Assembly (NCBI GenBank): GCA_963768055.1
Contig: CAVYGN010000001.1
Coordinates: 704,001 to 768,000, forward strand
Reading direction: 5' to 3'
DNA: 64,000 bases
From: an uncultured Spirochaetota bacterium
Lineage (GTDB): Bacteria; Spirochaetota; Brevinematia; Brevinematales; JAOACQ01
Both the position numbers and the translations under genes were made by a program. Each line of letters opens with the position of its first letter. Positions within the stretch are counted from its first letter, which is position 1. Shown in pieces: positions 1 to 64,000 of this stretch. The notes below the pieces were generated by a model. It searched no databases. It saw only the letters and a program-made list of their open reading frames with translations, and had not been told where the DNA came from.

Positions 1-81
1 AAGATTTGAAATAACAGTTTGCAAAGCTGTGAAATAAAGTAAAAATAATATCTTAGTTTGTTATATACTCTTTCAAGGTAA

Positions 82-112
82 TTTGATAAAAGTGCCGGGA
101 GGGGATAGAATA
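82..112 (+). promoter_or_regulatory. P module: sigma70-type promoter repeat
   Basis: TTGATA (83-88), 17 nt, TAGAAT (106-111); 31 nt identical to the copy at 5554-5584. Confidence 0.8.
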
Positions 113-140
113 TCTACAATAACTTTTTGGGGTTAATAAC

Positions 141-548
141 ATGCATTATGAGTTGTTAATAAAACTAGGGGGCATATTTCATTTAATTTGCGGACTGTTT
201 CACATTATTTTCCCAAAAATATTCAAATGGGAAGATAACTTGAATGATTTGCCCGAAACAAAAAGAAAAATAATTAAAGAAAGCTTATACCTTTCAAATA
301 TATGTATTCTACTGTTCTGGCTTATATTGGCCTATATCCCATTCTTTTATTCACAAGAAATGCTGACAACCAAAATTGGTAGAGCTCTTTTAACCTGCAT
401 TGTTATTAAATGGGTCATTCGCATATTTATTTTACATCCGATATTTTCGGGTATTAAAAGTAAATTATCAATATCAAGGATATTGTTCTTTTTAGCAGGA
501 TTTCTATTATTTTTAATACCCTGGATAAAAATATTCATTATAAAATAA
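141..548 (+). CDS. Small multi-pass membrane protein
   Basis: 135-aa hydrophobic ORF between a P and an R element. Confidence 0.75.
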   Translation: MHYELLIKLGGIFHLICGLFHIIFPKIFKWEDNLNDLPETKRKIIKESLYLSNICILLFWLILAYIPFFYSQEMLTTKIGRALLTCIVIKWVIRIFILHPIFSGIKSKLSISRILFFLAGFLLFLIPWIKIFIIK

Positions 549-553
549 GGAAT

Positions 554-592
554 GCTATTCCGTTCCCCCTGCTTTGCCGGCAATCAGGAGGG
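554..592 (+). repeat. R intergenic element
   Basis: gctattccgttccccctgctttgccggcaatcaggaggg, 5 nt after the stop. Confidence 0.75.
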
Positions 593-660
593 TTTCCATA
601 TCTAATAAGATGTTTCATTGCTGATTTTTCCCTCTTAAATCAATTTTTAGAGTAGTATGA

Positions 661-1578
661 TTATTTCGGAAACATCGATATAAGTGCGTCCTGGTACCCC
701 GGAACAGCGCTGTGATCATGATCGTATCCGTGAAGGATGTCCTGGGTCAGCTGAAAATTGGGGTAATTGCGGTTCCTTATCTGATTCACCCAAATGGGAT
801 CGTAGGCGATCATCCATTCGTTATCGCTGACCGAGGTGAATAGGGTGCAGTTCAAATCGCTGTTATTCTCCGCATAGGTTGCTTCCATATTCGATATACT
901 CGTGTCGTCCCACGGGAAGGCGGCCGGACTCAGAGACAGAAATTTGTGAAACATATCCCGGTGATTAAACATATTGTACAGCGAAAAAAGCCCTCCTAAG
1001 GAATGGCCGCCGAGACAGCGGTTGTCCGGGGTCGGGATCGTACGGTAATTGGAATCTATGTAGGGAATGAGCTTGTTTTTGATAAACGCCGCGAAGTTTT
1101 CCGCGCCCCCTGAGCCGGGGAAATTTCCGGTAGGATCGGCAGCCTGAATCAGATCGCGGCACCGGCTTGGGGACGTTCCCGTATAACCGTTTTGGTAAGC
1201 CTCGATCGGGCAAATTGCAACGAGGATGATCGGTTTCATGACCCCGGCCAACACTTGGGCATGGATCCAGCTTCGCACCGGATCAAAATGCCAGTTGGCG
1301 TCCGTAATATAGAGGGTCGTATAGGAAGTGCCCGTATCGGTTGCATAACCGTCGGGTAGATCGATAAAAACATAGTAGTAATCCTGAACGACATCCGAAT
1401 ACATGGTGATCGGATTCGAAACAGAACTTGACGATGATGAACTGTTAGAACTCGATGATGACGTTGATACAGAATTTACAGAGGATGAGGATGAACCGGA
1501 AGAATTAACCAGATTACATCCGGCTAAAATAGAATAAACAACCGTCATAAATATAACCAATCTGATTGAATGTGACAT
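661..1578 (-). CDS. Alpha/beta-hydrolase (IroE-like esterase) lipoprotein with Ser-rich linker
   Basis: LAGC lipobox, poly-Ser linker, GHSLGG nucleophile elbow, GGAENF motif; start uncertain. Confidence 0.8.
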   Translation of the reverse strand: MSHSIRLVIFMTVVYSILAGCNLVNSSGSSSSSVNSVSTSSSSSNSSSSSSSVSNPITMYSDVVQDYYYVFIDLPDGYATDTGTSYTTLYITDANWHFDPVRSWIHAQVLAGVMKPIILVAICPIEAYQNGYTGTSPSRCRDLIQAADPTGNFPGSGGAENFAAFIKNKLIPYIDSNYRTIPTPDNRCLGGHSLGGLFSLYNMFNHRDMFHKFLSLSPAAFPWDDTSISNMEATYAENNSDLNCTLFTSVSDNEWMIAYDPIWVNQIRNRNYPNFQLTQDILHGYDHDHSAVPGYQDALISMFPK

Positions 1579-1729
1579 ACTTTTATAATCCCCAAAAATA
1601 TCCTTGAGCACCCTATTATGTCAGAAATTCTTACTATCGGCACTGCCGTCCGGCAGGTTTAGTGACCCAGGGTCGGCGTTTTTAGTGACCCGCCCCCCTG
1701 TCTACCTTCAGTATAGCCTTTTCAGATTT

Positions 1730-2491
1730 TCAGGTCAAAGATTTTAACTTATTTTTCTTGATGAAATTATTCAACCTGAAACTTTTACCATCAATAACTA
1801 TTTTAACCGAACCGTCTATCAAGCGGTCCATAATCGCACTTCCAATTAAGGGATTAGAAAAAACCGCAGACCATTCAGATATATCTCGGTTGCTCGTAAT
1901 AATGGTCGAGGCTTTGGTATACCGTCCATTAATAACTTCATATAGATCATCCTGCTGCTGCTGATTTAAATCCTGAAGCCCAAAGTCATCAAGAATGAGA
2001 AGTTCGATTTTGAAGATGTTTTTCAGCTTTAAATTATAACTTCCATTGCCTCTTGCGGCGTTCAAGGAGCGCAGGAGCAAAACAGTGTTCTTAAACACTA
2101 CCTCATGGCCTCTCCGGATAGCCTCATGTCCGATCGATTGAGCCAGGTGCGACTTTCCGACCCCGGAATGGCCTAAAAAAAAGATGTTTTCTTTGTTTTT
2201 AAGGAAATAACAGGTTGCCAGTTCCTTTATAACAGCTTCATTAATCTGAGGATTAAAACTAAAGTTGAAACTTTCCAGTGTTTTGTCATATTCAAGACCG
2301 CTCTTTTTTAACCTGATTTTCATAGCTCGCTGTTCCCTTCTTTCTGATTCTTCAAGCAGTAGACCGAGCAGGAAATCAGTATATGATGTCTTTTCATTCT
2401 GGGCCTTCTGGATATGATAATCAAGATTTTCCAATACCCCCGAGAGTTTCAAATGTTTAAGCCGGGGTATTAATTGTGCCCTGTCGTCCAT
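1730..2491 (-). CDS. istB: IS21 helper ATPase IstB
   Basis: Walker A GHSGVGKS, Walker B LLILDDFG, TSN and DRL motifs. Confidence 0.95.
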   Translation of the reverse strand: MDDRAQLIPRLKHLKLSGVLENLDYHIQKAQNEKTSYTDFLLGLLLEESERREQRAMKIRLKKSGLEYDKTLESFNFSFNPQINEAVIKELATCYFLKNKENIFFLGHSGVGKSHLAQSIGHEAIRRGHEVVFKNTVLLLRSLNAARGNGSYNLKLKNIFKIELLILDDFGLQDLNQQQQDDLYEVINGRYTKASTIITSNRDISEWSAVFSNPLIGSAIMDRLIDGSVKIVIDGKSFRLNNFIKKNKLKSLT

Positions 2492-2506
2492 AATATTTTC
2501 CTCCTC

Positions 2507-4057
2507 CTATAATTTGAAGTAACTGCTATCCCTGGCATACTTGAACGGTAGGTAAGTTTTAGGTGGATGATTCTCGTCATAAGGCTCTTTCAGATCAAGC
2601 TCTTTAACCAGGATGCTCTTTACACTTGTATAGTTCGGAGTATCATAGAAAATTGCCCTCCTGCAGGCCGCTTCTAAGCGCTCTTTCGGATATTTCTTAG
2701 AAAGGAACAAAATACCTCTCGCAGAACGGAACCCGTCTATCTGTCTATTTGAAAGTATCCTTTCAACAACTTCCAGTGTCGTTTTTCCTATGTTTCCAGC
2801 CCAGGTAAGCAGGGATTGTGATGTTTCTGCCATATATTCTTCTTTGTAGGGCGGCGCGTGAAGGGGATTATGTGTATATTTCCATTTTATTCCGGATTTC
2901 TCATGAAGCGCTATCAATTCGTACCCGGAATATACTTTTACAGACTTTGAATCTGCGCAGACCATTACTTCCTGGCCGATATACTTGTAAGGGACGCTAT
3001 AGTATGAGCTGTCGTACTGAATCAGCCATTCGGGCCTTACAACGCAGGTTTTCCAGTTTATCATATCCCAATCTGTTAAAGGGAGCTTTGAGAGGGTCTT
3101 TGATTCTTCAATAAACATTTCGCAGGGGGATCTTCCTACGCCATGAATAATTCTGATATCTGCCGTGTCTTCATCCCATTTTTTAAGCGACTCTTCAAGA
3201 TCAATTGATATGGGTATTTTGTGGCCTTTCTGTTCCTGTTTCTCGATGAAATACGGCCAGAAGTTTCTTTTAATATATTTGATATCATTCTCTACGCCGC
3301 CCTTGTGTTCCGGTTTCCCGGGAAGACATGGACTGATCATGAAATCGTAATACTTGGCCATTTCAAGAAAACTTCGATTAAAGATAGGGTCATAAAATGC
3401 GGCTTTTACAACGGCCGATTTCAGGTTGTCCGGCACGATCTTCTTCGGTATTCCTCCAAAGTGATGAAAAGAATGTATGATGCATAGAAAAAATGTCTCT
3501 TTTTTCTGGTTATAGACCACCTCGCGATATGCCTTACGGCTCTTTCTAAGCCTGCCGGAGAATACCCAGGCTTTTCTGTTCCTGCATTCCAGCGGATCAT
3601 AGACTATGCCGAGATATCCGAAATCCACTTCCATAACCCCGTCTTCAAGGGGTCTGATCATCACGCTTGGTTTCAAAGCAGGAAATTTTCTCTGTATATA
3701 CCGCCGGACGGTTGTTTCGGATATATTTGCACAATCAGAAAATTCACTGATCAGCTTGTGAATAACCACATAACTTTTTTCATCTTCCCTGTATTTTTTT
3801 AGTTTCTCAATATGATTATCCAGGATGTGAGGTTTTCCTTTGATATTTTCCGGCTCATTATATGCCAGGTCCATTTCTTTTTCTGTGGGCACGTCTGATG
3901 ACGATGAAAGCCATTCCTTTTTATCGCCTATATCCTTTATTTTTCTTATGACTTCCCGGTGTGTCCCGGTTTCTTTGTGGATATTTCTGATAGATTCGCC
4001 TTTCTTTAGCCGGGTCAATATTTCGATGAGTTGTGCCATGGTTTTTACCCTCGCCAT
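2507..4057 (-). CDS. istA: IS21 DDE transposase IstA
   Basis: N-terminal HTH, MEVDFG, VPDNLKSAV, KGGVE. Confidence 0.95.
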   Translation of the reverse strand: MARVKTMAQLIEILTRLKKGESIRNIHKETGTHREVIRKIKDIGDKKEWLSSSSDVPTEKEMDLAYNEPENIKGKPHILDNHIEKLKKYREDEKSYVVIHKLISEFSDCANISETTVRRYIQRKFPALKPSVMIRPLEDGVMEVDFGYLGIVYDPLECRNRKAWVFSGRLRKSRKAYREVVYNQKKETFFLCIIHSFHHFGGIPKKIVPDNLKSAVVKAAFYDPIFNRSFLEMAKYYDFMISPCLPGKPEHKGGVENDIKYIKRNFWPYFIEKQEQKGHKIPISIDLEESLKKWDEDTADIRIIHGVGRSPCEMFIEESKTLSKLPLTDWDMINWKTCVVRPEWLIQYDSSYYSVPYKYIGQEVMVCADSKSVKVYSGYELIALHEKSGIKWKYTHNPLHAPPYKEEYMAETSQSLLTWAGNIGKTTLEVVERILSNRQIDGFRSARGILFLSKKYPKERLEAACRRAIFYDTPNYTSVKSILVKELDLKEPYDENHPPKTYLPFKYARDSSYFKL

Positions 4058-4508
4058 TCATTCCCCTCCTGTGTGATTTCAAAAATTATATCACATCAGG
4101 TGGGTCACTAAATACGCCGGGGGGTGGGTCACTTAAAGTGCCGATAGGTGGGTCGTTATTTTTGCCGACCCTGGGTCACTTGGGGTGCCGGATTGCACTT
4201 ACCGTTCTATAGAATTAGAAAGCTAAACATTTTAGCGCGAGCCTCATATATTTCAAATTTTAATTTTTACTGTTAATAATACCAAATATTAATAATTAAT
4301 ATGAAATAAAAATAAATAATATTTTTATATTTTAAATCATTGCTGTCTAAATTAGGAAAAATTTAAAAGCAGTTCATTATCAGCAGGTTTAGAACTTTTA
4401 CTATGAAACGGGGAATTCAGCCAATCCCACAAGTTTCTACGGGCAAAAACGCCATTCCACAAGTTTCAAACATTGTTCAAATTTAGACAAAGTAATTTCT
4501 AACCTTTT

Positions 4509-4563
4509 GTGCCTGCATTCTCCAGCATTTGGGAGGCATTGAATTGATGGGGGGATGAGAAAA
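4509..4563 (+). repeat. Degenerate R-linker-P element
   Basis: gtgcctgc..tccagcatt..attgaattgat..ggggatgagaa resembles the full element with deletions. Confidence 0.5.
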
Positions 4564-4565
4564 TT

Positions 4566-4607
4566 AGCAAAACAAATGTTGAGTAATTCATTCCAGAATG
4601 GCATAAT
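4566..4607 (+). promoter_or_regulatory. Second promoter module (P2)
   Basis: TTGAGT-N17-CATAAT; 36/42 nt identical to 21860-21901. Confidence 0.65.
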
Positions 4608-4631
4608 ATTGCAAAATATGAGGGTATTTAA

Positions 4632-5111
4632 ATGAACAAAGGTTTAAGCAATCTCATTTTATCACTAAAAAATTCGCCTTATATCATTCAAGATTTTCTG
4701 GTTCAAATTCCAAATGACAAACTTGATATTATAAGGAATAAGGATGCCTGGTCTATTAGACAGCATCTTTATCATATGGCTGGCGGTCAGGAGATGCTTT
4801 ATGAACGGATATTATCAATCAAAAATGATACAAATCCAAAAATAATGCCATATATCCCTACTAAAGAAGCTGAAGAAAAAAGGAAATTCAATTCCATAGA
4901 AGATGCTATCTCAAAATACATTGAGATTAGGGAAAAACAAATTTCTATTATTGAATCATTGTCTTCCGAAGAATTATTAAAAAAAGCCGAACATCTTGAG
5001 TATAAAAGATACAATATAATAATTTTGTTGAATCACATATTATTTCATGATTATTGGCATATGTATAGGATAGAAGAAATATTGCTTCTGAGAGATGAGT
5101 ATTTTATTTAA
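4632..5111 (+). CDS. DinB/YfiT family protein
   Basis: WSIRQHLYH and HDYWH His motifs. Confidence 0.85.
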   Translation: MNKGLSNLILSLKNSPYIIQDFLVQIPNDKLDIIRNKDAWSIRQHLYHMAGGQEMLYERILSIKNDTNPKIMPYIPTKEAEEKRKFNSIEDAISKYIEIREKQISIIESLSSEELLKKAEHLEYKRYNIIILLNHILFHDYWHMYRIEEILLLRDEYFI

Positions 5112-5112
5112 A

Positions 5113-5160
5113 GGTTTTCCACTCCTCCTGCTTTGCCTGCTGTGAGGGAATGGGGCAGGG
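5113..5160 (+). repeat. R intergenic element (hairpin form)
   Basis: ttttccactcctcctgctttgcctgctgtgagggaatgggg, directly after the stop. Confidence 0.8.
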
Positions 5161-5189
5161 TTGATGGGTGTAATTGATTAAGAGGTAAT

Positions 5190-5510
5190 ATGAAATATAC
5201 TTTTTTATCTTTAGCTATTTTATTTAATATAACAGCATATATAATTTTTAAATCTATATCTGGAAAGCAAAACAATCTACTGTGGTACATAATATTTTGT
5301 TCGGGTTTGATTATTGCGGGTATTAACACATTCTTTTTTACAAAGTCTTTAAAAGATTTAAACTTGGGAATTGCTTACCCAATATTTTCAGGTATAAGTA
5401 TTGCACTTATAATTTTTGTTTCAGTTTTTGTATTTAATGAAAAAATGAATTTGATCAATATATTTGGTGCTCTCATAATTATCATTGGGATTGTTTTATT
5501 AACAAGGTGA
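5190..5510 (+). CDS. SMR/DMT family transporter
   Basis: 106 aa, four hydrophobic segments, LGIAYPIFSG motif. Confidence 0.85.
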   Translation: MKYTFLSLAILFNITAYIIFKSISGKQNNLLWYIIFCSGLIIAGINTFFFTKSLKDLNLGIAYPIFSGISIALIIFVSVFVFNEKMNLINIFGALIIIIGIVLLTR

Positions 5511-5516
5511 ATTTTT

Positions 5517-5584
5517 CGCTTCCATTCCCTGTGTGCCTGCCTTCTTAGTCTGGTTTGATAAAAGTGCCGGGAGGGGATAGAATA
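5517..5584 (+). repeat. R + P composite element
   Basis: cgcttccattccctgtgtgcctgccttcttagtctgg, then TTGATA (5555)-N17-TAGAAT (5578). Confidence 0.8.
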
Positions 5585-5614
5585 AGGGAAAAATTGTTTA
5601 TTGGGGTTTTATAG

Positions 5615-6379
5615 ATGGAATTAATACAATTGAATCTTAGCGTAACCAATTGCTTTTTAATCAAGACAAAGAAACAATATGTTTTATTTGATACTGGCTA
5701 TGAGGAAGATTGGGAACTATTTTGTAAAAGATTAAAAGAAGTTAATGTAGATATCTCTGAAATCAGCCATATTATTCTTACCCATCATCACGATGACCAT
5801 TGTGGATTGGTGCATAAAATATTAGAAAAAAATAGTGATATCAAGATTGTGATGCATAATCTTGCGAAAGAGCTTATATCATCAGGTATGAATGATCAAA
5901 CTCATGGAGGAGGATTGATAAATAAACGGATGAATTTTTTAATCGGATTTAAACAATTTTATATTTCTGTTATATTGAGAAAGAATATTGATAAAAATAA
6001 TAATTTAAAATTTCCTCCTTATAAGGTTAGAGATAATGATATTATTGTTCAAAACGAAGTGACTTTAAAAGAAATCGGTATTGAATTGGAAGGGAGGATT
6101 ATTGAAACACCAGGGCATACAATAGATTCTATATCTCTTTTATTTGATGATGGTGATTGCATTGTAGGAGATGCTGCCGCAAACTTTTTTCAATTTGCTG
6201 GAATAAAGTATTGTGTTGTTTTTGTTAATGATTTAGATATTTATTACAAAAGCTGGGAAAAACTTATTTCAATGAATGCTCTAAAAATATATCCTGCTCA
6301 TGGAAAACCGTTTGGCATTGAAAAGTTAAAGGAAAATATAGGGAAGAATAAAAAAAAGCATATGGTAATGAATTCATAG
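5615..6379 (+). CDS. MBL-fold metallo-hydrolase
   Basis: THHHDDHCG, TPGHT, GDA, YPAHG. Confidence 0.9.
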   Translation: MELIQLNLSVTNCFLIKTKKQYVLFDTGYEEDWELFCKRLKEVNVDISEISHIILTHHHDDHCGLVHKILEKNSDIKIVMHNLAKELISSGMNDQTHGGGLINKRMNFLIGFKQFYISVILRKNIDKNNNLKFPPYKVRDNDIIVQNEVTLKEIGIELEGRIIETPGHTIDSISLLFDDGDCIVGDAAANFFQFAGIKYCVVFVNDLDIYYKSWEKLISMNALKIYPAHGKPFGIEKLKENIGKNKKKHMVMNS

Positions 6380-6399
6380 CTGTAGTTTCAAATAAACAA

Positions 6400-6488
6400 G
6401 CTCTTCCTCTCTCCTTTGCATCCCTCATTGTCCAGCTTTGTCATTCTCCACAGAAATTTTGATAAAACTAAAGAACGGGATTAAAATA
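6400..6488 (+). repeat. R-linker-P composite element
   Basis: gctcttcctctctcctttgc..tccagctttg..TTGATA (6459)-N17-TAAAAT (6482). Confidence 0.75.
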
Positions 6489-6521
6489 TTGAATATCATT
6501 CCTTTTAAAACAGAGTCAAAT

Positions 6522-6872
6522 ATGGAACCAAGATTATCTTTTAAAGTAAGGACAGAATATCGGGAATGGCTTATAAAAAATAGTAATAAAATAGAAATAA
6601 TATGGATAGAGTTTTATAAAGACGGAACTAAGGGCATTTCTTATGACGAAGCGCTGGAAGAATCATTATGTTTTGGCTGGATTGATTCACTGATAAATAA
6701 AGTAGATGAAAGAATTTATATAAGGAAATATTCAATAAGAAAGAAGAACAGCAAATGGTCTGATAGGAATAAAGAATTAGCGGATGAGTTGATTAAAAGA
6801 GGATTAATGACTGAATACGGTTTAAAATCCATAGCGGAAGCTAAGAAGAACGGCCAATGGAATGAGAAATAA
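6522..6872 (+). CDS. YdeI/OmpD-associated family protein (N-terminal part)
   Basis: YDEALEESLCFGWIDS and SKWS..NK motifs; ATG placed downstream of P. Confidence 0.8.
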   Translation: MEPRLSFKVRTEYREWLIKNSNKIEIIWIEFYKDGTKGISYDEALEESLCFGWIDSLINKVDERIYIRKYSIRKKNSKWSDRNKELADELIKRGLMTEYGLKSIAEAKKNGQWNEK

Positions 6873-6890
6873 TAAAGAAACTCATTTGAC

Positions 6891-6930
6891 CCTTTCCACC
6901 CCTTCTGCTTTACCTGCTGAGGGATGGAGG
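6891..6930 (+). repeat. R intergenic element (hairpin form)
   Basis: cctttccaccccttctgctttacctgctgagggatggagg. Confidence 0.75.
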
Positions 6931-6971
6931 ATTATATAGGGGAAGAATTGGAAAGGTAAAAAAGGGTATTT

Positions 6972-7307
6972 ATGAAAGAAGGACAAAGAGTAAAATTATC
7001 TGGTGGATATGACATGGATCCAAAATATCTTTCTGGGAAAGATTATCTCACAGGATATTTCATAAAATTTATTCCTGGACAAAACGGAAAAAAAGCAGCT
7101 GTAATTAAACTTGATGAACCTATTTTAATAGAAAATTATATAGGAGAAATTTGTGTTTTGGAATTAAGATATGTTGGTTCTCAATGGGGTAAAGAAAATA
7201 TATGTCATATAGAATTATGTAATTTTATCCCTGATGATATTAAATGGAATGATAGAAAACAAGGGAAATGGATTGAATCAAATTGTAGTGTTGAATTTAT
7301 TAAATAA
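6972..7307 (+). CDS. Hypothetical protein
   Basis: 111-aa ORF with purine-rich RBS, bounded by R elements. Confidence 0.7.
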   Translation: MKEGQRVKLSGGYDMDPKYLSGKDYLTGYFIKFIPGQNGKKAAVIKLDEPILIENYIGEICVLELRYVGSQWGKENICHIELCNFIPDDIKWNDRKQGKWIESNCSVEFIK

Positions 7308-7371
7308 TTCTTACCCTTTTGCTTTGCCTGCCTTCTTAGGTTTGATAAAAGTGCCAGGAGAGGATAGAATA
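7306..7371 (+). repeat. R + P composite element
   Basis: attcttacccttttgctttgcctgccttcttagg, then TTGATA (7342)-N17-TAGAAT (7365). Confidence 0.8.
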
Positions 7372-7399
7372 TATCCAAATAATTTTGGAGGATAATACA

Positions 7400-8152
7400 A
7401 TGGCTGAGCTGGGAATTAAGGGTAAATTTGCTTTGATTACAGGTAGTGCTCGTGGTATTGGGCGTTGCATCGCTGAAAAATTAGCAGAGGAAGGAAGTTC
7501 TTTAATTATCACTGATATTAATGAAGAAATGGCCAGAAAGACTGCCGATGAAATATCCAAAAAATATAAAGTTGAAACATATGCTTTAAAACATGATGTT
7601 TCATCTGAAGAATCGACAAAAAAAGTTGTTGATAATATAGTAATGAAATATTCAAGGGTAGATATTCTTATCAATAATGCAGGAATTACCAAGGATGCAA
7701 GGCTTATGATGATGCCGAAATCTTCCTGGGATCTGGTTATCTCTATTAATTTAACAGGTGCTTTTCTTTGCACTAAATATATATCAAAGCAAATGCTGAA
7801 GCAGAATAGTGGGAGCATTGTTAATATTGCATCTGTTGTTGGAATTATGGGAAATGTCGGTCAGGCAAATTATTCTGCATCAAAGGCAGGACTCATCGGC
7901 TTAACAAAAACAACAGCCAAAGAATTGTCTACAAGAGGAATTACTGTAAATGCAATTGCACCAGGTTATATTCATTCAGATATGACCGAAGTTTTATCAG
8001 AAGAAGTTTCTCAAAAAATGATGGAAAGAATACCATTGAACAAATATGGAACTCCTGAAGAAGTAGCTGATGCAGTATTGTTTTTAGTCTCAAACAGGGC
8101 AAAATATATAACCGGTCAAGTTTTGAATGTTGATGGCGGGATGATAATGTAA
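7400..8152 (+). CDS. fabG: 3-oxoacyl-ACP reductase (SDR)
   Basis: TGSARGIG, NNAGITKD, YSASKAG, ITGQVLNVDGG; GGAGG RBS. Confidence 0.85.
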   Translation: MAELGIKGKFALITGSARGIGRCIAEKLAEEGSSLIITDINEEMARKTADEISKKYKVETYALKHDVSSEESTKKVVDNIVMKYSRVDILINNAGITKDARLMMMPKSSWDLVISINLTGAFLCTKYISKQMLKQNSGSIVNIASVVGIMGNVGQANYSASKAGLIGLTKTTAKELSTRGITVNAIAPGYIHSDMTEVLSEEVSQKMMERIPLNKYGTPEEVADAVLFLVSNRAKYITGQVLNVDGGMIM

Positions 8153-8195
8153 ATATTCAGGGGTGAAATTTAAAAGGCCAGTTGAGGAGGCAAAT

Positions 8196-8567
8196 ATGGA
8201 CCCGGTATTTCGTTTTGAATTGCCAGCAAATGATATGAAAAGGGCCAAATCTTTTTATGAAAAAGTTTTCGGATGGGTTATTGATTCCGGATATGACAGA
8301 TATTATTGGGCCCAAACCACAACATCTGATGATAAAAGGAAATCCCAAAATCTTGGTGAAATCAATGGCGCAATTCAATTCAAAGATGAAACGATTACTT
8401 CGATAAGAATCGCAATTAATGTATCAAATCTTGATGAAACTTTAAAAAAAATCCTGGCCGAAGGTGGCAGGATTTTTATTCCGAAAAAGAAAATTCCAGG
8501 AAGTTATTATTCTGTGATATATGATACAGAGGGTAATGAAATATTGTTAGTTGAGAAGATTATTTAA
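8196..8567 (+). CDS. VOC/glyoxalase family protein
   Basis: FELPANDMKRAKSFYEKVFGW, DTEGN. Confidence 0.85.
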   Translation: MDPVFRFELPANDMKRAKSFYEKVFGWVIDSGYDRYYWAQTTTSDDKRKSQNLGEINGAIQFKDETITSIRIAINVSNLDETLKKILAEGGRIFIPKKKIPGSYYSVIYDTEGNEILLVEKII

Positions 8568-8573
8568 GATATT

Positions 8574-8601
8574 GTGCTTCCACCCCTCTGCTTTGTCTGC
8601 C
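8574..8601 (+). repeat. R intergenic element
   Basis: gtgcttccacccctctgctttgtctgcc, 6 nt after the stop. Confidence 0.75.
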
Positions 8602-8633
8602 TATCAAGAATTGTGATGAGGAGAGATTGGTGT

Positions 8634-9092
8634 ATGATTATAAGAAGGTATGATTTAAAAGATGTAAATGAAGTCTTAGACCTCCATATAGTTGCAATGA
8701 AAAATATTGGCGCTTATAAGGGTGAAGGACCTTGGGATGATGATTTGAAAAATATCGAAGATACATACATAAACAATAAGGGTGAATTTTTAGTAGGTGT
8801 TTTAAATGGTAAAATCATAGCGATGGGAGCATTTAAGAAAATTGATAATGCTACGGCTGAAATAAAAAGAATGAGAGTATATCCTGAATACCAGGGAAAT
8901 GGTTATGGAAAAATGATACTTAATAAACTTTATAAAATTGCTATTAATAATAATTATAAATATTTTATTTTGGAAACATCCACAATTCAATTATATGCTC
9001 AAAAATTATATGAAAATTTTGGTTTTAAAGAATTTAAAAGAGAAAAAATAGATGGTTTTGACTGTATTTGGTACAAAATGGCATTAACTTGA
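8634..9092 (+). CDS. GNAT acetyltransferase
   Basis: AEIKRMRVYPEYQGNGYG, AQKLYENFGF. Confidence 0.9.
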   Translation: MIIRRYDLKDVNEVLDLHIVAMKNIGAYKGEGPWDDDLKNIEDTYINNKGEFLVGVLNGKIIAMGAFKKIDNATAEIKRMRVYPEYQGNGYGKMILNKLYKIAINNNYKYFILETSTIQLYAQKLYENFGFKEFKREKIDGFDCIWYKMALT

Positions 9093-9110
9093 TTCTCGCC
9101 ATCACGCAAC

Positions 9111-9188
9111 ATTCCATTCCAATGCCTGCCTGCCTTTTTCAGCTTTTGCCATTCTCCGTTGAAATTTTGATAAAAGCGCCAGGAGGGG
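9111..9188 (+). repeat. R-linker-P element, left part (split by IS3)
   Basis: attccattcc..gcctgcc..cagcttttgcc..TTGATA (9167)aaagcgccaggagggg; the -10 TAGAAT is found after the IS at 10790. Confidence 0.8.
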
Positions 9189-9220
9189 CGGTTTTTGTCA
9201 AGGGAGTTGTCGCTTTTATT

Positions 9221-10249
9221 TTACGCCGCAACCAACGATTCCTTGTTAGTCTTACTCGGGTTTAAAAATACCGATTCTATCCGTTCCCATTTTTTAGATT
9301 CTCCTGACCATCTTTCAGGATGTCTGCTTTTTGCAGCCGCATAAGTTTCCGCTCTCTTCAGGAGTATCGCCTTATCTTTACCTTCATGTCTCTGTGCTGG
9401 TGTGACATATCCGATCCCTGAATGAAGATGTTTATTATTATACCAGTCTACAAAATTTTGCATCCATATTTCTACCGATTCCATTGTCTCGAAATTGCCT
9501 GGGTATTTCACATTATATTTCAATGTTTTAAACAATGATTCTGAGTAAGGGTTATCGTTACTTACACTCGGCCTTGAAAACGACGGCATAACCTGTAACC
9601 TCTGCAAGGTCGCTAACATCGTAGCCCCTTTCATAGGAGAACCATTATCAGAATGTAAATACAAGCCTTTCAAATCAATGGTTTCTCCGATCTCTGCCAC
9701 CATTCTTGCGGCATGATCAGAGCTTTCCTCCTCGTGCATTTTCCAGCCGACTATCTTACGGCTCCAGACATCTTCGATCATATAGAGGTAGAAATACTTA
9801 CCTTTTATATGACTGGATATATATGTAATATCCCAACTCCATACCTGATTAGGACCCGTCGCTTCCAGTTCTCTTGGCGTTTTCCTTGCCGTTTTCGGCT
9901 TCGTTTCGTATCTATGGTGCAGCAAATCATTGTCCTTTAAAACGCGGTAAAAAGATGATTCTGATGCTATATACCGACCTTCCTCTGCCAGCATGGGCAC
10001 TATTTCATTCGGCGTCATATCTCTAAATCTCTCGCTGCAACAGCAGGAGATGATCTCCTCCCTTTCTTCGGCCGACAGGGCATTTGAAGGCATTACATTT
10101 CTCAATTTTCTTCTGTCTCCCTCAAGATTTTTATTCCAGCGCTGTATGGTCCTTATATCATAGCCAGATTCTTCACAAGCCTTATCCCTGCTGGCCCCTG
10201 TCGTAACAGCCTCATTAATCAAGGCACAGATATCTATGCGTATATCCAA
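9221..10249 (-). CDS. IS3 transposase OrfB (DDE)
   Basis: WSWDITY, HSDNGSPM, NDNPYSESLFKTLKY; probably joined to OrfA by a -1 frameshift. Confidence 0.95.
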   Translation of the reverse strand: MDIRIDICALINEAVTTGASRDKACEESGYDIRTIQRWNKNLEGDRRKLRNVMPSNALSAEEREEIISCCCSERFRDMTPNEIVPMLAEEGRYIASESSFYRVLKDNDLLHHRYETKPKTARKTPRELEATGPNQVWSWDITYISSHIKGKYFYLYMIEDVWSRKIVGWKMHEEESSDHAARMVAEIGETIDLKGLYLHSDNGSPMKGATMLATLQRLQVMPSFSRPSVSNDNPYSESLFKTLKYNVKYPGNFETMESVEIWMQNFVDWYNNKHLHSGIGYVTPAQRHEGKDKAILLKRAETYAAAKSRHPERWSGESKKWERIESVFLNPSKTNKESLVAA

Positions 10250-10254
10250 TGGAG

Positions 10255-10737
10255 TTAATCTTCCTCGATCCCGAACAGCTTGTTCAGTTTTTTTTTAAGC
10301 ACCAGCAGAGAAGTAACCTCGGCTATAGTTTTATCCTTACGGTTAATTTCTTTTTCTAACTCTATGATTTTTGCTTTCAAACCCTTGTTTTCTTCTCTGT
10401 ATGAGTTATTAGATATCACTGATAAACACTCCTGTTTCCAGAGTTCGATATGAGTCGACTGGAGACCATTTTTTCTCAACCACTGTCCTAACTCTTCTCC
10501 CGATTGGCTTGCTGCGTCTACTACCGCCTGATATTTATCAGATAATTTCCAGCCTCTCGGGCTTCTATCCTGGAATCCTCTGGATACATTATTCTGGATC
10601 ATTTTCCTCCAGTTGTAAAGGGTTTGTTCACATACTCCTATTTCCTGGCTCAGTTCAGATACTGTTTTTCCTCCTGGCATACACATCTTTTGAACGATAG
10701 ATTTCCTGAATTCCTCTGAACGAATTTGACTATTCAT
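10255..10737 (-). CDS. IS3 transposase OrfA (HTH)
   Basis: HTH QTLYNWRK, coiled coil, LKKK at the slippery site. Confidence 0.9.
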   Translation of the reverse strand: MNSQIRSEEFRKSIVQKMCMPGGKTVSELSQEIGVCEQTLYNWRKMIQNNVSRGFQDRSPRGWKLSDKYQAVVDAASQSGEELGQWLRKNGLQSTHIELWKQECLSVISNNSYREENKGLKAKIIELEKEINRKDKTIAEVTSLLVLKKKLNKLFGIEED

Positions 10738-10831
10738 TTTTTGTCTCCTAATATTTTAGGCGACAACTATCCTAACACACGGGGGGGGATAGAATAAAGG
10801 AAAGTCAACAAATAAATTTTAAGGGGAAAAT

Positions 10832-11197
10832 ATGAAAATAAAAACCCGAGAACAAATTCCCTCTGAAGCTATTGTTGAGCGTTATGGAGTTAATAAAGAG
10901 CTTGTGATTGGTGAATATGATGATTCTAACCAGATTGTATTAAGAATAATAAGTCTTGATGTAAACAAGTTTATTCCTGTCCATATACATGATTTTCCTC
11001 ATATCTGGAAGATTGAAAAAGGTCTCGGCTTATTAACTGATAATGATGGTATTGAACATAGAGTAGAGGCAGGGCAATTCCTTTTTATTAAAAATAATGA
11101 AAAACATGGTATTAGAAACATTGGGGATGATAAACTTGAATATTTATGCTTCGGGACAATTGAAAGCGAAAAAATAGCTCCTCAAAAAGCTGATTAA
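10832..11197 (+). CDS. Cupin domain protein
   Basis: PVHIH and HGIRN cupin motifs. Confidence 0.85.
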   Translation: MKIKTREQIPSEAIVERYGVNKELVIGEYDDSNQIVLRIISLDVNKFIPVHIHDFPHIWKIEKGLGLLTDNDGIEHRVEAGQFLFIKNNEKHGIRNIGDDKLEYLCFGTIESEKIAPQKAD

Positions 11198-11238
11198 AAA
11201 GATTTTTGGAGTATTAATGGTTCGATTATACTGGAGGC

Positions 11239-11843
11239 ATGATGAGTAATGAAATACAATCCTTCGGTTCTAATCCGACTGGAATAAAAGGAAAATTTAC
11301 TGGTATTTTAATGAATATTATTCATGGCAATCAATATAAAAAAATTATTAAAAAATACATACTGAATAGAGTTAATTCAAGAGATGAGCTTAAAATATTA
11401 GATATTGGTTGTGGGGGAGGAAAAGCAGTAAATATTTTTTTGAAATTATTTCAAAAGTGTATGGTATTGACCATTCGGCTGATATGGTAGCTCTTTCAGG
11501 CAAAGTCAATAAAAAAGGCATTGAAGAAGGTAATGTTGAAATAACTCAGGGTGATATAATTTCACTTCCTTATTCAGATAGATATTTTGACATGATAACT
11601 GCTTTTGATACTGTAAATTTCTGGAATGATTTTAATAAAGCTATTTCTGAAATAATAAGAGTATTGAAAAAAGGCGGGGCTTTCATTATAGTAAACGCTT
11701 ATCCAAAAGAAGGGACAAAATGGTGGGATTTTGTAAAATTTAAAAATGAAGATGAATATAGTAAAGCATTGGCAAAACATAATTTTACGGATATCAATAT
11801 TACTACCGAAAAAAGCACTATAATAATACAGGCTATAAAATAG
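11239..11843 (+). pseudogene. Class I SAM methyltransferase, frameshifted
   Basis: ILDIGCGGG in one frame; VYGIDHS..FD..IRVLKKGG in another; shift near 11440. Confidence 0.8.
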
Positions 11844-11849
11844 TCTATA

Positions 11850-11900
11850 GCTCTTCCCCCCTCTGCTTTGCCTGCTATGAGGGATGTGGGAGGGGATAAA
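11850..11900 (+). repeat. R intergenic element (hairpin form)
   Basis: gctcttccccc-ctctgctttgcctgctatgagggatgtgggaggggataaa. Confidence 0.85.
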
Positions 11901-12014
11901 AGTAAAGAATAAATTGATAAGAGAGTAATGTGGAAAATGAAATCTTAAAATATGGGTTAAGAGGGAATTTTACTTTAATAGGGATTTTTAAATAAATAAT
12001 TTTAGAGGTTATTT

Positions 12015-12548
12015 ATGGAAAATATTTATAATTGTATCAAAGATTTATTTATACCTGGAGCAGCAATTATAATATCAATTTTTTCATTAAGTTATTCGTT
12101 AATTTATTCAAAAAAGAGTTTAGAAAACTCTATTTTATCTGATTTACTTGAAAATTATAGATCTGAAAAAATGGGTATATATATAAAACGTTTATGGGAT
12201 TATTATCATGCTTGCAAAGGTGAAGATGAAAATAAATATGAAATTAATTTACAAAATAAATATAAAAATGATTATAAATTATTAAAGAATTCCCAAAATA
12301 ATAAAGAAGATCATATACACTATATAAGACGATATGTATCACAGTATTTTCTATTAGTATCTATTTATTATAAAAATAGACATTTACCAATAAAAATTAT
12401 AAAACAAATATGGACTTCAGATGATCTGTTGATATTAGAAAAAATAATAATACCAATAGATATAATAATACCAGAATTATTTGGAAATAAACGAATAGAT
12501 AAAAAAATAGAATTAATAAAAATATTTTATAACGATTTAAAAAAATAA
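12015..12548 (+). CDS. Hypothetical protein with N-terminal TM helix
   Basis: 177-aa AT-rich ORF, GAGG RBS. Confidence 0.7.
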   Translation: MENIYNCIKDLFIPGAAIIISIFSLSYSLIYSKKSLENSILSDLLENYRSEKMGIYIKRLWDYYHACKGEDENKYEINLQNKYKNDYKLLKNSQNNKEDHIHYIRRYVSQYFLLVSIYYKNRHLPIKIIKQIWTSDDLLILEKIIIPIDIIIPELFGNKRIDKKIELIKIFYNDLKK

Positions 12549-12568
12549 AATACACACAGTATTAATTC

Positions 12569-12624
12569 ATATAACATAGGTTATACACTGTGGTGCTCAC
12601 CACCAACGGTGGTTTATGTTAAGG
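12569..12624 (+). repeat. attC-like imperfect palindrome
   Basis: atataac..taacata / tatgtta..gttaagg with inner tggtg/cacca arms, 20 nt after the stop. Confidence 0.4.
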
Positions 12625-12715
12625 GTGGCTGTGCTCCTCGCTGAAATTGCTTTCCCTCCCCCATCTTTCATTTCCCCTTCATATCTTACGATAATTAATT
12701 CAATAATAATAGGAG

Positions 12716-13660
12716 TTGCCAGTGGTAAACCCGGACAATCAGATAAAATCTGAAACATCCCCATCTAATATTCCGGATAAAGATAAACCGGTTTGGTATC
12801 TTGCATATGGAAGTAATATTAATCATGATAGATTTTTAACTTACATAAAAGGTGGGAAATATCCCCTTTGGGGTAATAAAGAAGACCCATGTTTAAATAC
12901 AACTTCACCATCAGATAATAAATTATGGAAATTCAAGCATAAAGTATATTTTGGAGCTAAAAAAGGAGTCGCTTTTATTGAAAACGAAGAACAAGAAGAA
13001 GAAAAATATTTAGGAAGAATTTGGAAAATCACTAAAGGTCAATTTGATGAAATTCATGGAAAAGAAGGAAATTTGTATAAAGGTGAACCAATACCTATAG
13101 GAATATATGATGATGGTATTGATATAAAAACATTTACAACAAAAGACGAGTCAAAGATAATTATAAAAAAACCAGATCCTAATTATATAATAACAATAGC
13201 TATTGGTTTAAATGAAATCGGATTATCTGTTAATGAAATTATTGAATATTTGTTTACCCTCGGAGTAATTGAAGGTGAGTATTCTTTTGATGAATTAAAG
13301 AAAGAAATGGAAAAATACAATGAGCCATTAAATCACAAAAATAATTTAAAGGAGATGAAGATTATGCCAGGTAAAAGAAAAAGTGCAGAAGAAAGGGTAA
13401 AAGAACTTCAGCAGAAAATTAAAGACATTAAAGCAGCAGAACTATTAAAAGGAAAAAAGGAAGATAAGAAGTGGATCAAGATTGACCCAAAAATCGGATC
13501 ATTTGTAAGAAAAGCATTTCAAAACAATTTCGAGGGAATGACCCTTGATAATCTGAAAGCTGAAATAAAGAAGATAATTGAACCGAGGAAGCCTGGTGCA
13601 AAGAGAGGGCGGAAACCAGGCGTAAAGAAAGCAGAAGGGGAAGCTGAACAGACACAGTAA
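12716..13660 (+). CDS. GGCT-like domain followed by a basic Lys-rich tail
   Basis: VWYLAYGSN motif; C-terminal KRGRKPG basic region. Confidence 0.6.
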   Translation: MPVVNPDNQIKSETSPSNIPDKDKPVWYLAYGSNINHDRFLTYIKGGKYPLWGNKEDPCLNTTSPSDNKLWKFKHKVYFGAKKGVAFIENEEQEEEKYLGRIWKITKGQFDEIHGKEGNLYKGEPIPIGIYDDGIDIKTFTTKDESKIIIKKPDPNYIITIAIGLNEIGLSVNEIIEYLFTLGVIEGEYSFDELKKEMEKYNEPLNHKNNLKEMKIMPGKRKSAEERVKELQQKIKDIKAAELLKGKKEDKKWIKIDPKIGSFVRKAFQNNFEGMTLDNLKAEIKKIIEPRKPGAKRGRKPGVKKAEGEAEQTQ

Positions 13661-13726
13661 GTGGAATAAGGGAATATAATAAGCAGGCTGACTGGTATGT
13701 TTCTTTAAATATCTAAGGAGTTTTAA

Positions 13727-14398
13727 ATGGATGCTGAAGAAAAAGCAAAATTAGAATTTGAAAATTGTATTAAACTAAGAAATTTTGAAATAGATAATTT
13801 TTGGAAAAGGAGTTGGTTTTTCGGAGCATTAATAATTGCATTATATACATTGTATTTTAAATTATCTGGTGATATTTATCAATCCTATAAAATTTATGTT
13901 TCTTTTATAATTGTTGCAGTCACAATTTGCCAAAGTTTAATAAATAGAGGTAGTAAATATTGGCAAGAAAGATGGGAATTTAAAACCAAAAATAAAGAAT
14001 CTCAACTTGGGATTGATGTTACACTTACAGAAGGATACAGTAAAAACGAAAAATCATTAATTGAACACTGTATTAGACAAAAAGATGAAAATATTTTTTC
14101 AAGTGCACGCAGATTTTCAGTTTCAAAATTAACAATTTTAGTCTGTGATATTATTGCTATATCCTCTATATTTATTTGGCTTAATGAAGTAATCAAATTA
14201 TTAAATATAAAATTATTCTGGGATTTTCTAATAACTCATTGGAAAATTGTTTTGTTTCATTTAGGAATAATGCTTTATATCTTTTTTTTCTGGTTTAATG
14301 GAAAAGTTTGGGAACCATTAAGCAAAATAAATAATAAAAAAGATCTCAAAGAGTGTGATGACTATACACATAACCAAAATAAAGAAAATTATCTATAA
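13727..14398 (+). CDS. Membrane protein resembling the RipA/8xMP-type family
   Basis: RNFEIDNFWKR and NRGSKYWQERWE motifs (recalled), TM segments; AAGGAG RBS. Confidence 0.6.
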   Translation: MDAEEKAKLEFENCIKLRNFEIDNFWKRSWFFGALIIALYTLYFKLSGDIYQSYKIYVSFIIVAVTICQSLINRGSKYWQERWEFKTKNKESQLGIDVTLTEGYSKNEKSLIEHCIRQKDENIFSSARRFSVSKLTILVCDIIAISSIFIWLNEVIKLLNIKLFWDFLITHWKIVLFHLGIMLYIFFFWFNGKVWEPLSKINNKKDLKECDDYTHNQNKENYL

Positions 14399-14489
14399 TT
14401 TTATTAAGAAGTCTATCATCTACCCTTGACTTTTCTTTACCCCCTTCCCCCTTTATTATATAATACCCTATCACAGAGCGAGGTTTATT

Positions 14490-14758
14490 ATGGCTAAAAG
14501 TGCTCTTACAAAACTTGATCTTGTTGAGCTGGTTCTTGCAGATTCCGAGATCAAAGAAAGCAGATTATCCAGGAAAGAAATCTCAACTATAATTTCCAAA
14601 TTCATAGAAAAACTGAAGGGCTCTATTGAAAAACTGGGAGCTGGAGGCTTAGGCACATTCGGTGTTAAGCGTTTAAATTATATTACAAACATGAAGCAAA
14701 GGAAAGCTTATAGAAAATGCTTTAAAAGAAATGGGAGTTTTATCAAATATATGACATT
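14490..14758 (+). pseudogene. HU/IHF-like DNA-binding protein, degenerate, 3' end hit by IS21
   Basis: LTKLDLVE..SRKEISTIISKF..GLGTFGVK resembles the HU N-terminal half. Confidence 0.55.
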
Positions 14759-14858
14759 TGTCGAGGACCGGGTAGATTCCCCAGTGGCAGGGCCATGAGA
14801 TTCCCCACCTTTTCCTGAAAAATACCGTTCTTGATTTTAGAGAGAAATCATAAAACTT

Positions 14859-15605
14859 TCAAATAGTTTTCCCTTCCTTCCGGAAAGATTTTCCATCTTT
14901 GGATTTTACCAGGATTTTAATTGAGCCTGAAACAAGGCGGTCAAGCATAGCCCCTCCAATCACAGGATCAGGGAAGATTGCCAGCCAGTCCTCCGGAGGC
15001 CGGTTGCTTGTCAGAATAATGGACCTGTTTCCAAGCCTTTCATCGACAATCCGGTATAGGTATTCCGTTTCTTCATTGTCGAGTTTTTTAAATCCGAAAT
15101 CGTCTATTATCAGGAGGTCTGTTTTAATACACTTTCTGAATAGAGTATTCTTAAACATAAGCTTTTCGCTTTTCAAGTCTTCAAGAAGAACCGCGGCTTT
15201 CTTGAAAAGAACTGTGTTTCCTCTTCTGCAGGCCTCATGGCCGACTGATTTTGCAATGCATGTTTTACCTATGCCGGGAGGCCCGGCGATGACAACAAAC
15301 TGTCTCATATCCATGAAACGGCAGGACGCGATTTCACGAATAAGCCTTGAAGGGATAGCGCTTTCATTGAAATTAAAATCAAACCCCTCGAAAGTGTTTT
15401 CCTGGCCGAACTTCGCTTCTCTCAGCCTCTTTTTGAGCATGTTATTATCCCTCTGGCATAATTCATCCTGAACTAACAAAGAGAAAAATTCTCCATAGTC
15501 CAGGTTTGATTCTTGAGCCTCCCTGATCCGCATAGGAAGGTTGAATAGCATCCCAGGAAGCTTTAACCTCCTTAAGTTTGCCTCAAGCTGATTCTGATGT
15601 TCCAT
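14859..15605 (-). CDS. istB: IS21 helper ATPase IstB
   Basis: GPPGIGKT, LLIIDDFG, TSNR, LDRL. Confidence 0.95.
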   Translation of the reverse strand: MEHQNQLEANLRRLKLPGMLFNLPMRIREAQESNLDYGEFFSLLVQDELCQRDNNMLKKRLREAKFGQENTFEGFDFNFNESAIPSRLIREIASCRFMDMRQFVVIAGPPGIGKTCIAKSVGHEACRRGNTVLFKKAAVLLEDLKSEKLMFKNTLFRKCIKTDLLIIDDFGFKKLDNEETEYLYRIVDERLGNRSIILTSNRPPEDWLAIFPDPVIGGAMLDRLVSGSIKILVKSKDGKSFRKEGKTI

Positions 15606-15623
15606 ATTTCCTCCTCATTATCT

Positions 15624-17166
15624 CTATTGAAAGTAATAGCTGCCGTCCCTGGTCATTTCAGACCCTTCTTCTGAAATTTCAAACAGGGTGTCCTATTTAT
15701 CCTTTCCTTCATTTTCCATCCAGCTTTTGAATAGTTTGGGATCGGTTATTTTTGCCGATATTGCTCTTTCACAGACTTTATTAAAGTATTCTTCTTTCGA
15801 GAATGTTTCCATTACACTTAAGAACCCCAGGGCCCTCCGGCAATTCAGATTAGCATGAACAGCAAGGATTTGAAAGATCAACTGGTATGCGGCTTCTCCG
15901 TATTTCCTCGACTGGTCTAATAAATACTTGGGGTATCCCCCGGATAGCATCTCCCTTGTATTCTCCGGAAAATCAGTCTTTTCATATGCTGCATGTCCTC
16001 TTGGTACGACAAATTCCCGGATAAGTTTGTACTGGAAGAAGATCTTCACTAAATTGCCGGTTCTCCTGACAAAGACTTCCTCTCCACGATACCTGGGAGG
16101 CAGGGAATACCTCTTTTTCTCGAACTGGACAAATTGGTCCGGGTGTACCTTGGCCTTTTTCCATACGGGAGTCTTAAACCTTTCTTCAGGAAGCTTCTTA
16201 AGCAGGGGCTTCTCTATCGTTTCAAATACCTCTATTGGTTTCAAACCTGTTGTTCCATGGTTCCTCATCCCGTATTCATACCTGCACCATTCCAGAGCTT
16301 TGATGTTTAATTCCTTTAACGAGGCTCCGGGATTAAGGGCTTTAAGTTTTCTGAAAAGCTCTCTGGCAACAGGGACCATTCTCTCTATCTTGGCTTTATC
16401 CTTTGGTTTCCTTACCCTGCAAGGATCAAGAAAAGTATTGTAATACTCCGCATAATCAGCATATGCCTGATTATATTTAGGATCGTAAAGGTCCGGTGAT
16501 ATGATGCCGGTTTTCAGATTGTCCAGGGATATTCTTACAGGCACACCGCCGTAAAACTCCAGCATATCCACATTGCTTTCAACGAATGATTCCTGGTTTT
16601 GTGAATAGACATATTGAACAAATGGCAGCCTTGAACTCGACATTATTCCGATAAAAGACTGCACGATCTTGTTGTGCCCCAGGTATTCCATTGTGCCGGC
16701 CCTGCCGTAGTCAAGCTGGATCTCCTGACCAGGGTTAGTTTCAATCCGGATGGTTTCCTTTAATTCTTTAGCTGTAAGGCCGCTCTTTATCGAGAATCTC
16801 TTGAAACTTGTATAGCTTATGTCCAGATTATGCCTTATACAGACAACTTCAAAGGCTGTCTTGGGTTTCATTCCGTTTTTCGGGTCATTTATGAGCCCGT
16901 ACAGCTCATCTTTATATCGTTCAAGTATGCTTTGCCTTATTTTCATTTTTTGGAGGCCCTACAAAGGGGCGTTTCAGATGGAATTCTTCCCGGCTTATTG
17001 TTTCTCCCGCCTTTTCAAAGCCGTAATCGATAATTTTTTGAATCGCTAGTCGGACTGTTTTCCTATCCCTGTTTTCCTGTTCGGAAATTTCACTTATGCT
17101 TTGATCGGCTTTCCATCGTCTGTAAATGTCATAGTAATCCTGTTCGTTCATAAATCTGTACCCCAT
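15624..17166 (-). pseudogene. istA: IS21 transposase IstA with frameshift and premature stop
   Basis: HTH N-terminus (17166-16921) out of frame with the DDE core (QLDYG, DNLKTG, KAKIE); TAG at 15693-15695 precedes an in-frame ..TRDGSYYFQ tail. Confidence 0.85.
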
Positions 17167-17751
17167 CCATTCCCCTCCGGTTTTTTCCGGAGAGTATGTT
17201 TGATTTTTTAGATTCTGAACAGGAAAAGGTGGGTGGGGAATCTCATGGCCCTATTTTGCCTTTTTACTGGGGAATCTGGGTGGCCCCGGACAACATTAAG
17301 GAAATCTATATATGAATGGTAGTTATTTGTTTGTAACTCCTATTGAAAATCTTGTTTTTGATGATGATTTTAAGAAAAAGGAAATTAATATTGGGGATGT
17401 ATTATTTGTTAAAAGAAAACGATTACCTTATATTAGAAAACGTCTTGGTCTTAAAAAAACATTTAGTAAAATGACCTGGTTAAAAAAAGCAAATAGTGAT
17501 TTTCTAAAAAAAGCAGATGTTTATGCACTTATTCATTATACCGGTGATCCTCAAATAGTAGAATACAAATTCATAAAAAATATTCAGGAAGCCTTAAATA
17601 TTCTTTCATTTTCACAGTTAGGGTATTCAAAAAGACGCTCCACTTCAATACCAACAGTTTGGGGCATAAAAGATTTGTTTGGATATCATTATATGTCAAT
17701 CAATTTAGCAGATCCAAATCGGTTTTTGTCAAGGGAGTTGTCGCTTTTATT

Positions 17752-18780
17752 TTACGCCGCAACCAACGATTCCTTGTTAGTCTTACTCGGGTTTAAAAAT
17801 ACCGATTCTATCCGTTCCCATTTTTTAGATTCTCCTGACCATCTTTCAGGATGTCTGCTTTTTGCAGCCGCATAAGTTTCCGCTCTCTTCAGGAGTATCG
17901 CCTTATCTTTACCTTCATGTCTCTGTGCTGGTGTGACATATCCGATCCCTGAATGAAGATGTTTATTATTATACCAGTCTACAAAATTTTGCATCCATAT
18001 TTCTACCGATTCCATTGTCTCGAAATTGCCTGGGTATTTCACATTATATTTCAATGTTTTAAACAATGATTCTGAGTAAGGGTTATCGTTACTTACACTC
18101 GGCCTTGAAAACGACGGCATAACCTGTAACCTCTGCAAGGTCGCTAACATCGTAGCCCCTTTCATAGGAGAACCATTATCAGAATGTAAATACAAGCCTT
18201 TCAAATCAATGGTTTCTCCGATCTCTGCCACCATTCTTGCGGCATGATCAGAGCTTTCCTCCTCGTGCATTTTCCAGCCGACTATCTTACGGCTCCAGAC
18301 ATCTTCGATCATATAGAGGTAGAAATACTTACCTTTTATATGACTGGATATATATGTAATATCCCAACTCCATACCTGATTAGGACCCGTCGCTTCCAGT
18401 TCTCTTGGCGTTTTCCTTGCCGTTTTCGGCTTCGTTTCGTATCTATGGTGCAGCAAATCATTGTCCTTTAAAACGCGGTAAAAAGATGATTCTGATGCTA
18501 TATACCGACCTTCCTCTGCCAGCATGGGCACTATTTCATTCGGCGTCATATCTCTAAATCTCTCGCTGCAACAGCAGGAGATGATCTCCTCCCTTTCTTC
18601 GGCCGACAGGGCATTTGAAGGCATTACATTTCTCAATTTTCTTCTGTCTCCCTCAAGATTTTTATTCCAGCGCTGTATGGTCCTTATATCATAGCCAGAT
18701 TCTTCACAAGCCTTATCCCTGCTGGCCCCTGTCGTAACAGCCTCATTAATCAAGGCACAGATATCTATGCGTATATCCAA
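17752..18780 (-). CDS. IS3 transposase OrfB
   Basis: Protein identical to 9221-10249. Confidence 0.95.
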   Translation of the reverse strand: MDIRIDICALINEAVTTGASRDKACEESGYDIRTIQRWNKNLEGDRRKLRNVMPSNALSAEEREEIISCCCSERFRDMTPNEIVPMLAEEGRYIASESSFYRVLKDNDLLHHRYETKPKTARKTPRELEATGPNQVWSWDITYISSHIKGKYFYLYMIEDVWSRKIVGWKMHEEESSDHAARMVAEIGETIDLKGLYLHSDNGSPMKGATMLATLQRLQVMPSFSRPSVSNDNPYSESLFKTLKYNVKYPGNFETMESVEIWMQNFVDWYNNKHLHSGIGYVTPAQRHEGKDKAILLKRAETYAAAKSRHPERWSGESKKWERIESVFLNPSKTNKESLVAA

Positions 18781-18785
18781 TGGAG

Positions 18786-19268
18786 TTAATCTTCCTCGAT
18801 CCCGAACAGCTTGTTCAGTTTTTTTTTAAGCACCAGCAGAGAAGTAACCTCGGCTATAGTTTTATCCTTACGGTTAATTTCTTTTTCTAACTCTATGATT
18901 TTTGCTTTCAAACCCTTGTTTTCTTCTCTGTATGAGTTATTAGATATCACTGATAAACACTCCTGTTTCCAGAGTTCGATATGAGTCGACTGGAGACCAT
19001 TTTTTCTCAACCACTGTCCTAACTCTTCTCCCGATTGGCTTGCTGCGTCTACTACCGCCTGATATTTATCAGATAATTTCCAGCCTCTCGGGCTTCTATC
19101 CTGGAATCCTCTGGATACATTATTCTGGATCATTTTCCTCCAGTTGTAAAGGGTTTGTTCACATACTCCTATTTCCTGGCTCAGTTCAGATACTGTTTTT
19201 CCTCCTGGCATACACATCTTTTGAACGATAGATTTCCTGAATTCCTCTGAACGAATTTGACTATTCAT
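18786..19268 (-). CDS. IS3 transposase OrfA
   Basis: Protein identical to 10255-10737. Confidence 0.9.
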   Translation of the reverse strand: MNSQIRSEEFRKSIVQKMCMPGGKTVSELSQEIGVCEQTLYNWRKMIQNNVSRGFQDRSPRGWKLSDKYQAVVDAASQSGEELGQWLRKNGLQSTHIELWKQECLSVISNNSYREENKGLKAKIIELEKEINRKDKTIAEVTSLLVLKKKLNKLFGIEED

Positions 19269-19982
19269 TTTTTGTCTCCTAATATTTTAGGCGACAACTA
19301 TCCTAACACACGGGGAAATTCATTACCTGGTTATAAATTATTTGGAACTTTTGAACCAATGAGATTGAATTTATGGTGGTCAAAATATCAATCGAGGCAT
19401 TATTTTTTTAAGTTATTAAATATTATTAATAATAATATTAATATAAAATTATCATCTGAATGGTGTAATACAATTAAGAGAGCTTCAATATTAGTTGGAA
19501 GAAGTATTAGTTCAAAAGATATTAGCTACGCATTTCTTCAAAATATGATCGTAATTGAAATGCTTTTAACAGAACAAGGGGATAAATATTCTGATGTTTT
19601 ACCAGAGAGAATTGAAAGTTTTATAGGTTGGACTGGATACTGGAAAACAAATGATTATAGTAATAAAATTAAGTATCTTTATAAATTGAGATGTGAAATT
19701 GTACATGATGGAAAATATGACAATATAAAAGTTGAAGATTTATTATTCAGTGATGAAATTATTTTTAATTTATTTAATAACATGATTAGAAATATAAATA
19801 TTTTCAAATCAAAAAAGGATTTAATTTCATTTTCAAAGAAGGTTCAAGCAGAACATATTCTTGGAATTAATAGTAAAGTAAGACCCAAAACTTTAAGTTT
19901 TACTCAAAAATCATATGATAAAAAAGATCTTGAAGAGATAATATAGAAATCTTATTCAAAAATTATAGTGTAAATTAAATTA

Positions 19983-20020
19983 TCGGGGAACTTCTTGATT
20001 AGGGTTCCCCGAAATTTTAT
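19983..20020 (+). terminator. Putative intrinsic terminator
   Basis: tcggggaac..gttccccga stem followed by an A/T-rich tract after the HEPN gene. Confidence 0.6.
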
Positions 20021-20055
20021 ATTGACAGATTATATAAAATGTCGTAAAATAGGGT

Positions 20056-20299
20056 GTACTAAATTCGTACCATTTTAGTACCACTATTTTGATAAAATAC
20101 CAATGGTATTCTGCTAAGTGTCCTTTGTATTTGTAGTAATATCAATGGGTTGGGGATTTTGGAAATTATTTTATCCGATCCACCCCCGACCAATGGTTTT
20201 TTCGATTAGGCTAATCTTAACTCATTCCATCCAAATACTTTAGCAAAATACCATCCAGGCTTTCTTAATAAGTAGTACCACTTTAGTACCACTTCAGTA
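20056..20299. repeat. Two clusters of 11-bp-period gtacca(c/t)ttta repeats
   Basis: gtac at 20056, 20067, 20078 and at 20275, 20286 (gta at 20297). Confidence 0.65.
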
Positions 20300-20480
20300 A
20301 TGCCAGCATATCATAATTGCATGTATAATATGGAAATAGATTGACACTCGATATTTTGTAGAAGTAGTGTCAGCAAATGTCAATAATGAGTGCCAGTTCT
20401 CCCCTAATTTTGTCCGGAATGTGTGGGGCATGCTCCACACTTATTGAAGTGCCTTGAATGTCCCGAATTCCTGCCGACAA

Positions 20481-20527
20481 TTCTTAGTCTGGCAATTTTT
20501 GATAAATCTGTGGGACAGGATTAGAAT
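20481..20527 (+). promoter_or_regulatory. P module
   Basis: ttcttagtctgg (as upstream of P at 5555), then TTGATA (20499)-N17-TAGAAT (20522). Confidence 0.75.
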
Positions 20528-20601
20528 TATGATAAGTGTATTAATTCTGTATGTGTTAATGTTCTTTTCTATTATTTCAAATATGTTGATGAGATAAAAA
20601 A

Positions 20602-20895
20602 ATGGATTATAAGTTTGATGACAGACGGAGAGATGTAAGGAAACCTCTTCTATTGGATGCTGAATATGAATTAAATGGAACTTTATGTTCGTGTAATATT
20701 GTTGACATATCAGCTCGAGGCATAGGAATGAGAGTAAAAGGATGCCTTATAGTTGGGGATAAAATAAATATAATATTGGATAAAAATAATATTACCGCAA
20801 AAGTAGTCAGGGTAGATGGAAATATTGTCGGAGTGATGTTTGACCAATTATCAAATGAAATGCTGAATTATATCCTGAGTTTAAATACATTATGA
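20602..20895 (+). CDS. PilZ domain protein
   Basis: RRDVR (RxxxR) and DISARG (DxSxxG). Confidence 0.9.
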   Translation: MDYKFDDRRRDVRKPLLLDAEYELNGTLCSCNIVDISARGIGMRVKGCLIVGDKINIILDKNNITAKVVRVDGNIVGVMFDQLSNEMLNYILSLNTL

Positions 20896-20962
20896 AACTT
20901 ATTATGAAAGTTCTATTGACTAATATCTGGTATAGGGATTAAGATGTTGATAGGAAAAAACT

Positions 20963-21796
20963 ATGAATGTTTTGATTTATACACAATCGAACTATGCCAG
21001 AATTACATTTATCAATGCCTTGTTTCCCGCCGGAATAACTTTATATCAAACAGAGCACTCTGAGACTATAATCAATGATATTCAACGGCATACCCCTGCA
21101 ATAGTTGTTTTGGATGTTATTAAGGAAGATTTTATTATCGTTTTTGAGATCGTAAAACAAATAAAAAACCATCCTTCTGAAGAGGTTAAAAAGACAGGTA
21201 TAATTCTTCTTATCGGCTCTATTGATAAACAAACCATTACATCTGCAATTCAGTTCGGCGTCATTGGATTTATTAAAAGTAATGCCGCAGTTGATTTTGT
21301 TAGCAAATATATTATAGATGCCTATCAAAAGGTTCGAGGGATTCCACCTGAAAGAAAATATATAAGGGTTAAAATCGACCCTAATGATGGGGTTGGTATT
21401 AAATTTCGGTCTCCTGTTAATTCACAGCTTATTATCGGTCAAATAAAAGATATAAGTTTCGGCGGTATCGCTGTCGAATTAGTTGGGGCATTTCCTCCCG
21501 ATTCAATAACTATCGGTTCTGAGATAACAAACATGCAGTTTATTATAGAGGGGAGGGATATATTTATAGATGGAATAGTGGTTGCTTACCAGAAAAATTT
21601 TTGTGCCTTTAGGTTTAAAAATATGACACCAGAAATAAAGGGAACCATTTCTCAGTATATTTTCAAAAAAATATCTGGTATAGGAGAAGATAAAAAAGTT
21701 GGGAATAAAGAAAATGGAAACGGTGATAATTCTGGAAATAAGGATAATCCCCAGGAGCAGGATAAAGATCCGCAGGAACCAAATGGACAACAATGA
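20963..21796 (+). CDS. Receiver-like plus PilZ domain protein
   Basis: IVVLDV receiver-like N-terminus; RKYIR and DISFGG. Confidence 0.8.
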   Translation: MNVLIYTQSNYARITFINALFPAGITLYQTEHSETIINDIQRHTPAIVVLDVIKEDFIIVFEIVKQIKNHPSEEVKKTGIILLIGSIDKQTITSAIQFGVIGFIKSNAAVDFVSKYIIDAYQKVRGIPPERKYIRVKIDPNDGVGIKFRSPVNSQLIIGQIKDISFGGIAVELVGAFPPDSITIGSEITNMQFIIEGRDIFIDGIVVAYQKNFCAFRFKNMTPEIKGTISQYIFKKISGIGEDKKVGNKENGNGDNSGNKDNPQEQDKDPQEPNGQQ

Positions 21797-21807
21797 ATAA
21801 ATTATTT

Positions 21808-21834
21808 GCTCTTCCCCCCTCTGCTTTCCCTGCC
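21808..21834 (+). repeat. R intergenic element
   Basis: gctcttcccccctctgctttccctgcc. Confidence 0.8.
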
Positions 21835-21859
21835 TGTATATGACTTATAGTTCCGAGTA

Positions 21860-21901
21860 AGCAAAATAAATGTTGAATAATTCATCCCTGGATGACATAA
21901 T
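21860..21901 (+). promoter_or_regulatory. Second promoter module (P2)
   Basis: TTGAAT-N17-CATAAT; homologous to 4566-4607. Confidence 0.65.
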
Positions 21902-21910
21902 AAAGAATAA

Positions 21911-22441
21911 ATGATTATGGGGGAAAATATGACTGCTAAAGAAAAAGTTGTCGAGATAATGACATATATTATTGTTCCATCTGCCTTTCTGATAATTTCA
22001 CCATTATTAGCTAAATTTCTCGATTATATAATCCTAAAGGCAAATTATTTATTAGCACCTAATTCTGTTATTATATTAATTGGCATCTTCATATCATTGA
22101 TAGGATTATTTTTAGTATTTTGGACTATTTTCTTATTTAAAAAATTCGGGAAAGGAACGCCAAATCCGACTATTCCGCCTAAAGAATTGGTGATTAAAGG
22201 TCCATATAAAATTGTGAGAAATCCGATGGCGCTGGGAGGGGCTATTTTATTACTTGGAGAAGTGATAATTTATTACTCATTATTTTTACTGATACTGTCA
22301 ATATTGTATGTAATTATACTTTATTTTAATGCAATGCTGATTGAAGAACCTGAATTGATTAAAAGATTTGGCAAACCGTATGAACAGTATTTAAAAGAAG
22401 TTCCAAGATTTTTCCCGAAAGTATTTGGTCCGGCAAAATAA
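21911..22441 (+). CDS. Isoprenylcysteine carboxyl methyltransferase/PEMT family protein
   Basis: GKGTPNP, LVIKGPYKIVRNPM, EEPELIKRFG..Y..VPRF. Confidence 0.9.
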   Translation: MIMGENMTAKEKVVEIMTYIIVPSAFLIISPLLAKFLDYIILKANYLLAPNSVIILIGIFISLIGLFLVFWTIFLFKKFGKGTPNPTIPPKELVIKGPYKIVRNPMALGGAILLLGEVIIYYSLFLLILSILYVIILYFNAMLIEEPELIKRFGKPYEQYLKEVPRFFPKVFGPAK

Positions 22442-22468
22442 TTGGCATATTCTATAGTAGTTCTTTAC

Positions 22469-22536
22469 TTGCCTCACATTTTCCAGCATTGCCAGGCAAT
22501 TGAATTTTTGATAAATCGCCAAGAGTGGATAGAATA
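22469..22536 (+). repeat. Linker + P element
   Basis: ttccagcattgccaggcaattgaattt, then TTGATA (22508)-N16-TAGAAT (22530). Confidence 0.75.
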
Positions 22537-22560
22537 ATAAAAATCAGAAAAGGAGTAATT

Positions 22561-22890
22561 ATGAAAATTGAAAATCTGCCATTTATTGTATCTGATTGGA
22601 ATAAAGGAAATAGTCAAAGAGTAAATGGTGAAAGTGGATTCTCGGATATTAAAATATTTGAGCAGGGTAATATCAGAGTTAGATTAGTCGAGTATTCACC
22701 TAATTACAAAGCAGACCATTGGTGCAAAAAAGGGCATATTGTTTTTATTATTGATGGAGATGTAATGATAGAAATAGAAGACGGAAGAAAATATGAACTA
22801 TCAAAGGGTATGAGTTTTCAAGTAGCTGATAATATCGATGCGCATAAAGCCTATTCTGTTAAAGGGGCGAAAGCATTTATTGTGGATTAA
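22561..22890 (+). CDS. DHCW-motif cupin-fold protein
   Basis: ADHWCKKGH; AAGGAG RBS. Confidence 0.9.
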   Translation: MKIENLPFIVSDWNKGNSQRVNGESGFSDIKIFEQGNIRVRLVEYSPNYKADHWCKKGHIVFIIDGDVMIEIEDGRKYELSKGMSFQVADNIDAHKAYSVKGAKAFIVD

Positions 22891-22900
22891 TGAGAATTGT

Positions 22901-22940
22901 CGCTTCCGTCCCCACTGCTTTTTCCTGCTATGAGGGAGGT
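22901..22940 (+). repeat. R intergenic element
   Basis: cgcttccgtccccactgctttttcctgctatgagggagg. Confidence 0.8.
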
Positions 22941-22965
22941 TAGAAATGAATTTTGAGGTCATTTT

Positions 22966-23820
22966 ATGATAGATTTAAAATTATTAAAAAAAATAGCAAC
23001 AGGCGGTCAGGCAGAAATATTTGAAATTAATGAAAATATGGTTTTAAGGTTGCTTTATAGGGAAGAAGACAACATTTTAGCCGAATATGAATTTAAATCA
23101 TTGCAAATTGCAAAACAGAATGGAATATATGTACCCGCTGTTTTTGAGATAGTAAATGTTGATAATAGACCTGGCATAATAATGGAAAAAACTAATGGTA
23201 TTACAATGACAAAAATGATTCAAGCAAATCCTTTTAAATTGTTTAAAAAAGCGAAAGAACTTGGTGAACTTCATTACAATTTAAATAAAATTGATGCCCC
23301 CGAAGGTTTTATAAATTTAAAGCAAATGGCAATGAAATTTGTTGAAAAATCGACTTTTATTGATTCGGAAATTAAGAATTTTGTTTATATGATATTAGGG
23401 CAATTACCAGACGGTGTTAAATTGTGCCACGGAGATTTTCATCCCGGGAATATTATTATCAGAGATAGCAACTCATATATAATAGATTGGTGTGGGGCAA
23501 CAAGCTCTGACCCCATTGCAGATGTCGCTGATACATATTTAATATTAAAAAATATGCCGAGATTGCCAGATATATCATTCTTTTCTTATCAAATTATGAA
23601 ATTAGCCGGATTGTTAGTTGCTAAAACGTATTTTAATTCATATAACCGTCATTATAAAATTGACACAAATCTGTTTTCCAAATGGCTGGTAGTTAGAGCT
23701 GCTGAAAGAACATATTATGGAATGTCCTCTGAAAAGGTGGCTTTAGTAAAATTCATTTATAAATGCTATAATGAATATTCTAATCGGAAAGATAATTATA
23801 AGTGGTATAAATTCTTATAG
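22966..23820 (+). CDS. Aminoglycoside phosphotransferase-family kinase
   Basis: HGDFHPGN and IIDW; substrate not inferable. Confidence 0.85.
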   Translation: MIDLKLLKKIATGGQAEIFEINENMVLRLLYREEDNILAEYEFKSLQIAKQNGIYVPAVFEIVNVDNRPGIIMEKTNGITMTKMIQANPFKLFKKAKELGELHYNLNKIDAPEGFINLKQMAMKFVEKSTFIDSEIKNFVYMILGQLPDGVKLCHGDFHPGNIIIRDSNSYIIDWCGATSSDPIADVADTYLILKNMPRLPDISFFSYQIMKLAGLLVAKTYFNSYNRHYKIDTNLFSKWLVVRAAERTYYGMSSEKVALVKFIYKCYNEYSNRKDNYKWYKFL

Positions 23821-23855
23821 CTCTTCTTCTCCCTCAGTTTGCCTGCTATGAGGGA
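23820..23855 (+). repeat. R intergenic element
   Basis: gctcttcttctccctcagtttgcctgctatgaggga, overlapping the TAG stop. Confidence 0.85.
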
Positions 23856-23885
23856 TCGTGCTAATGAATTTGTTCAAGGATATTT

Positions 23886-24401
23886 ATGAAATTAATCGTT
23901 ATTGTTGCACAAGATAAATTCAATAATACTGAATATAAAACGGTCATTAATACACTTGAAAAACATAAAATATTTTTTGAAACAGCATCAGTCTTAAAAT
24001 CAAAAGCAGTCGGTTATGGCTCTTTTTCTATCATGCCAGATAAATCTATCCAGGAATTAATTGTTTCTGATTATGATTGCTTTATCATTATTGGTGGGTC
24101 AGGGTGTAAGAAACATTTATGGGAATATGATATTCTTCACAATAAAATTAAAACTGCTTTTGAAAGCAACAAAATTTTAGCTGCAATTTGTCTGGCACCG
24201 ATATGTTTTATTTATTCGGGAATAATCAAAAACTCTTTTATTACGGCACATAAAACTGCTGAAACATTAAAAATAATAAAAGAAAGCGATAATATTTACA
24301 AAGACAATGATGTATATGTAAATGAAAATATTATTACAGCTAATGGACCAAAAGCATCTTATGAATTTTGTAAGTTAGTAATAAATAAATTAAAAATGTG
24401 A
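23886..24401 (+). CDS. DJ-1/PfpI family protein
   Basis: IIGGSG, AAICLAP nucleophile Cys, IITANGP. Confidence 0.9.
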   Translation: MKLIVIVAQDKFNNTEYKTVINTLEKHKIFFETASVLKSKAVGYGSFSIMPDKSIQELIVSDYDCFIIIGGSGCKKHLWEYDILHNKIKTAFESNKILAAICLAPICFIYSGIIKNSFITAHKTAETLKIIKESDNIYKDNDVYVNENIITANGPKASYEFCKLVINKLKM

Positions 24402-24469
24402 GTTTCCTACCTCCCTAAAAAGAATCCCTTCGGTATTTTGTAAATATAATTGGGAAGTTTACTCGTCCA

Positions 24470-25048
24470 GTGCTGAATGCGATTGAAAAAGTGAAGGATT
24501 TGCCAATTGACATTATTGCTCCTTCACATGGACTGGTGTGGAGAAAACATCCCGAACATATTATTGAACTTTATAAGAAATGGTCTGAATATGCTGATGC
24601 CCCGACGGAAACGGGCATTACTCTGATTTATGGAACAATGTATGGAAACACAGATGTGATGATGAATGCAGTAGCTCAAGGAATAGCAAGCGAGGGTGTC
24701 CCTGTCAGTATTTTTGATGCTGCCCGCACTCACCCGAGCTATATCCTTCCATCCCTCTGGACACAGAAAGGTGTTTTAATTGGTGCTCCCACATATGAAG
24801 CAAGCCTTTTCCCTCCAATAGCTCGGATTCTTGAAATAGCCGCTTTAAAAAGAGTTATGAATAAAAAAGCCGCAATGTTCGGCAGCTATGGATGGAGTAA
24901 AGGTGCTTTAACAGAAATTAAAAAGTTGATTGACCCATTGAAATGGGAAATGCCGATGACTTTTGAATTCCCAGGGGGACCAGACAAAGGAAAATTAAAA
25001 CAGGGAGAAGAGTTTGGCGCAGCATTCGCAAGGCTTGTTAAAGCTTAA
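24470..25048 (+). pseudogene. FprA-type flavodiiron protein, C-terminal fragment
   Basis: IAPSHGLVWR, YGTMYGNT, FGSYGWS; most of the N-terminal MBL domain is absent. Confidence 0.8.
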
Positions 25049-25090
25049 GAATAAACAGAAAATAAGCGATATGTATGTTCTCGACATGAT

Positions 25091-25184
25091 TTCCCTGCTC
25101 CTTCTGCTTTGCCTCACCTCACCCTTGTACAGCATTGCCGGACTCCTATGAATTTTGATAAATCTCAAGGACAGGATTAGAATA
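25091..25184 (+). repeat. R-linker-P composite element
   Basis: ttccctgctccttctgctttgcc..cagcattgccg..TTGATA (25155)-N17-TAGAAT (25178). Confidence 0.8.
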
Positions 25185-25417
25185 ATAGTGAGTGGAGGGT
25201 ATATGACAAAAGAAATATTCCTTCTATTAAATCTGGTTCTTGCTTTCGAAGGATGAATCTGGCGGTAAGAGTGTTTATCTGTCAAAGATTTTAAAGACTC
25301 ATTGGATAAGAACGGTACTATGGAATGCAAACGGTTTGATGCTTCTATTTGTGACCATTCAGATTTTATCTAAGTAGTTTAGAGTTGGGGCTCCAAAATT
25401 TTATGAAAGGATTGAAT

Positions 25418-26245
25418 ATGAAAAAAGCCTTTTTAATAGTAAGTAGTCTTTTTATCTTAACCTTATCAGCATATAGCGTTGAAAATTCCTCTTCAAAAAA
25501 TAACATCTTTATTAAAGATTTGAGCACCTATTTTACAAATTATGATGGCTGTTTTGTGCTATATGACAATTCTAAAGGAATATATACAATATATAACGAA
25601 GAAAAAAGCATGAAAGAAATATCCCCCTGTTCCTCATTTAAAGCAATAAATTCTCTTATTGGCTTAGAAACAAAAGTTGTTGATGATGAGAAAACAGTCT
25701 TTAAATGGAATGGGACAAAATATCCAATGGATTCCTGGAACCAGGATCTTAATATGGCACAGGCAATATCTCTTTCGGCTTACTGGTATTATCAAATTGT
25801 TGCAAAGAATGTTGGTGAAAAAAGGATGCAATATTATTTAAATGCTATTGATTATGGTAATAAAGATATATCAGGTGGGATAACTCAATTCTGGGAGCAA
25901 TCTTCATTAAAAATCTCTCCAAAAGAGACAGTTGATGTTTTGAGGAAAATTTACTTTTATAACGTCCCTTTTTCCCGAAGAAATATTGGCATTCTTAAAA
26001 AAATAATACGATTAAAAGAGCAGAATGGTATTATCTTATATGGGAAAACTGGAACTGGTTTATCAAGCTCTGGATTTGCTTTTAATCCTGGTGATGAGAG
26101 CATAAATGGATGGTTTATTGGATTTGTTGAAAATAATGGGAAAGTTTATTTTTTTGCGACAAATATAGGTGCTAAAAAAAATGCTACTGGATGGGTGGCA
26201 AAGGATATAACTTTGAATATATTGAAAAATAAAAATATATTGTAA
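25418..26245 (+). CDS. Class D beta-lactamase / BlaR-sensor-like protein
   Basis: Signal peptide, SSFK (SxxK), YGN, FW..SSLKIS, KTG, GWFIG. Confidence 0.85.
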   Translation: MKKAFLIVSSLFILTLSAYSVENSSSKNNIFIKDLSTYFTNYDGCFVLYDNSKGIYTIYNEEKSMKEISPCSSFKAINSLIGLETKVVDDEKTVFKWNGTKYPMDSWNQDLNMAQAISLSAYWYYQIVAKNVGEKRMQYYLNAIDYGNKDISGGITQFWEQSSLKISPKETVDVLRKIYFYNVPFSRRNIGILKKIIRLKEQNGIILYGKTGTGLSSSGFAFNPGDESINGWFIGFVENNGKVYFFATNIGAKKNATGWVAKDITLNILKNKNIL

Positions 26246-26249
26246 AATA

Positions 26250-26287
26250 GCTCTTCCGCTCCCTCTGCTTTGCCTGCTATGAGAAGG
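26250..26287 (+). repeat. R intergenic element (near consensus)
   Basis: gctcttccgctccctctgctttgcctgctatgagaagg; its end falls at the RBS position of the next gene. Confidence 0.85.
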
Positions 26288-26291
26288 TATT

Positions 26292-26990
26292 ATGAAAGAA
26301 GAAATCAAAACAATTAAATTAGGTATAGTTAATTGCTTCCTTATAAAATCTGATATAGGTTTTATGTTAATAGACACTGGATTTTCAAGCAGCCGTATTA
26401 AACTTGAAAATGAACTTGATTGCGCAGGGTGTCTCCCTGGAAATCTTAAATTAATTGTTTTGACTCATGGTGATGCTGACCATACTGGCAATGCTGATTT
26501 CATCCGTAATAAATATAATTCAAAAATAGCTTTGAATAAAAATGATTTAATGATGGTCGAAAGTTTTATTGAGCAAGCAAATAGTTTAAAGAATAGAGAA
26601 ACCAGTCTTTTGATTACTGGAATTATTTTAAGATTAAGTATGGCTATCACCAGTTTGAAATTTATAAATAATAAACTTAAAGCTAATTATATTAGTTTTA
26701 AACCCGATTTATATTTAGAGGACGAACAGGATTTAAAGGGATACGGGTTCAATGCGAAAGTAATTCATATTCCCGGACACACAAAAGGTTCAATTGGTAT
26801 TTTGACTGAAAATTATGACTTAATTTGTGGAGATATTCTAAGGAATTATGGAAAACCAGCGATATGTCCTCAAGGTGAAGATTTAAAAGTTCTTTATTCA
26901 AGTATCGAAAAAATTAAGAAATTAAAAATCAGAATGGTATATCCTGGTCATGGTAAACCGTTTAAAATGGACGATTTATTTAAAAATTAA
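26292..26990 (+). CDS. MBL-fold metallo-hydrolase
   Basis: THGDADHTG, IPGHT, GD, YPGHG. Confidence 0.9.
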   Translation: MKEEIKTIKLGIVNCFLIKSDIGFMLIDTGFSSSRIKLENELDCAGCLPGNLKLIVLTHGDADHTGNADFIRNKYNSKIALNKNDLMMVESFIEQANSLKNRETSLLITGIILRLSMAITSLKFINNKLKANYISFKPDLYLEDEQDLKGYGFNAKVIHIPGHTKGSIGILTENYDLICGDILRNYGKPAICPQGEDLKVLYSSIEKIKKLKIRMVYPGHGKPFKMDDLFKN

Positions 26991-27032
26991 AAAGAAAAAT
27001 AAATATGCAATTCCTGATACTTCCCATTTCTA

Positions 27033-27173
27033 ATGTTTGTCCTTGTAATTGGCTTCATATTGGGCTTAGTATTGGAAATACATAAATATTGGTTTATCCT
27101 GGATTTTTTAGTCATTATAATTTGTGGGATCAGCGGTGTAGTGCTTTTAATTGAAAAAAAAGGCAGTAAATAA
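27033..27173 (+). CDS. Small 2-TM protein or gene remnant (46 aa)
   Basis: MFVLVIGFILGLVLEIHKYWFILDFLVIIICGISGVVLLIEKKGSK, translated by hand; followed by R. Confidence 0.45.
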   Translation: MFVLVIGFILGLVLEIHKYWFILDFLVIIICGISGVVLLIEKKGSK

Positions 27174-27184
27174 AATTTAAAGCT

Positions 27185-27277
27185 TATTCTTCCGCTCCCT
27201 CTGCTTTGCCTTCCTTCCCTTTTTCCAGCTTGCCACACTCCATTGAATTGATAAAAGCGCCAAGGGAAGATAGAATA
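27185..27277 (+). repeat. Full R-linker-P element
   Basis: tattcttccgctccctctgctttgcc..ttccagcttgcc..TTGATA (27248)-N17-TAGAAT (27271). Confidence 0.85.
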
Positions 27278-27347
27278 AGGGATTATTCTTATATAAGAAG
27301 CGGCATATTTTGTGTTATAAAGATTGCTTTACCCCATTATTTTGTAT

Positions 27348-27746
27348 TTAAACAAAATTCTGAATCCTGAATGGTTCTCCGATTTCAACTATGTGATTAT
27401 CGGGATCATAAAATCTGAATACATTTTGCCCCCAAGCCTGTTTTTCAATCTCATGTATAAATTTTACATTCCCATCTTTAATCCTTTCAAATGCATCTTC
27501 CAAATGATCGCATTCAAAATAAATAAGCAGATTTTTGCTGCCCTGTTTGAATTTTGAAAATAATCGATCTTTCTTAAAAACAGTTTTAATCAGGTTTCGG
27601 GAATTATGAATAACGAAATGATCCTCAAAAATGACTATGGTACCGTAGTCTTCTAAAACGTGTAAACCAAGTAATTCAATATAAAACCTTTTTGAAAGGC
27701 TGATATTTTTGACAAAAACAATTGTGTTTACAAATTTTACTTTCAT
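27348..27746 (-). CDS. VOC/glyoxalase family protein
   Basis: SKRFYIELLGL, QAWGQNVFRFYDPDNHIVEIGE. Confidence 0.9.
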   Translation of the reverse strand: MKVKFVNTIVFVKNISLSKRFYIELLGLHVLEDYGTIVIFEDHFVIHNSRNLIKTVFKKDRLFSKFKQGSKNLLIYFECDHLEDAFERIKDGNVKFIHEIEKQAWGQNVFRFYDPDNHIVEIGEPFRIQNFV

Positions 27747-27910
27747 AGTTTTTCCTTATAATATAACTAAATAGAATAAGTATTTTAAAAGAGAATTTAT
27801 CTTTGTCAAGAGGACAGGCAAGAGTATTTTATTATAGATTCATTTGTATCAATATCATGCTCAGAATATATAACAGTGGCTAAAACTCTTATGATCCTCC
27901 CTTATGCCCC

Positions 27911-27983
27911 GCCTGCCTTCCCCCCTTTCCAGCTTTGCCTGACAAATGAAATTTTGATAAAAACGCCAAGAGGGTATAGAATA
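27911..27983 (+). repeat. Partial R-linker-P element
   Basis: gcctgccttcc..tccagctttgcctgacaaatgaaatt, then TTGATA (27954)-N17-TAGAAT (27977). Confidence 0.8.
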
Positions 27984-28664
27984 AGGTAATGGGATTAAAA
28001 GGTTAAATCATTATTTTGGAGGTTTTATGTTTAAGAGAGCTGTACTAATAAATTATATATTATTTTAGTGATTGAGATGAGTTATGGCAAAGAATGTTTT
28101 TGAAATTTTATTATATAGAATTAAACGTGAAGAATTTTATTTAAAATACCGAAATGCATTGAATATTAAATTATCTGAATTTTATACAGAAAAAGATCCT
28201 AATGCTTTAAATTTCGAGGATTTATTTTTGAACTTATGGAGGGCCTTGGGAATACAATCGGGTAATCGGCGCAATTAAAATATATATTTTTGGAAACCAA
28301 ATAAGAGGAGATTTATGGTTATCCGGGAAAAAAAGATATTTAAAAATAATGACTAATAAAAACATTCATAGCTTTGATAAAGCATTTGAAATTAACAGTA
28401 TTTGATAATATGACAAATTATGATATTTCTAAAAAAATAAAGGAAAGAACTTATGAGTATTTTTCGCAATACTTTGTATTGTGCTTCAAGCTCTCTTTCT
28501 TCTTCACTGTCAGAATAATCAGGCGGAATGATTGGCATAAGGGCTCCTTGTTGACTTTTTATTTTCTTTAATTATAATTTGTTTTTAACAATTTGTAAGT
28601 GATAAAAGTATTTAACAGATTGATTATCATTGTATAAAATAACATTTGATTTTAGGGGCTGCTA

Positions 28665-29993
28665 ATGTATAAAAATTTCTTTTTTACTCTTTTTATTTCA
28701 TTTGTTATTACTGGACTGTTATGGCCGCAAAATATCGAAATGAAATCTGTAACAGTCGCTGGTTTCATTAACAAAGGCAAAGCAAATCAGGCTAATATAA
28801 ATATAATGATGGGAAAATCTTTATCTACTTTCCTGGCTAAAATATCAAAAAATATAACACCATTTAAAGATGTTGAAGAAACTGCTTTAAGCAATTCTTT
28901 TTGGAGTCAGAAAGAGTTAAAAAGCAGTCAGGCAATCAATATAGCCCAACAGTTTTCAACTGAACAAGTAATAACGGGCGATTATCTGGTTAATGATAGT
29001 GGAATTATTACCATCAACGTTTATGTTTATAATGTCATAAATGGAGATTTACTGTTTAAAAGGACTTATAAGGGAGATGCTGGCCCAGAAATCTTTGATA
29101 CTATCGATAAAATGATACTGGATGTATCAGGTCTTCTTGTTGGAAAAACAATTTCTCTGGGTTATTTACAAGTTTCTATAAAGCCTAAAGATGTGAATTA
29201 CAGGCTATTCATCAATGATTCTTTTGTTAAAGTGATAAACAATCAAAATGGATACTTTGACAAATTTATAGCAGGTCAATCCATAGATATCAGCCTTAAA
29301 TCAGAGAAATCTGATGATGAAGCAATGAGGAAAATTGTCGAGATTAAAGGAGGAAATACTAATGAATTAGATTTCAATCCTTCTGGGACATTAATGATAG
29401 AGGCAATGGAAGAGGGGTTTGATGTTTATTTAAACGGGGTGAAAAAAGGTAAAACTGACAGCTCGGGGGAATTTGTTATCTCAGGTGTTGAATCTGCCAA
29501 AGATAATGCCATTCAATTAAAAAAGGGTGATGCATTATTATCTGAAACGAATATTGTAATCAAAGAAGGAGCAACAAAAGCCATTATTTTTAAACTATCT
29601 GGAGCTCAACCAATTGAAAATAAACAAAACGATGAAATTGAAGTCTGGTCAAAATATCCAAATGGAATAAAATATGTTGCAAAAAAAAGCGGGATATATA
29701 AATTTGAATTTAACAGAGGGGCATATAGAGATCAAGCAGCCAATAATTGGGAAACTCTTATCCTAATTTATACAAATAGAAATATCGTTACAGAAAGTGG
29801 TTTTCCAGTAAGATTTGATTTTAAAATTGGCAGCGCTGTTTATGAATCAACCTTGGAAAAAGCGGAACAAAAAGCGATTGGCCAAAATATATCTATTGAG
29901 ATGCAGAAAAACGATTTTGTTATTTTTGTGGATAAGCCAATTAACTATAATAATAGCTTAGGTAGTGTTTATTTAACTGTAAATCTGGAATAA
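28665..29993 (+). CDS. Exported protein (TolB-N/PEGA-like beta domains possible)
   Basis: Signal peptide; VITGDY, DVYLNGVKKGKT; domain call tentative. Confidence 0.65.
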   Translation: MYKNFFFTLFISFVITGLLWPQNIEMKSVTVAGFINKGKANQANINIMMGKSLSTFLAKISKNITPFKDVEETALSNSFWSQKELKSSQAINIAQQFSTEQVITGDYLVNDSGIITINVYVYNVINGDLLFKRTYKGDAGPEIFDTIDKMILDVSGLLVGKTISLGYLQVSIKPKDVNYRLFINDSFVKVINNQNGYFDKFIAGQSIDISLKSEKSDDEAMRKIVEIKGGNTNELDFNPSGTLMIEAMEEGFDVYLNGVKKGKTDSSGEFVISGVESAKDNAIQLKKGDALLSETNIVIKEGATKAIIFKLSGAQPIENKQNDEIEVWSKYPNGIKYVAKKSGIYKFEFNRGAYRDQAANNWETLILIYTNRNIVTESGFPVRFDFKIGSAVYESTLEKAEQKAIGQNISIEMQKNDFVIFVDKPINYNNSLGSVYLTVNLE

Positions 29994-30031
29994 TATTAGA
30001 TTATTTTTAGTAATTTGATGATTTATTGCAA

Positions 30032-30238
30032 TTAATCCTCTGCCAATTCCAGCACTTTCTCACCCTGGAGCTTAGTTTTAAGGGTCTCCCTGATTATTTC
30101 ATCTGATGCAGGCGCTTCTAAGGTAAGGGTAGCGATATTTTGACCGTTATCCAGTATTTCAGTAAGACAGGTTTCATCAAACTGCTTGGTCTGTATCCAA
30201 TATAATCTCCCGCTGAATTCAATATAATGTGGCTGCAT
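30032..30238 (-). CDS. Small hypothetical protein
   Basis: 68 aa with a strong AAGGAGG RBS. Confidence 0.6.
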   Translation of the reverse strand: MQPHYIEFSGRLYWIQTKQFDETCLTEILDNGQNIATLTLEAPASDEIIRETLKTKLQGEKVLELAED

Positions 30239-30339
30239 ATTGCCCTCCTTGTGAAAATATCGGATAAATTTAAAATGGAATAAGGGGAAGATAAGGAGTC
30301 TGGCAAGCCAGAATAATCTTTTTGAGGCTATGAAAATTG

Positions 30340-30375
30340 GAAATTTTGATAAAAGCGCTAAGAGGGGATAGAATA
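30340..30375 (+). promoter_or_regulatory. P module
   Basis: gaaatt-TTGATA (30346)aaagcgctaagagggga-TAGAAT (30369). Confidence 0.8.
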
Positions 30376-30399
30376 AAGGAAATTTTAAGGGGATTAGAT

Positions 30400-30702
30400 A
30401 TGGTTAGAGTATTAGTTTTATATCCGAGAATTGAAGGCAAAAAGTTTGATTTTAATTATTACAAAAATCATCATATGAAATTGGTAAAAGAAAAATTAAA
30501 CCCTGTTAAAGTTGAGATTGATTTTGGGATTGTTAATCAGGAAAATCCATCACCATATATTGTGGTCAGCCACATGATTTTTGAATCACAAGAGCAGCTG
30601 ACAAATCGTTATAAGGAATTCTCAAAAATATTAAATGAGGATAAGCTGAAATTCACTGATATTGATATAATTAGACAGATAAGTGAAATAATTGATTTAT
30701 AG
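30400..30702 (+). CDS. EthD family reductase
   Basis: VLVLYP..FDFNYYKNHHMKLV..FTDI..QISE. Confidence 0.85.
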   Translation: MVRVLVLYPRIEGKKFDFNYYKNHHMKLVKEKLNPVKVEIDFGIVNQENPSPYIVVSHMIFESQEQLTNRYKEFSKILNEDKLKFTDIDIIRQISEIIDL

Positions 30703-30750
30703 GTTTTTTGTTCAAGTGTTTGAAAACCCGCATGTTCTTTTCCGAATAAA

Positions 30751-30786
30751 GAAATTTTGATAAATCAATGGGACGGTATTAGAATA
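30751..30786 (+). promoter_or_regulatory. P module
   Basis: TTGATA (30757)aatcaatgggacggtat-TAGAAT (30780). Confidence 0.8.
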
Positions 30787-30804
30787 ATGATTTGGATGGT
30801 TCAA

Positions 30805-31170
30805 ATGAATAATAATTATCACGGAATAATACTTAATGTGAGTCAAGTAAACCAGTCAATATTTAATTCTTTAAAGATTATTGGAAAACTTAAAGTAAAA
30901 AATTCAAATTGGATATTGTATAAGGTTGAAATTAATCCTAATGATTTAGATGTTATAACATTAATCCTGCAAGAAAACATGAATGAAAATAAATTTTATT
31001 TCCATTTCTATAGAAATAATGAATTAATTATTGTATTTAAAAATCGAATATTTAAAATATCAACAGAGAAATCAACCTGGTCAGAAGCTATAGAATATGG
31101 AAAATCACTTGCAATTCCGGAAAAGCAGCTTGATTTTGTGCCCAATAGAATTGAAGATGAAACATATTAA
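30805..31170 (+). CDS. Hypothetical protein
   Basis: ORF between P and R; FYFHFY..IIVFK..W..AIEYG..IP..QLDF; start uncertain. Confidence 0.7.
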   Translation: MNNNYHGIILNVSQVNQSIFNSLKIIGKLKVKNSNWILYKVEINPNDLDVITLILQENMNENKFYFHFYRNNELIIVFKNRIFKISTEKSTWSEAIEYGKSLAIPEKQLDFVPNRIEDETY

Positions 31171-31175
31171 ATTTT

Positions 31176-31206
31176 GCTCTTCCGCTCCATTTGCTCAGCT
31201 TGCTGC
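31176..31206 (+). repeat. R intergenic element
   Basis: gctcttccgctccatttgctcagcttgctgc, 5 nt after the stop. Confidence 0.7.
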
Positions 31207-31659
31207 GGTTTGGGAGAATAAATGAATTGAAGTTATGGCGGCTTTGAATGAATGAACAAGAGAAATCCGTATTAATTCAAGATTATCAAAACAAGATCCA
31301 TCAATTATTAGAATTAATTATAAACACATCGGATGAAGAATTGGATTATAGACCTCAAAGTTATTTTTGGACAATACGGGAACATACAGCTCATGTTATG
31401 GATTGTGAAATTTTTGGATTTGCACGATATAGAAAATCGATAGCAGAACCGAATTCCCGAGTAGAGGGTTTTAATCAGGATTCATTACAATCAAATCCGG
31501 ATTATTCTAAAATGGATATTTTTAAAGCAACTCAAATAATTCAAATTTTAAATGAAATAACTATAAATCATCTATTATCCATTGTAGATAAAGACTGGAA
31601 TAAATTTTATATCAATCATCCTGAAAGCGGTTTTTGTCAAGGGAGTTGTCGCTTTTATT

Positions 31660-32688
31660 TTACGCCGCAACCAACGATTCCTTGTTAGTCTTACTCGGGT
31701 TTAAAAATACCGATTCTATCCGTTCCCATTTTTTAGATTCTCCTGACCATCTTTCAGGATGTCTGCTTTTTGCAGCCGCATAAGTTTCCGCTCTCTTCAG
31801 GAGTATCGCCTTATCTTTACCTTCATGTCTCTGTGCTGGTGTGACATATCCGATCCCTGAATGAAGATGTTTATTATTATACCAGTCTACAAAATTTTGC
31901 ATCCATATTTCTACCGATTCCATTGTCTCGAAATTGCCTGGGTATTTCACATTATATTTCAATGTTTTAAACAATGATTCTGAGTAAGGGTTATCGTTAC
32001 TTACACTCGGCCTTGAAAACGACGGCATAACCTGTAACCTCTGCAAGGTCGCTAACATCGTAGCCCCTTTCATAGGAGAACCATTATCAGAATGTAAATA
32101 CAAGCCTTTCAAATCAATGGTTTCTCCGATCTCTGCCACCATTCTTGCGGCATGATCAGAGCTTTCCTCCTCGTGCATTTTCCAGCCGACTATCTTACGG
32201 CTCCAGACATCTTCGATCATATAGAGGTAGAAATACTTACCTTTTATATGACTGGATATATATGTAATATCCCAACTCCATACCTGATTAGGACCCGTCG
32301 CTTCCAGTTCTCTTGGCGTTTTCCTTGCCGTTTTCGGCTTCGTTTCGTATCTATGGTGCAGCAAATCATTGTCCTTTAAAACGCGGTAAAAAGATGATTC
32401 TGATGCTATATACCGACCTTCCTCTGCCAGCATGGGCACTATTTCATTCGGCGTCATATCTCTAAATCTCTCGCTGCAACAGCAGGAGATGATCTCCTCC
32501 CTTTCTTCGGCCGACAGGGCATTTGAAGGCATTACATTTCTCAATTTTCTTCTGTCTCCCTCAAGATTTTTATTCCAGCGCTGTATGGTCCTTATATCAT
32601 AGCCAGATTCTTCACAAGCCTTATCCCTGCTGGCCCCTGTCGTAACAGCCTCATTAATCAAGGCACAGATATCTATGCGTATATCCAA
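31660..32688 (-). CDS. IS3 transposase OrfB
   Basis: Protein identical to the other copies. Confidence 0.95.
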   Translation of the reverse strand: MDIRIDICALINEAVTTGASRDKACEESGYDIRTIQRWNKNLEGDRRKLRNVMPSNALSAEEREEIISCCCSERFRDMTPNEIVPMLAEEGRYIASESSFYRVLKDNDLLHHRYETKPKTARKTPRELEATGPNQVWSWDITYISSHIKGKYFYLYMIEDVWSRKIVGWKMHEEESSDHAARMVAEIGETIDLKGLYLHSDNGSPMKGATMLATLQRLQVMPSFSRPSVSNDNPYSESLFKTLKYNVKYPGNFETMESVEIWMQNFVDWYNNKHLHSGIGYVTPAQRHEGKDKAILLKRAETYAAAKSRHPERWSGESKKWERIESVFLNPSKTNKESLVAA

Positions 32689-32693
32689 TGGAG

Positions 32694-33176
32694 TTAATCT
32701 TCCTCGATCCCGAACAGCTTGTTCAGTTTTTTTTTAAGCACCAGCAGAGAAGTAACCTCGGCTATAGTTTTATCCTTACGGTTAATTTCTTTTTCTAACT
32801 CTATGATTTTTGCTTTCAAACCCTTGTTTTCTTCTCTGTATGAGTTATTAGATATCACTGATAAACACTCCTGTTTCCAGAGTTCGATATGAGTCGACTG
32901 GAGACCATTTTTTCTCAACCACTGTCCTAACTCTTCTCCCGATTGGCTTGCTGCGTCTACTACCGCCTGATATTTATCAGATAATTTCCAGCCTCTCGGG
33001 CTTCTATCCTGGAATCCTCTGGATACATTATTCTGGATCATTTTCCTCCAGTTGTAAAGGGTTTGTTCACATACTCCTATTTCCTGGCTCAGTTCAGATA
33101 CTGTTTTTCCTCCTGGCATACACATCTTTTGAACGATAGATTTCCTGAATTCCTCTGAACGAATTTGACTATTCAT
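32694..33176 (-). CDS. IS3 transposase OrfA
   Basis: Protein identical to the other copies. Confidence 0.9.
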   Translation of the reverse strand: MNSQIRSEEFRKSIVQKMCMPGGKTVSELSQEIGVCEQTLYNWRKMIQNNVSRGFQDRSPRGWKLSDKYQAVVDAASQSGEELGQWLRKNGLQSTHIELWKQECLSVISNNSYREENKGLKAKIIELEKEINRKDKTIAEVTSLLVLKKKLNKLFGIEED

Positions 33177-33336
33177 TTTTTGTCTCCTAATATTTTAGGC
33201 GACAACTATCCTAACACACGGGGAAAGAGGGAATGAAAATCTTGAAAAGCTAATAGATAGAAGGATTAACCATACTATTGAGCATATTGAGTATATTAAA
33301 AGGAATAAAACATTGTTCAGAAAATAAACAGGTTGA

Positions 33337-33376
33337 GCTCTTCCGTTCCTCTGTTTTGCCTATGAGGATGGGGGGT
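33337..33376 (+). repeat. R intergenic element (hairpin form)
   Basis: gctcttccgttcctctgttttgcctatgaggatggggggt. Confidence 0.8.
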
Positions 33377-33401
33377 GAAGGAATGATTCAAGAGGTGGTA
33401 A

Positions 33402-33860
33402 ATGGTGTATCAAATAATCAATATGAAAAATTATTCAGGCGGACTTGTTGAAGGCATAAAATATTATCATAGTAAATGGGGTAATCATAGTAACTATAGT
33501 TTCTTTTTTGATGCGATTTCTCATTCAACAAACTCTAAATATGGTCTACCAAGGTTTTATTTATTAATCAAAAATGATAAAATTATTGGCTGCTGCGGTT
33601 TAATTATTAATGATTTTATCAGTCGTCATGATTTGTATCCTTGGCTTGCAGGCGTTTTCATAGAAGAAAATGAAAGAGGTCAGGGTTTAGGGAACATTAT
33701 TATAAAACATACTGAAAACGAAGCAAAAAATGCCGGATATTCAACGATTTACCTTACTACTAAACTTGATGGTTATTATGAGAAATATGGTTGGAAAAGA
33801 ACTGATGATGGGTATTATCTATCAGGTGAAATAACAAGAATATATATGAAGGAATTATAA
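33402..33860 (+). CDS. GNAT acetyltransferase
   Basis: PWLAGVFIEENERGQGLG, YYEKYGW. Confidence 0.9.
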   Translation: MVYQIINMKNYSGGLVEGIKYYHSKWGNHSNYSFFFDAISHSTNSKYGLPRFYLLIKNDKIIGCCGLIINDFISRHDLYPWLAGVFIEENERGQGLGNIIIKHTENEAKNAGYSTIYLTTKLDGYYEKYGWKRTDDGYYLSGEITRIYMKEL

Positions 33861-33864
33861 ATAA

Positions 33865-33952
33865 TATTCTTCCTTTCCCTTGCTTCCCTTCCCATTTTCC
33901 AGCATTGCCAGACAAATGAATTATTGATAAATCAATGGGACGGGATTAGAAT
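33865..33952 (+). repeat. Full R-linker-P element
   Basis: tattcttcctttcccttgc..ttccagcattgccagacaaatgaa..TTGATA (33924)-N17-TAGAAT (33947). Confidence 0.85.
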
Positions 33953-33967
33953 TAATGGAGGTTGCAG

Positions 33968-34438
33968 ATGGTTATAACTGTATTGTATTTTATTGGCTTA
34001 ATATTTGGGATAATTGCTGTTAAAATTACAGGAGGACATATAACGACTCAAGGTATTGCAACTATAATGTTGCAATATTTTTTTCTTATTAGTGTAGGGT
34101 TAACATCAGTAATAGCATTTTTTGGACATGTTTTTAGTGGAGAAACTTCAGCAAAACTCCTTGGCTGGCAGTCTAATAATCCGTTTCAAAAGGAAGTGGG
34201 GTTTTGGGATTTAGCAGGAGGAGTTGGGGCTATTTTATGTTTTTGGATACATGGTGAATTTTGGTTAGCAATAATAATAATTACTACAATATTTTGGACA
34301 CTTGCCGGGGTATTACATTTACAACATGTATTCAGAAATAAAAATTATCATATAGATAATTTGCTTCCATCAATTATGGATTTTATTATTCCAGCGACGC
34401 TTATTATTCTTTACATATTCAGTGGACCTATTGTGTAA
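33968..34438 (+). CDS. Conserved membrane protein (DUF6790-like)
   Basis: LGW..NPFQKEVGF motif, several TM segments; GGAGG RBS. Confidence 0.7.
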   Translation: MVITVLYFIGLIFGIIAVKITGGHITTQGIATIMLQYFFLISVGLTSVIAFFGHVFSGETSAKLLGWQSNNPFQKEVGFWDLAGGVGAILCFWIHGEFWLAIIIITTIFWTLAGVLHLQHVFRNKNYHIDNLLPSIMDFIIPATLIILYIFSGPIV

Positions 34439-34450
34439 AGGATAGTTGTC

Positions 34451-34481
34451 GTCTTCCGTTCCCCTGCGCCTGCTATGAGGG
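34451..34481 (+). repeat. Last R intergenic element
   Basis: gtcttccgttcccctgcgcctgctatgaggg. Confidence 0.75.
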
Positions 34482-34512
34482 CAGCCTGTTCGGCTGTTTC
34501 GGGTCTGCGTTC

Positions 34513-34547
34513 GAGTTGCCTTCTTCGTTTGAAGAGGAAGGCAACTC
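34513..34547. terminator. Strong hairpin at the end of the array
   Basis: gagttgccttc / gaaggcaactc 11-bp stem. Confidence 0.5.
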
Positions 34548-34745
34548 TCACTTGACCATTTCACGTTGATTACATTTTGGGTATATTATTCCTTACTTTC
34601 TTGCTTTTGGTATATATTTGCTAAATAAAGCCAAGGAAGGGATTATGAAGATCATGACCAAATGATCGCCGATTTATTCAGGACCGTAATGGGATCGATT
34701 TGTGCATAAAGAATCTGACTGTTGCCTTATTGGAAAAGAGATTTA

Positions 34746-35477
34746 CTATCTGTTTTCAATATTTTTTAATATTACTATATTTGTACTTTTATTATCTTCA
34801 GGACCTTCATATTTTACAAATAAATTGTCCTTCGATCTGTACCAGTAATAATATTTGTAGGGCCAGAATGAAGATTCCATTGCGCCGTTAAGGCCCAGTT
34901 CATATTTTATAGTATTCTCTTTTTTTCCCAGAATATCCAATACTTCCTCGCCGATTTCTTTTAAATACATTCCCACAATTCTGTTATTCATTGACAGCAG
35001 CAAATTGAAATTAAAGACTGTGCCGGTATTGGGAAGGTAGTGTGAAAATTGGAAACCTAAGGTATTGTTCTGATCCAATAAATTTGTTCTCATATCGTAT
35101 TGAACATTATATATTCCGGAAAGCTTAATTTTATTGGATTCAGGATTGTAAGAAACTTCCAGTATCCTTTCCCCGTTTGAATTATATGTCGTTTGTTTGT
35201 CCAATCTGAAATCAGGGTAATAAGAGATTTTTTCCATTTTATTATCTTGATTTAATACCGTAAAGTTGATCTCTTTATTTTTATTGGTTTCGATCAAATA
35301 ATAAATATATTTTTCACTATTATTGATAAACGACGAATACTTCAGCAATAAATCTTTACCCCATGAAGAGCTAACGATAAAACATAAAGCGGTTAAAGCC
35401 CCTATAATATACTTAACTTTGTGAATTATAAAATTCCCCCTGTTTACCATTACATTGGTCAAAAGCTGTTTTTTCAT
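34746..35477 (-). CDS. Exported hypothetical protein
   Basis: 243-aa ORF with a signal-like segment. Confidence 0.65.
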   Translation of the reverse strand: MKKQLLTNVMVNRGNFIIHKVKYIIGALTALCFIVSSSWGKDLLLKYSSFINNSEKYIYYLIETNKNKEINFTVLNQDNKMEKISYYPDFRLDKQTTYNSNGERILEVSYNPESNKIKLSGIYNVQYDMRTNLLDQNNTLGFQFSHYLPNTGTVFNFNLLLSMNNRIVGMYLKEIGEEVLDILGKKENTIKYELGLNGAMESSFWPYKYYYWYRSKDNLFVKYEGPEDNKSTNIVILKNIENR

Positions 35478-35655
35478 AATATTAAGGCAACTTAATGATA
35501 AAAGGTTGCCGTTTTATAAAAATTGTTTTGCCTGTCATTGCAGGCAATATATTTGACGAATTATATGCATTGAATTATGATAAATCAAATTAAGGGTATA
35601 GTCAAATTGTAGCCGTTTTACAAGGTTCCGGGATAAAGTCTTAGAGGATTGATGA

Positions 35656-37962
35656 ATGGAGAATAACACGCCGGCACAATCCGACAAAACCCATGCCATA
35701 CTTACCGGCATTTCCGTTTTCCTAGTGTCTTTCGCTTCTCTTTTTTTCGAGATAACATTTCCCCGCATTCTGCTTTTTATACGGTACTACAATGCCATTA
35801 CTATTATTCCTGCGGCCATGCTCGGCATGGGGGCAGGCGCGGTATTTTCCTATCTCATGGGCAAAAGCCGGATAGCGCATTTTATTTTCCTTCTCATTTT
35901 CCCTTTTTCGGTTTTCCTCTCTTTTTATGTCCTGATCTTTTACGATAAGCAAATATATATCATATTATCAGCCTCATTCGTGTTTTTTATTTCAAGCGTT
36001 ATTATTACTTATTTTTTTATCATCGGCCGTTCAAACAGGATTTATTTTTACAGCCTGGCCGGCGCGGGTCTCGGAGTGGCGGTATCGTTTTTTATCTTTC
36101 CAATGATCGGCGGGGAGAACAGCATCATCCTCAGCGCAGTTATAGCTTCATTATCCGGGGTAACGGCATGCTTAAGCAAAATCTCTTTCCCGAGATTCCG
36201 CTTCATAGCAGCAGGATTTCAGATACTGATTTTTGCAATTATTGCATCGGTATTTGCTTATAATCTCTCTACGGACAGGATCGATATCATCAGCATGATG
36301 CCGCTTTCCGCCAAAGGCGACCAGGATCCCCTCCTCACGGCTCATGGCATCCTCAAGGATAAAACCAGCGTCCATCTTTATAAAAAATGGAGCCTTATTT
36401 CGCGTATAGACGCCGTCTCGACTTCAAAAAAACTTTGGGACAGCCCGTACAATGGAAGAAGGGTTTATCTTTATCAAAACGATTTATACTTTAGTTATGT
36501 CCCGGTTTCGGACATTGCGCATTTCAGGCAGCCCGCCTATATTTTGTTCAAGGAACCCAAGTCATTGATCATGGGTACCGGCGGAGGGGCAGATATCGCT
36601 GTAGCCCGTGGAAATAATAGCAAAAGACCTGTAGGCGTAGAGATCGATCCCGCCATTGTGGATATTATGCGCAAGGAACTCAGCAAAACAAGCTCTAATG
36701 TATACGGCCAGGCGGATATCAGCGTCATCGACGGCCGGGCATTTGTCAAAAATTACAGGAACGCCTATGATGTAATCCTTATGAATTTCACCGATCTTAA
36801 TATCGCGTTCCCTAATTCGCAGGTCTTTATGGAATATTATCTCTATACTGTTGAAGCGCTCCGTGATTATCTTGCCGCGCTGACCGATAACGGAGTTGTT
36901 TATATAAATAAATGGGTGTCTGTCGGCAGGGGAAGGAAGCCCGAACTCCTCCGGCTTACCGCTACAGCGCTGGAAGCTCTTGAAAAATCAGGCTGTAAAG
37001 ATCCCCAAAAGCATCTTTTTATTGCATCCGAAAATCCTAAGAAATCTCTTGTATTCCCGGGTGCGATAAGAGGCTTTCTCCTTATGAAAAAATCGCCGTT
37101 CACGGCCGCCCAGATCGCGGAATTAAAGCAATGCATCGAGAATACGCATACAGTGCTTTATCCGGCGAGTGAATTCATTGAAAACAATTCATTTTCGTAC
37201 CTGATCGATTCAAAAAACAGGGATAATATTATAAATGAATTCAGGAACGATATTCATCCCACCCATGACGATAAACCTTACTTTAATGAATTCGATAAAA
37301 AACACACTTTCGCAGGAAATGTGGCAAAGGATTTCATTAATCTGATGCTGCTTTTAATCTGCCTTCCGGTTTTGCTTATCATTTTTATTGACAGAAACCT
37401 CAGGAAAATAAAAACCCCGCTCTTTGCCCTGTTTTTCGCATGCACCGGCCTCTCTTTTATGTTTTTTGAAACATTCCTTATCCAGAAATTCAATCTTGTG
37501 CTTGGAAGTCCCATTTACTCGCTGACTTTTAATGTCGGTGCGATACTTCTTTCGGCCGGTATCGGCGGATATTACAGCGCAAAGTTTAACAAAAAAATTT
37601 CAATGATTCTTGTAGCGCTGATCCCTTTTGTGCTTTTCGCTTATTATTTCCTGATAAACGGTTTCGCTTATAATTTACTGAACCTTCCCCTGGCGCTGAG
37701 ATTGCTGCTGTCCGGTATATCTCTGTTCCCGGTATTTTTCCTGCTCGGGATCCCTTTCCCGGGCATTATCGCAAAAGCAAAAGAGGTCTTTAGCGACAGA
37801 TCTGTCGGTATAATGTATGCTGTCGATGCAAGCTTTTCGACTTTCGCCGTCGTTTCTTCCATTATTATTTCAATGATCTTCGGATTTTCATCTCTGCTGA
37901 TTTTATCGGCGATCGTTTACTCTTTAACGGCGATATTATACATTATTATAAAAGAAGTGTAA
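35656..37962 (+). CDS. Membrane protein with spermidine-synthase-like SAM domain
   Basis: TM flanks; MGTGGGADI, GVEIDP, DGRAFV, YLYTVEA, PTHDDKPYF. Confidence 0.85.
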   Translation: MENNTPAQSDKTHAILTGISVFLVSFASLFFEITFPRILLFIRYYNAITIIPAAMLGMGAGAVFSYLMGKSRIAHFIFLLIFPFSVFLSFYVLIFYDKQIYIILSASFVFFISSVIITYFFIIGRSNRIYFYSLAGAGLGVAVSFFIFPMIGGENSIILSAVIASLSGVTACLSKISFPRFRFIAAGFQILIFAIIASVFAYNLSTDRIDIISMMPLSAKGDQDPLLTAHGILKDKTSVHLYKKWSLISRIDAVSTSKKLWDSPYNGRRVYLYQNDLYFSYVPVSDIAHFRQPAYILFKEPKSLIMGTGGGADIAVARGNNSKRPVGVEIDPAIVDIMRKELSKTSSNVYGQADISVIDGRAFVKNYRNAYDVILMNFTDLNIAFPNSQVFMEYYLYTVEALRDYLAALTDNGVVYINKWVSVGRGRKPELLRLTATALEALEKSGCKDPQKHLFIASENPKKSLVFPGAIRGFLLMKKSPFTAAQIAELKQCIENTHTVLYPASEFIENNSFSYLIDSKNRDNIINEFRNDIHPTHDDKPYFNEFDKKHTFAGNVAKDFINLMLLLICLPVLLIIFIDRNLRKIKTPLFALFFACTGLSFMFFETFLIQKFNLVLGSPIYSLTFNVGAILLSAGIGGYYSAKFNKKISMILVALIPFVLFAYYFLINGFAYNLLNLPLALRLLLSGISLFPVFFLLGIPFPGIIAKAKEVFSDRSVGIMYAVDASFSTFAVVSSIIISMIFGFSSLLILSAIVYSLTAILYIIIKEV

Positions 37963-38156
37963 TCGGACAATTTCTTTATTTTGAGCTTGCCGGCTAGAAA
38001 ACGTTCATGCTTCAACCTTATCAGGAAATAACCCAAAACCCGGTCGTATTTTAATCTTGAATCCATTGACAAAAATTCTAAATTTATTAGAATATTCAAG
38101 GAATATCGGACTATTTTTCCGGGTATTTCTTATTAGATCAACGAAGGATAATTCAC

Positions 38157-38723
38157 ATGATTGAAATTAAAGGTTCGGTCATCAATGACGCTATAATTGC
38201 AATTAAGAAAAGAAGCGGAGATAAAATTTATAATAAAATTATCAGCCTCTTAGATGAACAATCAAAAAAGTTGTTTACGAGCGAGATATTTGCGTCAGAA
38301 TGGTTCCCATTGGATTCCTTTATAAAATTTCTTGAACTGGATATAAAATTATCCATAAATGGCAATGAAAAGGTTTTAGAATTTCGAGCGGAGGATTTAA
38401 TTGAAAAACAATTAAACGGCATTTATAAATCCTTTGTTAAATACGGATCTCCGGAATTTGTTATAGATAATTGTATTTCGGTTATGCATAAAAGTTATTT
38501 CAATGGCGTCTCGATTGAAAAGAAAATGGAAGGATTGAATAAAGCAAGAATTAAATATATTGGTTTTGAAAAACGGCATAGGCTTATTGAATATTGCATT
38601 ATCGGTTTTTATAAAAAGGCTTTAAAAGTATCAAGGGCAAAAAATATTCGGGCTGAATTTATAACTTCAATAGAAGAAAACAAGGGTTATTGCGAACTTG
38701 AAATTTCATGGATTGGGAAATAA
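38157..38723 (+). CDS. Hypothetical protein (V4R/H-NOX-like fold possible)
   Basis: IKGS..WFP..SPEFV..GFY..CELEISW pattern. Confidence 0.6.
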   Translation: MIEIKGSVINDAIIAIKKRSGDKIYNKIISLLDEQSKKLFTSEIFASEWFPLDSFIKFLELDIKLSINGNEKVLEFRAEDLIEKQLNGIYKSFVKYGSPEFVIDNCISVMHKSYFNGVSIEKKMEGLNKARIKYIGFEKRHRLIEYCIIGFYKKALKVSRAKNIRAEFITSIEENKGYCELEISWIGK

Positions 38724-38750
38724 TAAATTTTCAATCCGGCAGGCGGAGTT

Positions 38751-40010
38751 TTAGGGCTCATTCAAAATATCCTCAAGTTCATTATGTTTGATAAGCTTTT
38801 TTTCAATATTCGGCAGGAAAACTGCAAGGATCCCTATTAACGGAAGGAAAGCGCACAACCGGTAAACAAAGTCGACGCTTGTCCTGTCAGCTACTACGCC
38901 AAGTACAGCGGAACCTATTCCGGCTATGCCGAACGCCAGGCCGAAGAAAAGACCGGATATAAGCCCTACCTTGCCGGGAATAAGCTCATGTGCAAAGACA
39001 AGTATGGCTGAAAAGGCTGATGAAAGTATCAATCCTATGCAAACTGTCAATAATGTTGTACCGACAAGCCCGGCATAAGGCAAAATCAGGGTAAAAGGAG
39101 CTACCCCCAGTATTGAGAACCATATAACATACTTACGACCTATCCTGTCTCCGACAGGTCCTCCAAGCAGGGTGCCCGCCGCAACTGCAGCCTGGAATAT
39201 GAAAAGATGCAATTGAGCGTTCTTAATGGTAAGGCCGAATTTGCTTATCAGGTAAAACATGTAAAAATTGTTAATGCTTGAAAGGTAAAAATACTTTGAA
39301 AAGATAAGGAAAATTAAAATGGTCATCGAGAAAACAACTGTCCTGCCTGAAACAGGCGGTTTAAGCAGCGCCGGTTTGTTTTTATTTTTATAATGAATTT
39401 CTTTTAATCTGGCGTTATACCAGCGTCCGACCCGGATCAGTATGATGATGCCAGATAAAGCTAGAATTGCAAACCATGCGATGTTTGATCTTTGATTATT
39501 TACAATAACTAAAGCAGCGAGAAGAGGGCCGAAAGAAGCCCCTGCATTTCCGCCTACCTGGAAAAAAGACTGGGCGAATCCCTTGCGGCCCCCGGAAGCC
39601 ATCTGGGCAATCCTTGAAGACTCGGGATGAAAGATTGAAGATCCGGCGCCGACCATTGCGACTGAAAACAAAAGAAAACCAAAGCTGCCCGCATAAGAAA
39701 GCATTATTAAACCGATTAAAGTGAAGCACATGCCGGCTGCCAATATATAAAGCTTGGGCCTTTTATCGGAATAAGCCCCTACAAGCGGCTGTAAAATTGA
39801 TGCGGTTAGCTGGTAAACAAATGTGATAAGGCCGATCTGCACATAGTTAAGCCTGAAAGACAGCTTTAAAATCGGATATGTGGCCAGGATAAGAGACTGA
39901 ATTGAGTCATTTAAAAAGTGGCATATGCATATTGCAACAAGGACAGTCATTATGGTTTTTTCGGCGGTAATTTTTAACCGGTGACCGTTATTAACTTTTT
40001 CAAGGTTCAT
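38751..40010 (-). CDS. fsr: MFS transporter, fosmidomycin-resistance (Fsr) type
   Basis: HFLNDSIQS, ASILQP, GSSIFHPESSR, AQSFFQVGGNAG. Confidence 0.85.
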   Translation of the reverse strand: MNLEKVNNGHRLKITAEKTIMTVLVAICICHFLNDSIQSLILATYPILKLSFRLNYVQIGLITFVYQLTASILQPLVGAYSDKRPKLYILAAGMCFTLIGLIMLSYAGSFGFLLFSVAMVGAGSSIFHPESSRIAQMASGGRKGFAQSFFQVGGNAGASFGPLLAALVIVNNQRSNIAWFAILALSGIIILIRVGRWYNARLKEIHYKNKNKPALLKPPVSGRTVVFSMTILIFLIFSKYFYLSSINNFYMFYLISKFGLTIKNAQLHLFIFQAAVAAGTLLGGPVGDRIGRKYVIWFSILGVAPFTLILPYAGLVGTTLLTVCIGLILSSAFSAILVFAHELIPGKVGLISGLFFGLAFGIAGIGSAVLGVVADRTSVDFVYRLCAFLPLIGILAVFLPNIEKKLIKHNELEDILNEP

Positions 40011-40302
40011 GAAAAGTATGATTCCTATTTAACAACGGTTGCAAAAACCGCCTGTTTTATATATTTATTATAAAACAATGTTAAATATAATTCAAAATTA
40101 ACCCTGCAGGTGTTTAGATGTCAAAACCGATTATCAGTTTCGGTCTTTGAGCGATAGTGATGTCTGGATAAGCAATATCTTGTTGGAAGGAGGTGATTAT
40201 TTATCGAAATTGGGGCTGTGGCGGAAATATTATGTTTGATTTTATATCCATTATTCATTAATTTTAAATTGTTCGAAATATTGATAAAGGGGAGGGAGAA
40301 AT

Positions 40303-40860
40303 ATGTCAAAAAAAAGTATCGCAGTTATAGTCGGCAGCCTTCGTAAAGAGTCTTTTAATTTAAAGATGGCAAAGGCTATGATTGATATCGCACCGGCCTC
40401 TTACCCTATGGAATTGGTCGATATCGGCCGGCTTGCTTTGTATAACCAGGACCTTGAAGACAATCCTCTGGCCCAGTGGACGGAATTCAGGGAAACGATG
40501 AAGAGGTTCGATGCCGTCCTATTTGTAACTCCCGAATATAACAGGTCTATTCCCGGGCCGCTTAAAAATGCTATCGATGTAGGTTCGAGGCCCTACGGCA
40601 AGAGCATATGGAACGGCCTGCCCGCTGCTGTAGTAAGCGTATCTCCGGGCCAGCTGGGTGCTTTCGGAGCGAACCACATCCTGAGGCAGTCGCTTGTTTT
40701 TCTGAATATGCCTGCGATGCCTGCACCGGAGGCTTACATCTCGAACGCATCGCAGCTTTTCGGCCCCGATGGTTCCTTGACTAATCCCGGGACTGTTGAA
40801 TACATGACAAAGTTCATGAACGCTTTCCTGTTATGGATCGAGGCGAATGAAAAAAAATGA
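40303..40860 (+). CDS. NADPH-dependent FMN reductase (ChrR-like)
   Basis: VGSLRKESFN, TPEYNRSIPGPLKNAIDVGSRPYG. Confidence 0.92.
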   Translation: MSKKSIAVIVGSLRKESFNLKMAKAMIDIAPASYPMELVDIGRLALYNQDLEDNPLAQWTEFRETMKRFDAVLFVTPEYNRSIPGPLKNAIDVGSRPYGKSIWNGLPAAVVSVSPGQLGAFGANHILRQSLVFLNMPAMPAPEAYISNASQLFGPDGSLTNPGTVEYMTKFMNAFLLWIEANEKK

Positions 40861-40883
40861 TTCAATGCCGATTCGCTATCAGT

Positions 40884-40919
40884 GAAATTTTGATAAAAGT
40901 TCCGATCGGGAATAGAATA
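40884..40919 (+). promoter_or_regulatory. Outlying P module
   Basis: gaaatt-TTGATA (40890)-N17-TAGAAT (40913). Confidence 0.7.
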
Positions 40920-40960
40920 AATGACGGTTATCGATTGCGCCGAGAAGAAGGGCTGCAAAT

Positions 40961-41548
40961 ATGTCCGTTGAAGATTGCTTAAAGTTATTCAATCTAAAAC
41001 CTGATGCAACTTTAAATGATGTCAAAAAAGCTTACAGGATCCTCGCTAAAAAAAATCATCCCGATAGGTTCGTAAATACCGAATTGAAAAATAGACAAGA
41101 AGACACGATGGTTAAAATAAATGAAGCGTATAATCAAATCATCTTGAATTTTAAAAAAAATAAAAATGTTTTAAATTTTGAAATAAAAAAGGATACCTTT
41201 AAAAATTCCGGAAATGAGGCTGCCGATTACAGGCTTTATAAAACGGGCCTTGAATATTATGACAGGTGTTACGAGGGTATTTCTAAAATGGCAAAACATG
41301 ATATAAAGGATAGGGAGGACAACCTTAATAAAGCTAAATCTTGCTTTATACAGGTCTTAAATGAATATCCCAATAGCGATTGGGCGTTCGACGCGGGAGA
41401 AAAATTAAAAAAAATTGAAAAGCTCATAGATAGTCTTGAAAAACAAAGGAATTATAATCGGGATACTCAGTGGTCTCCGCCAAAAAAAGATTCCGGATTT
41501 TATTCGCAAAAATTTAAAGATTTGTTTAAGGGCGGTTCCAAAAACTAG
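40961..41548 (+). CDS. DnaJ-domain protein with TPR-like C-terminus
   Basis: VKKAYRILAKKNHPD, INEAY; YPNSDWA. Confidence 0.85.
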   Translation: MSVEDCLKLFNLKPDATLNDVKKAYRILAKKNHPDRFVNTELKNRQEDTMVKINEAYNQIILNFKKNKNVLNFEIKKDTFKNSGNEAADYRLYKTGLEYYDRCYEGISKMAKHDIKDREDNLNKAKSCFIQVLNEYPNSDWAFDAGEKLKKIEKLIDSLEKQRNYNRDTQWSPPKKDSGFYSQKFKDLFKGGSKN

Positions 41549-41810
41549 ATTTTTGAAAAACAATCGTAATGATGAATCTAATAATTCCGCCAAATGGTGC
41601 CCTGGTGCCTGGCCCCAGGACAGGGCCACTTGTCCCCGTAAGGGTTTATCCCCGTAAGGGGGGCAGTTATTAGAAGTGCCCTTAAAAAATAAATAGATCT
41701 TTCTTGTTATTAACCATCCATTAAATGAGGTAAAATATTTGACCTGAAAATCGTGAATGGATATACTTAAGACCATAATGGCGGGTTTGTCGTAAAGGGG
41801 TAATAGCGTT

Positions 41811-42857
41811 ATGAAATTATCTTTAAAAATTGCTTATACTGATCTTATACCTTCGGGAATAGTTTTATCGGCTGTTTTATGGCCGGCTCTTACAGTACTT
41901 GCAACACTTACACTTTCCGGCTGTTCGAATTCGCCGGGGTCTTCCGGGGGCGGGGGTGGAAATGGGTCCGGTTCTTCGACTTCAAAGCCGATCAACGACG
42001 CAGCCCATGAATTTTCTCCCTCCTGGGTTTACAACCAGATAAACGGCGGAGCGGATAACGGCAGCGATCCTGCCCAGGCGATGCAGCTGATAATTGGTAA
42101 TGGGATAGATACACTATATTATTTTCCATATAATCCAAACGATTATTCTACCAAGCCCGATTCCGCGTCCATGAAAAGGGCTATTCAATATAAAGAATCG
42201 GGATGGATGTTCGTTTCTATAGATATCAATTCCATTAAGCAGCTCTTATCCACGGGGTTGCCCGTCGCAATAGCGATCAAGACATATGATCCTGATTTTG
42301 ATAATCTTGGATCAACAACAGGTTCGCTGACCGGCGATGTTTATTGTACTACTAACGCTTATAAAAACAGCAATTATGACGGCGATCATGAAATCTGTCT
42401 TGTCGGTTATGACGACAACAAGGGTTATTCATACCCCTCAGGCTCGGGCAGCGGGGCGTTCAGGTTCATCAATTCATGGGGTACAGGTTGGGACGACAAC
42501 GGATACGGCTGGATATCCTATTCATTCATATCGAACAGTGTCATTGAAGAAGCTGTCACGTTTAATTCGGCCGGATCGATTGCCGGCGGATCGATTACTC
42601 TTTCTTATGAAACTATGCCCGGAAGTTCTCTTCCAAACATAACAGGCCTGAGACGGCGGGGCGTAAAATTTAATAAACAGGCAAGAATTGCTATGAGATC
42701 ATATCTTTTCAAAAGTTCGGTCGCTCCGTTAGGATCTTCGGCTGATATTTCCGGAAGCATGCCGCCTGTCGGCAATCAGGGAATCCAGAATTCCTGCGTC
42801 GGCTGGGCCATCGGCTACTATATGAAAACTTACCTTCAAAACGGAAGGGGGTGGTGA
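41811..42857 (+). CDS. Papain-like (C1) cysteine peptidase lipoprotein, circularly permuted
   Basis: LSGC lipobox; HEICLVGYDD and NSWG precede NQGIQNSCVGWA. Confidence 0.8.
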   Translation: MKLSLKIAYTDLIPSGIVLSAVLWPALTVLATLTLSGCSNSPGSSGGGGGNGSGSSTSKPINDAAHEFSPSWVYNQINGGADNGSDPAQAMQLIIGNGIDTLYYFPYNPNDYSTKPDSASMKRAIQYKESGWMFVSIDINSIKQLLSTGLPVAIAIKTYDPDFDNLGSTTGSLTGDVYCTTNAYKNSNYDGDHEICLVGYDDNKGYSYPSGSGSGAFRFINSWGTGWDDNGYGWISYSFISNSVIEEAVTFNSAGSIAGGSITLSYETMPGSSLPNITGLRRRGVKFNKQARIAMRSYLFKSSVAPLGSSADISGSMPPVGNQGIQNSCVGWAIGYYMKTYLQNGRGW

Positions 42858-42870
42858 TGGGGGCAGCTAA

Positions 42871-43449
42871 ATGGATGAAAGGTTCAGAAAGCAATTAGAT
42901 TTTATTATTGAGATCGATAAAATTAAATCAATTTTCCGCAAAACAAAATTATTTGACGGCTCAAGATTGGAAAATGATTCCGAACATTCCTGGCACCTGG
43001 CCATGATGGCTATTATCCTGTTAGAGTATTCTAATGAACCTCTAAATTTCCCGAAAGTCATTAAAATGGTATTAATCCATGATATTGTTGAAATAGATGC
43101 CGGCGATACGATCATATATGCAAAAGATGCCCAAAAAGACAATGATGAAATTAAAGCAGCCGATAGAATATTCTCTTTATTGCCTGAAGACCAAAAGCAG
43201 GAAATGATAAGCATATGGAAGGAATTTGAAAAAAGGGAATCGCCCGAAGCTAAATTTGCCGCCGCCATTGACCGTCTTGAACCGGTTATGCAGAATTATT
43301 ATAATGATGCCCTTGCCTGGAGAAATAATAATATACCGGCAGAAAAAATTTTAAATGTCAATATTAGAATTAAAAACGGTTCTGAAAAATTATGGGATTA
43401 TGCAAAGAGCCTTATCGATAAATGTATTGAAAAAGGCTTGATTAAATGA
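42871..43449 (+). CDS. HD-domain phosphohydrolase
   Basis: ENDSEHSWH, LIHDIVEIDAGD, AIDRLEP. Confidence 0.9.
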   Translation: MDERFRKQLDFIIEIDKIKSIFRKTKLFDGSRLENDSEHSWHLAMMAIILLEYSNEPLNFPKVIKMVLIHDIVEIDAGDTIIYAKDAQKDNDEIKAADRIFSLLPEDQKQEMISIWKEFEKRESPEAKFAAAIDRLEPVMQNYYNDALAWRNNNIPAEKILNVNIRIKNGSEKLWDYAKSLIDKCIEKGLIK

Positions 43450-43497
43450 AGCGGAAAGCCCCTGGAAAGGCTCTATTTAAATAACGGAGAGCATATC

Positions 43498-44130
43498 ATG
43501 GTTTCTTTGATGAAATTTTCGGGATGCACTTTTATTATTTCTGCAATATGTTTGGGAATATGGTGGTTTTCAGCAATGTTCCTTTTTTTCTATTTTGAAA
43601 AAAATTTAAGCCAGAATTTCGGAAATTACTATCTGTCAAATTGGTCAATAATCAGTAATATTTTTCAGTTTCTGACTGTCATTCTCATTGCAATTTCTTT
43701 TGGAACAATCTACTTTGTTTTCATGGGCGAATTGAAAAATCTTGGAGTTGTGTTATTTTGTATTATAATGACAGGTTCAATCCTGATGGGGGGGATCGCT
43801 TTTTATGAAACATTTATCTGGCCCGTGTTAGCTAAAATTGACGTGCAGATTTTAAATTTAACAAAAGGGCCTGTTTATACGAATATCTTGTTCCTGATAG
43901 GATTTTCCATTCCCTTATTTCTTTTTGTTTTGAATTTTATCCTTTACGGGTTCGCATTCTGGAGTTTGGGGATTTATCCGGCTACGGCATTATTATCTTT
44001 TGTCTTCGGGGCTGTTATTTTCGCATTGGGGTCGCTGATAACCCCGGTCCGTTATTATGTTCAAAGTTCCGGGGTGATTTTATTGATCTGCGGTTTGATC
44101 GGGACGGGCTTAAGAAATTTGCATGGCTGA
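43498..44130 (+). CDS. Multi-pass membrane protein
   Basis: About six hydrophobic segments; GGAG RBS. Confidence 0.7.
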   Translation: MVSLMKFSGCTFIISAICLGIWWFSAMFLFFYFEKNLSQNFGNYYLSNWSIISNIFQFLTVILIAISFGTIYFVFMGELKNLGVVLFCIIMTGSILMGGIAFYETFIWPVLAKIDVQILNLTKGPVYTNILFLIGFSIPLFLFVLNFILYGFAFWSLGIYPATALLSFVFGAVIFALGSLITPVRYYVQSSGVILLICGLIGTGLRNLHG

Positions 44131-44154
44131 TGGATTGATAATGGCGGTTTATTT

Positions 44155-44577
44155 ATGAAAGGAATAATTATTAAAGACGGCTTAGAAAATATGGATTTTG
44201 AAAAAATAACGGAAATGCTTTCCAAGTCATTCTGGGTTCCCGGCATTAAGATAGACGAGGTAAAAAAGGGGGCGTTTAATTCAGCCCTGGTTATAGGAGC
44301 ATTCCTGAATGATAATGTCCAGATAAGCTATGCAAGAGTAATATCGGATAAGACAAGGTTTGCTTACATTCTTGACGTGTATGTCGACGAACCCTATAGA
44401 AAACAGGGAATCGGCCAAGCTATGATAAAATATATCCTTTCACATAATGAATTGAAGGATGTTTATCAATGGACATTGATAACAAAAGACGCTCACGGGG
44501 TTTATAGTAAACTGGGTTTCAAGCCTACCGGCCGCGCATCGGACTGGATGGAAATCAGGAATGAAAGGCCGAGGTGA
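44155..44577 (+). CDS. GNAT acetyltransferase
   Basis: FAYILDVYVDEPYRKQGIG, DAHGVYSKLGF. Confidence 0.9.
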   Translation: MKGIIIKDGLENMDFEKITEMLSKSFWVPGIKIDEVKKGAFNSALVIGAFLNDNVQISYARVISDKTRFAYILDVYVDEPYRKQGIGQAMIKYILSHNELKDVYQWTLITKDAHGVYSKLGFKPTGRASDWMEIRNERPR

Positions 44578-44579
44578 GG

Positions 44580-45706
44580 CTATTTTATTTTAAAACTTAT
44601 CCTGTTTCCCGCCATATAATGGGGAATGCCGCTTTTATTGTAGTCATGGCCCCAGTGCGGGGAATATCCGTAAACAAGCCAGCCTTCCCGGCCGCTTTCA
44701 TCATCGAAAACAATAACGGATTCACAGGAAAGCGATTTTCCTATAAGAGGCTGGCTGTAGTCCTTAATGAGCATTTCAGGGTCGGACCATGCCGTTCCGT
44801 CATTCGAATAGGATATATATATGCCGCTTTTGCTGAGGCCGGTATTGTACACGAATTCCTTCCAATAATCGACATTGAGAGTCATGATATATTTTTTGAG
44901 GTATGGGGAATATACCACATGGGCTTCCTCTGTTTCCGCTGTGTTCCCTCCGGGGAGATTAAATAACGGAGTGTTCCTGCCTCCTATTCCCGGCTCTTCA
45001 AATTTACCGTTATAATATTTATAAAATACCAGTCCGGTTTCATTGATTTTATCTATTGATGCTCGGGCCATGCATACCTGGACGCCGCGGTTATCTATTC
45101 GGGAATGTTCGGTATAATAGAGATAAACGAATTTTTTATTTTTATCGACGACAAGCCCCGGGTCGCCGGTTCCGCGGTAGCCTGGCCCTTAAAGAAAGTC
45201 CATTCTTTCGGCTTGCAGCTTTGGATTACAGGCCCGAGCTTCAGCCAGCTCAGCCCTCCGTTAGTGGATGAGGCGAGGAAGACCCTGCAATAAAAGCCCG
45301 GTACGCCGTTTCCGAGAGCAGGCAAATCCTCCTGGTCTTCGCCATGATAAACCGCATACCAGGTCCCGCTCTTATAAAAGGCCCCACTGACGCCGGCATA
45401 TCCATTGTCCTGAGAACCGGGAGGGCCGGGGTCAATTACCTTCCTTGCTCTTTCAAGGTGCCCGATATCTTTTCCTTCTATCAGGTAAGTATATTTAATT
45501 GCCGAAATCAGAGCGCGGAAAACAGGTTTTGTCTGCAAAACCGTTAAGGCCTCATCCGGGAAGTATTCCAGGCCGAGCGAGCCGCTTGAAAGCAGGGTCT
45601 GCCTGTCGCCGAGAGTCAAAATGATATCCGGCTTTTCATGGCAATATAATGATGAGCAGTAAATCAGAAAAATTAAAAAGGGAATAATTTTAAATAAAAT
45701 AAATAT
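44580..45706 (-). pseudogene. Exported beta-propeller/glycoside hydrolase-like protein, frameshifted
   Basis: Asp-box-like SSTNGGLSW and SNDGTAW; a 1-nt shift near 45178 joins the two ORFs. Confidence 0.65.
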
Positions 45707-45758
45707 GCTCCCGGCAGGAAGTTTAACTTGTTAAGATCTTTTTGTAAAGGTATAACTA

Positions 45759-45796
45759 AAATTTTTGATAAAAACGGCAACCGGGGTTAGTATAAT
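45759..45796 (+). promoter_or_regulatory. Outlying diverged P module
   Basis: TTGATA (45765)aaaacggcaaccggggt-TAGTAT. Confidence 0.55.
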
Positions 45797-45816
45797 GGGC
45801 AAATAAAGGATTTATT

Positions 45817-46266
45817 ATGAGTTGTAAAATTATAGCAATCGGTAAAAGCCAGATTCAAAGGTTAAAGTCGTTATGGGAAAAGTTAAATGAAATGCATTTA
45901 ACAGATTCAAATTATTTCAAAGAACAATATAAAGAATTTACCTTTGATAAGCGCTGTGAAAAATTTATTGAAATGGAAGACAATAAAATTCTGATAGAAT
46001 TAGTCATAGACAATGAAATTCCTGTAGGCTACTGCATATCGACAATAGATAAGGGTGTCGGAGAAATTGATTCATTATTTGTTGAAGAAATATATAGAAA
46101 ATTTGGCTTCGGCAGGCAATTGATTTTAAACAGTATTAAATGGTTAAAAAGGAATCACTGTATTAAAATATTTGTCACGGTTGCCGAAGGCCACGAATCC
46201 GTATTCGGATTTTATCAAAGATTCGGTTTTTATCCAAGAATGACATATCTTCAGCTAAAAGAATGA
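45817..46266 (+). CDS. GNAT acetyltransferase
   Basis: GEIDSLFVEEIYRKFGFG, FYQRFGF. Confidence 0.9.
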   Translation: MSCKIIAIGKSQIQRLKSLWEKLNEMHLTDSNYFKEQYKEFTFDKRCEKFIEMEDNKILIELVIDNEIPVGYCISTIDKGVGEIDSLFVEEIYRKFGFGRQLILNSIKWLKRNHCIKIFVTVAEGHESVFGFYQRFGFYPRMTYLQLKE

Positions 46267-46547
46267 ATTGATTATGGCCGGCTGCGGAATGGCAATCCCC
46301 ATGCTAAACACTCCGCCGGAAAAAAATTTCTTCAATATTATATTTTAAACCGGTTAAGTATGCTATAATAATCGGCTGTAAAATTTATGAGGCGGCCCGC
46401 CGATGCCATTAAGCTTTTTATACAAATTATTTATGACTAAGAAAAGTAACCCTGATAAAAAGTTTTTTATGTCAAGTGACTGGATGAACCGTAACCGGAG
46501 CAAAATGTCCCGAAACAAAGAGAGGTATGTTTCGAAGGGGCGATAAT

Positions 46548-49500
46548 TCAACCAATAACTACCTCAGCCAAATGTTCTGCACGGTCATCGAAAAGCGGTA
46601 AGAATTTATCCTCCCGTTTTATCCCGTCGACGGCTACCGAAACAACATTATCCGATGCCCCGGCCCGCACGATCGTTATATGATAAAATGTCTCTCTATA
46701 GCGGTAATGGATCTTGAACGAATTCCACTCTTCCGGCAGGCAGGGTTCAAAAGAAAGCCTGTCAACTTTTAATTGTATTCCCAGCAGGTACTTAACTATG
46801 AGCTGGTACATCCATGACGCGGAACCGGTATACCATGTCCACCCGCCGCGCCCGGCATGGGGCAGGGCGGTGTAAACATCTCCGCACATGACAAAAGGTT
46901 CCACTTTGTAAACATCGCACTTATCCGGGGTATCGCTATGCCGGACAGGGTTGATCAGGTTCAATAATTCCCAGGCGCGGTTTCGATCTTTCAGCAGCGC
47001 AAACGCAATAACCGCCCATACCGCGGCATGTGTATACTGGGCCCCGTTTTCCCTCACGCCTGGAACATATCCCATTATATATCCGGGGTTATTCGCGGAT
47101 TTATCAAACGGGGGATCGAAGAGTTTTATCAGGCCGTCTTTTCTGTCAACAAGCCGCCGGTCAACCTGGTCCATAGCAGCTTTAGCCCTCTGGGCGCCGG
47201 ACTCTCCGGATATGACCGCCCAGGACTGGGGTATCGAATCGATTTGACATTCCATGTTGGACGAAGAACCCAGGATTTCCCCGTTATCGAAATACGCCCT
47301 TATGTACCATTGCCCGTCCCATGCGTTTTCTTCAATGTTTTGTGAAAGAAGGTCAGCTTCTTTGAGGCATAATTCCGAAAAGCTCGCGTCTCCGCGGTTC
47401 AAGCTCAGCACGGACATCGATTTCAGGACATAGTACAGGAAGAATGCCAGCCAGACGCTTTCCCCTTTCCCTTTATTTCCTACAAGGTTCATCCCGTCGT
47501 TCCAATCGCCGCTTCCCATAAGCGGGAGGCCATGAATGCCGAAATTCAAGCTCTTTTTTACCGCTAAAACACAATGTTCATATAATGTTCCTGATTTACC
47601 GGATCTTTTAGGCGTTTCAAAATAAGATTCATCCCCCGGTTTTACCGGAGGCCCTTCAAGAAAGGCTGCTTGTTCCTCAAGGACCCCTGTATCCCCGATC
47701 TCATTTACATAAAGACATGTAACAAGCGGAAGCCATAAATAATCGTCCGAACAATGGGTGCGGATGCCGGCGCCGGATGAAGGATGCCACCAATGCTGAA
47801 CGTCGCCTTCGATAAATTGCCGCGAAGCGAAGGTCAGTAATTGTTCCCTTGCCATTCCCGGATTGGTATGCATCAGGGCCATGCAGTCCTGCAGCTGGTC
47901 GCGGAAACCGTACGCGCCGCCTGACTGATAAAAACCGCTGCGACCCCACAGGCGGCAGCTTATCACCTGATATTGCAGCCATCCGTTCACAAGAAAATTG
48001 ATAGAATTGTCAGGCGTTTCGATATATACCACTCCAAGGGTGTGTTTCCAGTATTCCCAGACGGCTTCCAGTTCCCGGCGTACCGACTCGGCTCCGTTAA
48101 AACGCTGCAGAAAACCCCTTGCTTCATCGACGCTTTTGCCGGAGCCGAAGATAAATATAATCTCCTTCTCATAGCTGTCGTCCAGCTGGAAAATTACCTG
48201 CATGGACGCACATGGGTCAAGGCCTGCTCCGGTATTGCCCGATAATCTTTCGCACAGCATTGCGGCGGGAGCCGCCATTGTGCCGTTCCTTCCTATAAAC
48301 TCGATCCTGTCGCCGCATACGAAACGTGCAGTTTCGTTGGTATCGAGGAAAACGATCCTGTCGGTGAAATCTTTATTGTAGGGATTATAAGCCAGGAGCG
48401 CGCCGCTTTTCGGGTCTACTTCTGTTGAAATATGCATATGGAATTTATCTCTGAAGGTACCCATAACCAGCTCATAGTAGGCTGCAGCGGAGAGTATTCT
48501 TTTTCGACCGGAGTTGTTTTTAACTTTTAAGACTGCAAATTTTACAGGGTGTTCAAGAGAAACAAAAACCGTCAATTCTGTGAAAATTCCCCACTCCTCA
48601 TGCTCGAAAATACTGTATCCGAAACCATGGCGGGTTACATAGATAGTTTTTCCCCCGGCTGGAAGTGGGGCGGGGGACCAGAAAAAACCTGTTTCCTCAT
48701 CGCGCAGATAAAGCGCTTCTCCGCAGGCGTCCGTTACCGGGTCGTTCTTCCATGGCGTTAGACGGTACTCATGCGCGTTTTCGCTCCATGTATACGCGGA
48801 CCCGCTTTCTGAAACTATTGTGCCGAAATTCCTGTTGGCCAGCACGTTTACCCAGGGAGCGGGAGTCCTGGCCGATAAGTTGGTTGTGATTACATATTCG
48901 CGGCCGTCATGGGTAAAACCGCCTAAACCGTTGAAATATTCCAGGTCGGAGCGTTCCCCGAATTTCTCTCCCGTTGTGCCGTAGGGCTGCCTTGACTTTT
49001 TACCCGGAGCAAACGGAAACCTGATTATCCTGGGTTGAGCTTTATACTCTATTTGTTCCGCCAGTGTTCCGCCCTTGTCGGTAATTACTATCCGCGTTGC
49101 GGTTTGCAGCAATATTTTATCATCTTCGGACATCTGGTCGGTACGCCTTAAGAATATCCTGCCCTGATGTTTCGACCCTGCCTCGGCATATGCCGATATC
49201 AGGCCGTTTATCCTTTCACTCATGCTGTCGCGATAAACCGAATGATCCTCATTCCAGATTACGAGGTCTGTTATCAGGCCTTTCAAGCTCCAGAACGAAT
49301 GCGCCTTCACCATTTGCGTTATCAAGTCAATATTTTCCTGATGTTCGATACTGACAAGCACTATAGGAAGGTCCCCTGAAATGCCATGTCCCCACAGGTC
49401 GGACTGCCCCCTTAAATTCTGCCTGAGGATGGCGGGATTCGCCCGCCATACGGGATTTGAATAAACAATGGCGCTCGCAAGACGGCCGTACAATTGAGCT

Positions 49501-52500
49501 TCGGATTCCGTTGTGTTGATCTGCTGCAATTCTACCTGCCCGTTCGTCCATGCAAGATCGAATACTCTGTCGGCAAGATTGCGGTCCCTGTACTTTTCCA
49601 TCAATGCGCGTGTGGATTCCCTGCTGCCGCATATTCCGGTAATATAATCGATTGTCGCCGATTCATCGTTTTCCAGTTCAATCCTGCAGCGGATGGAAAC
49701 AATCGGGTCCAGCACAGAACCTTCGCTGCCTGAAAGAGCTTCCCTGGTCTGCATGGCAAGCGGCCTTTCGGGTGTATTACATCTGCCGATAAATTTATTA
49801 CGATCGGTTTCATAGGTAGCGCCTTCGATCGAATTGCCATGAACAGCCATAAGATGCAGCATTATAGGAAAGGCGTCCTTTTCAGACCTGGGCCTCCGGG
49901 TGCAGATAATCGCCTGGTGCGACCTGATAATTTCCGTTTGTACAAACAGGTTGCTGAAACTTTTGTGCGCGTAGTCATTCGCGGGATAGTTCAAAACAAC
50001 TTCCGCATAGCTGGTAAGTTCAATAATGCGCTTGGTGCGAGACCTGTTTGTGATTGTAACCCTGCGTAGTTCTATATCGTCTTCCGGGGAAACAGCTATT
50101 TTCGTATGAGTTTCTATATGATGGTCCCTTCGCTTGAATTCCGCCCACGACCTTGAAAATATCGCCTCATAATTTCCTGATTTCTGCAGGGCCGGCTGGT
50201 ATGCCGAAGACCAGTATTCGCCCGTTTTCATATCGCGCAGATAAAGGAAAGTTCCTTCATTCTCCAAAGCCGTATCTTCGTGCCATCTGGTAATAGCGAT
50301 ATTATTCCAGCTGCTGTAACCGCCTCCGGAATTGGTCACCATGACGCTGTATTTGCCGTTGGATAACAGGTGTATTTCGGGCACAGGGGTATTGGGATTG
50401 GGAAATACACGCAATAAAGCCTCTCTTTCCTCTATTTTTCTGAGTAATCCGGTTACTTCGATATCGTAAAGGAATGGAACATCCTTGGGTACCCGTTCCT
50501 GAAGAAGCAGCTCCGTCGCCTTGAACATCGGGTCTGCCAGAAATCTTCTCTGCATAGGTTTATCCAGCAGGCAATATGCGAGAGCGAGTAAGCTCATCCC
50601 CTGGTGATGCGCCATGAATGACTTGACGACCGCATGTGTTTCATTATGGGCAAGCCTTGAAGGAGTATAATCTATTGCCTCATAAAAACCGTATTCTCCG
50701 TTAAATCCTTCCGTTCTCAAATTTTCAAGGTTTGTGCATGCTTTATCCGGCGTAACCATGAGGGCCAGGGCGGAAGCGTAAGGGGCGACGACCAGATCTT
50801 CGGACAGTCCCCTCTTAAAACCGATATCAGGTATTCCGAATGCGCGGTATTGATAGGCCATAGACGCATCCAGCTTATTATAGCCCGATTCGGAGATACC
50901 CCAGGGTATGTTGTTGCGAAAGGCATAGTCGATCTGGCGGCTTACCATGGTTTTATATGTTTTATTAAGCAGGGTTCCCTCGTAAGATGGCATAACAAGA
51001 AGAGGCATCAGGTATTCGAACATCGATCCGCCCCATGATACCAGAACGGGTTTTCCGCCGGGCTTTGAAAGCAGCCTGCCGAGCATAAACCAATGTTCCT
51101 GGGGCAGCCTCCCCTGGGCAATTGCCACAAAACTGCCGAGCCTGGCTTCGGATGCGAGAAGGTCGTAAAATGAAGGGTCCGGTTTGTGTTCGGCTACATT
51201 GTAACCTATTGAAAGAAGATGCGAGGATCTATTGTACAAAAACTCATATTCCATGACTGACATTTCGCTGCAGATTTGAGCCAGGTCATTAATCAAAACG
51301 ATCCTTGCGCTTGATCTTGCGCCGGCATCCTTAATCGAGGCCCTGAAAGCGGCGAACCATTCATTTCCCTTTATCGATTCGTCATCGTTCAGAATAAAAT
51401 GTTCGAGTATTGAATCTACCAGCGGCAATAATTTAAGCTCCAATCTTGCGGCTTCTCTAAGGGTGGGGATTTCATTAAGGCCTGACAATTCTTCCCTGAA
51501 CCGGGCAAGGCGCTTTTTCTGCTCATCATCCCCTTTGTCCCAAATACCCGGTATTAAAGGCGGTAGAAGGACCCAGGGTGAGTAAAAAGACAGTTCCTCC
51601 AGGCAATCGTAGCACTGTTTTTCAAGAGCCTTTACCCATTTTTTAATTTTTTCAGAGTACTGCAGATCCAGGATAGAGAGAATTTTTGAGATATCGGCTG
51701 TAAGCCCGTTTAAAAGCGGGTAAATTTCAGAAAGGCGGGCAGGCGGGGAATCGATTTTGTCCCTGATATGCTCTATCTCTTCATTTACTATTTTAAATGT
51801 ATCCCCGCGCCCCTTAACGTTTTCATGCAGGATATTCAAGGTATCGCAAAGCCCGTCAAATATCTTCAGGGATAGTATTTTATTCCCGGGTAATTCCAGC
51901 AGCCCGGAACGCAAAACCATGAGATGGCCGGCCATATTTCCGCTGTCGACCGAGGAAATATACAGCGGCTTCAAGGGTTTTATGGTAATTGTATCGTACC
52001 AGTTATAAAAATGCCCCCTGTATTTTTCCATGCCTTTCATTGTATGAAACGTTTTTCCCGTTCTGTCCAGCAGTCTGCCCATGGATATATAACCGAAATC
52101 GTATGCGGCCAGGTTTGATAGAAGGGACAAACCGATATTGGTCGGCGATGTCCTGTGGGCTGCTGCTCCCAGGAACTTTTCCTGGAAATTATCCGGAGGA
52201 AGCCAGTTATCCTGTCCGGTAACGAAGGTTTCGAAAAACCCCCAGGTCCTTCGGGCTATAGTTCTGAGAAAAACAAGCTGTTCTCCTGATAATCCGGCTT
52301 TAATGGCAGAAGGCGTCCCGCTGATGATATATGCGATCGCCGGCGATAAAAGCCATAAAATCGAAATGATAAAAACAAACGCACCGGTATATTTAAACAT
52401 TAAAACTGATACTATTAAAAGAGAAACGGCGGCGACAGGGGAAATAAACATTCTTTTATAAAAACCGATCGGTGATTTCGGCGAATTGTTTTCCGGCTCG

Positions 52501-55211
52501 CCGGATGTGATCCATTCAAGAAGGCGTCTGTGCGATACGGTCAGACGCCATAATGTCGAGATTATAGCGTTTAGAATGAAATAAGCCTCATATGCCATAA
52601 AGACGAACGAAAAACAAAATTGTGTAAAACGAATTCCGGCCGTCCGAACCGATGCCTTACGCGGTTTTTTCATGATTTCAAATAATGACATCAGCAGTCC
52701 GGGCAAACCTGTAAGAATGATTACAGCCGCAGGCCAGCCGGAAAGCAGAAGCAGAAGTGCAGATGCGGGAACCAGGCTTCGCCTCAAATTATCAAGGATC
52801 TTCCATTTTGATAAAAAAGAAAGCGGATTTCTTACATTGTTATGCCCGAAATCCGAAACGAGGGGTAAGAGCCACTTAGCGATCTGCCAATCGCCGCGGA
52901 CCCAGCGGTGCCTGCGTTGTACGTCTTTCAGGTAACCTTCCGGATAATCTTCATACAGCTGAATATCAGAAACAAGGGCGCTGCGTGCATAGCATCCTTC
53001 CAGCAGGTCATGGCTCAATATCAGGTTTTCCGGAAAACGCCCTTCTATGGATTTTTCAAAGGCGTCGATGTCATATAGTCCTTTTCCTATGAAGGAACCC
53101 TCTTGAAACAGGTCCTGGTATACATCCGATACCTCTTTAGTGTAGGGATCGATACCCGATTCACCCCCGTATACTTTAACGAAAGGGGAAGGATTATCCC
53201 CGGGATAGCCTGCCTCTACCCTGGGCTGAAGAATACCGTACCCGGCGGTTATGCGGTGTTTTTTTTCATCGTATACCGGCCTGTTCAGCGGATGCGAAAT
53301 TATTCCCACAAGGTCTCTTGCCGTATTCCGGGGCATCCGTGTATCCGTGTCGATCGTTATAACGTACTTAACATCCTGCAGACGCGAGGGATCGCCGATT
53401 ACAGTGCTGAACCTGGCCGTACCCCCGCCCCTGAGCAGGAAATTCAAATCCGAAAGTTTGCCTCTTTTCCGTTCATAACCCATCCATAATTTTTCCTGTA
53501 CATTCCATTTTCTTGGCCGGTGAAAGAGATAGAAAGTGTTTTCTTTTAGCCGCCTGTATTTTTGATTGAGTTTTTCTATTCCTTCTACAGCCTGTAAAAG
53601 TAATTGTTCGTCTCCGGGAACGGTTTCATGAACAGCATCGTTAAAATCCGTTAATAATGCGAAATCCAGATTGGGATCCGTGTTCGCGAGATAACGGACT
53701 TCAAGGTTTTCAATTAGCGATTCAACCGCCGAGGAGCTGCTGAGAATGGAGGGGACTACAATAAGCGTATGAGCCGATGCAGGTATGCCTTCAGAAAAAT
53801 CCATTTTAGGCAGTTTTTCAGGGGCGGCTAAGAGAGTTGAAATCCAGTTTACCAGGGATACAGCCGCCTGGCTGGCTGTAAACAGCAGCGGCAGGCTGAA
53901 TAAAAAAAGCCATTCCCGGTGCAGGTATCCCGGTTTCCATGGCAGGAACAAAGAGAGTGCCGCCGATGCGAATGTAATAATAAATATCGAGCCTATGTAT
54001 AAGAAGAGAAGCATCCGGGTATTTTTTGTGTGAAATCTCCCATGAGAGAACTTTTCAAGGCCTTTATCGATTAAATAATATCCTATATGTGCGGTGCGGT
54101 CATCAGGGCCTTTCAGGGATTTTGCCTCCTGTGCAGCCTGCACGACACTCGCCGCGATTTCCTCTTCCGTCTGCCCGCTTTGAATGGAAAGTTTTTCGAT
54201 CACATGGCGGTAACGGTCCCGTGTGACAAAAGACATTTTCCCGTAATCTCCGGAAGGGTCCTGTTTTAAAATATTTTCAACAAAGCTTAAATTCTCGACA
54301 AATTCATGCCAATCCACGGTATCCAGAAAGCGCAGGCTAATTATGGTATTTGCGATTGAAACCTGGTCCGCTGCCTGGTTTCTGCTTGTTAATTGAATAA
54401 GACGGTCGATTGTTTCCCCGTTTTCGGAAAGTTTTTTTTCAAGCCAGACAAGAGGAAAGTTTAGAGCGGAAGTCTGGCCCTGAAGCCTTCGCACAAATTC
54501 CGCCACGAAAGAATCCGAAAGCGGAAGGTCGAACTTCGCCATCGCGGCAATCTCGAGAACAATGCCGTCGGTATCTTTAACGGATATATCCAGGATACGG
54601 TTAGCCCAGTAATCCGCCCTGTCGTTGTCTATCTGCGAGCGCACCATGCGGTAGGAAACACGCCTCAAGTTTTCAATTAAAGCCAGCCTTATCATTATGG
54701 GAATGGCCCAGAGTTCCCCCAGCTTCAAATGTACTATCGACTGATATGCGGAAACAAAACCGGTAAGCCATTTTAAATCCACACGGCCGTCCCCATGGGA
54801 CACTATCTCCATGGCAATATCGTAAACCCTGGGATAACCGGCCAGCGGGCCTTTTATCAAAGTCGGCAATTCACGGCTGTAGCCCTTCGGCAGGAACCGC
54901 TGCGCGAGTCTTATCTGCTCTTCGATCAGATAGTAATTATCCAGCAGCCAGTCCCCGGCCGGCGAAACTTTTCTTTTGGCGTTTTCAGCCTCGGCAAGCA
55001 ATTCATTTGCTTTGACGATGATTTCTTCGTTTTCTTTCAGCCGGAAAAGAAGCTTTTCCCGCCCTCTTTTAAATCTGACCGAATGTTTTTCAGCCAGGCT
55101 TGCGGCGTACTGTTCGAATTGGTCCTGGCTGAAAAGCTCCGCCCTGAGCGGCTGTTCGTCAATATACTCCCTCACTGCCGAAAGATCATTTTTAAGAGAT
55201 TTTAGAGACAA
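46548..55211 (-). CDS. ndvB: Cyclic beta-1,2-glucan synthase/phosphorylase (Cgs/NdvB/ChvB type)
   Basis: 2887 aa; WMGYERKRGKL, GKGLYD, SHDLLEG, RRHRWVRGDWQ, WGGSMFEYLMP, GH94-type GFRDQLQD and GDWNDGMN. Confidence 0.9.
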   Translation of the reverse strand: MSLKSLKNDLSAVREYIDEQPLRAELFSQDQFEQYAASLAEKHSVRFKRGREKLLFRLKENEEIIVKANELLAEAENAKRKVSPAGDWLLDNYYLIEEQIRLAQRFLPKGYSRELPTLIKGPLAGYPRVYDIAMEIVSHGDGRVDLKWLTGFVSAYQSIVHLKLGELWAIPIMIRLALIENLRRVSYRMVRSQIDNDRADYWANRILDISVKDTDGIVLEIAAMAKFDLPLSDSFVAEFVRRLQGQTSALNFPLVWLEKKLSENGETIDRLIQLTSRNQAADQVSIANTIISLRFLDTVDWHEFVENLSFVENILKQDPSGDYGKMSFVTRDRYRHVIEKLSIQSGQTEEEIAASVVQAAQEAKSLKGPDDRTAHIGYYLIDKGLEKFSHGRFHTKNTRMLLFLYIGSIFIITFASAALSLFLPWKPGYLHREWLFLFSLPLLFTASQAAVSLVNWISTLLAAPEKLPKMDFSEGIPASAHTLIVVPSILSSSSAVESLIENLEVRYLANTDPNLDFALLTDFNDAVHETVPGDEQLLLQAVEGIEKLNQKYRRLKENTFYLFHRPRKWNVQEKLWMGYERKRGKLSDLNFLLRGGGTARFSTVIGDPSRLQDVKYVITIDTDTRMPRNTARDLVGIISHPLNRPVYDEKKHRITAGYGILQPRVEAGYPGDNPSPFVKVYGGESGIDPYTKEVSDVYQDLFQEGSFIGKGLYDIDAFEKSIEGRFPENLILSHDLLEGCYARSALVSDIQLYEDYPEGYLKDVQRRHRWVRGDWQIAKWLLPLVSDFGHNNVRNPLSFLSKWKILDNLRRSLVPASALLLLLSGWPAAVIILTGLPGLLMSLFEIMKKPRKASVRTAGIRFTQFCFSFVFMAYEAYFILNAIISTLWRLTVSHRRLLEWITSGEPENNSPKSPIGFYKRMFISPVAAVSLLIVSVLMFKYTGAFVFIISILWLLSPAIAYIISGTPSAIKAGLSGEQLVFLRTIARRTWGFFETFVTGQDNWLPPDNFQEKFLGAAAHRTSPTNIGLSLLSNLAAYDFGYISMGRLLDRTGKTFHTMKGMEKYRGHFYNWYDTITIKPLKPLYISSVDSGNMAGHLMVLRSGLLELPGNKILSLKIFDGLCDTLNILHENVKGRGDTFKIVNEEIEHIRDKIDSPPARLSEIYPLLNGLTADISKILSILDLQYSEKIKKWVKALEKQCYDCLEELSFYSPWVLLPPLIPGIWDKGDDEQKKRLARFREELSGLNEIPTLREAARLELKLLPLVDSILEHFILNDDESIKGNEWFAAFRASIKDAGARSSARIVLINDLAQICSEMSVMEYEFLYNRSSHLLSIGYNVAEHKPDPSFYDLLASEARLGSFVAIAQGRLPQEHWFMLGRLLSKPGGKPVLVSWGGSMFEYLMPLLVMPSYEGTLLNKTYKTMVSRQIDYAFRNNIPWGISESGYNKLDASMAYQYRAFGIPDIGFKRGLSEDLVVAPYASALALMVTPDKACTNLENLRTEGFNGEYGFYEAIDYTPSRLAHNETHAVVKSFMAHHQGMSLLALAYCLLDKPMQRRFLADPMFKATELLLQERVPKDVPFLYDIEVTGLLRKIEEREALLRVFPNPNTPVPEIHLLSNGKYSVMVTNSGGGYSSWNNIAITRWHEDTALENEGTFLYLRDMKTGEYWSSAYQPALQKSGNYEAIFSRSWAEFKRRDHHIETHTKIAVSPEDDIELRRVTITNRSRTKRIIELTSYAEVVLNYPANDYAHKSFSNLFVQTEIIRSHQAIICTRRPRSEKDAFPIMLHLMAVHGNSIEGATYETDRNKFIGRCNTPERPLAMQTREALSGSEGSVLDPIVSIRCRIELENDESATIDYITGICGSRESTRALMEKYRDRNLADRVFDLAWTNGQVELQQINTTESEAQLYGRLASAIVYSNPVWRANPAILRQNLRGQSDLWGHGISGDLPIVLVSIEHQENIDLITQMVKAHSFWSLKGLITDLVIWNEDHSVYRDSMSERINGLISAYAEAGSKHQGRIFLRRTDQMSEDDKILLQTATRIVITDKGGTLAEQIEYKAQPRIIRFPFAPGKKSRQPYGTTGEKFGERSDLEYFNGLGGFTHDGREYVITTNLSARTPAPWVNVLANRNFGTIVSESGSAYTWSENAHEYRLTPWKNDPVTDACGEALYLRDEETGFFWSPAPLPAGGKTIYVTRHGFGYSIFEHEEWGIFTELTVFVSLEHPVKFAVLKVKNNSGRKRILSAAAYYELVMGTFRDKFHMHISTEVDPKSGALLAYNPYNKDFTDRIVFLDTNETARFVCGDRIEFIGRNGTMAAPAAMLCERLSGNTGAGLDPCASMQVIFQLDDSYEKEIIFIFGSGKSVDEARGFLQRFNGAESVRRELEAVWEYWKHTLGVVYIETPDNSINFLVNGWLQYQVISCRLWGRSGFYQSGGAYGFRDQLQDCMALMHTNPGMAREQLLTFASRQFIEGDVQHWWHPSSGAGIRTHCSDDYLWLPLVTCLYVNEIGDTGVLEEQAAFLEGPPVKPGDESYFETPKRSGKSGTLYEHCVLAVKKSLNFGIHGLPLMGSGDWNDGMNLVGNKGKGESVWLAFFLYYVLKSMSVLSLNRGDASFSELCLKEADLLSQNIEENAWDGQWYIRAYFDNGEILGSSSNMECQIDSIPQSWAVISGESGAQRAKAAMDQVDRRLVDRKDGLIKLFDPPFDKSANNPGYIMGYVPGVRENGAQYTHAAVWAVIAFALLKDRNRAWELLNLINPVRHSDTPDKCDVYKVEPFVMCGDVYTALPHAGRGGWTWYTGSASWMYQLIVKYLLGIQLKVDRLSFEPCLPEEWNSFKIHYRYRETFYHITIVRAGASDNVVSVAVDGIKREDKFLPLFDDRAEHLAEVVIG

Positions 55212-55305
55212 TAAAAACTCCTTGATCTAAAAAAGTAGTTTCAAGGTCATTATAGCACAGTTCGGTAAGAAAGGAAAAGGGGTGAAGGGGTGGGGGGGTA
55301 GGACA

Positions 55306-55554
55306 TCAGCTTCTCCATAAATAATCTTCGCCTAATTGCGTTAAATAAATAAGGTCGTCCTTCTTTATCTTAATAAAACCTTTAGTTTCAAGGGATTTTA
55401 AAACATTTTCCAGATTTTCATAATTGCTGGGGCTCATATATTTATGCACCTGCCCGGCAATCTCCTTTCTCGATATGCTGTCTTCAGTTATCGACTTATA
55501 ATATCTGAATATCTCTAAAAATTCTTTCTCGGCATTATTTAAATTTTCCGACAT
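55306..55554 (-). CDS. Small winged-helix-like protein
   Basis: LKSLETKGFI..YLTQLG pattern. Confidence 0.55.
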   Translation of the reverse strand: MSENLNNAEKEFLEIFRYYKSITEDSISRKEIAGQVHKYMSPSNYENLENVLKSLETKGFIKIKKDDLIYLTQLGEDYLWRS

Positions 55555-55572
55555 TTTTCGTCTCTTTCGTTA

Positions 55573-57006
55573 TTATAACTTTTGAATTTTTACAGGGAAC
55601 GATATAGTAAATTTAGTCCCGTCGACCGAATTTATCCTGACGGTTCCCTTTAGTTGCAAAATCAGTAAATTTACCATTAATAGCCCGAATGACTGCATGG
55701 TATTGTTCAGGTCGAAACCTGGCGGAAATCCTTTGCCGTCGTCCCGAACAATTAAATTGCAAAGTCCGGTATTTTTATCGGAAAATAATTTTACAAGGAT
55801 TATACCCGCTTCTCCTTCTGCAAAGGCATGTTTGAGACAATTCGATACCAATTCATTGAGAATAAGGCCGCATGGGATCGCATCATCGATGCCGAGATGG
55901 ATATCCTCCGCCTCGATTTTAATCATTATCTCATTCCGCTTGTAACTTGAGCGCAGGTTGCTGATTAGTTTAGGAATAAATATCCCGAAGTTGATGTCGG
56001 CAAAATTAGTGAATTTATATAAGTCATTTTGGATAAGGGCCATTGTTTTTATTCGGCTTATGCTGTCTATAAACAAATCGGCAGCTTCAGGATCCTTCAC
56101 ATATTGTAATTGAGAGTTGAGCATGCTTTGAATAAGCCGCATGTTGTTTCTAATCCGGTGATGTATTTCTTTTAATAGAATTTCTTTTTCTTTAATTGAA
56201 GCTTTTAACTTTTCTTCGGCATTTTTTATTTCAGTCATATCCCTGAACGATTCGACGGCCCCTATGATATTTCCATTAATACCGTATAGAATTGAAGACG
56301 TCTCCCAGATACGAATATTTTTATCTTCCGATATGAGGAACCTGCCGGCGATAAGAATGTCTTCAGTTTTTTGAAAATAGCTGTAATTTTTTTCGATTTC
56401 GTTAAAGGGTTTCAGCATCAGATCAATAAGTAATCGCTTTTCATAACCATAAAACGGCACTTCATTTTCATAATCCCTTTTCCCGATAATATCCTGCGAT
56501 TTTACACCTGATATCTTTTCCAGGGCTTTATTCCATAAATAAACCTTCAAATTGACATCGATTACGAACGTCGGATCGGGAATATTGTTAAGGATATTGA
56601 ATAATAATTCTTCAGAGTGTTTTATGGTTAAATCGTTCAGCTTTTTTTCAGTTATATTTTTAACACAGATAAGCCTGGCCGGTTTGCCCTCCCACGCTGT
56701 TGTTATTGAAATGATTTTAACAAAAACCAGGCGGCCGTTTTTATTTAATATGCGGAAGACCAGATCATCCGGTAATTCTTCTTTATTGGCTATTTTATTC
56801 TGAAAATCAGAGACTTTTTCCCTGTCGTCTATATGAATAAAATCGAAAACGTTTTTATCTTTTACGTCATTTAGAGAATACCCTAAATTCTCGAGCGGTT
56901 TTTGGTTTACATATTCTATTTTATTATCCTGAATAACTATTATGAGATGGGTTGCGTTTTCTAATAATAATTTGTATTGTATATAATTGTTATAGTCCCC
57001 TCCCAT
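55573..57006 (-). CDS. PAS-PAS sensor histidine kinase (HisKA_2 type)
   Basis: EIHHRIRNN, NELVSNCLKHAF, DDGKG, SFGL. Confidence 0.9.
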   Translation of the reverse strand: MGGDYNNYIQYKLLLENATHLIIVIQDNKIEYVNQKPLENLGYSLNDVKDKNVFDFIHIDDREKVSDFQNKIANKEELPDDLVFRILNKNGRLVFVKIISITTAWEGKPARLICVKNITEKKLNDLTIKHSEELLFNILNNIPDPTFVIDVNLKVYLWNKALEKISGVKSQDIIGKRDYENEVPFYGYEKRLLIDLMLKPFNEIEKNYSYFQKTEDILIAGRFLISEDKNIRIWETSSILYGINGNIIGAVESFRDMTEIKNAEEKLKASIKEKEILLKEIHHRIRNNMRLIQSMLNSQLQYVKDPEAADLFIDSISRIKTMALIQNDLYKFTNFADINFGIFIPKLISNLRSSYKRNEIMIKIEAEDIHLGIDDAIPCGLILNELVSNCLKHAFAEGEAGIILVKLFSDKNTGLCNLIVRDDGKGFPPGFDLNNTMQSFGLLMVNLLILQLKGTVRINSVDGTKFTISFPVKIQKL

Positions 57007-57038
57007 ATATTACTCCCTTATCCGGCCTGCCCGGCAGC

Positions 57039-59204
57039 TTACTTTACAGTCATATTGAAAACACAATCCCAGTCGGCGGGAGGCGGATTATTCTTAAAGA
57101 TTATGCAGCGGTCGTAAAATACCTGGCTTGGCCCGTCTTTGTATTTTTCAACATTTTCAATGAATATTGACCTGGCTTCATCCCAATTCCTGTTGCGGTA
57201 GAGTTTAAGGCCTTTTTCAAATTTTTCTTTCAACTCGACTGTTTCCTTATTCATCCTGCTTTTTTCCCCGACAATCTCATATATAGTAATCGGTTCTTTT
57301 TTCCCTTTTACAGTCATCAAATCAATTTCCCTGCACACATATATATTGCGCACCTGATTATAAACGCTTGACGTGATTAGCGATTTTGTTTTGTACTCTT
57401 TATTCGCACCCTCAAGCCTAGCCGCTATATTAACATTGTCTCCAATGCAGGTAAAGTCCATCCTTTCCCTCGCTCCCATGCTTCCGAATATAACCTGGCC
57501 AGAGTTTATACCTATTCCTATATCGATACTCGGCTCGTTGTTCGCTATGCGTTTTTCCTTTTCCGCCCCCATGGCTTTCTGGATTTCCAGGCTCGCTTTG
57601 CAGGCGTTTAACTCCTTGTCCGGACCGTCGAAAACCGACATCACCTCATCGCCCACAAATTTGTCAATGTCTCCTTTATTTTCGAGTATGATCTGTGTCT
57701 GCAGATCCAGGTAATAATTTAAAATCTCCACGACTTCATTGGGTGTCTTACCTTCGCTTATAGTTGTAAATCCGCGAATGTCCGTAAAGACGAAGGCCAG
57801 GTCTTTAATTGCCGAGGTTTTTCCCTCCTTTTCAGAATACTGAAGCGTGGAGGCTGAAATATATGGAATAATACCCTTGATTACCGTTACCATCTTGTTT
57901 ATCTCCAGAGAGAGGGTTTTAAGTTCATCCTGGGAATGGATCATATCTTCATACTTCAGGTTGGATGCCTTGATTTCTTCACTTCCAAGGATCATGTTGG
58001 ATAAAGTTGAGCTGATCTTCCTTGTATTCATCTGGAGGAATAGAATCGGGAAAACAATATTACTTCCGAAAATGAAAATTAAAATTATAGACAGGTAGAT
58101 GAAAAATATTGCCAATATTATAATACGGAACTGGGTCTGGCGGTAAGTTTTAAATATTTCGTCCTGGTTGTATTGAACGACGGAATATCCCAATTTCTTA
58201 TTTCCCATGTAAATAGGGGCGATGATATCATAATTTTTTGTCTGGATGTTATATCGGGTGGTAACATCGCTGATCGCATAATAATCCCATTTCAATGTTT
58301 TACCCACGAGTTTGTCGTCCGTTGATAAAAGGATAACAGACCTGGCGGTCGCTTTATCATTTCCGTACCAGGAGATTGAATTAAAAGGCAGGGTAGACGC
58401 CTTGTTTTTTGCCTCCAGCCTTTTGAAATATGAGTTGACTTCTAAGTTGAGTATTTCCTTTCCTTTTGTTCTGACTTTCAGATTTTCGAGAATATAACCG
58501 GCGCTTTGTTCCGCAAGTACAGTTCCCTCTGCAATAACGGATCCTAAGATAGTCTTTCTGAATTGACTCAGCGATATCGAACTGAGGGATAATATTATGA
58601 CCAGATTTGTAAGGATAAATAATATTAACAGTTTTTGTAAAATTCCCAGCCGGACAGCCTTTTGCTGTAGTTTTATCTGCTGCATAGCGTCGCTCGATCC
58701 CGACAGCGCGATATAACTTTTGTATGACCGGCTTAGATTTCTGGTATTATTGATAATATTGATCGTCTGTATAAAACTGTATATTATCGTCGTTATTATA
58801 ATTACCCTTGTAAAAAGATCTATATCGCGCATTTCTAAATCTTTATTTAAAATAATCAATATTATTAAAAGAAACGCCAGCCCGGAAAAGATGAAATTCA
58901 TAATAAACGACACATAATGATAGGGCTTGAAAAGCCCGGGATATTTTTCCTTCAAAAAGACAGAGGCGATTTTAATTAATAATACGGCCGGAGTTAAAAA
59001 GAGTAACAAAGATGCCGGGAAAAGCCAGAAATAGGGCACCCCTACATTATTCTTAAAACTGTCAATATTAGTAATAATTTTTATTAATTCGATTTTAATA
59101 CCTGTGTTTGCAATAATTATCGGCGCCAGCAGCCAGAATAGGAGCATTGTGAAAAATACAATATCGATTATAAGAAATAACGAAATCTGTTTTTTCCCGT
59201 TCAT
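57039..59204 (-). CDS. Membrane adenylate/guanylate cyclase (class III)
   Basis: FTDIRGFT, DKFVGD, IGDNVNIAARLE, VKGK. Confidence 0.92.
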   Translation of the reverse strand: MNGKKQISLFLIIDIVFFTMLLFWLLAPIIIANTGIKIELIKIITNIDSFKNNVGVPYFWLFPASLLLFLTPAVLLIKIASVFLKEKYPGLFKPYHYVSFIMNFIFSGLAFLLIILIILNKDLEMRDIDLFTRVIIITTIIYSFIQTINIINNTRNLSRSYKSYIALSGSSDAMQQIKLQQKAVRLGILQKLLILFILTNLVIILSLSSISLSQFRKTILGSVIAEGTVLAEQSAGYILENLKVRTKGKEILNLEVNSYFKRLEAKNKASTLPFNSISWYGNDKATARSVILLSTDDKLVGKTLKWDYYAISDVTTRYNIQTKNYDIIAPIYMGNKKLGYSVVQYNQDEIFKTYRQTQFRIIILAIFFIYLSIILIFIFGSNIVFPILFLQMNTRKISSTLSNMILGSEEIKASNLKYEDMIHSQDELKTLSLEINKMVTVIKGIIPYISASTLQYSEKEGKTSAIKDLAFVFTDIRGFTTISEGKTPNEVVEILNYYLDLQTQIILENKGDIDKFVGDEVMSVFDGPDKELNACKASLEIQKAMGAEKEKRIANNEPSIDIGIGINSGQVIFGSMGARERMDFTCIGDNVNIAARLEGANKEYKTKSLITSSVYNQVRNIYVCREIDLMTVKGKKEPITIYEIVGEKSRMNKETVELKEKFEKGLKLYRNRNWDEARSIFIENVEKYKDGPSQVFYDRCIIFKNNPPPADWDCVFNMTVK

Positions 59205-59408
59205 AACTTGCCTCGATCAGGATGATTTATAAACCGTCTGCGATAAACAGATTATTTTTATCAACTTAATATTAATAAAACACCATTATAATGAATTATA
59301 GACCATATTTACAGTTTAGTCAACTAATAAATTGTTTTACTGTAATGAATTATAATCCGCTCATCAATTTTTCAACTGAAAATTTATTTCATTGCCGGAA
59401 AAATAATT

Positions 59409-59442
59409 AAATTTTGATAAATATGCCAATCAGGGATAGAAT
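59409..59442 (+). promoter_or_regulatory. Outlying P module
   Basis: TTGATA (59414)aatatgccaatcaggga-TAGAAT (59437). Confidence 0.65.
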
Positions 59443-59462
59443 CCCGGATATTACCACTGTTA

Positions 59463-59501
59463 AACATTAACCTTGACGTTAATGTTAATGTTAATTATAA
59501 T
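59463..59501 (+). promoter_or_regulatory. Promoter with dyad, probable MerR-family operator
   Basis: aacattaac/gttaatgtt dyad overlapping TTGACG-N17-TATAAT upstream of the MerR gene. Confidence 0.6.
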
Positions 59502-59531
59502 ATTAAAAAATTTACTGAATGAGTAATAAAG

Positions 59532-59933
59532 ATGGAGAATTTATCCGGATTGCTTAAAATCGAAGAAGCTGCCGTAAAAACAGGGCTGACAAAAAGGGCC
59601 TTAAGGTATTATGAGGAATTAAAGCTCATATTTCCCGTACGAGGAGAGTCGGGTTACAGGATGTATACCGGCGAAGACATTGAAAAGGTCCTGAGGATCA
59701 AGGAGATCAAGAGCAGCCTTGGATTCGGATTGAACGAAATCAAGGATATTTTCGAACTGGAAAAGAATCTTATAACTATTATAAAAGATAAGAATTATGA
59801 TACCGCTTTGATAGGCAGTTCCATTAAAGAGATTAACAGGCAGATCCTTCTGATTGAGGACAAGGAAGCCACACTGAAAAGGGTCAAAAGGAAATATCAT
59901 GCTATTCTCAAGCAGTTGAAGGAAATAAAATGA
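59532..59933 (+). CDS. MerR family transcriptional regulator
   Basis: RALRYYEELKLI, GYRMY, LGFGLNEIK. Confidence 0.92.
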   Translation: MENLSGLLKIEEAAVKTGLTKRALRYYEELKLIFPVRGESGYRMYTGEDIEKVLRIKEIKSSLGFGLNEIKDIFELEKNLITIIKDKNYDTALIGSSIKEINRQILLIEDKEATLKRVKRKYHAILKQLKEIK

Positions 59934-61390
59934 AAAAGATCGATTACAAGTGGATCGCTCTCTCCTGCACATCGATAGGGTTGTTTTTTGCCGTTATAAG
60001 CGGTAATACCCTGATCGTAGCGCTGCCGGTTATAATGAAGGACCTGAATGCGTCATTTCAGGAGATCATCTGGAGTATGATGGGTTTTATGTTTATAATG
60101 AGCATTTTGGTCCCCGCGATTGGAAGAGTGGCGGATATGATAGGCAGGAAAAAGCTTTTTATTGCGGGTTTTATTGTATTTACCCTGGGTTCGCTGCTTT
60201 GCGCTTTTTCGAGGACTGGAACAGACCTTCTCTTATACAGGATGGTACAGGCGATCGGCGGGGCTCTAATGGCGGCTAACAGCGTGCCGATAATAACGGA
60301 CGCCTTCCACAGGAAAGAGCTAGGCAAGGCTTTAGGCATCAATGGAATGATAATAAGCATCGGCGGAGTTGTAGGGCCGGTCCTGGGGGGGCTTTTGATA
60401 AGCATGGGCTGGCGCTGGATTTTCTATATAAACGTCCCGATCGGCATTATCGGGACAATCTGGGCCGCAGTCCAGCTTAAGGAACTCGATGTACTTCCGG
60501 CGAAGCAGAAATTTGACTGGCCCGGGACAATCCTTTACTCAACCGGCATGCTTGCCCTGCTTCTTTTCCTTACCTTCGGCGGACTCTACGGATGGCTGAA
60601 ACCGGGAGTATTTATTGCGCTTGCAGGGGCTGTCATTTTATTGCCTCTTTTCGTTTATATAGAATTCCGGTCGGCTGAACCCCTGCTGGACATGAGGCTT
60701 TTCGAATCAAGGGCGCTGGCATTTGCATACATGTCAAATCTTCTAAACGGCATAGCCAGAGGAGCGGTTACCTTTCTCCTTATCTTTTATTTCCAGGGGA
60801 TAAAAGGGATCGACCCTATCCAGGCCGCTGTAATGCTTATACCCTTTGTACTGCCGCAGATGATCGTAGCCCCTGTTTGCGGATGGCTTTCCGACAGGAT
60901 CGGTTCAAGAATCCTGAGTTCCATCGGGCTCTTTGTATCCGCCCTTGGATTTTTAGGGCTTATCTGGATAAAGCCCGAGAGTTCTTATATGGAATTATCA
61001 ATAGCAATGATAATTATCGGAATAGGCTCCGGTATGTTCTTTGCGCCGAACAACAAAGCCATTATGGAAGCGGTTCCTGTTGAAAGAAGGGGCATAGCGG
61101 GCGGGGTACGCACTATGATGAATAATCTCGGCATGATCGTCAGCATGGCGCTCTGCATGACCGTTATTATTTCCTGCATCACACCGGAAGCCTTCTCCGG
61201 GCTTATGACAGGGACACAGGTCGGTTCAAAGGGTATTGCCGTAAAGGAATTTATTTCAGGTTTGAGAATACTATTCTTAATCTCATTTTTGATCAGCATA
61301 TTTGCAGCCTTTATTTCATATCTGAGAGGGAGTCTGCCTGACTGGCGGCATGACACTGCGCATCAGCAGAAACAAACAGTAGATTTTTAA
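59930..61390 (+). CDS. MFS drug:H+ antiporter (DHA2/EmrB-QacA type)
   Basis: GRVADMIGRKK, GPVLGG, WRWIFYINVPIG. Confidence 0.92.
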   Translation: MKKIDYKWIALSCTSIGLFFAVISGNTLIVALPVIMKDLNASFQEIIWSMMGFMFIMSILVPAIGRVADMIGRKKLFIAGFIVFTLGSLLCAFSRTGTDLLLYRMVQAIGGALMAANSVPIITDAFHRKELGKALGINGMIISIGGVVGPVLGGLLISMGWRWIFYINVPIGIIGTIWAAVQLKELDVLPAKQKFDWPGTILYSTGMLALLLFLTFGGLYGWLKPGVFIALAGAVILLPLFVYIEFRSAEPLLDMRLFESRALAFAYMSNLLNGIARGAVTFLLIFYFQGIKGIDPIQAAVMLIPFVLPQMIVAPVCGWLSDRIGSRILSSIGLFVSALGFLGLIWIKPESSYMELSIAMIIIGIGSGMFFAPNNKAIMEAVPVERRGIAGGVRTMMNNLGMIVSMALCMTVIISCITPEAFSGLMTGTQVGSKGIAVKEFISGLRILFLISFLISIFAAFISYLRGSLPDWRHDTAHQQKQTVDF

Positions 61391-61407
61391 AATAATAGGA
61401 GCTTTTT

Positions 61408-62430
61408 ATGGCATTGATGAAAGCAATACAGGTAAAATCTCCCGGCGCGGATTTTGAACTGGTCAGAATGGAAATTCCAGTCCCTAAAGAGGACGAAGTC
61501 CTGATCAAAGTCCAGGCCTGCGGTATCTGCCATGGCGACGCAATAGTTAAAGAGGGCCATTATCCCGGGGTGAAATACCCCAGGATCCCGGGACATGAGG
61601 TGATCGGGATTATCGAGGGGCTCGGCCCCGGCGTTTCCGTATGGCAGGCAGGCCAGCGTGTCGGGGTTGGCTGGTACGGGGGCCCATGCCTTAAATGCGA
61701 CTCCTGCAGGAAAAAAGATTACGCTAATTGTGAAAGTTTTCTTACAACGGGGATTTCCTTCGACGGGGGCTATGCAGAGTATATGACCGCCCACATGCAG
61801 GCTTTAAATATTATCCCGGATAAGCTTTCCGCAATGGAAGCGGCGCCGCTGCTTTGTGCCGGCAGGACGACGTTTTCAGCCCTCCGCAACAGCGGCGCCA
61901 GAGGCGGAGACATAGTAGCCGTGCTGGGCCTGGGGGGCCTCGGGCACCTTGCGATCCAGTTTTCAAGGAAACTCGGCTTCTACACGGTGGCCCTATCCCG
62001 TGGAAAAGAGAAGGAAGAACTGGCTTACAAGCTGGGAGCTCATGCCTATATAGACACGAATGAGTCGAACCCGGCTACGGAGCTTAAGAAACTTGGCGGG
62101 GCCAGGGTTGTCATTGCCACGGCTCCAAGCGGAAAAGCGATACAGGATGTGATCAACGGCCTGTGTTTCGACGGGCAGGTGATTATTGTAGCCGGGCAGG
62201 GCGAACCTATGCAGGTCGTTCCAGGCCAGCTGCTGGGCGGAAGGCGCTCGATCAGGGGATGGGTATCAGGGCCCATAAGAAATAAACCTGATGATGCCCT
62301 TAATTTCAGCACAATATCCGGGGTTATACCCATGATCGAGGTTTTCCCGCTGGAACAGGCGGCCCTGGCTTATGAGAAAATGATCTCATCGAAGGTCCAT
62401 TTCAGATCGGTTCTTAAAGTATCCGATTAA
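61408..62430 (+). CDS. Zn-dependent alcohol dehydrogenase
   Basis: CGICHGD, PGHEV, CxxCxxC, GLGGLGH. Confidence 0.93.
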   Translation: MALMKAIQVKSPGADFELVRMEIPVPKEDEVLIKVQACGICHGDAIVKEGHYPGVKYPRIPGHEVIGIIEGLGPGVSVWQAGQRVGVGWYGGPCLKCDSCRKKDYANCESFLTTGISFDGGYAEYMTAHMQALNIIPDKLSAMEAAPLLCAGRTTFSALRNSGARGGDIVAVLGLGGLGHLAIQFSRKLGFYTVALSRGKEKEELAYKLGAHAYIDTNESNPATELKKLGGARVVIATAPSGKAIQDVINGLCFDGQVIIVAGQGEPMQVVPGQLLGGRRSIRGWVSGPIRNKPDDALNFSTISGVIPMIEVFPLEQAALAYEKMISSKVHFRSVLKVSD

Positions 62431-62443
62431 TTGGAGGTCAAAT

Positions 62444-63163
62444 ATGAATGAAATCCTTAAATTGATCTGTGAAAGGCATTCTTCAAGAGTGCCCTTTGAT
62501 GCCGGCCGGCCCCTGTCAGGAGAGGATTTGACAGAGATTCTCGAGGCGGCCCGGTGGACGCCTACAGCCCACAATATGCAGAATTTTGAAATAATCGTCG
62601 TTAAAGATAAGAAGGTCCTGGAAATGATCGGAAATATCAAACGGCCTGTTTCCGAGATCTTCATCAGGGAAAATTACCGGCAGTTGTCTTTTTCAGAAGA
62701 AGAGCTGATGAGAAAAAAAACAGGAATAATGGGTGCTATGTTTCCGCCCTCCTGGAGAAACCCCGATTTTAAACTTGATAAGGCGGATGAAAAAGAGATT
62801 GCTTCAATGCAGAGACCTTTACCGGCCGGCCCCATTTTGCTTATAGTGGTTTATGACCCCGGCAGGAGAGCCCCTGCTTCCGAGGGGGATTTTCTCGGGA
62901 TTATCAGCCTCGGCTGCTTAATGGAAAATATGTGGCTGGCGGCAGCATCACTGGGGATAGAAATGCATATAATCAGTTCACTGAGTTCCGAACCCGGGGT
63001 TAGAAAGATCCTGAATATTCCCGACAATCTTGTAATCGCTTTTTCATGCCGGCTAGGGTATCCGGTTTCAAAACCTGCCGCTTATCTCCGTGTGCGCAGG
63101 GATATTATGGATTTCATACATCACAATATATACGGGAATAAGGAGGAAAACAATGGCAATTAA
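62444..63163 (+). CDS. Nitroreductase family protein
   Basis: RHSSR, AARWTPTAHNMQ, ENMWLAAASLG. Confidence 0.88.
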   Translation: MNEILKLICERHSSRVPFDAGRPLSGEDLTEILEAARWTPTAHNMQNFEIIVVKDKKVLEMIGNIKRPVSEIFIRENYRQLSFSEEELMRKKTGIMGAMFPPSWRNPDFKLDKADEKEIASMQRPLPAGPILLIVVYDPGRRAPASEGDFLGIISLGCLMENMWLAAASLGIEMHIISSLSSEPGVRKILNIPDNLVIAFSCRLGYPVSKPAAYLRVRRDIMDFIHHNIYGNKEENNGN

Positions 63164-63959
63164 AGGAGAATGGATCAATTATGGAGACCAGAAGGGGTAC
63201 TTCGCATTTCCGGAAAAAGCCTCGGAGCCGCTTCCGGGTATCATTGTAATCCAGGAAGCATGGGGAGTAAATGAACACATAGAAGATGTTACTAGGCGTT
63301 TCGCCGCCGCGGGTTATGCGGCCCTGGCTCCCGACCTGTTTGCGGTCGGCGGAAGCAGGCCGGCTGTACTTTCCCGGCAAAGGATCGAAAAGGCCATACA
63401 ATTCATGAGAAAGCTTCCCCCGACTGTAATGGGGGATATGGCGGCCAGGGCGGCCGAGATTGCCAAGCTTCCCGAACCGGACAGGACCGAGATAAGCGAA
63501 ACCTTCGGCCAGTTATTCACGGGCCCGGGCAGGATGATGGAACATATACCAAAGCTAAAGGCGGCGGTTCATCACCTCAGGAAAGAGCGGTCGGAAACAA
63601 AGGATCAAAAGGTAGCCTGTGTCGGATTCTGCATGGGGGGAGGGCTTTCGGCCCTGCTTGCCTGTGAAGAACCTGAAATTTCAGGCGCCGCAGTCTTCTA
63701 CGGGACTACCCCCCCCGAGGATAAAATTCCATCCATAAACTGTCCTGTCATAGGGTTCTATGGCGCAAACGACCAGCGCGTCAACGCGGGGATTCCGGCT
63801 TTTGAAAAAGCTATGCGTAGTGCGGGAAAGTCTTATGAGCATTTTATCTACGAAGGAGCCAATCATTCCTTCTTCAATGACGACGGCCTGGTATATAATG
63901 TCAAGGCGGTCAGGGATTCATTCGTACGACTTTTGACATTCTTTTCCAAAACTCTTTGA
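63153..63959 (+). CDS. Dienelactone hydrolase family protein
   Basis: QEAWG, GFCMGG, GANHSFFND; AGGAGG RBS. Confidence 0.92.
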   Translation: MAIKGEWINYGDQKGYFAFPEKASEPLPGIIVIQEAWGVNEHIEDVTRRFAAAGYAALAPDLFAVGGSRPAVLSRQRIEKAIQFMRKLPPTVMGDMAARAAEIAKLPEPDRTEISETFGQLFTGPGRMMEHIPKLKAAVHHLRKERSETKDQKVACVGFCMGGGLSALLACEEPEISGAAVFYGTTPPEDKIPSINCPVIGFYGANDQRVNAGIPAFEKAMRSAGKSYEHFIYEGANHSFFNDDGLVYNVKAVRDSFVRLLTFFSKTL

Positions 63960-64000
63960 GGGGCGTCCGGGTAATTTCCTTATTTCTGTCAGGTTTTTTT

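Follow-up and report, generated by a model that had tools for sequence, protein, structure and literature searches.

Gene Content of the Array

Positions 77 to 34500 (+ strand) of the window, i.e., the whole stretch of 64,000 nt that was analyzed and to which plain coordinates refer, hold an array of small accessory genes. It contains about 32 ORFs on the + strand versus two non-IS ORFs on the minus strand, and has a GC content of 0.346 versus 0.414 for the contig. The array runs on upstream of position 1 to approximately C1:583 kb (C1 and C2 are contigs of the studied genome, G000), broken up by other DNA. The encoded proteins comprise DinB, SMR, MBL, SDR, VOC, GNAT, cupin, PilZ, PEMT, APH, DJ-1, flavodoxin, EthD and DUF6790 proteins, methyltransferases and a class D beta-lactamase, in agreement with an earlier note on this DNA that had described the cargo as typical of integron cassettes. 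Five insertion sequences, all on the minus strand, interrupt the array. Two are IS21-family copies (IstA/IstB; 1641–4198 and 14758–17292) and three are IS3-family copies, of which the first (9189–10784; 160 + 342 aa) is inserted in a promoter box and the third (31628–33224) truncates a DinB cassette, while the second lies at 17720–19316. Apart from the IS3 and IS21 transposases, no recombinase genes were found in the window.

A Repeat Family Behind Stop Codons

A degenerate repeat, R, with the core CCCTCTGCTTTGCCTGC, lies behind small accessory genes that share one orientation, 3′ of their stop codons. The 28-mer quoted in the earlier note is a single copy (26250–26290) rather than a consensus and has two matches in a search allowing up to three mismatches. 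A 15-nt core (CTCTGCTTTGCCTGC) gives 12 matches at the same tolerance, all on the + strand and all between 567 and 33363, where 1.09 were expected; none of 100 shuffled controls reached 12. All 18 positions listed in the note align as one family, and a sequence model of it (R1) recovers 12 of these copies at E ≤ 0.01, missing the degenerate copies at 5517, 6400, 25091, 31176, 33865 and 34451.

All R boxes of the window lie on the + strand. Those at 554–600 and 5113–5160 (short form) are supported by family alignment, R1 and core search. Alignment and R1 support short forms at 6891–6935, 11850–11900 (the same cassette has a long form in array C, on C2), 22901–22945, 23820–23866 and 33337–33380, as well as a box joined to a promoter box (7306–7335), a box between the VOC and GNAT genes (8574–8605) and a box followed by a third promoter-like linker that is common to C1:702959 (21808–21835). 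The quoted copy and the box at 27186–27246, which carries a second box (M2), were located with R1. Two further boxes with M2 are supported by alignment and core search (6400–6452, degenerate, and 25091–25148). Four degenerate boxes are recognized by alignment: 5517–5548, joined to a promoter box; 31176–31215; 33866–33919, with M2; and 34451–34485, the last one, at the right end of the array.

Genome-wide, R1 has 32 matches, of which 28 start between −3 and +50 nt from a same-strand stop codon (27 within 20 nt), counting same-strand open frames of at least 70 codons; the corresponding figure for 2000 random positions from the same region is 12.9%. The median distance from the stop codon is 7 nt. 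The family of about 20 post-stop copies, all facing the same way, that the note had described is confirmed, and all R copies are co-oriented with their genes. The matches are clustered, with 25 of the 32 in C1:583–738 kb (+) and the remaining seven in three small arrays. The sister species G003 has four matches, and the other 41 genomes of the class have at most one weak match each. The scan of the genome and its relatives suggested in the note thus places R in arrays and not throughout the genome. Conservation is strongest at the centre of the element and not at its ends: the 17-nt core is nearly invariant, and positions T21, T23 and C26 are invariant across 30 copies.

Modular Spacers and Promoter Boxes

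R is the first, post-stop box of a modular spacer, in which it is followed by the optional M2 box and then by a promoter box (P). The R box has the layout AGCTCTTCC..CCCTCTGCTTTGCCTGC, M2 reads TTTCCAGCATTGCCAGACAAATGAA, and the spacer ends either with a short G-rich closure (TATGAGGGATGGGG) or with a full sigma70-type promoter box (AATTTTGATAAA-N-GGGGATAGAATAAGG). The P box corresponds to a predicted sigma70-type promoter, TTGATA-17-TAGAAT, and eight P boxes within 20–35 kb score 10 out of 12 against this pattern.

We found 13 P boxes in the first 34.6 kb of the window, all on the + strand. Type A occurs at 79–124, 5553–5594 (before the MBL cassette, and common to metagenome contig L046), 7338–7381, 27247–27289, 27949–27991 and 30341–30386, and type B at 20495–20540, 25150–25193 (before the class D beta-lactamase gene), 30752–30794 (the ATG of the gene is at 30805) and 33920–33961. 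A box of mixed type lies at 6454–6499, and a hybrid spacer at 22503–22545 joins a type B 5′ half to a type A 3′ half. The remaining box is split by the first IS3 copy, with its 5′ half at 9162–9188 and its 3′ half at 10785–10805. Many units therefore carry their own predicted promoter. The junctions in hybrid type B/type A spacers lie at differing places. Spacer copies are about 65–90% alike, with conserved blocks of 14–17 nt.

The P box is also found by itself in front of genes that are not part of the arrays (C1:368860, 505645, 555286, 744884, 749759 and 763408; C2:249483), core genes included, and on metagenome contig L045. Such stand-alone boxes, also present in another species, together with the short, non-coding, modular nature of the spacer and its long and short forms, would suit a selfish repeat (REP/BIME- or MITE-like, or a mobile promoter) that invades the intergenic gaps of the region. 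We regard this reading as quite improbable. The copies are clustered rather than dispersed, co-oriented with genes and constant in their placement with respect to stop and start codons, and they show neither terminal inverted repeats nor pairing between their own arms. A REP/BIME family with a RAYT was rejected in view of this clustering, of a sequence that is non-palindromic beyond its composition, and of the failure to find PF01797 (Y1/RAYT) in the genome, which is 94.75% complete. A MITE was rejected on co-orientation and the lack of arm pairing.

Comparison With Integrons

The array is integron-like in layout, yet it is not an integron. It shares with sedentary chromosomal integrons and CALINs the long co-oriented runs of mostly single-gene accessory cassettes, a species-specific repeat starting a few nt past each stop codon, a cargo of GNAT, VOC, DinB, SMR, MBL, TA pairs and a class D beta-lactamase, and a cassette content that varies among relatives. 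In contrast to integrons, IntI is absent from the genome and from 35 genomes of its order, the repeat lacks R″/R′ cores, hairpin and covariation and is conserved at the centre, many units have their own promoters, and junctions do not fall at one nucleotide. Integron cassettes are mostly promoterless and are read from a common Pc; neither attI nor a Pc was identified here.

The core pair RYYYAAC...GTTRRRY is present in none of the 32 elements (0.3% of random 201-nt pieces have one), as the earlier note had stated. The best match of the genome to the IntI model TIGR02249 is an Xer-like protein of 296 aa that scores 87.8 bits against a cut-off of 265 and covers only model positions 245–302 and 11–181. 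Across the order, none of 35 genomes has a match at E ≤ 1e-40. The suggestion that an integrase may lie upstream of position 1 did not hold, since no IntI is encoded in the array reaching to approximately C1:583 kb; upstream of the window there are instead a tRNA-Tyr gene and then a truncated island-type integrase. Likewise, a search for tyrosine or serine recombinase, HUH or RT genes, which the note had proposed, found none associated with the arrays.

Structural analyses gave the same picture. Own-arm and cross-arm duplex energies are −8.00 and −7.75 kcal/mol (permutation p ~0.18, n = 33), RNA fold z-scores of 16 elements range from −1.84 to +1.24, pairing in a putative R hairpin is 60.7% versus 60.4% in shuffles, and covariation in R does not rise above controls. 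DNA folds of the elements amount to −2 to −10 kcal/mol. An Rfam search of the window gave no match. The small co-oriented cassettes, typical cargo and repeat right behind the stop codon might suggest an integron or CALIN that has degenerated, with its integrase lost and its attC sites highly diverged. This reading is contradicted by every defining feature tested (IntI scores, R″/R′ cores, hairpin, covariation and arm pairing, central conservation, own promoters), and we consider it highly improbable. The central claim of the note, an array of cassette-like units whose repeat is not attC, is supported, and the repeat is clustered.

The R box may instead be an expression signal only, i.e., a 3′-end, termination, processing or regulator-binding box that is paired with a promoter and plays no part in recombination, in which case the arrays would be ordinary island cargo grown by accretion and duplication. 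Its position fits, a median of 7 nt past stop codons and followed by a promoter or ribosome-binding site. Intrinsic terminators number 9 against 8.3 expected, with none at R boxes, leaving cassette ends unmarked by them, and Rho is present in the genome. Long forms are C-rich and G-poor, and a C-minus-G excess of at least 0.2 is seen in 11.4% of the array 3′ flanks without a called R match versus 1.1% elsewhere. On the other hand, such a signal should also follow core genes, whereas R is confined to arrays; in short forms C does not exceed G (C 0.225, G 0.231), no fold was found for the elements, and rearrangement junctions coincide with modules. We consider a role in expression alone unlikely.

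Integrative Islands at tRNA Genes

Both tRNA-Tyr (for the window array) and tRNA-Ala serve as docking sites of AT-rich integrative islands, and it is in these islands that the arrays are found. The tRNA-Tyr gene is located at C1:689795–689878, and a partial copy of its 3′ end (20177–20192, +; 15 nt, ATCCACCCCCGACCA), an att remnant, marks the joint of two tandem islands. This copy is framed by arm-type repeats, one (GTACCAnTTTAGTACCAC; 20067–20084, +) at the right end of island 1 and one (20275–20292, +) at the left end of island 2, the latter homologous to the sequence just 3′ of tRNA-Tyr. What identifies these as tRNA-anchored islands is the tRNA gene at one border, the directly repeated tRNA 3′ end at the opposite border and a tyrosine integrase next to the tRNA. 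The truncated island integrase retains an N-terminus with 33% identity (E 3e-33) to an integrase of the tRNA-Ala island, which encodes two intact integrases. This integrase family is present in G003 and gave no match with this query in G001, G002 and G004.

Tandem accretion of islands at tRNA genes is known from genomic islands and from the tycheposon-type islands of Prochlorococcus. The present arrays resemble them in their location 3′ of tRNA-Tyr or tRNA-Ala with partial tRNA 3′ copies and arm repeats, their partly decayed tyrosine integrases, their AT richness and their absence from the matching place in sister species. They differ in having just two to three att remnants for about 50 genes. 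Neither R nor the M2-P sequence scores better than shuffled sequence against the 49 tRNA/tmRNA genes of the genome. The R boxes between single genes are not tRNA-derived, and single cassettes are therefore not scars of tRNA-type integration. The truncated integrase and tRNA-Tyr account for the island, not for the cassettes.

Rearrangements and Their Breakpoints

Cassettes recur next to different genes in other arrays of the genome, in the sister species G003, on a metagenome contig and among public metagenome runs. Orthologous cupin (83%) and Fer4 (93%) cassettes, for instance, flank one DUF6790 gene in G003 and two other genes in G000. One rearrangement has breakpoints in a promoter spacer and in the R core after GCTTTGCC, another has one breakpoint after GATAAATCT and its other end within an ORF, and a 96%-identical GNAT gene has breakpoints at its ATG and its stop codon. 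In the population comparison, which uses short Logan contigs of 150–465 nt with sides of 20–74 nt from two studies, runs X2 and X3 carry a different 31-nt leader before the ATG at 30805 and an alternative junction at the R box at 23820–23866. In three independent comparisons, the cassette covers much the same span, beginning at GGGGATAGAAT and ending at the R core. Order and content differ from array to array as well as between species and between populations, and the junctions are found within the repeat or next to it. R is not spread genome-wide after core genes, nor is gene order stable and free of breakpoints, the pattern that the earlier note had named as speaking against a shuffling platform. 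Its proposal that R is a recombination site of its own is not supported, given the absence of fold and covariation, the scattered breakpoints and the lack of an associated recombinase.

A new site-specific cassette system nevertheless deserves consideration, in which the unit would start at the −10 box, include leader and ORF, and end with the R core. The enzyme, a recombinase whose gene lies elsewhere (e.g., an island tyrosine integrase, Xer or the product of an unassembled gene), would recognize double-stranded DNA at the R core or in the promoter spacer and transfer units from island to island. The integron-like layout argues for such a system, as do the R core kept in sequence without structure, as for a protein-binding site, the limits at GGGGATAGAAT and the R core in three comparisons, and hybrid promoter spacers joined where types A and B have little homology. 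The island integrase family, moreover, is present in two of two genomes of the genus with R arrays and in none of three without, although these are kin and not independent. Against it, the arrays examined in G000, G003 and L046 have no recombinase gene inside or next to them, some junctions map to an ATG, to a stop codon or to the interior of an ORF, the hybrid spacers do not share one joining position, and R is unlike both the att cores of the tRNAs and the arm-type repeats that the island integrases use. Xer-dependent modules (pdif/IMEX) are bounded by 28-bp dif-like sites with XerC and XerD arms. A loose dif-like pattern has about 40 matches, scattered over this AT-rich genome, none of them in the array spans C1:583–738.5 kb, C2:1150–1156 kb and C2:1854–1861 kb. 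The nearest are at C2:1853066, about 1.7 kb before array C, and at C1:1791059 and 1791485, about 1.5–2 kb from the single R match at C1:1789 kb. No likeness between R or P and a dif-like site was seen. We hold a site-specific system to be possible, though rather unlikely.

Proposed Exchange Through Repeated Spacers

Because the breakpoints vary (promoter spacer, R core, ATG, stop codon), recombination or gene conversion between repeated spacers fits better than a fixed crossover. We therefore favor, at a probability of about 0.5, a reading in which spacer modules act as portable homology through which accessory units are shuffled, replaced and lost within the tRNA-docked islands, with R as a post-stop box. 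The spacers separate co-oriented, mostly single-gene accessory units within the AT-rich islands, and their many direct copies would offer homology for recombination or gene conversion. Units would be lost, replaced or re-ordered via exchange between spacer copies, which would leave mosaic spacers with breakpoints at varied places. The shuffling mechanism would then be homologous or homeologous recombination, and R would have a transcript-level or protein-binding role, e.g., the punctuation of transcription units.

Intergenic mosaic elements, minimal mobile elements and “putative mobile promoters” of Neisseria are modular repeats with exchange through conserved flanks. The spacers described here are similar in being mosaic, modular intergenic repeats, in the exchange of gene units via conserved flanks and in the copying of promoter modules to many genes. 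They differ in having a set module order (R, M2, P), the same orientation as the genes and a distribution restricted to a few islands, where they part dozens of unrelated genes in a row.

Several points speak against exchange by homology. Spacer copies that are about 65–90% alike, with blocks of 14–17 nt, are short for RecA-type recombination, and the similar limits in three comparisons could instead be compatible with a defined unit. Homologous exchange also leaves unexplained how a foreign ORF was first flanked by P and R boxes, and why a 17-nt core without structure is nearly invariant.

Implications

Integrons are the only well-understood keeper of long rows of swappable single-gene cassettes, and here a comparable row exists without integron parts. 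Since relatives arrange these genes differently, this looks like another way to keep swappable genes. It involves dozens of accessory genes, including those for a class D beta-lactamase, an APH-type kinase and an SMR pump, in cassettes whose arrangement differs in the sister species and among environmental populations, inside tRNA-docked islands. Tools based on IntI and attC would miss such arrays. The promoter-gene-R-box unit is a natural structure with a testable logic, and if the spacer modules drive exchange, be it through homology or an enzyme, they would form a separate route to modular accessory genomes. A more far-reaching and doubtful version is an integron-analogous capture without IntI or attC, in which a putative DNA-binding recombinase moves units from the −10 box to the 17-nt R core between tRNA-docked islands, each junction rebuilding a promoter. 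If true, this would be a second, independently evolved cassette system, in a spirochaete-related lineage.

The repeat family and its distribution

The genome under study (G000; 3.69 Mb in two contigs, C1 and C2) carries a post-stop repeat box, R, that clearly forms a degenerate family. The earlier note was right about the family, and its 28-mer fails as a consensus: at up to three mismatches it has only two matches and thus represents one copy. Profiles were used for R once the exact 28-mer had proved too narrow. The 15-nt core CTCTGCTTTGCCTGC, allowing at most three mismatches, is found in 12 copies, all on the + strand and all inside window positions 567-33363, versus 1.09 expected by chance (0 of 100 shuffles reach 12). 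Alignment of 30 R copies yields the conserved block CCCTCTGCTTTGCCTGC, with three invariant columns. A sequence-only model of R (R1) gives 32 matches in the genome at E<=0.01, namely 25 at C1:583-738 kb (+), four at C2:1855-1859 kb (+; array C), two at C2:1153-1155 kb (-) and one at C1:1789 kb (-). Twenty-eight of the 32 start -3 to +50 nt past a same-strand stop codon of an open frame of 70 codons or more (27 within 20 nt), a criterion satisfied by 12.9% of random positions. The GC content of the arrays is 0.343-0.346, versus 0.414-0.416 for the contigs.

R is not a genome-wide REP family: the spread behind core genes that the earlier note held to speak against its reading is not seen, and R is restricted to four or five loci. 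The R core pattern occurs 23 times in G000 and 0-4 times per genome in 40 relatives. Among relatives, R1 finds clear copies only in the sister species G003 (four), with none or one weak match in each of the remaining 41 genomes of the class. It is improbable that R is a selfish repeat, given its confinement to a few loci and its position behind stop codons. Elsewhere, 22 isolated matches to an R 20-mer are spread over unrelated taxa among 185,579 species genomes, which we read as chance, and an R 22-mer has no match in the JGI metagenomes. In the literature searched, we found no description of such arrays; no paper joined Brevinematales with integrons, and the papers found dealt with integrons in general.

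Anatomy of the spacers

R makes up no more than the first box of an intergenic element built from modules. In a first variant, R is followed by a short closure TATGAGGGATGGGG..., a ribosome-binding site and the ATG; in a second, it is followed by a pyrimidine-rich box, M2 (TTTCCAGCATTGCCAGACAAATGAA), and a P box of 45 nt. This box has the pattern TTGATA, 17 nt, TAGAAT, scores 10/12 in a promoter scan at eight sites in window 20-35 kb, and occurs with two types of spacer, namely A (AAAGYGCCRGGAGGGGA) and B (AATCTGNGGGACGGGAT). The P module also stands alone ahead of non-array genes, three of them in the core part of the window, and is present in a metagenome contig of a relative; we therefore read it as a real, sigma70-type promoter, in which case many cassettes would be individually promoted. 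A P-box 27-mer matches two contigs in the JGI metagenomes.

Promoters resembling the P box (AATTTTGATAAA-N-GATAGAAT, the spacer containing a small palindrome) lie ahead of core genes at window positions 40885-40927, 45761-45799 and 59409-59450, and look like the organism's strong promoter consensus. This GC-richer core part also contains a 2887-aa open reading frame (46548-55211, -). A third linker type after R, TATATGACTTATAGTTCCGAGTAAGCAAAATAAATGTTGAATAATTCAT..., with a promoter-like TTGAAT-17-CATAAT, is found at window 21836-21900 and at C1:702985-703060, and a stretch resembling it precedes the DinB gene (window about 4540-4620). The closure TATGAGGGATGG of short-form R boxes (e.g., window 5140-5160 and 11875-11895) is similar to the GGA-type motifs of CsrA-like RNA-binding proteins. 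R as a rut-like (C>G) element is not supported for the short forms, the composition holding only for the long ones.

No intrinsic terminators mark the cassette ends. Where the array meets the core genes, directly past the final R box, a strong hairpin (GAGTTGCCTTCTTCG...GAAGAGGAAGGCAACTC, window 34505-34545) may be a terminator closing the array. An IS3-family copy (window 9162-10805) lies in a P box, between GGAGGGG and GGGGGGGATAGAAT, and splits the promoter of the cupin cassette. The genome contains about 15 near-identical copies of this element; targeting of the P box was rejected, only one of the three window copies being located there.

Tests for an integron

The cargo types named in the earlier note (GNAT, VOC, DinB, SMR, MBL, cupin, APH, DJ-1, EthD and class D beta-lactamase) were confirmed by Pfam. 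The 286-aa class D beta-lactamase homolog has its best matches, at 55-65% identity, among metagenome and Clostridia proteins; no recent donor of this cassette was identified, the named matches among these best homologs being mostly from Clostridia.

The array is nevertheless not an integron. As the earlier note had observed, the repeat lacks the usual cores: RYYYAAC followed by GTTRRRY occurs in 0 of 32 elements. The best TIGR02249 (IntI) match, 87.8 bits against a cut-off of 265, is a Xer-like protein far from the array, and a search of 35 genomes of the order gave no match at E<=1e-40. The integrase that had been suspected upstream of position 1 did not turn up, none of its kind being found by Pfam among 152 ORFs of C1:564-704 kb. 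Pfam scans of these, of 44 ORFs in the window and of 44 ORFs around arrays B and C, two of the smaller R arrays, likewise found the arrays free of tyrosine and serine recombinase, HUH and RT genes, and PF01797 and PF00078 were not found in the genome. Rfam at gathering thresholds has no match in the window.

Pairing of an element's own arms is no better than pairing across elements (-8.00 vs -7.75 kcal/mol, p about 0.18, n=33), so the apparent palindrome between the C-rich R and the G-rich promoter spacer was dismissed as compositional. RNA fold z-scores of 16 elements range from -1.84 to +1.24, DNA folds are weak, and the short-form hairpin has no covariation (60.7% of cells paired vs 60.4% in shuffles). 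R is thus conserved as sequence, not as structure. That the arrays descend from a decayed integron is hardly credible: its cargo would fit, its integrase and core sites are missing.

Cassette rearrangement

A cupin and methyltransferase unit is present in three copies in the genome (91-95% identity). The homology runs from GGGGATAGAAT in the promoter spacer to the R core after GCTTTGCC, and is followed by the short closure in one copy and by a full M2/P linker in another. That R is purely an expression signal would suit its place ahead of ribosome-binding sites and promoters; given unit homology that ends in its core, we consider this unlikely. Arrays B and D share a GNAT gene whose 96% identity is limited to the stretch between roughly the ATG and the stop codon, with different spacer variants on both sides. 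One further duplicate stops after GATAAATCT in a P box and starts inside an ORF, where it is fused to a truncated island integrase.

In G003, cupin (83%) and Fer4 (93%) cassettes are orthologous to C1:604.5-606.8 kb and enclose one DUF6790 gene, versus two other genes in G000. In the Fer4 cassette, the -10 box, leader and R box are retained and the -35 half-spacer belongs to another type, hence a hybrid spacer. On a metagenome contig, the MBL cassette of window 5554-6419 recurs at 90% identity and opens a mini-array in another context.

Public runs (Logan contigs of 150-465 nt with sides of 20-74 nt, from four runs of two studies) contain further junctions. Two runs link R at 23860, by way of another 31-nt leader, to the ATG at 30805; other contigs connect 26283 with 27230 (the MBL gene is missing), 24411 with 26237, and 21807 with 26250, and one contig returns from 22474 to 20651. 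These junctions are weak singly and together show that cassette order is not fixed. Gene order and content vary, the same units having different neighbours within the genome, between species and in metagenomes, and in that sense cassettes do move.

The earlier note had proposed R as a recombination site of its own. Junctions were seen at various places in the spacer or at the ends of ORFs, and the point of joining differs between the two clearest hybrid spacers (after AATCTGTGG at C1:605983; after AATC at C1:726502), which speaks against a single crossover point. We favor, with a probability of about 0.5, recombination between spacer modules as the route of cassette exchange. The R, M2 and P blocks are present in many direct copies; exchange and gene conversion among these would fit the scattered junctions and explain near-identical ORFs between unlike spacers. 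The shortness of the conserved blocks and the same cassette limits in three comparisons count against this reading, which also leaves the first capture of a foreign ORF and the near-invariant 17-nt core unaccounted for. A true site-specific cassette system, its enzyme not among the known genes of the arrays, is a tentative alternative with a modest chance of being correct; recurrent limits would agree with it, and the differing joins would not.

Integrative islands

The 3' side of tRNA-Tyr (C1:689795-689878) carries arm-type repeats GTACCAnTTTAGTACCAC and then a 226-aa ORF with 33% identity (E 3e-33) to the first 205 residues of a tyrosine integrase. The tRNA-Tyr 3' end recurs as a 15-nt copy at window 20177-20192, flanked on both sides by arm repeats, and the sequence past this copy is homologous to that past tRNA-Tyr itself. 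The window array is therefore part of two integrative islands that dock in tandem at tRNA-Tyr, the first (C1:689,879-724,176) with a truncated integrase, the second (724,193 to about 738,600) with its integrase gone.

The truncated integrase runs into the 3' portion of a cassette gene that is 97.7% identical to an array C gene (C1:690616-691024 and C2:1856116-1856511); judging from the sequence, this fusion is a deletion scar that removed the catalytic half of the integrase. A 4.4-kb segment, duplicated at 93% identity (C1:634446-638798 and C2:1129641-1134032), encodes a protein of 517 aa that matches Phage_integrase weakly, and adjoins tRNA-Ser and a RecT/Gp157 prophage-like stretch in the upstream part of the array region. 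A tRNA origin of R and M2-P was rejected, the best local scores (11 and 13) not exceeding shuffled controls (means 11.4 and 11.9).

The island integrase family is present in G003 and was not found with this query in the relatives G001, G002 and G004. The 40 kb that precede the G004 ortholog of the right-flank gene contain no R/P array; in G002 the contig breaks off 437 nt upstream of the ortholog, and neither locus has a tRNA. Array C lies inside a tRNA-Ala island whose two integrases are intact and which also contains a distal, partial copy of the tRNA, and the mini-array of the metagenome relative sits 3.5 kb behind the same tRNA-Ala. We class the system as cassette arrays within integrative islands.
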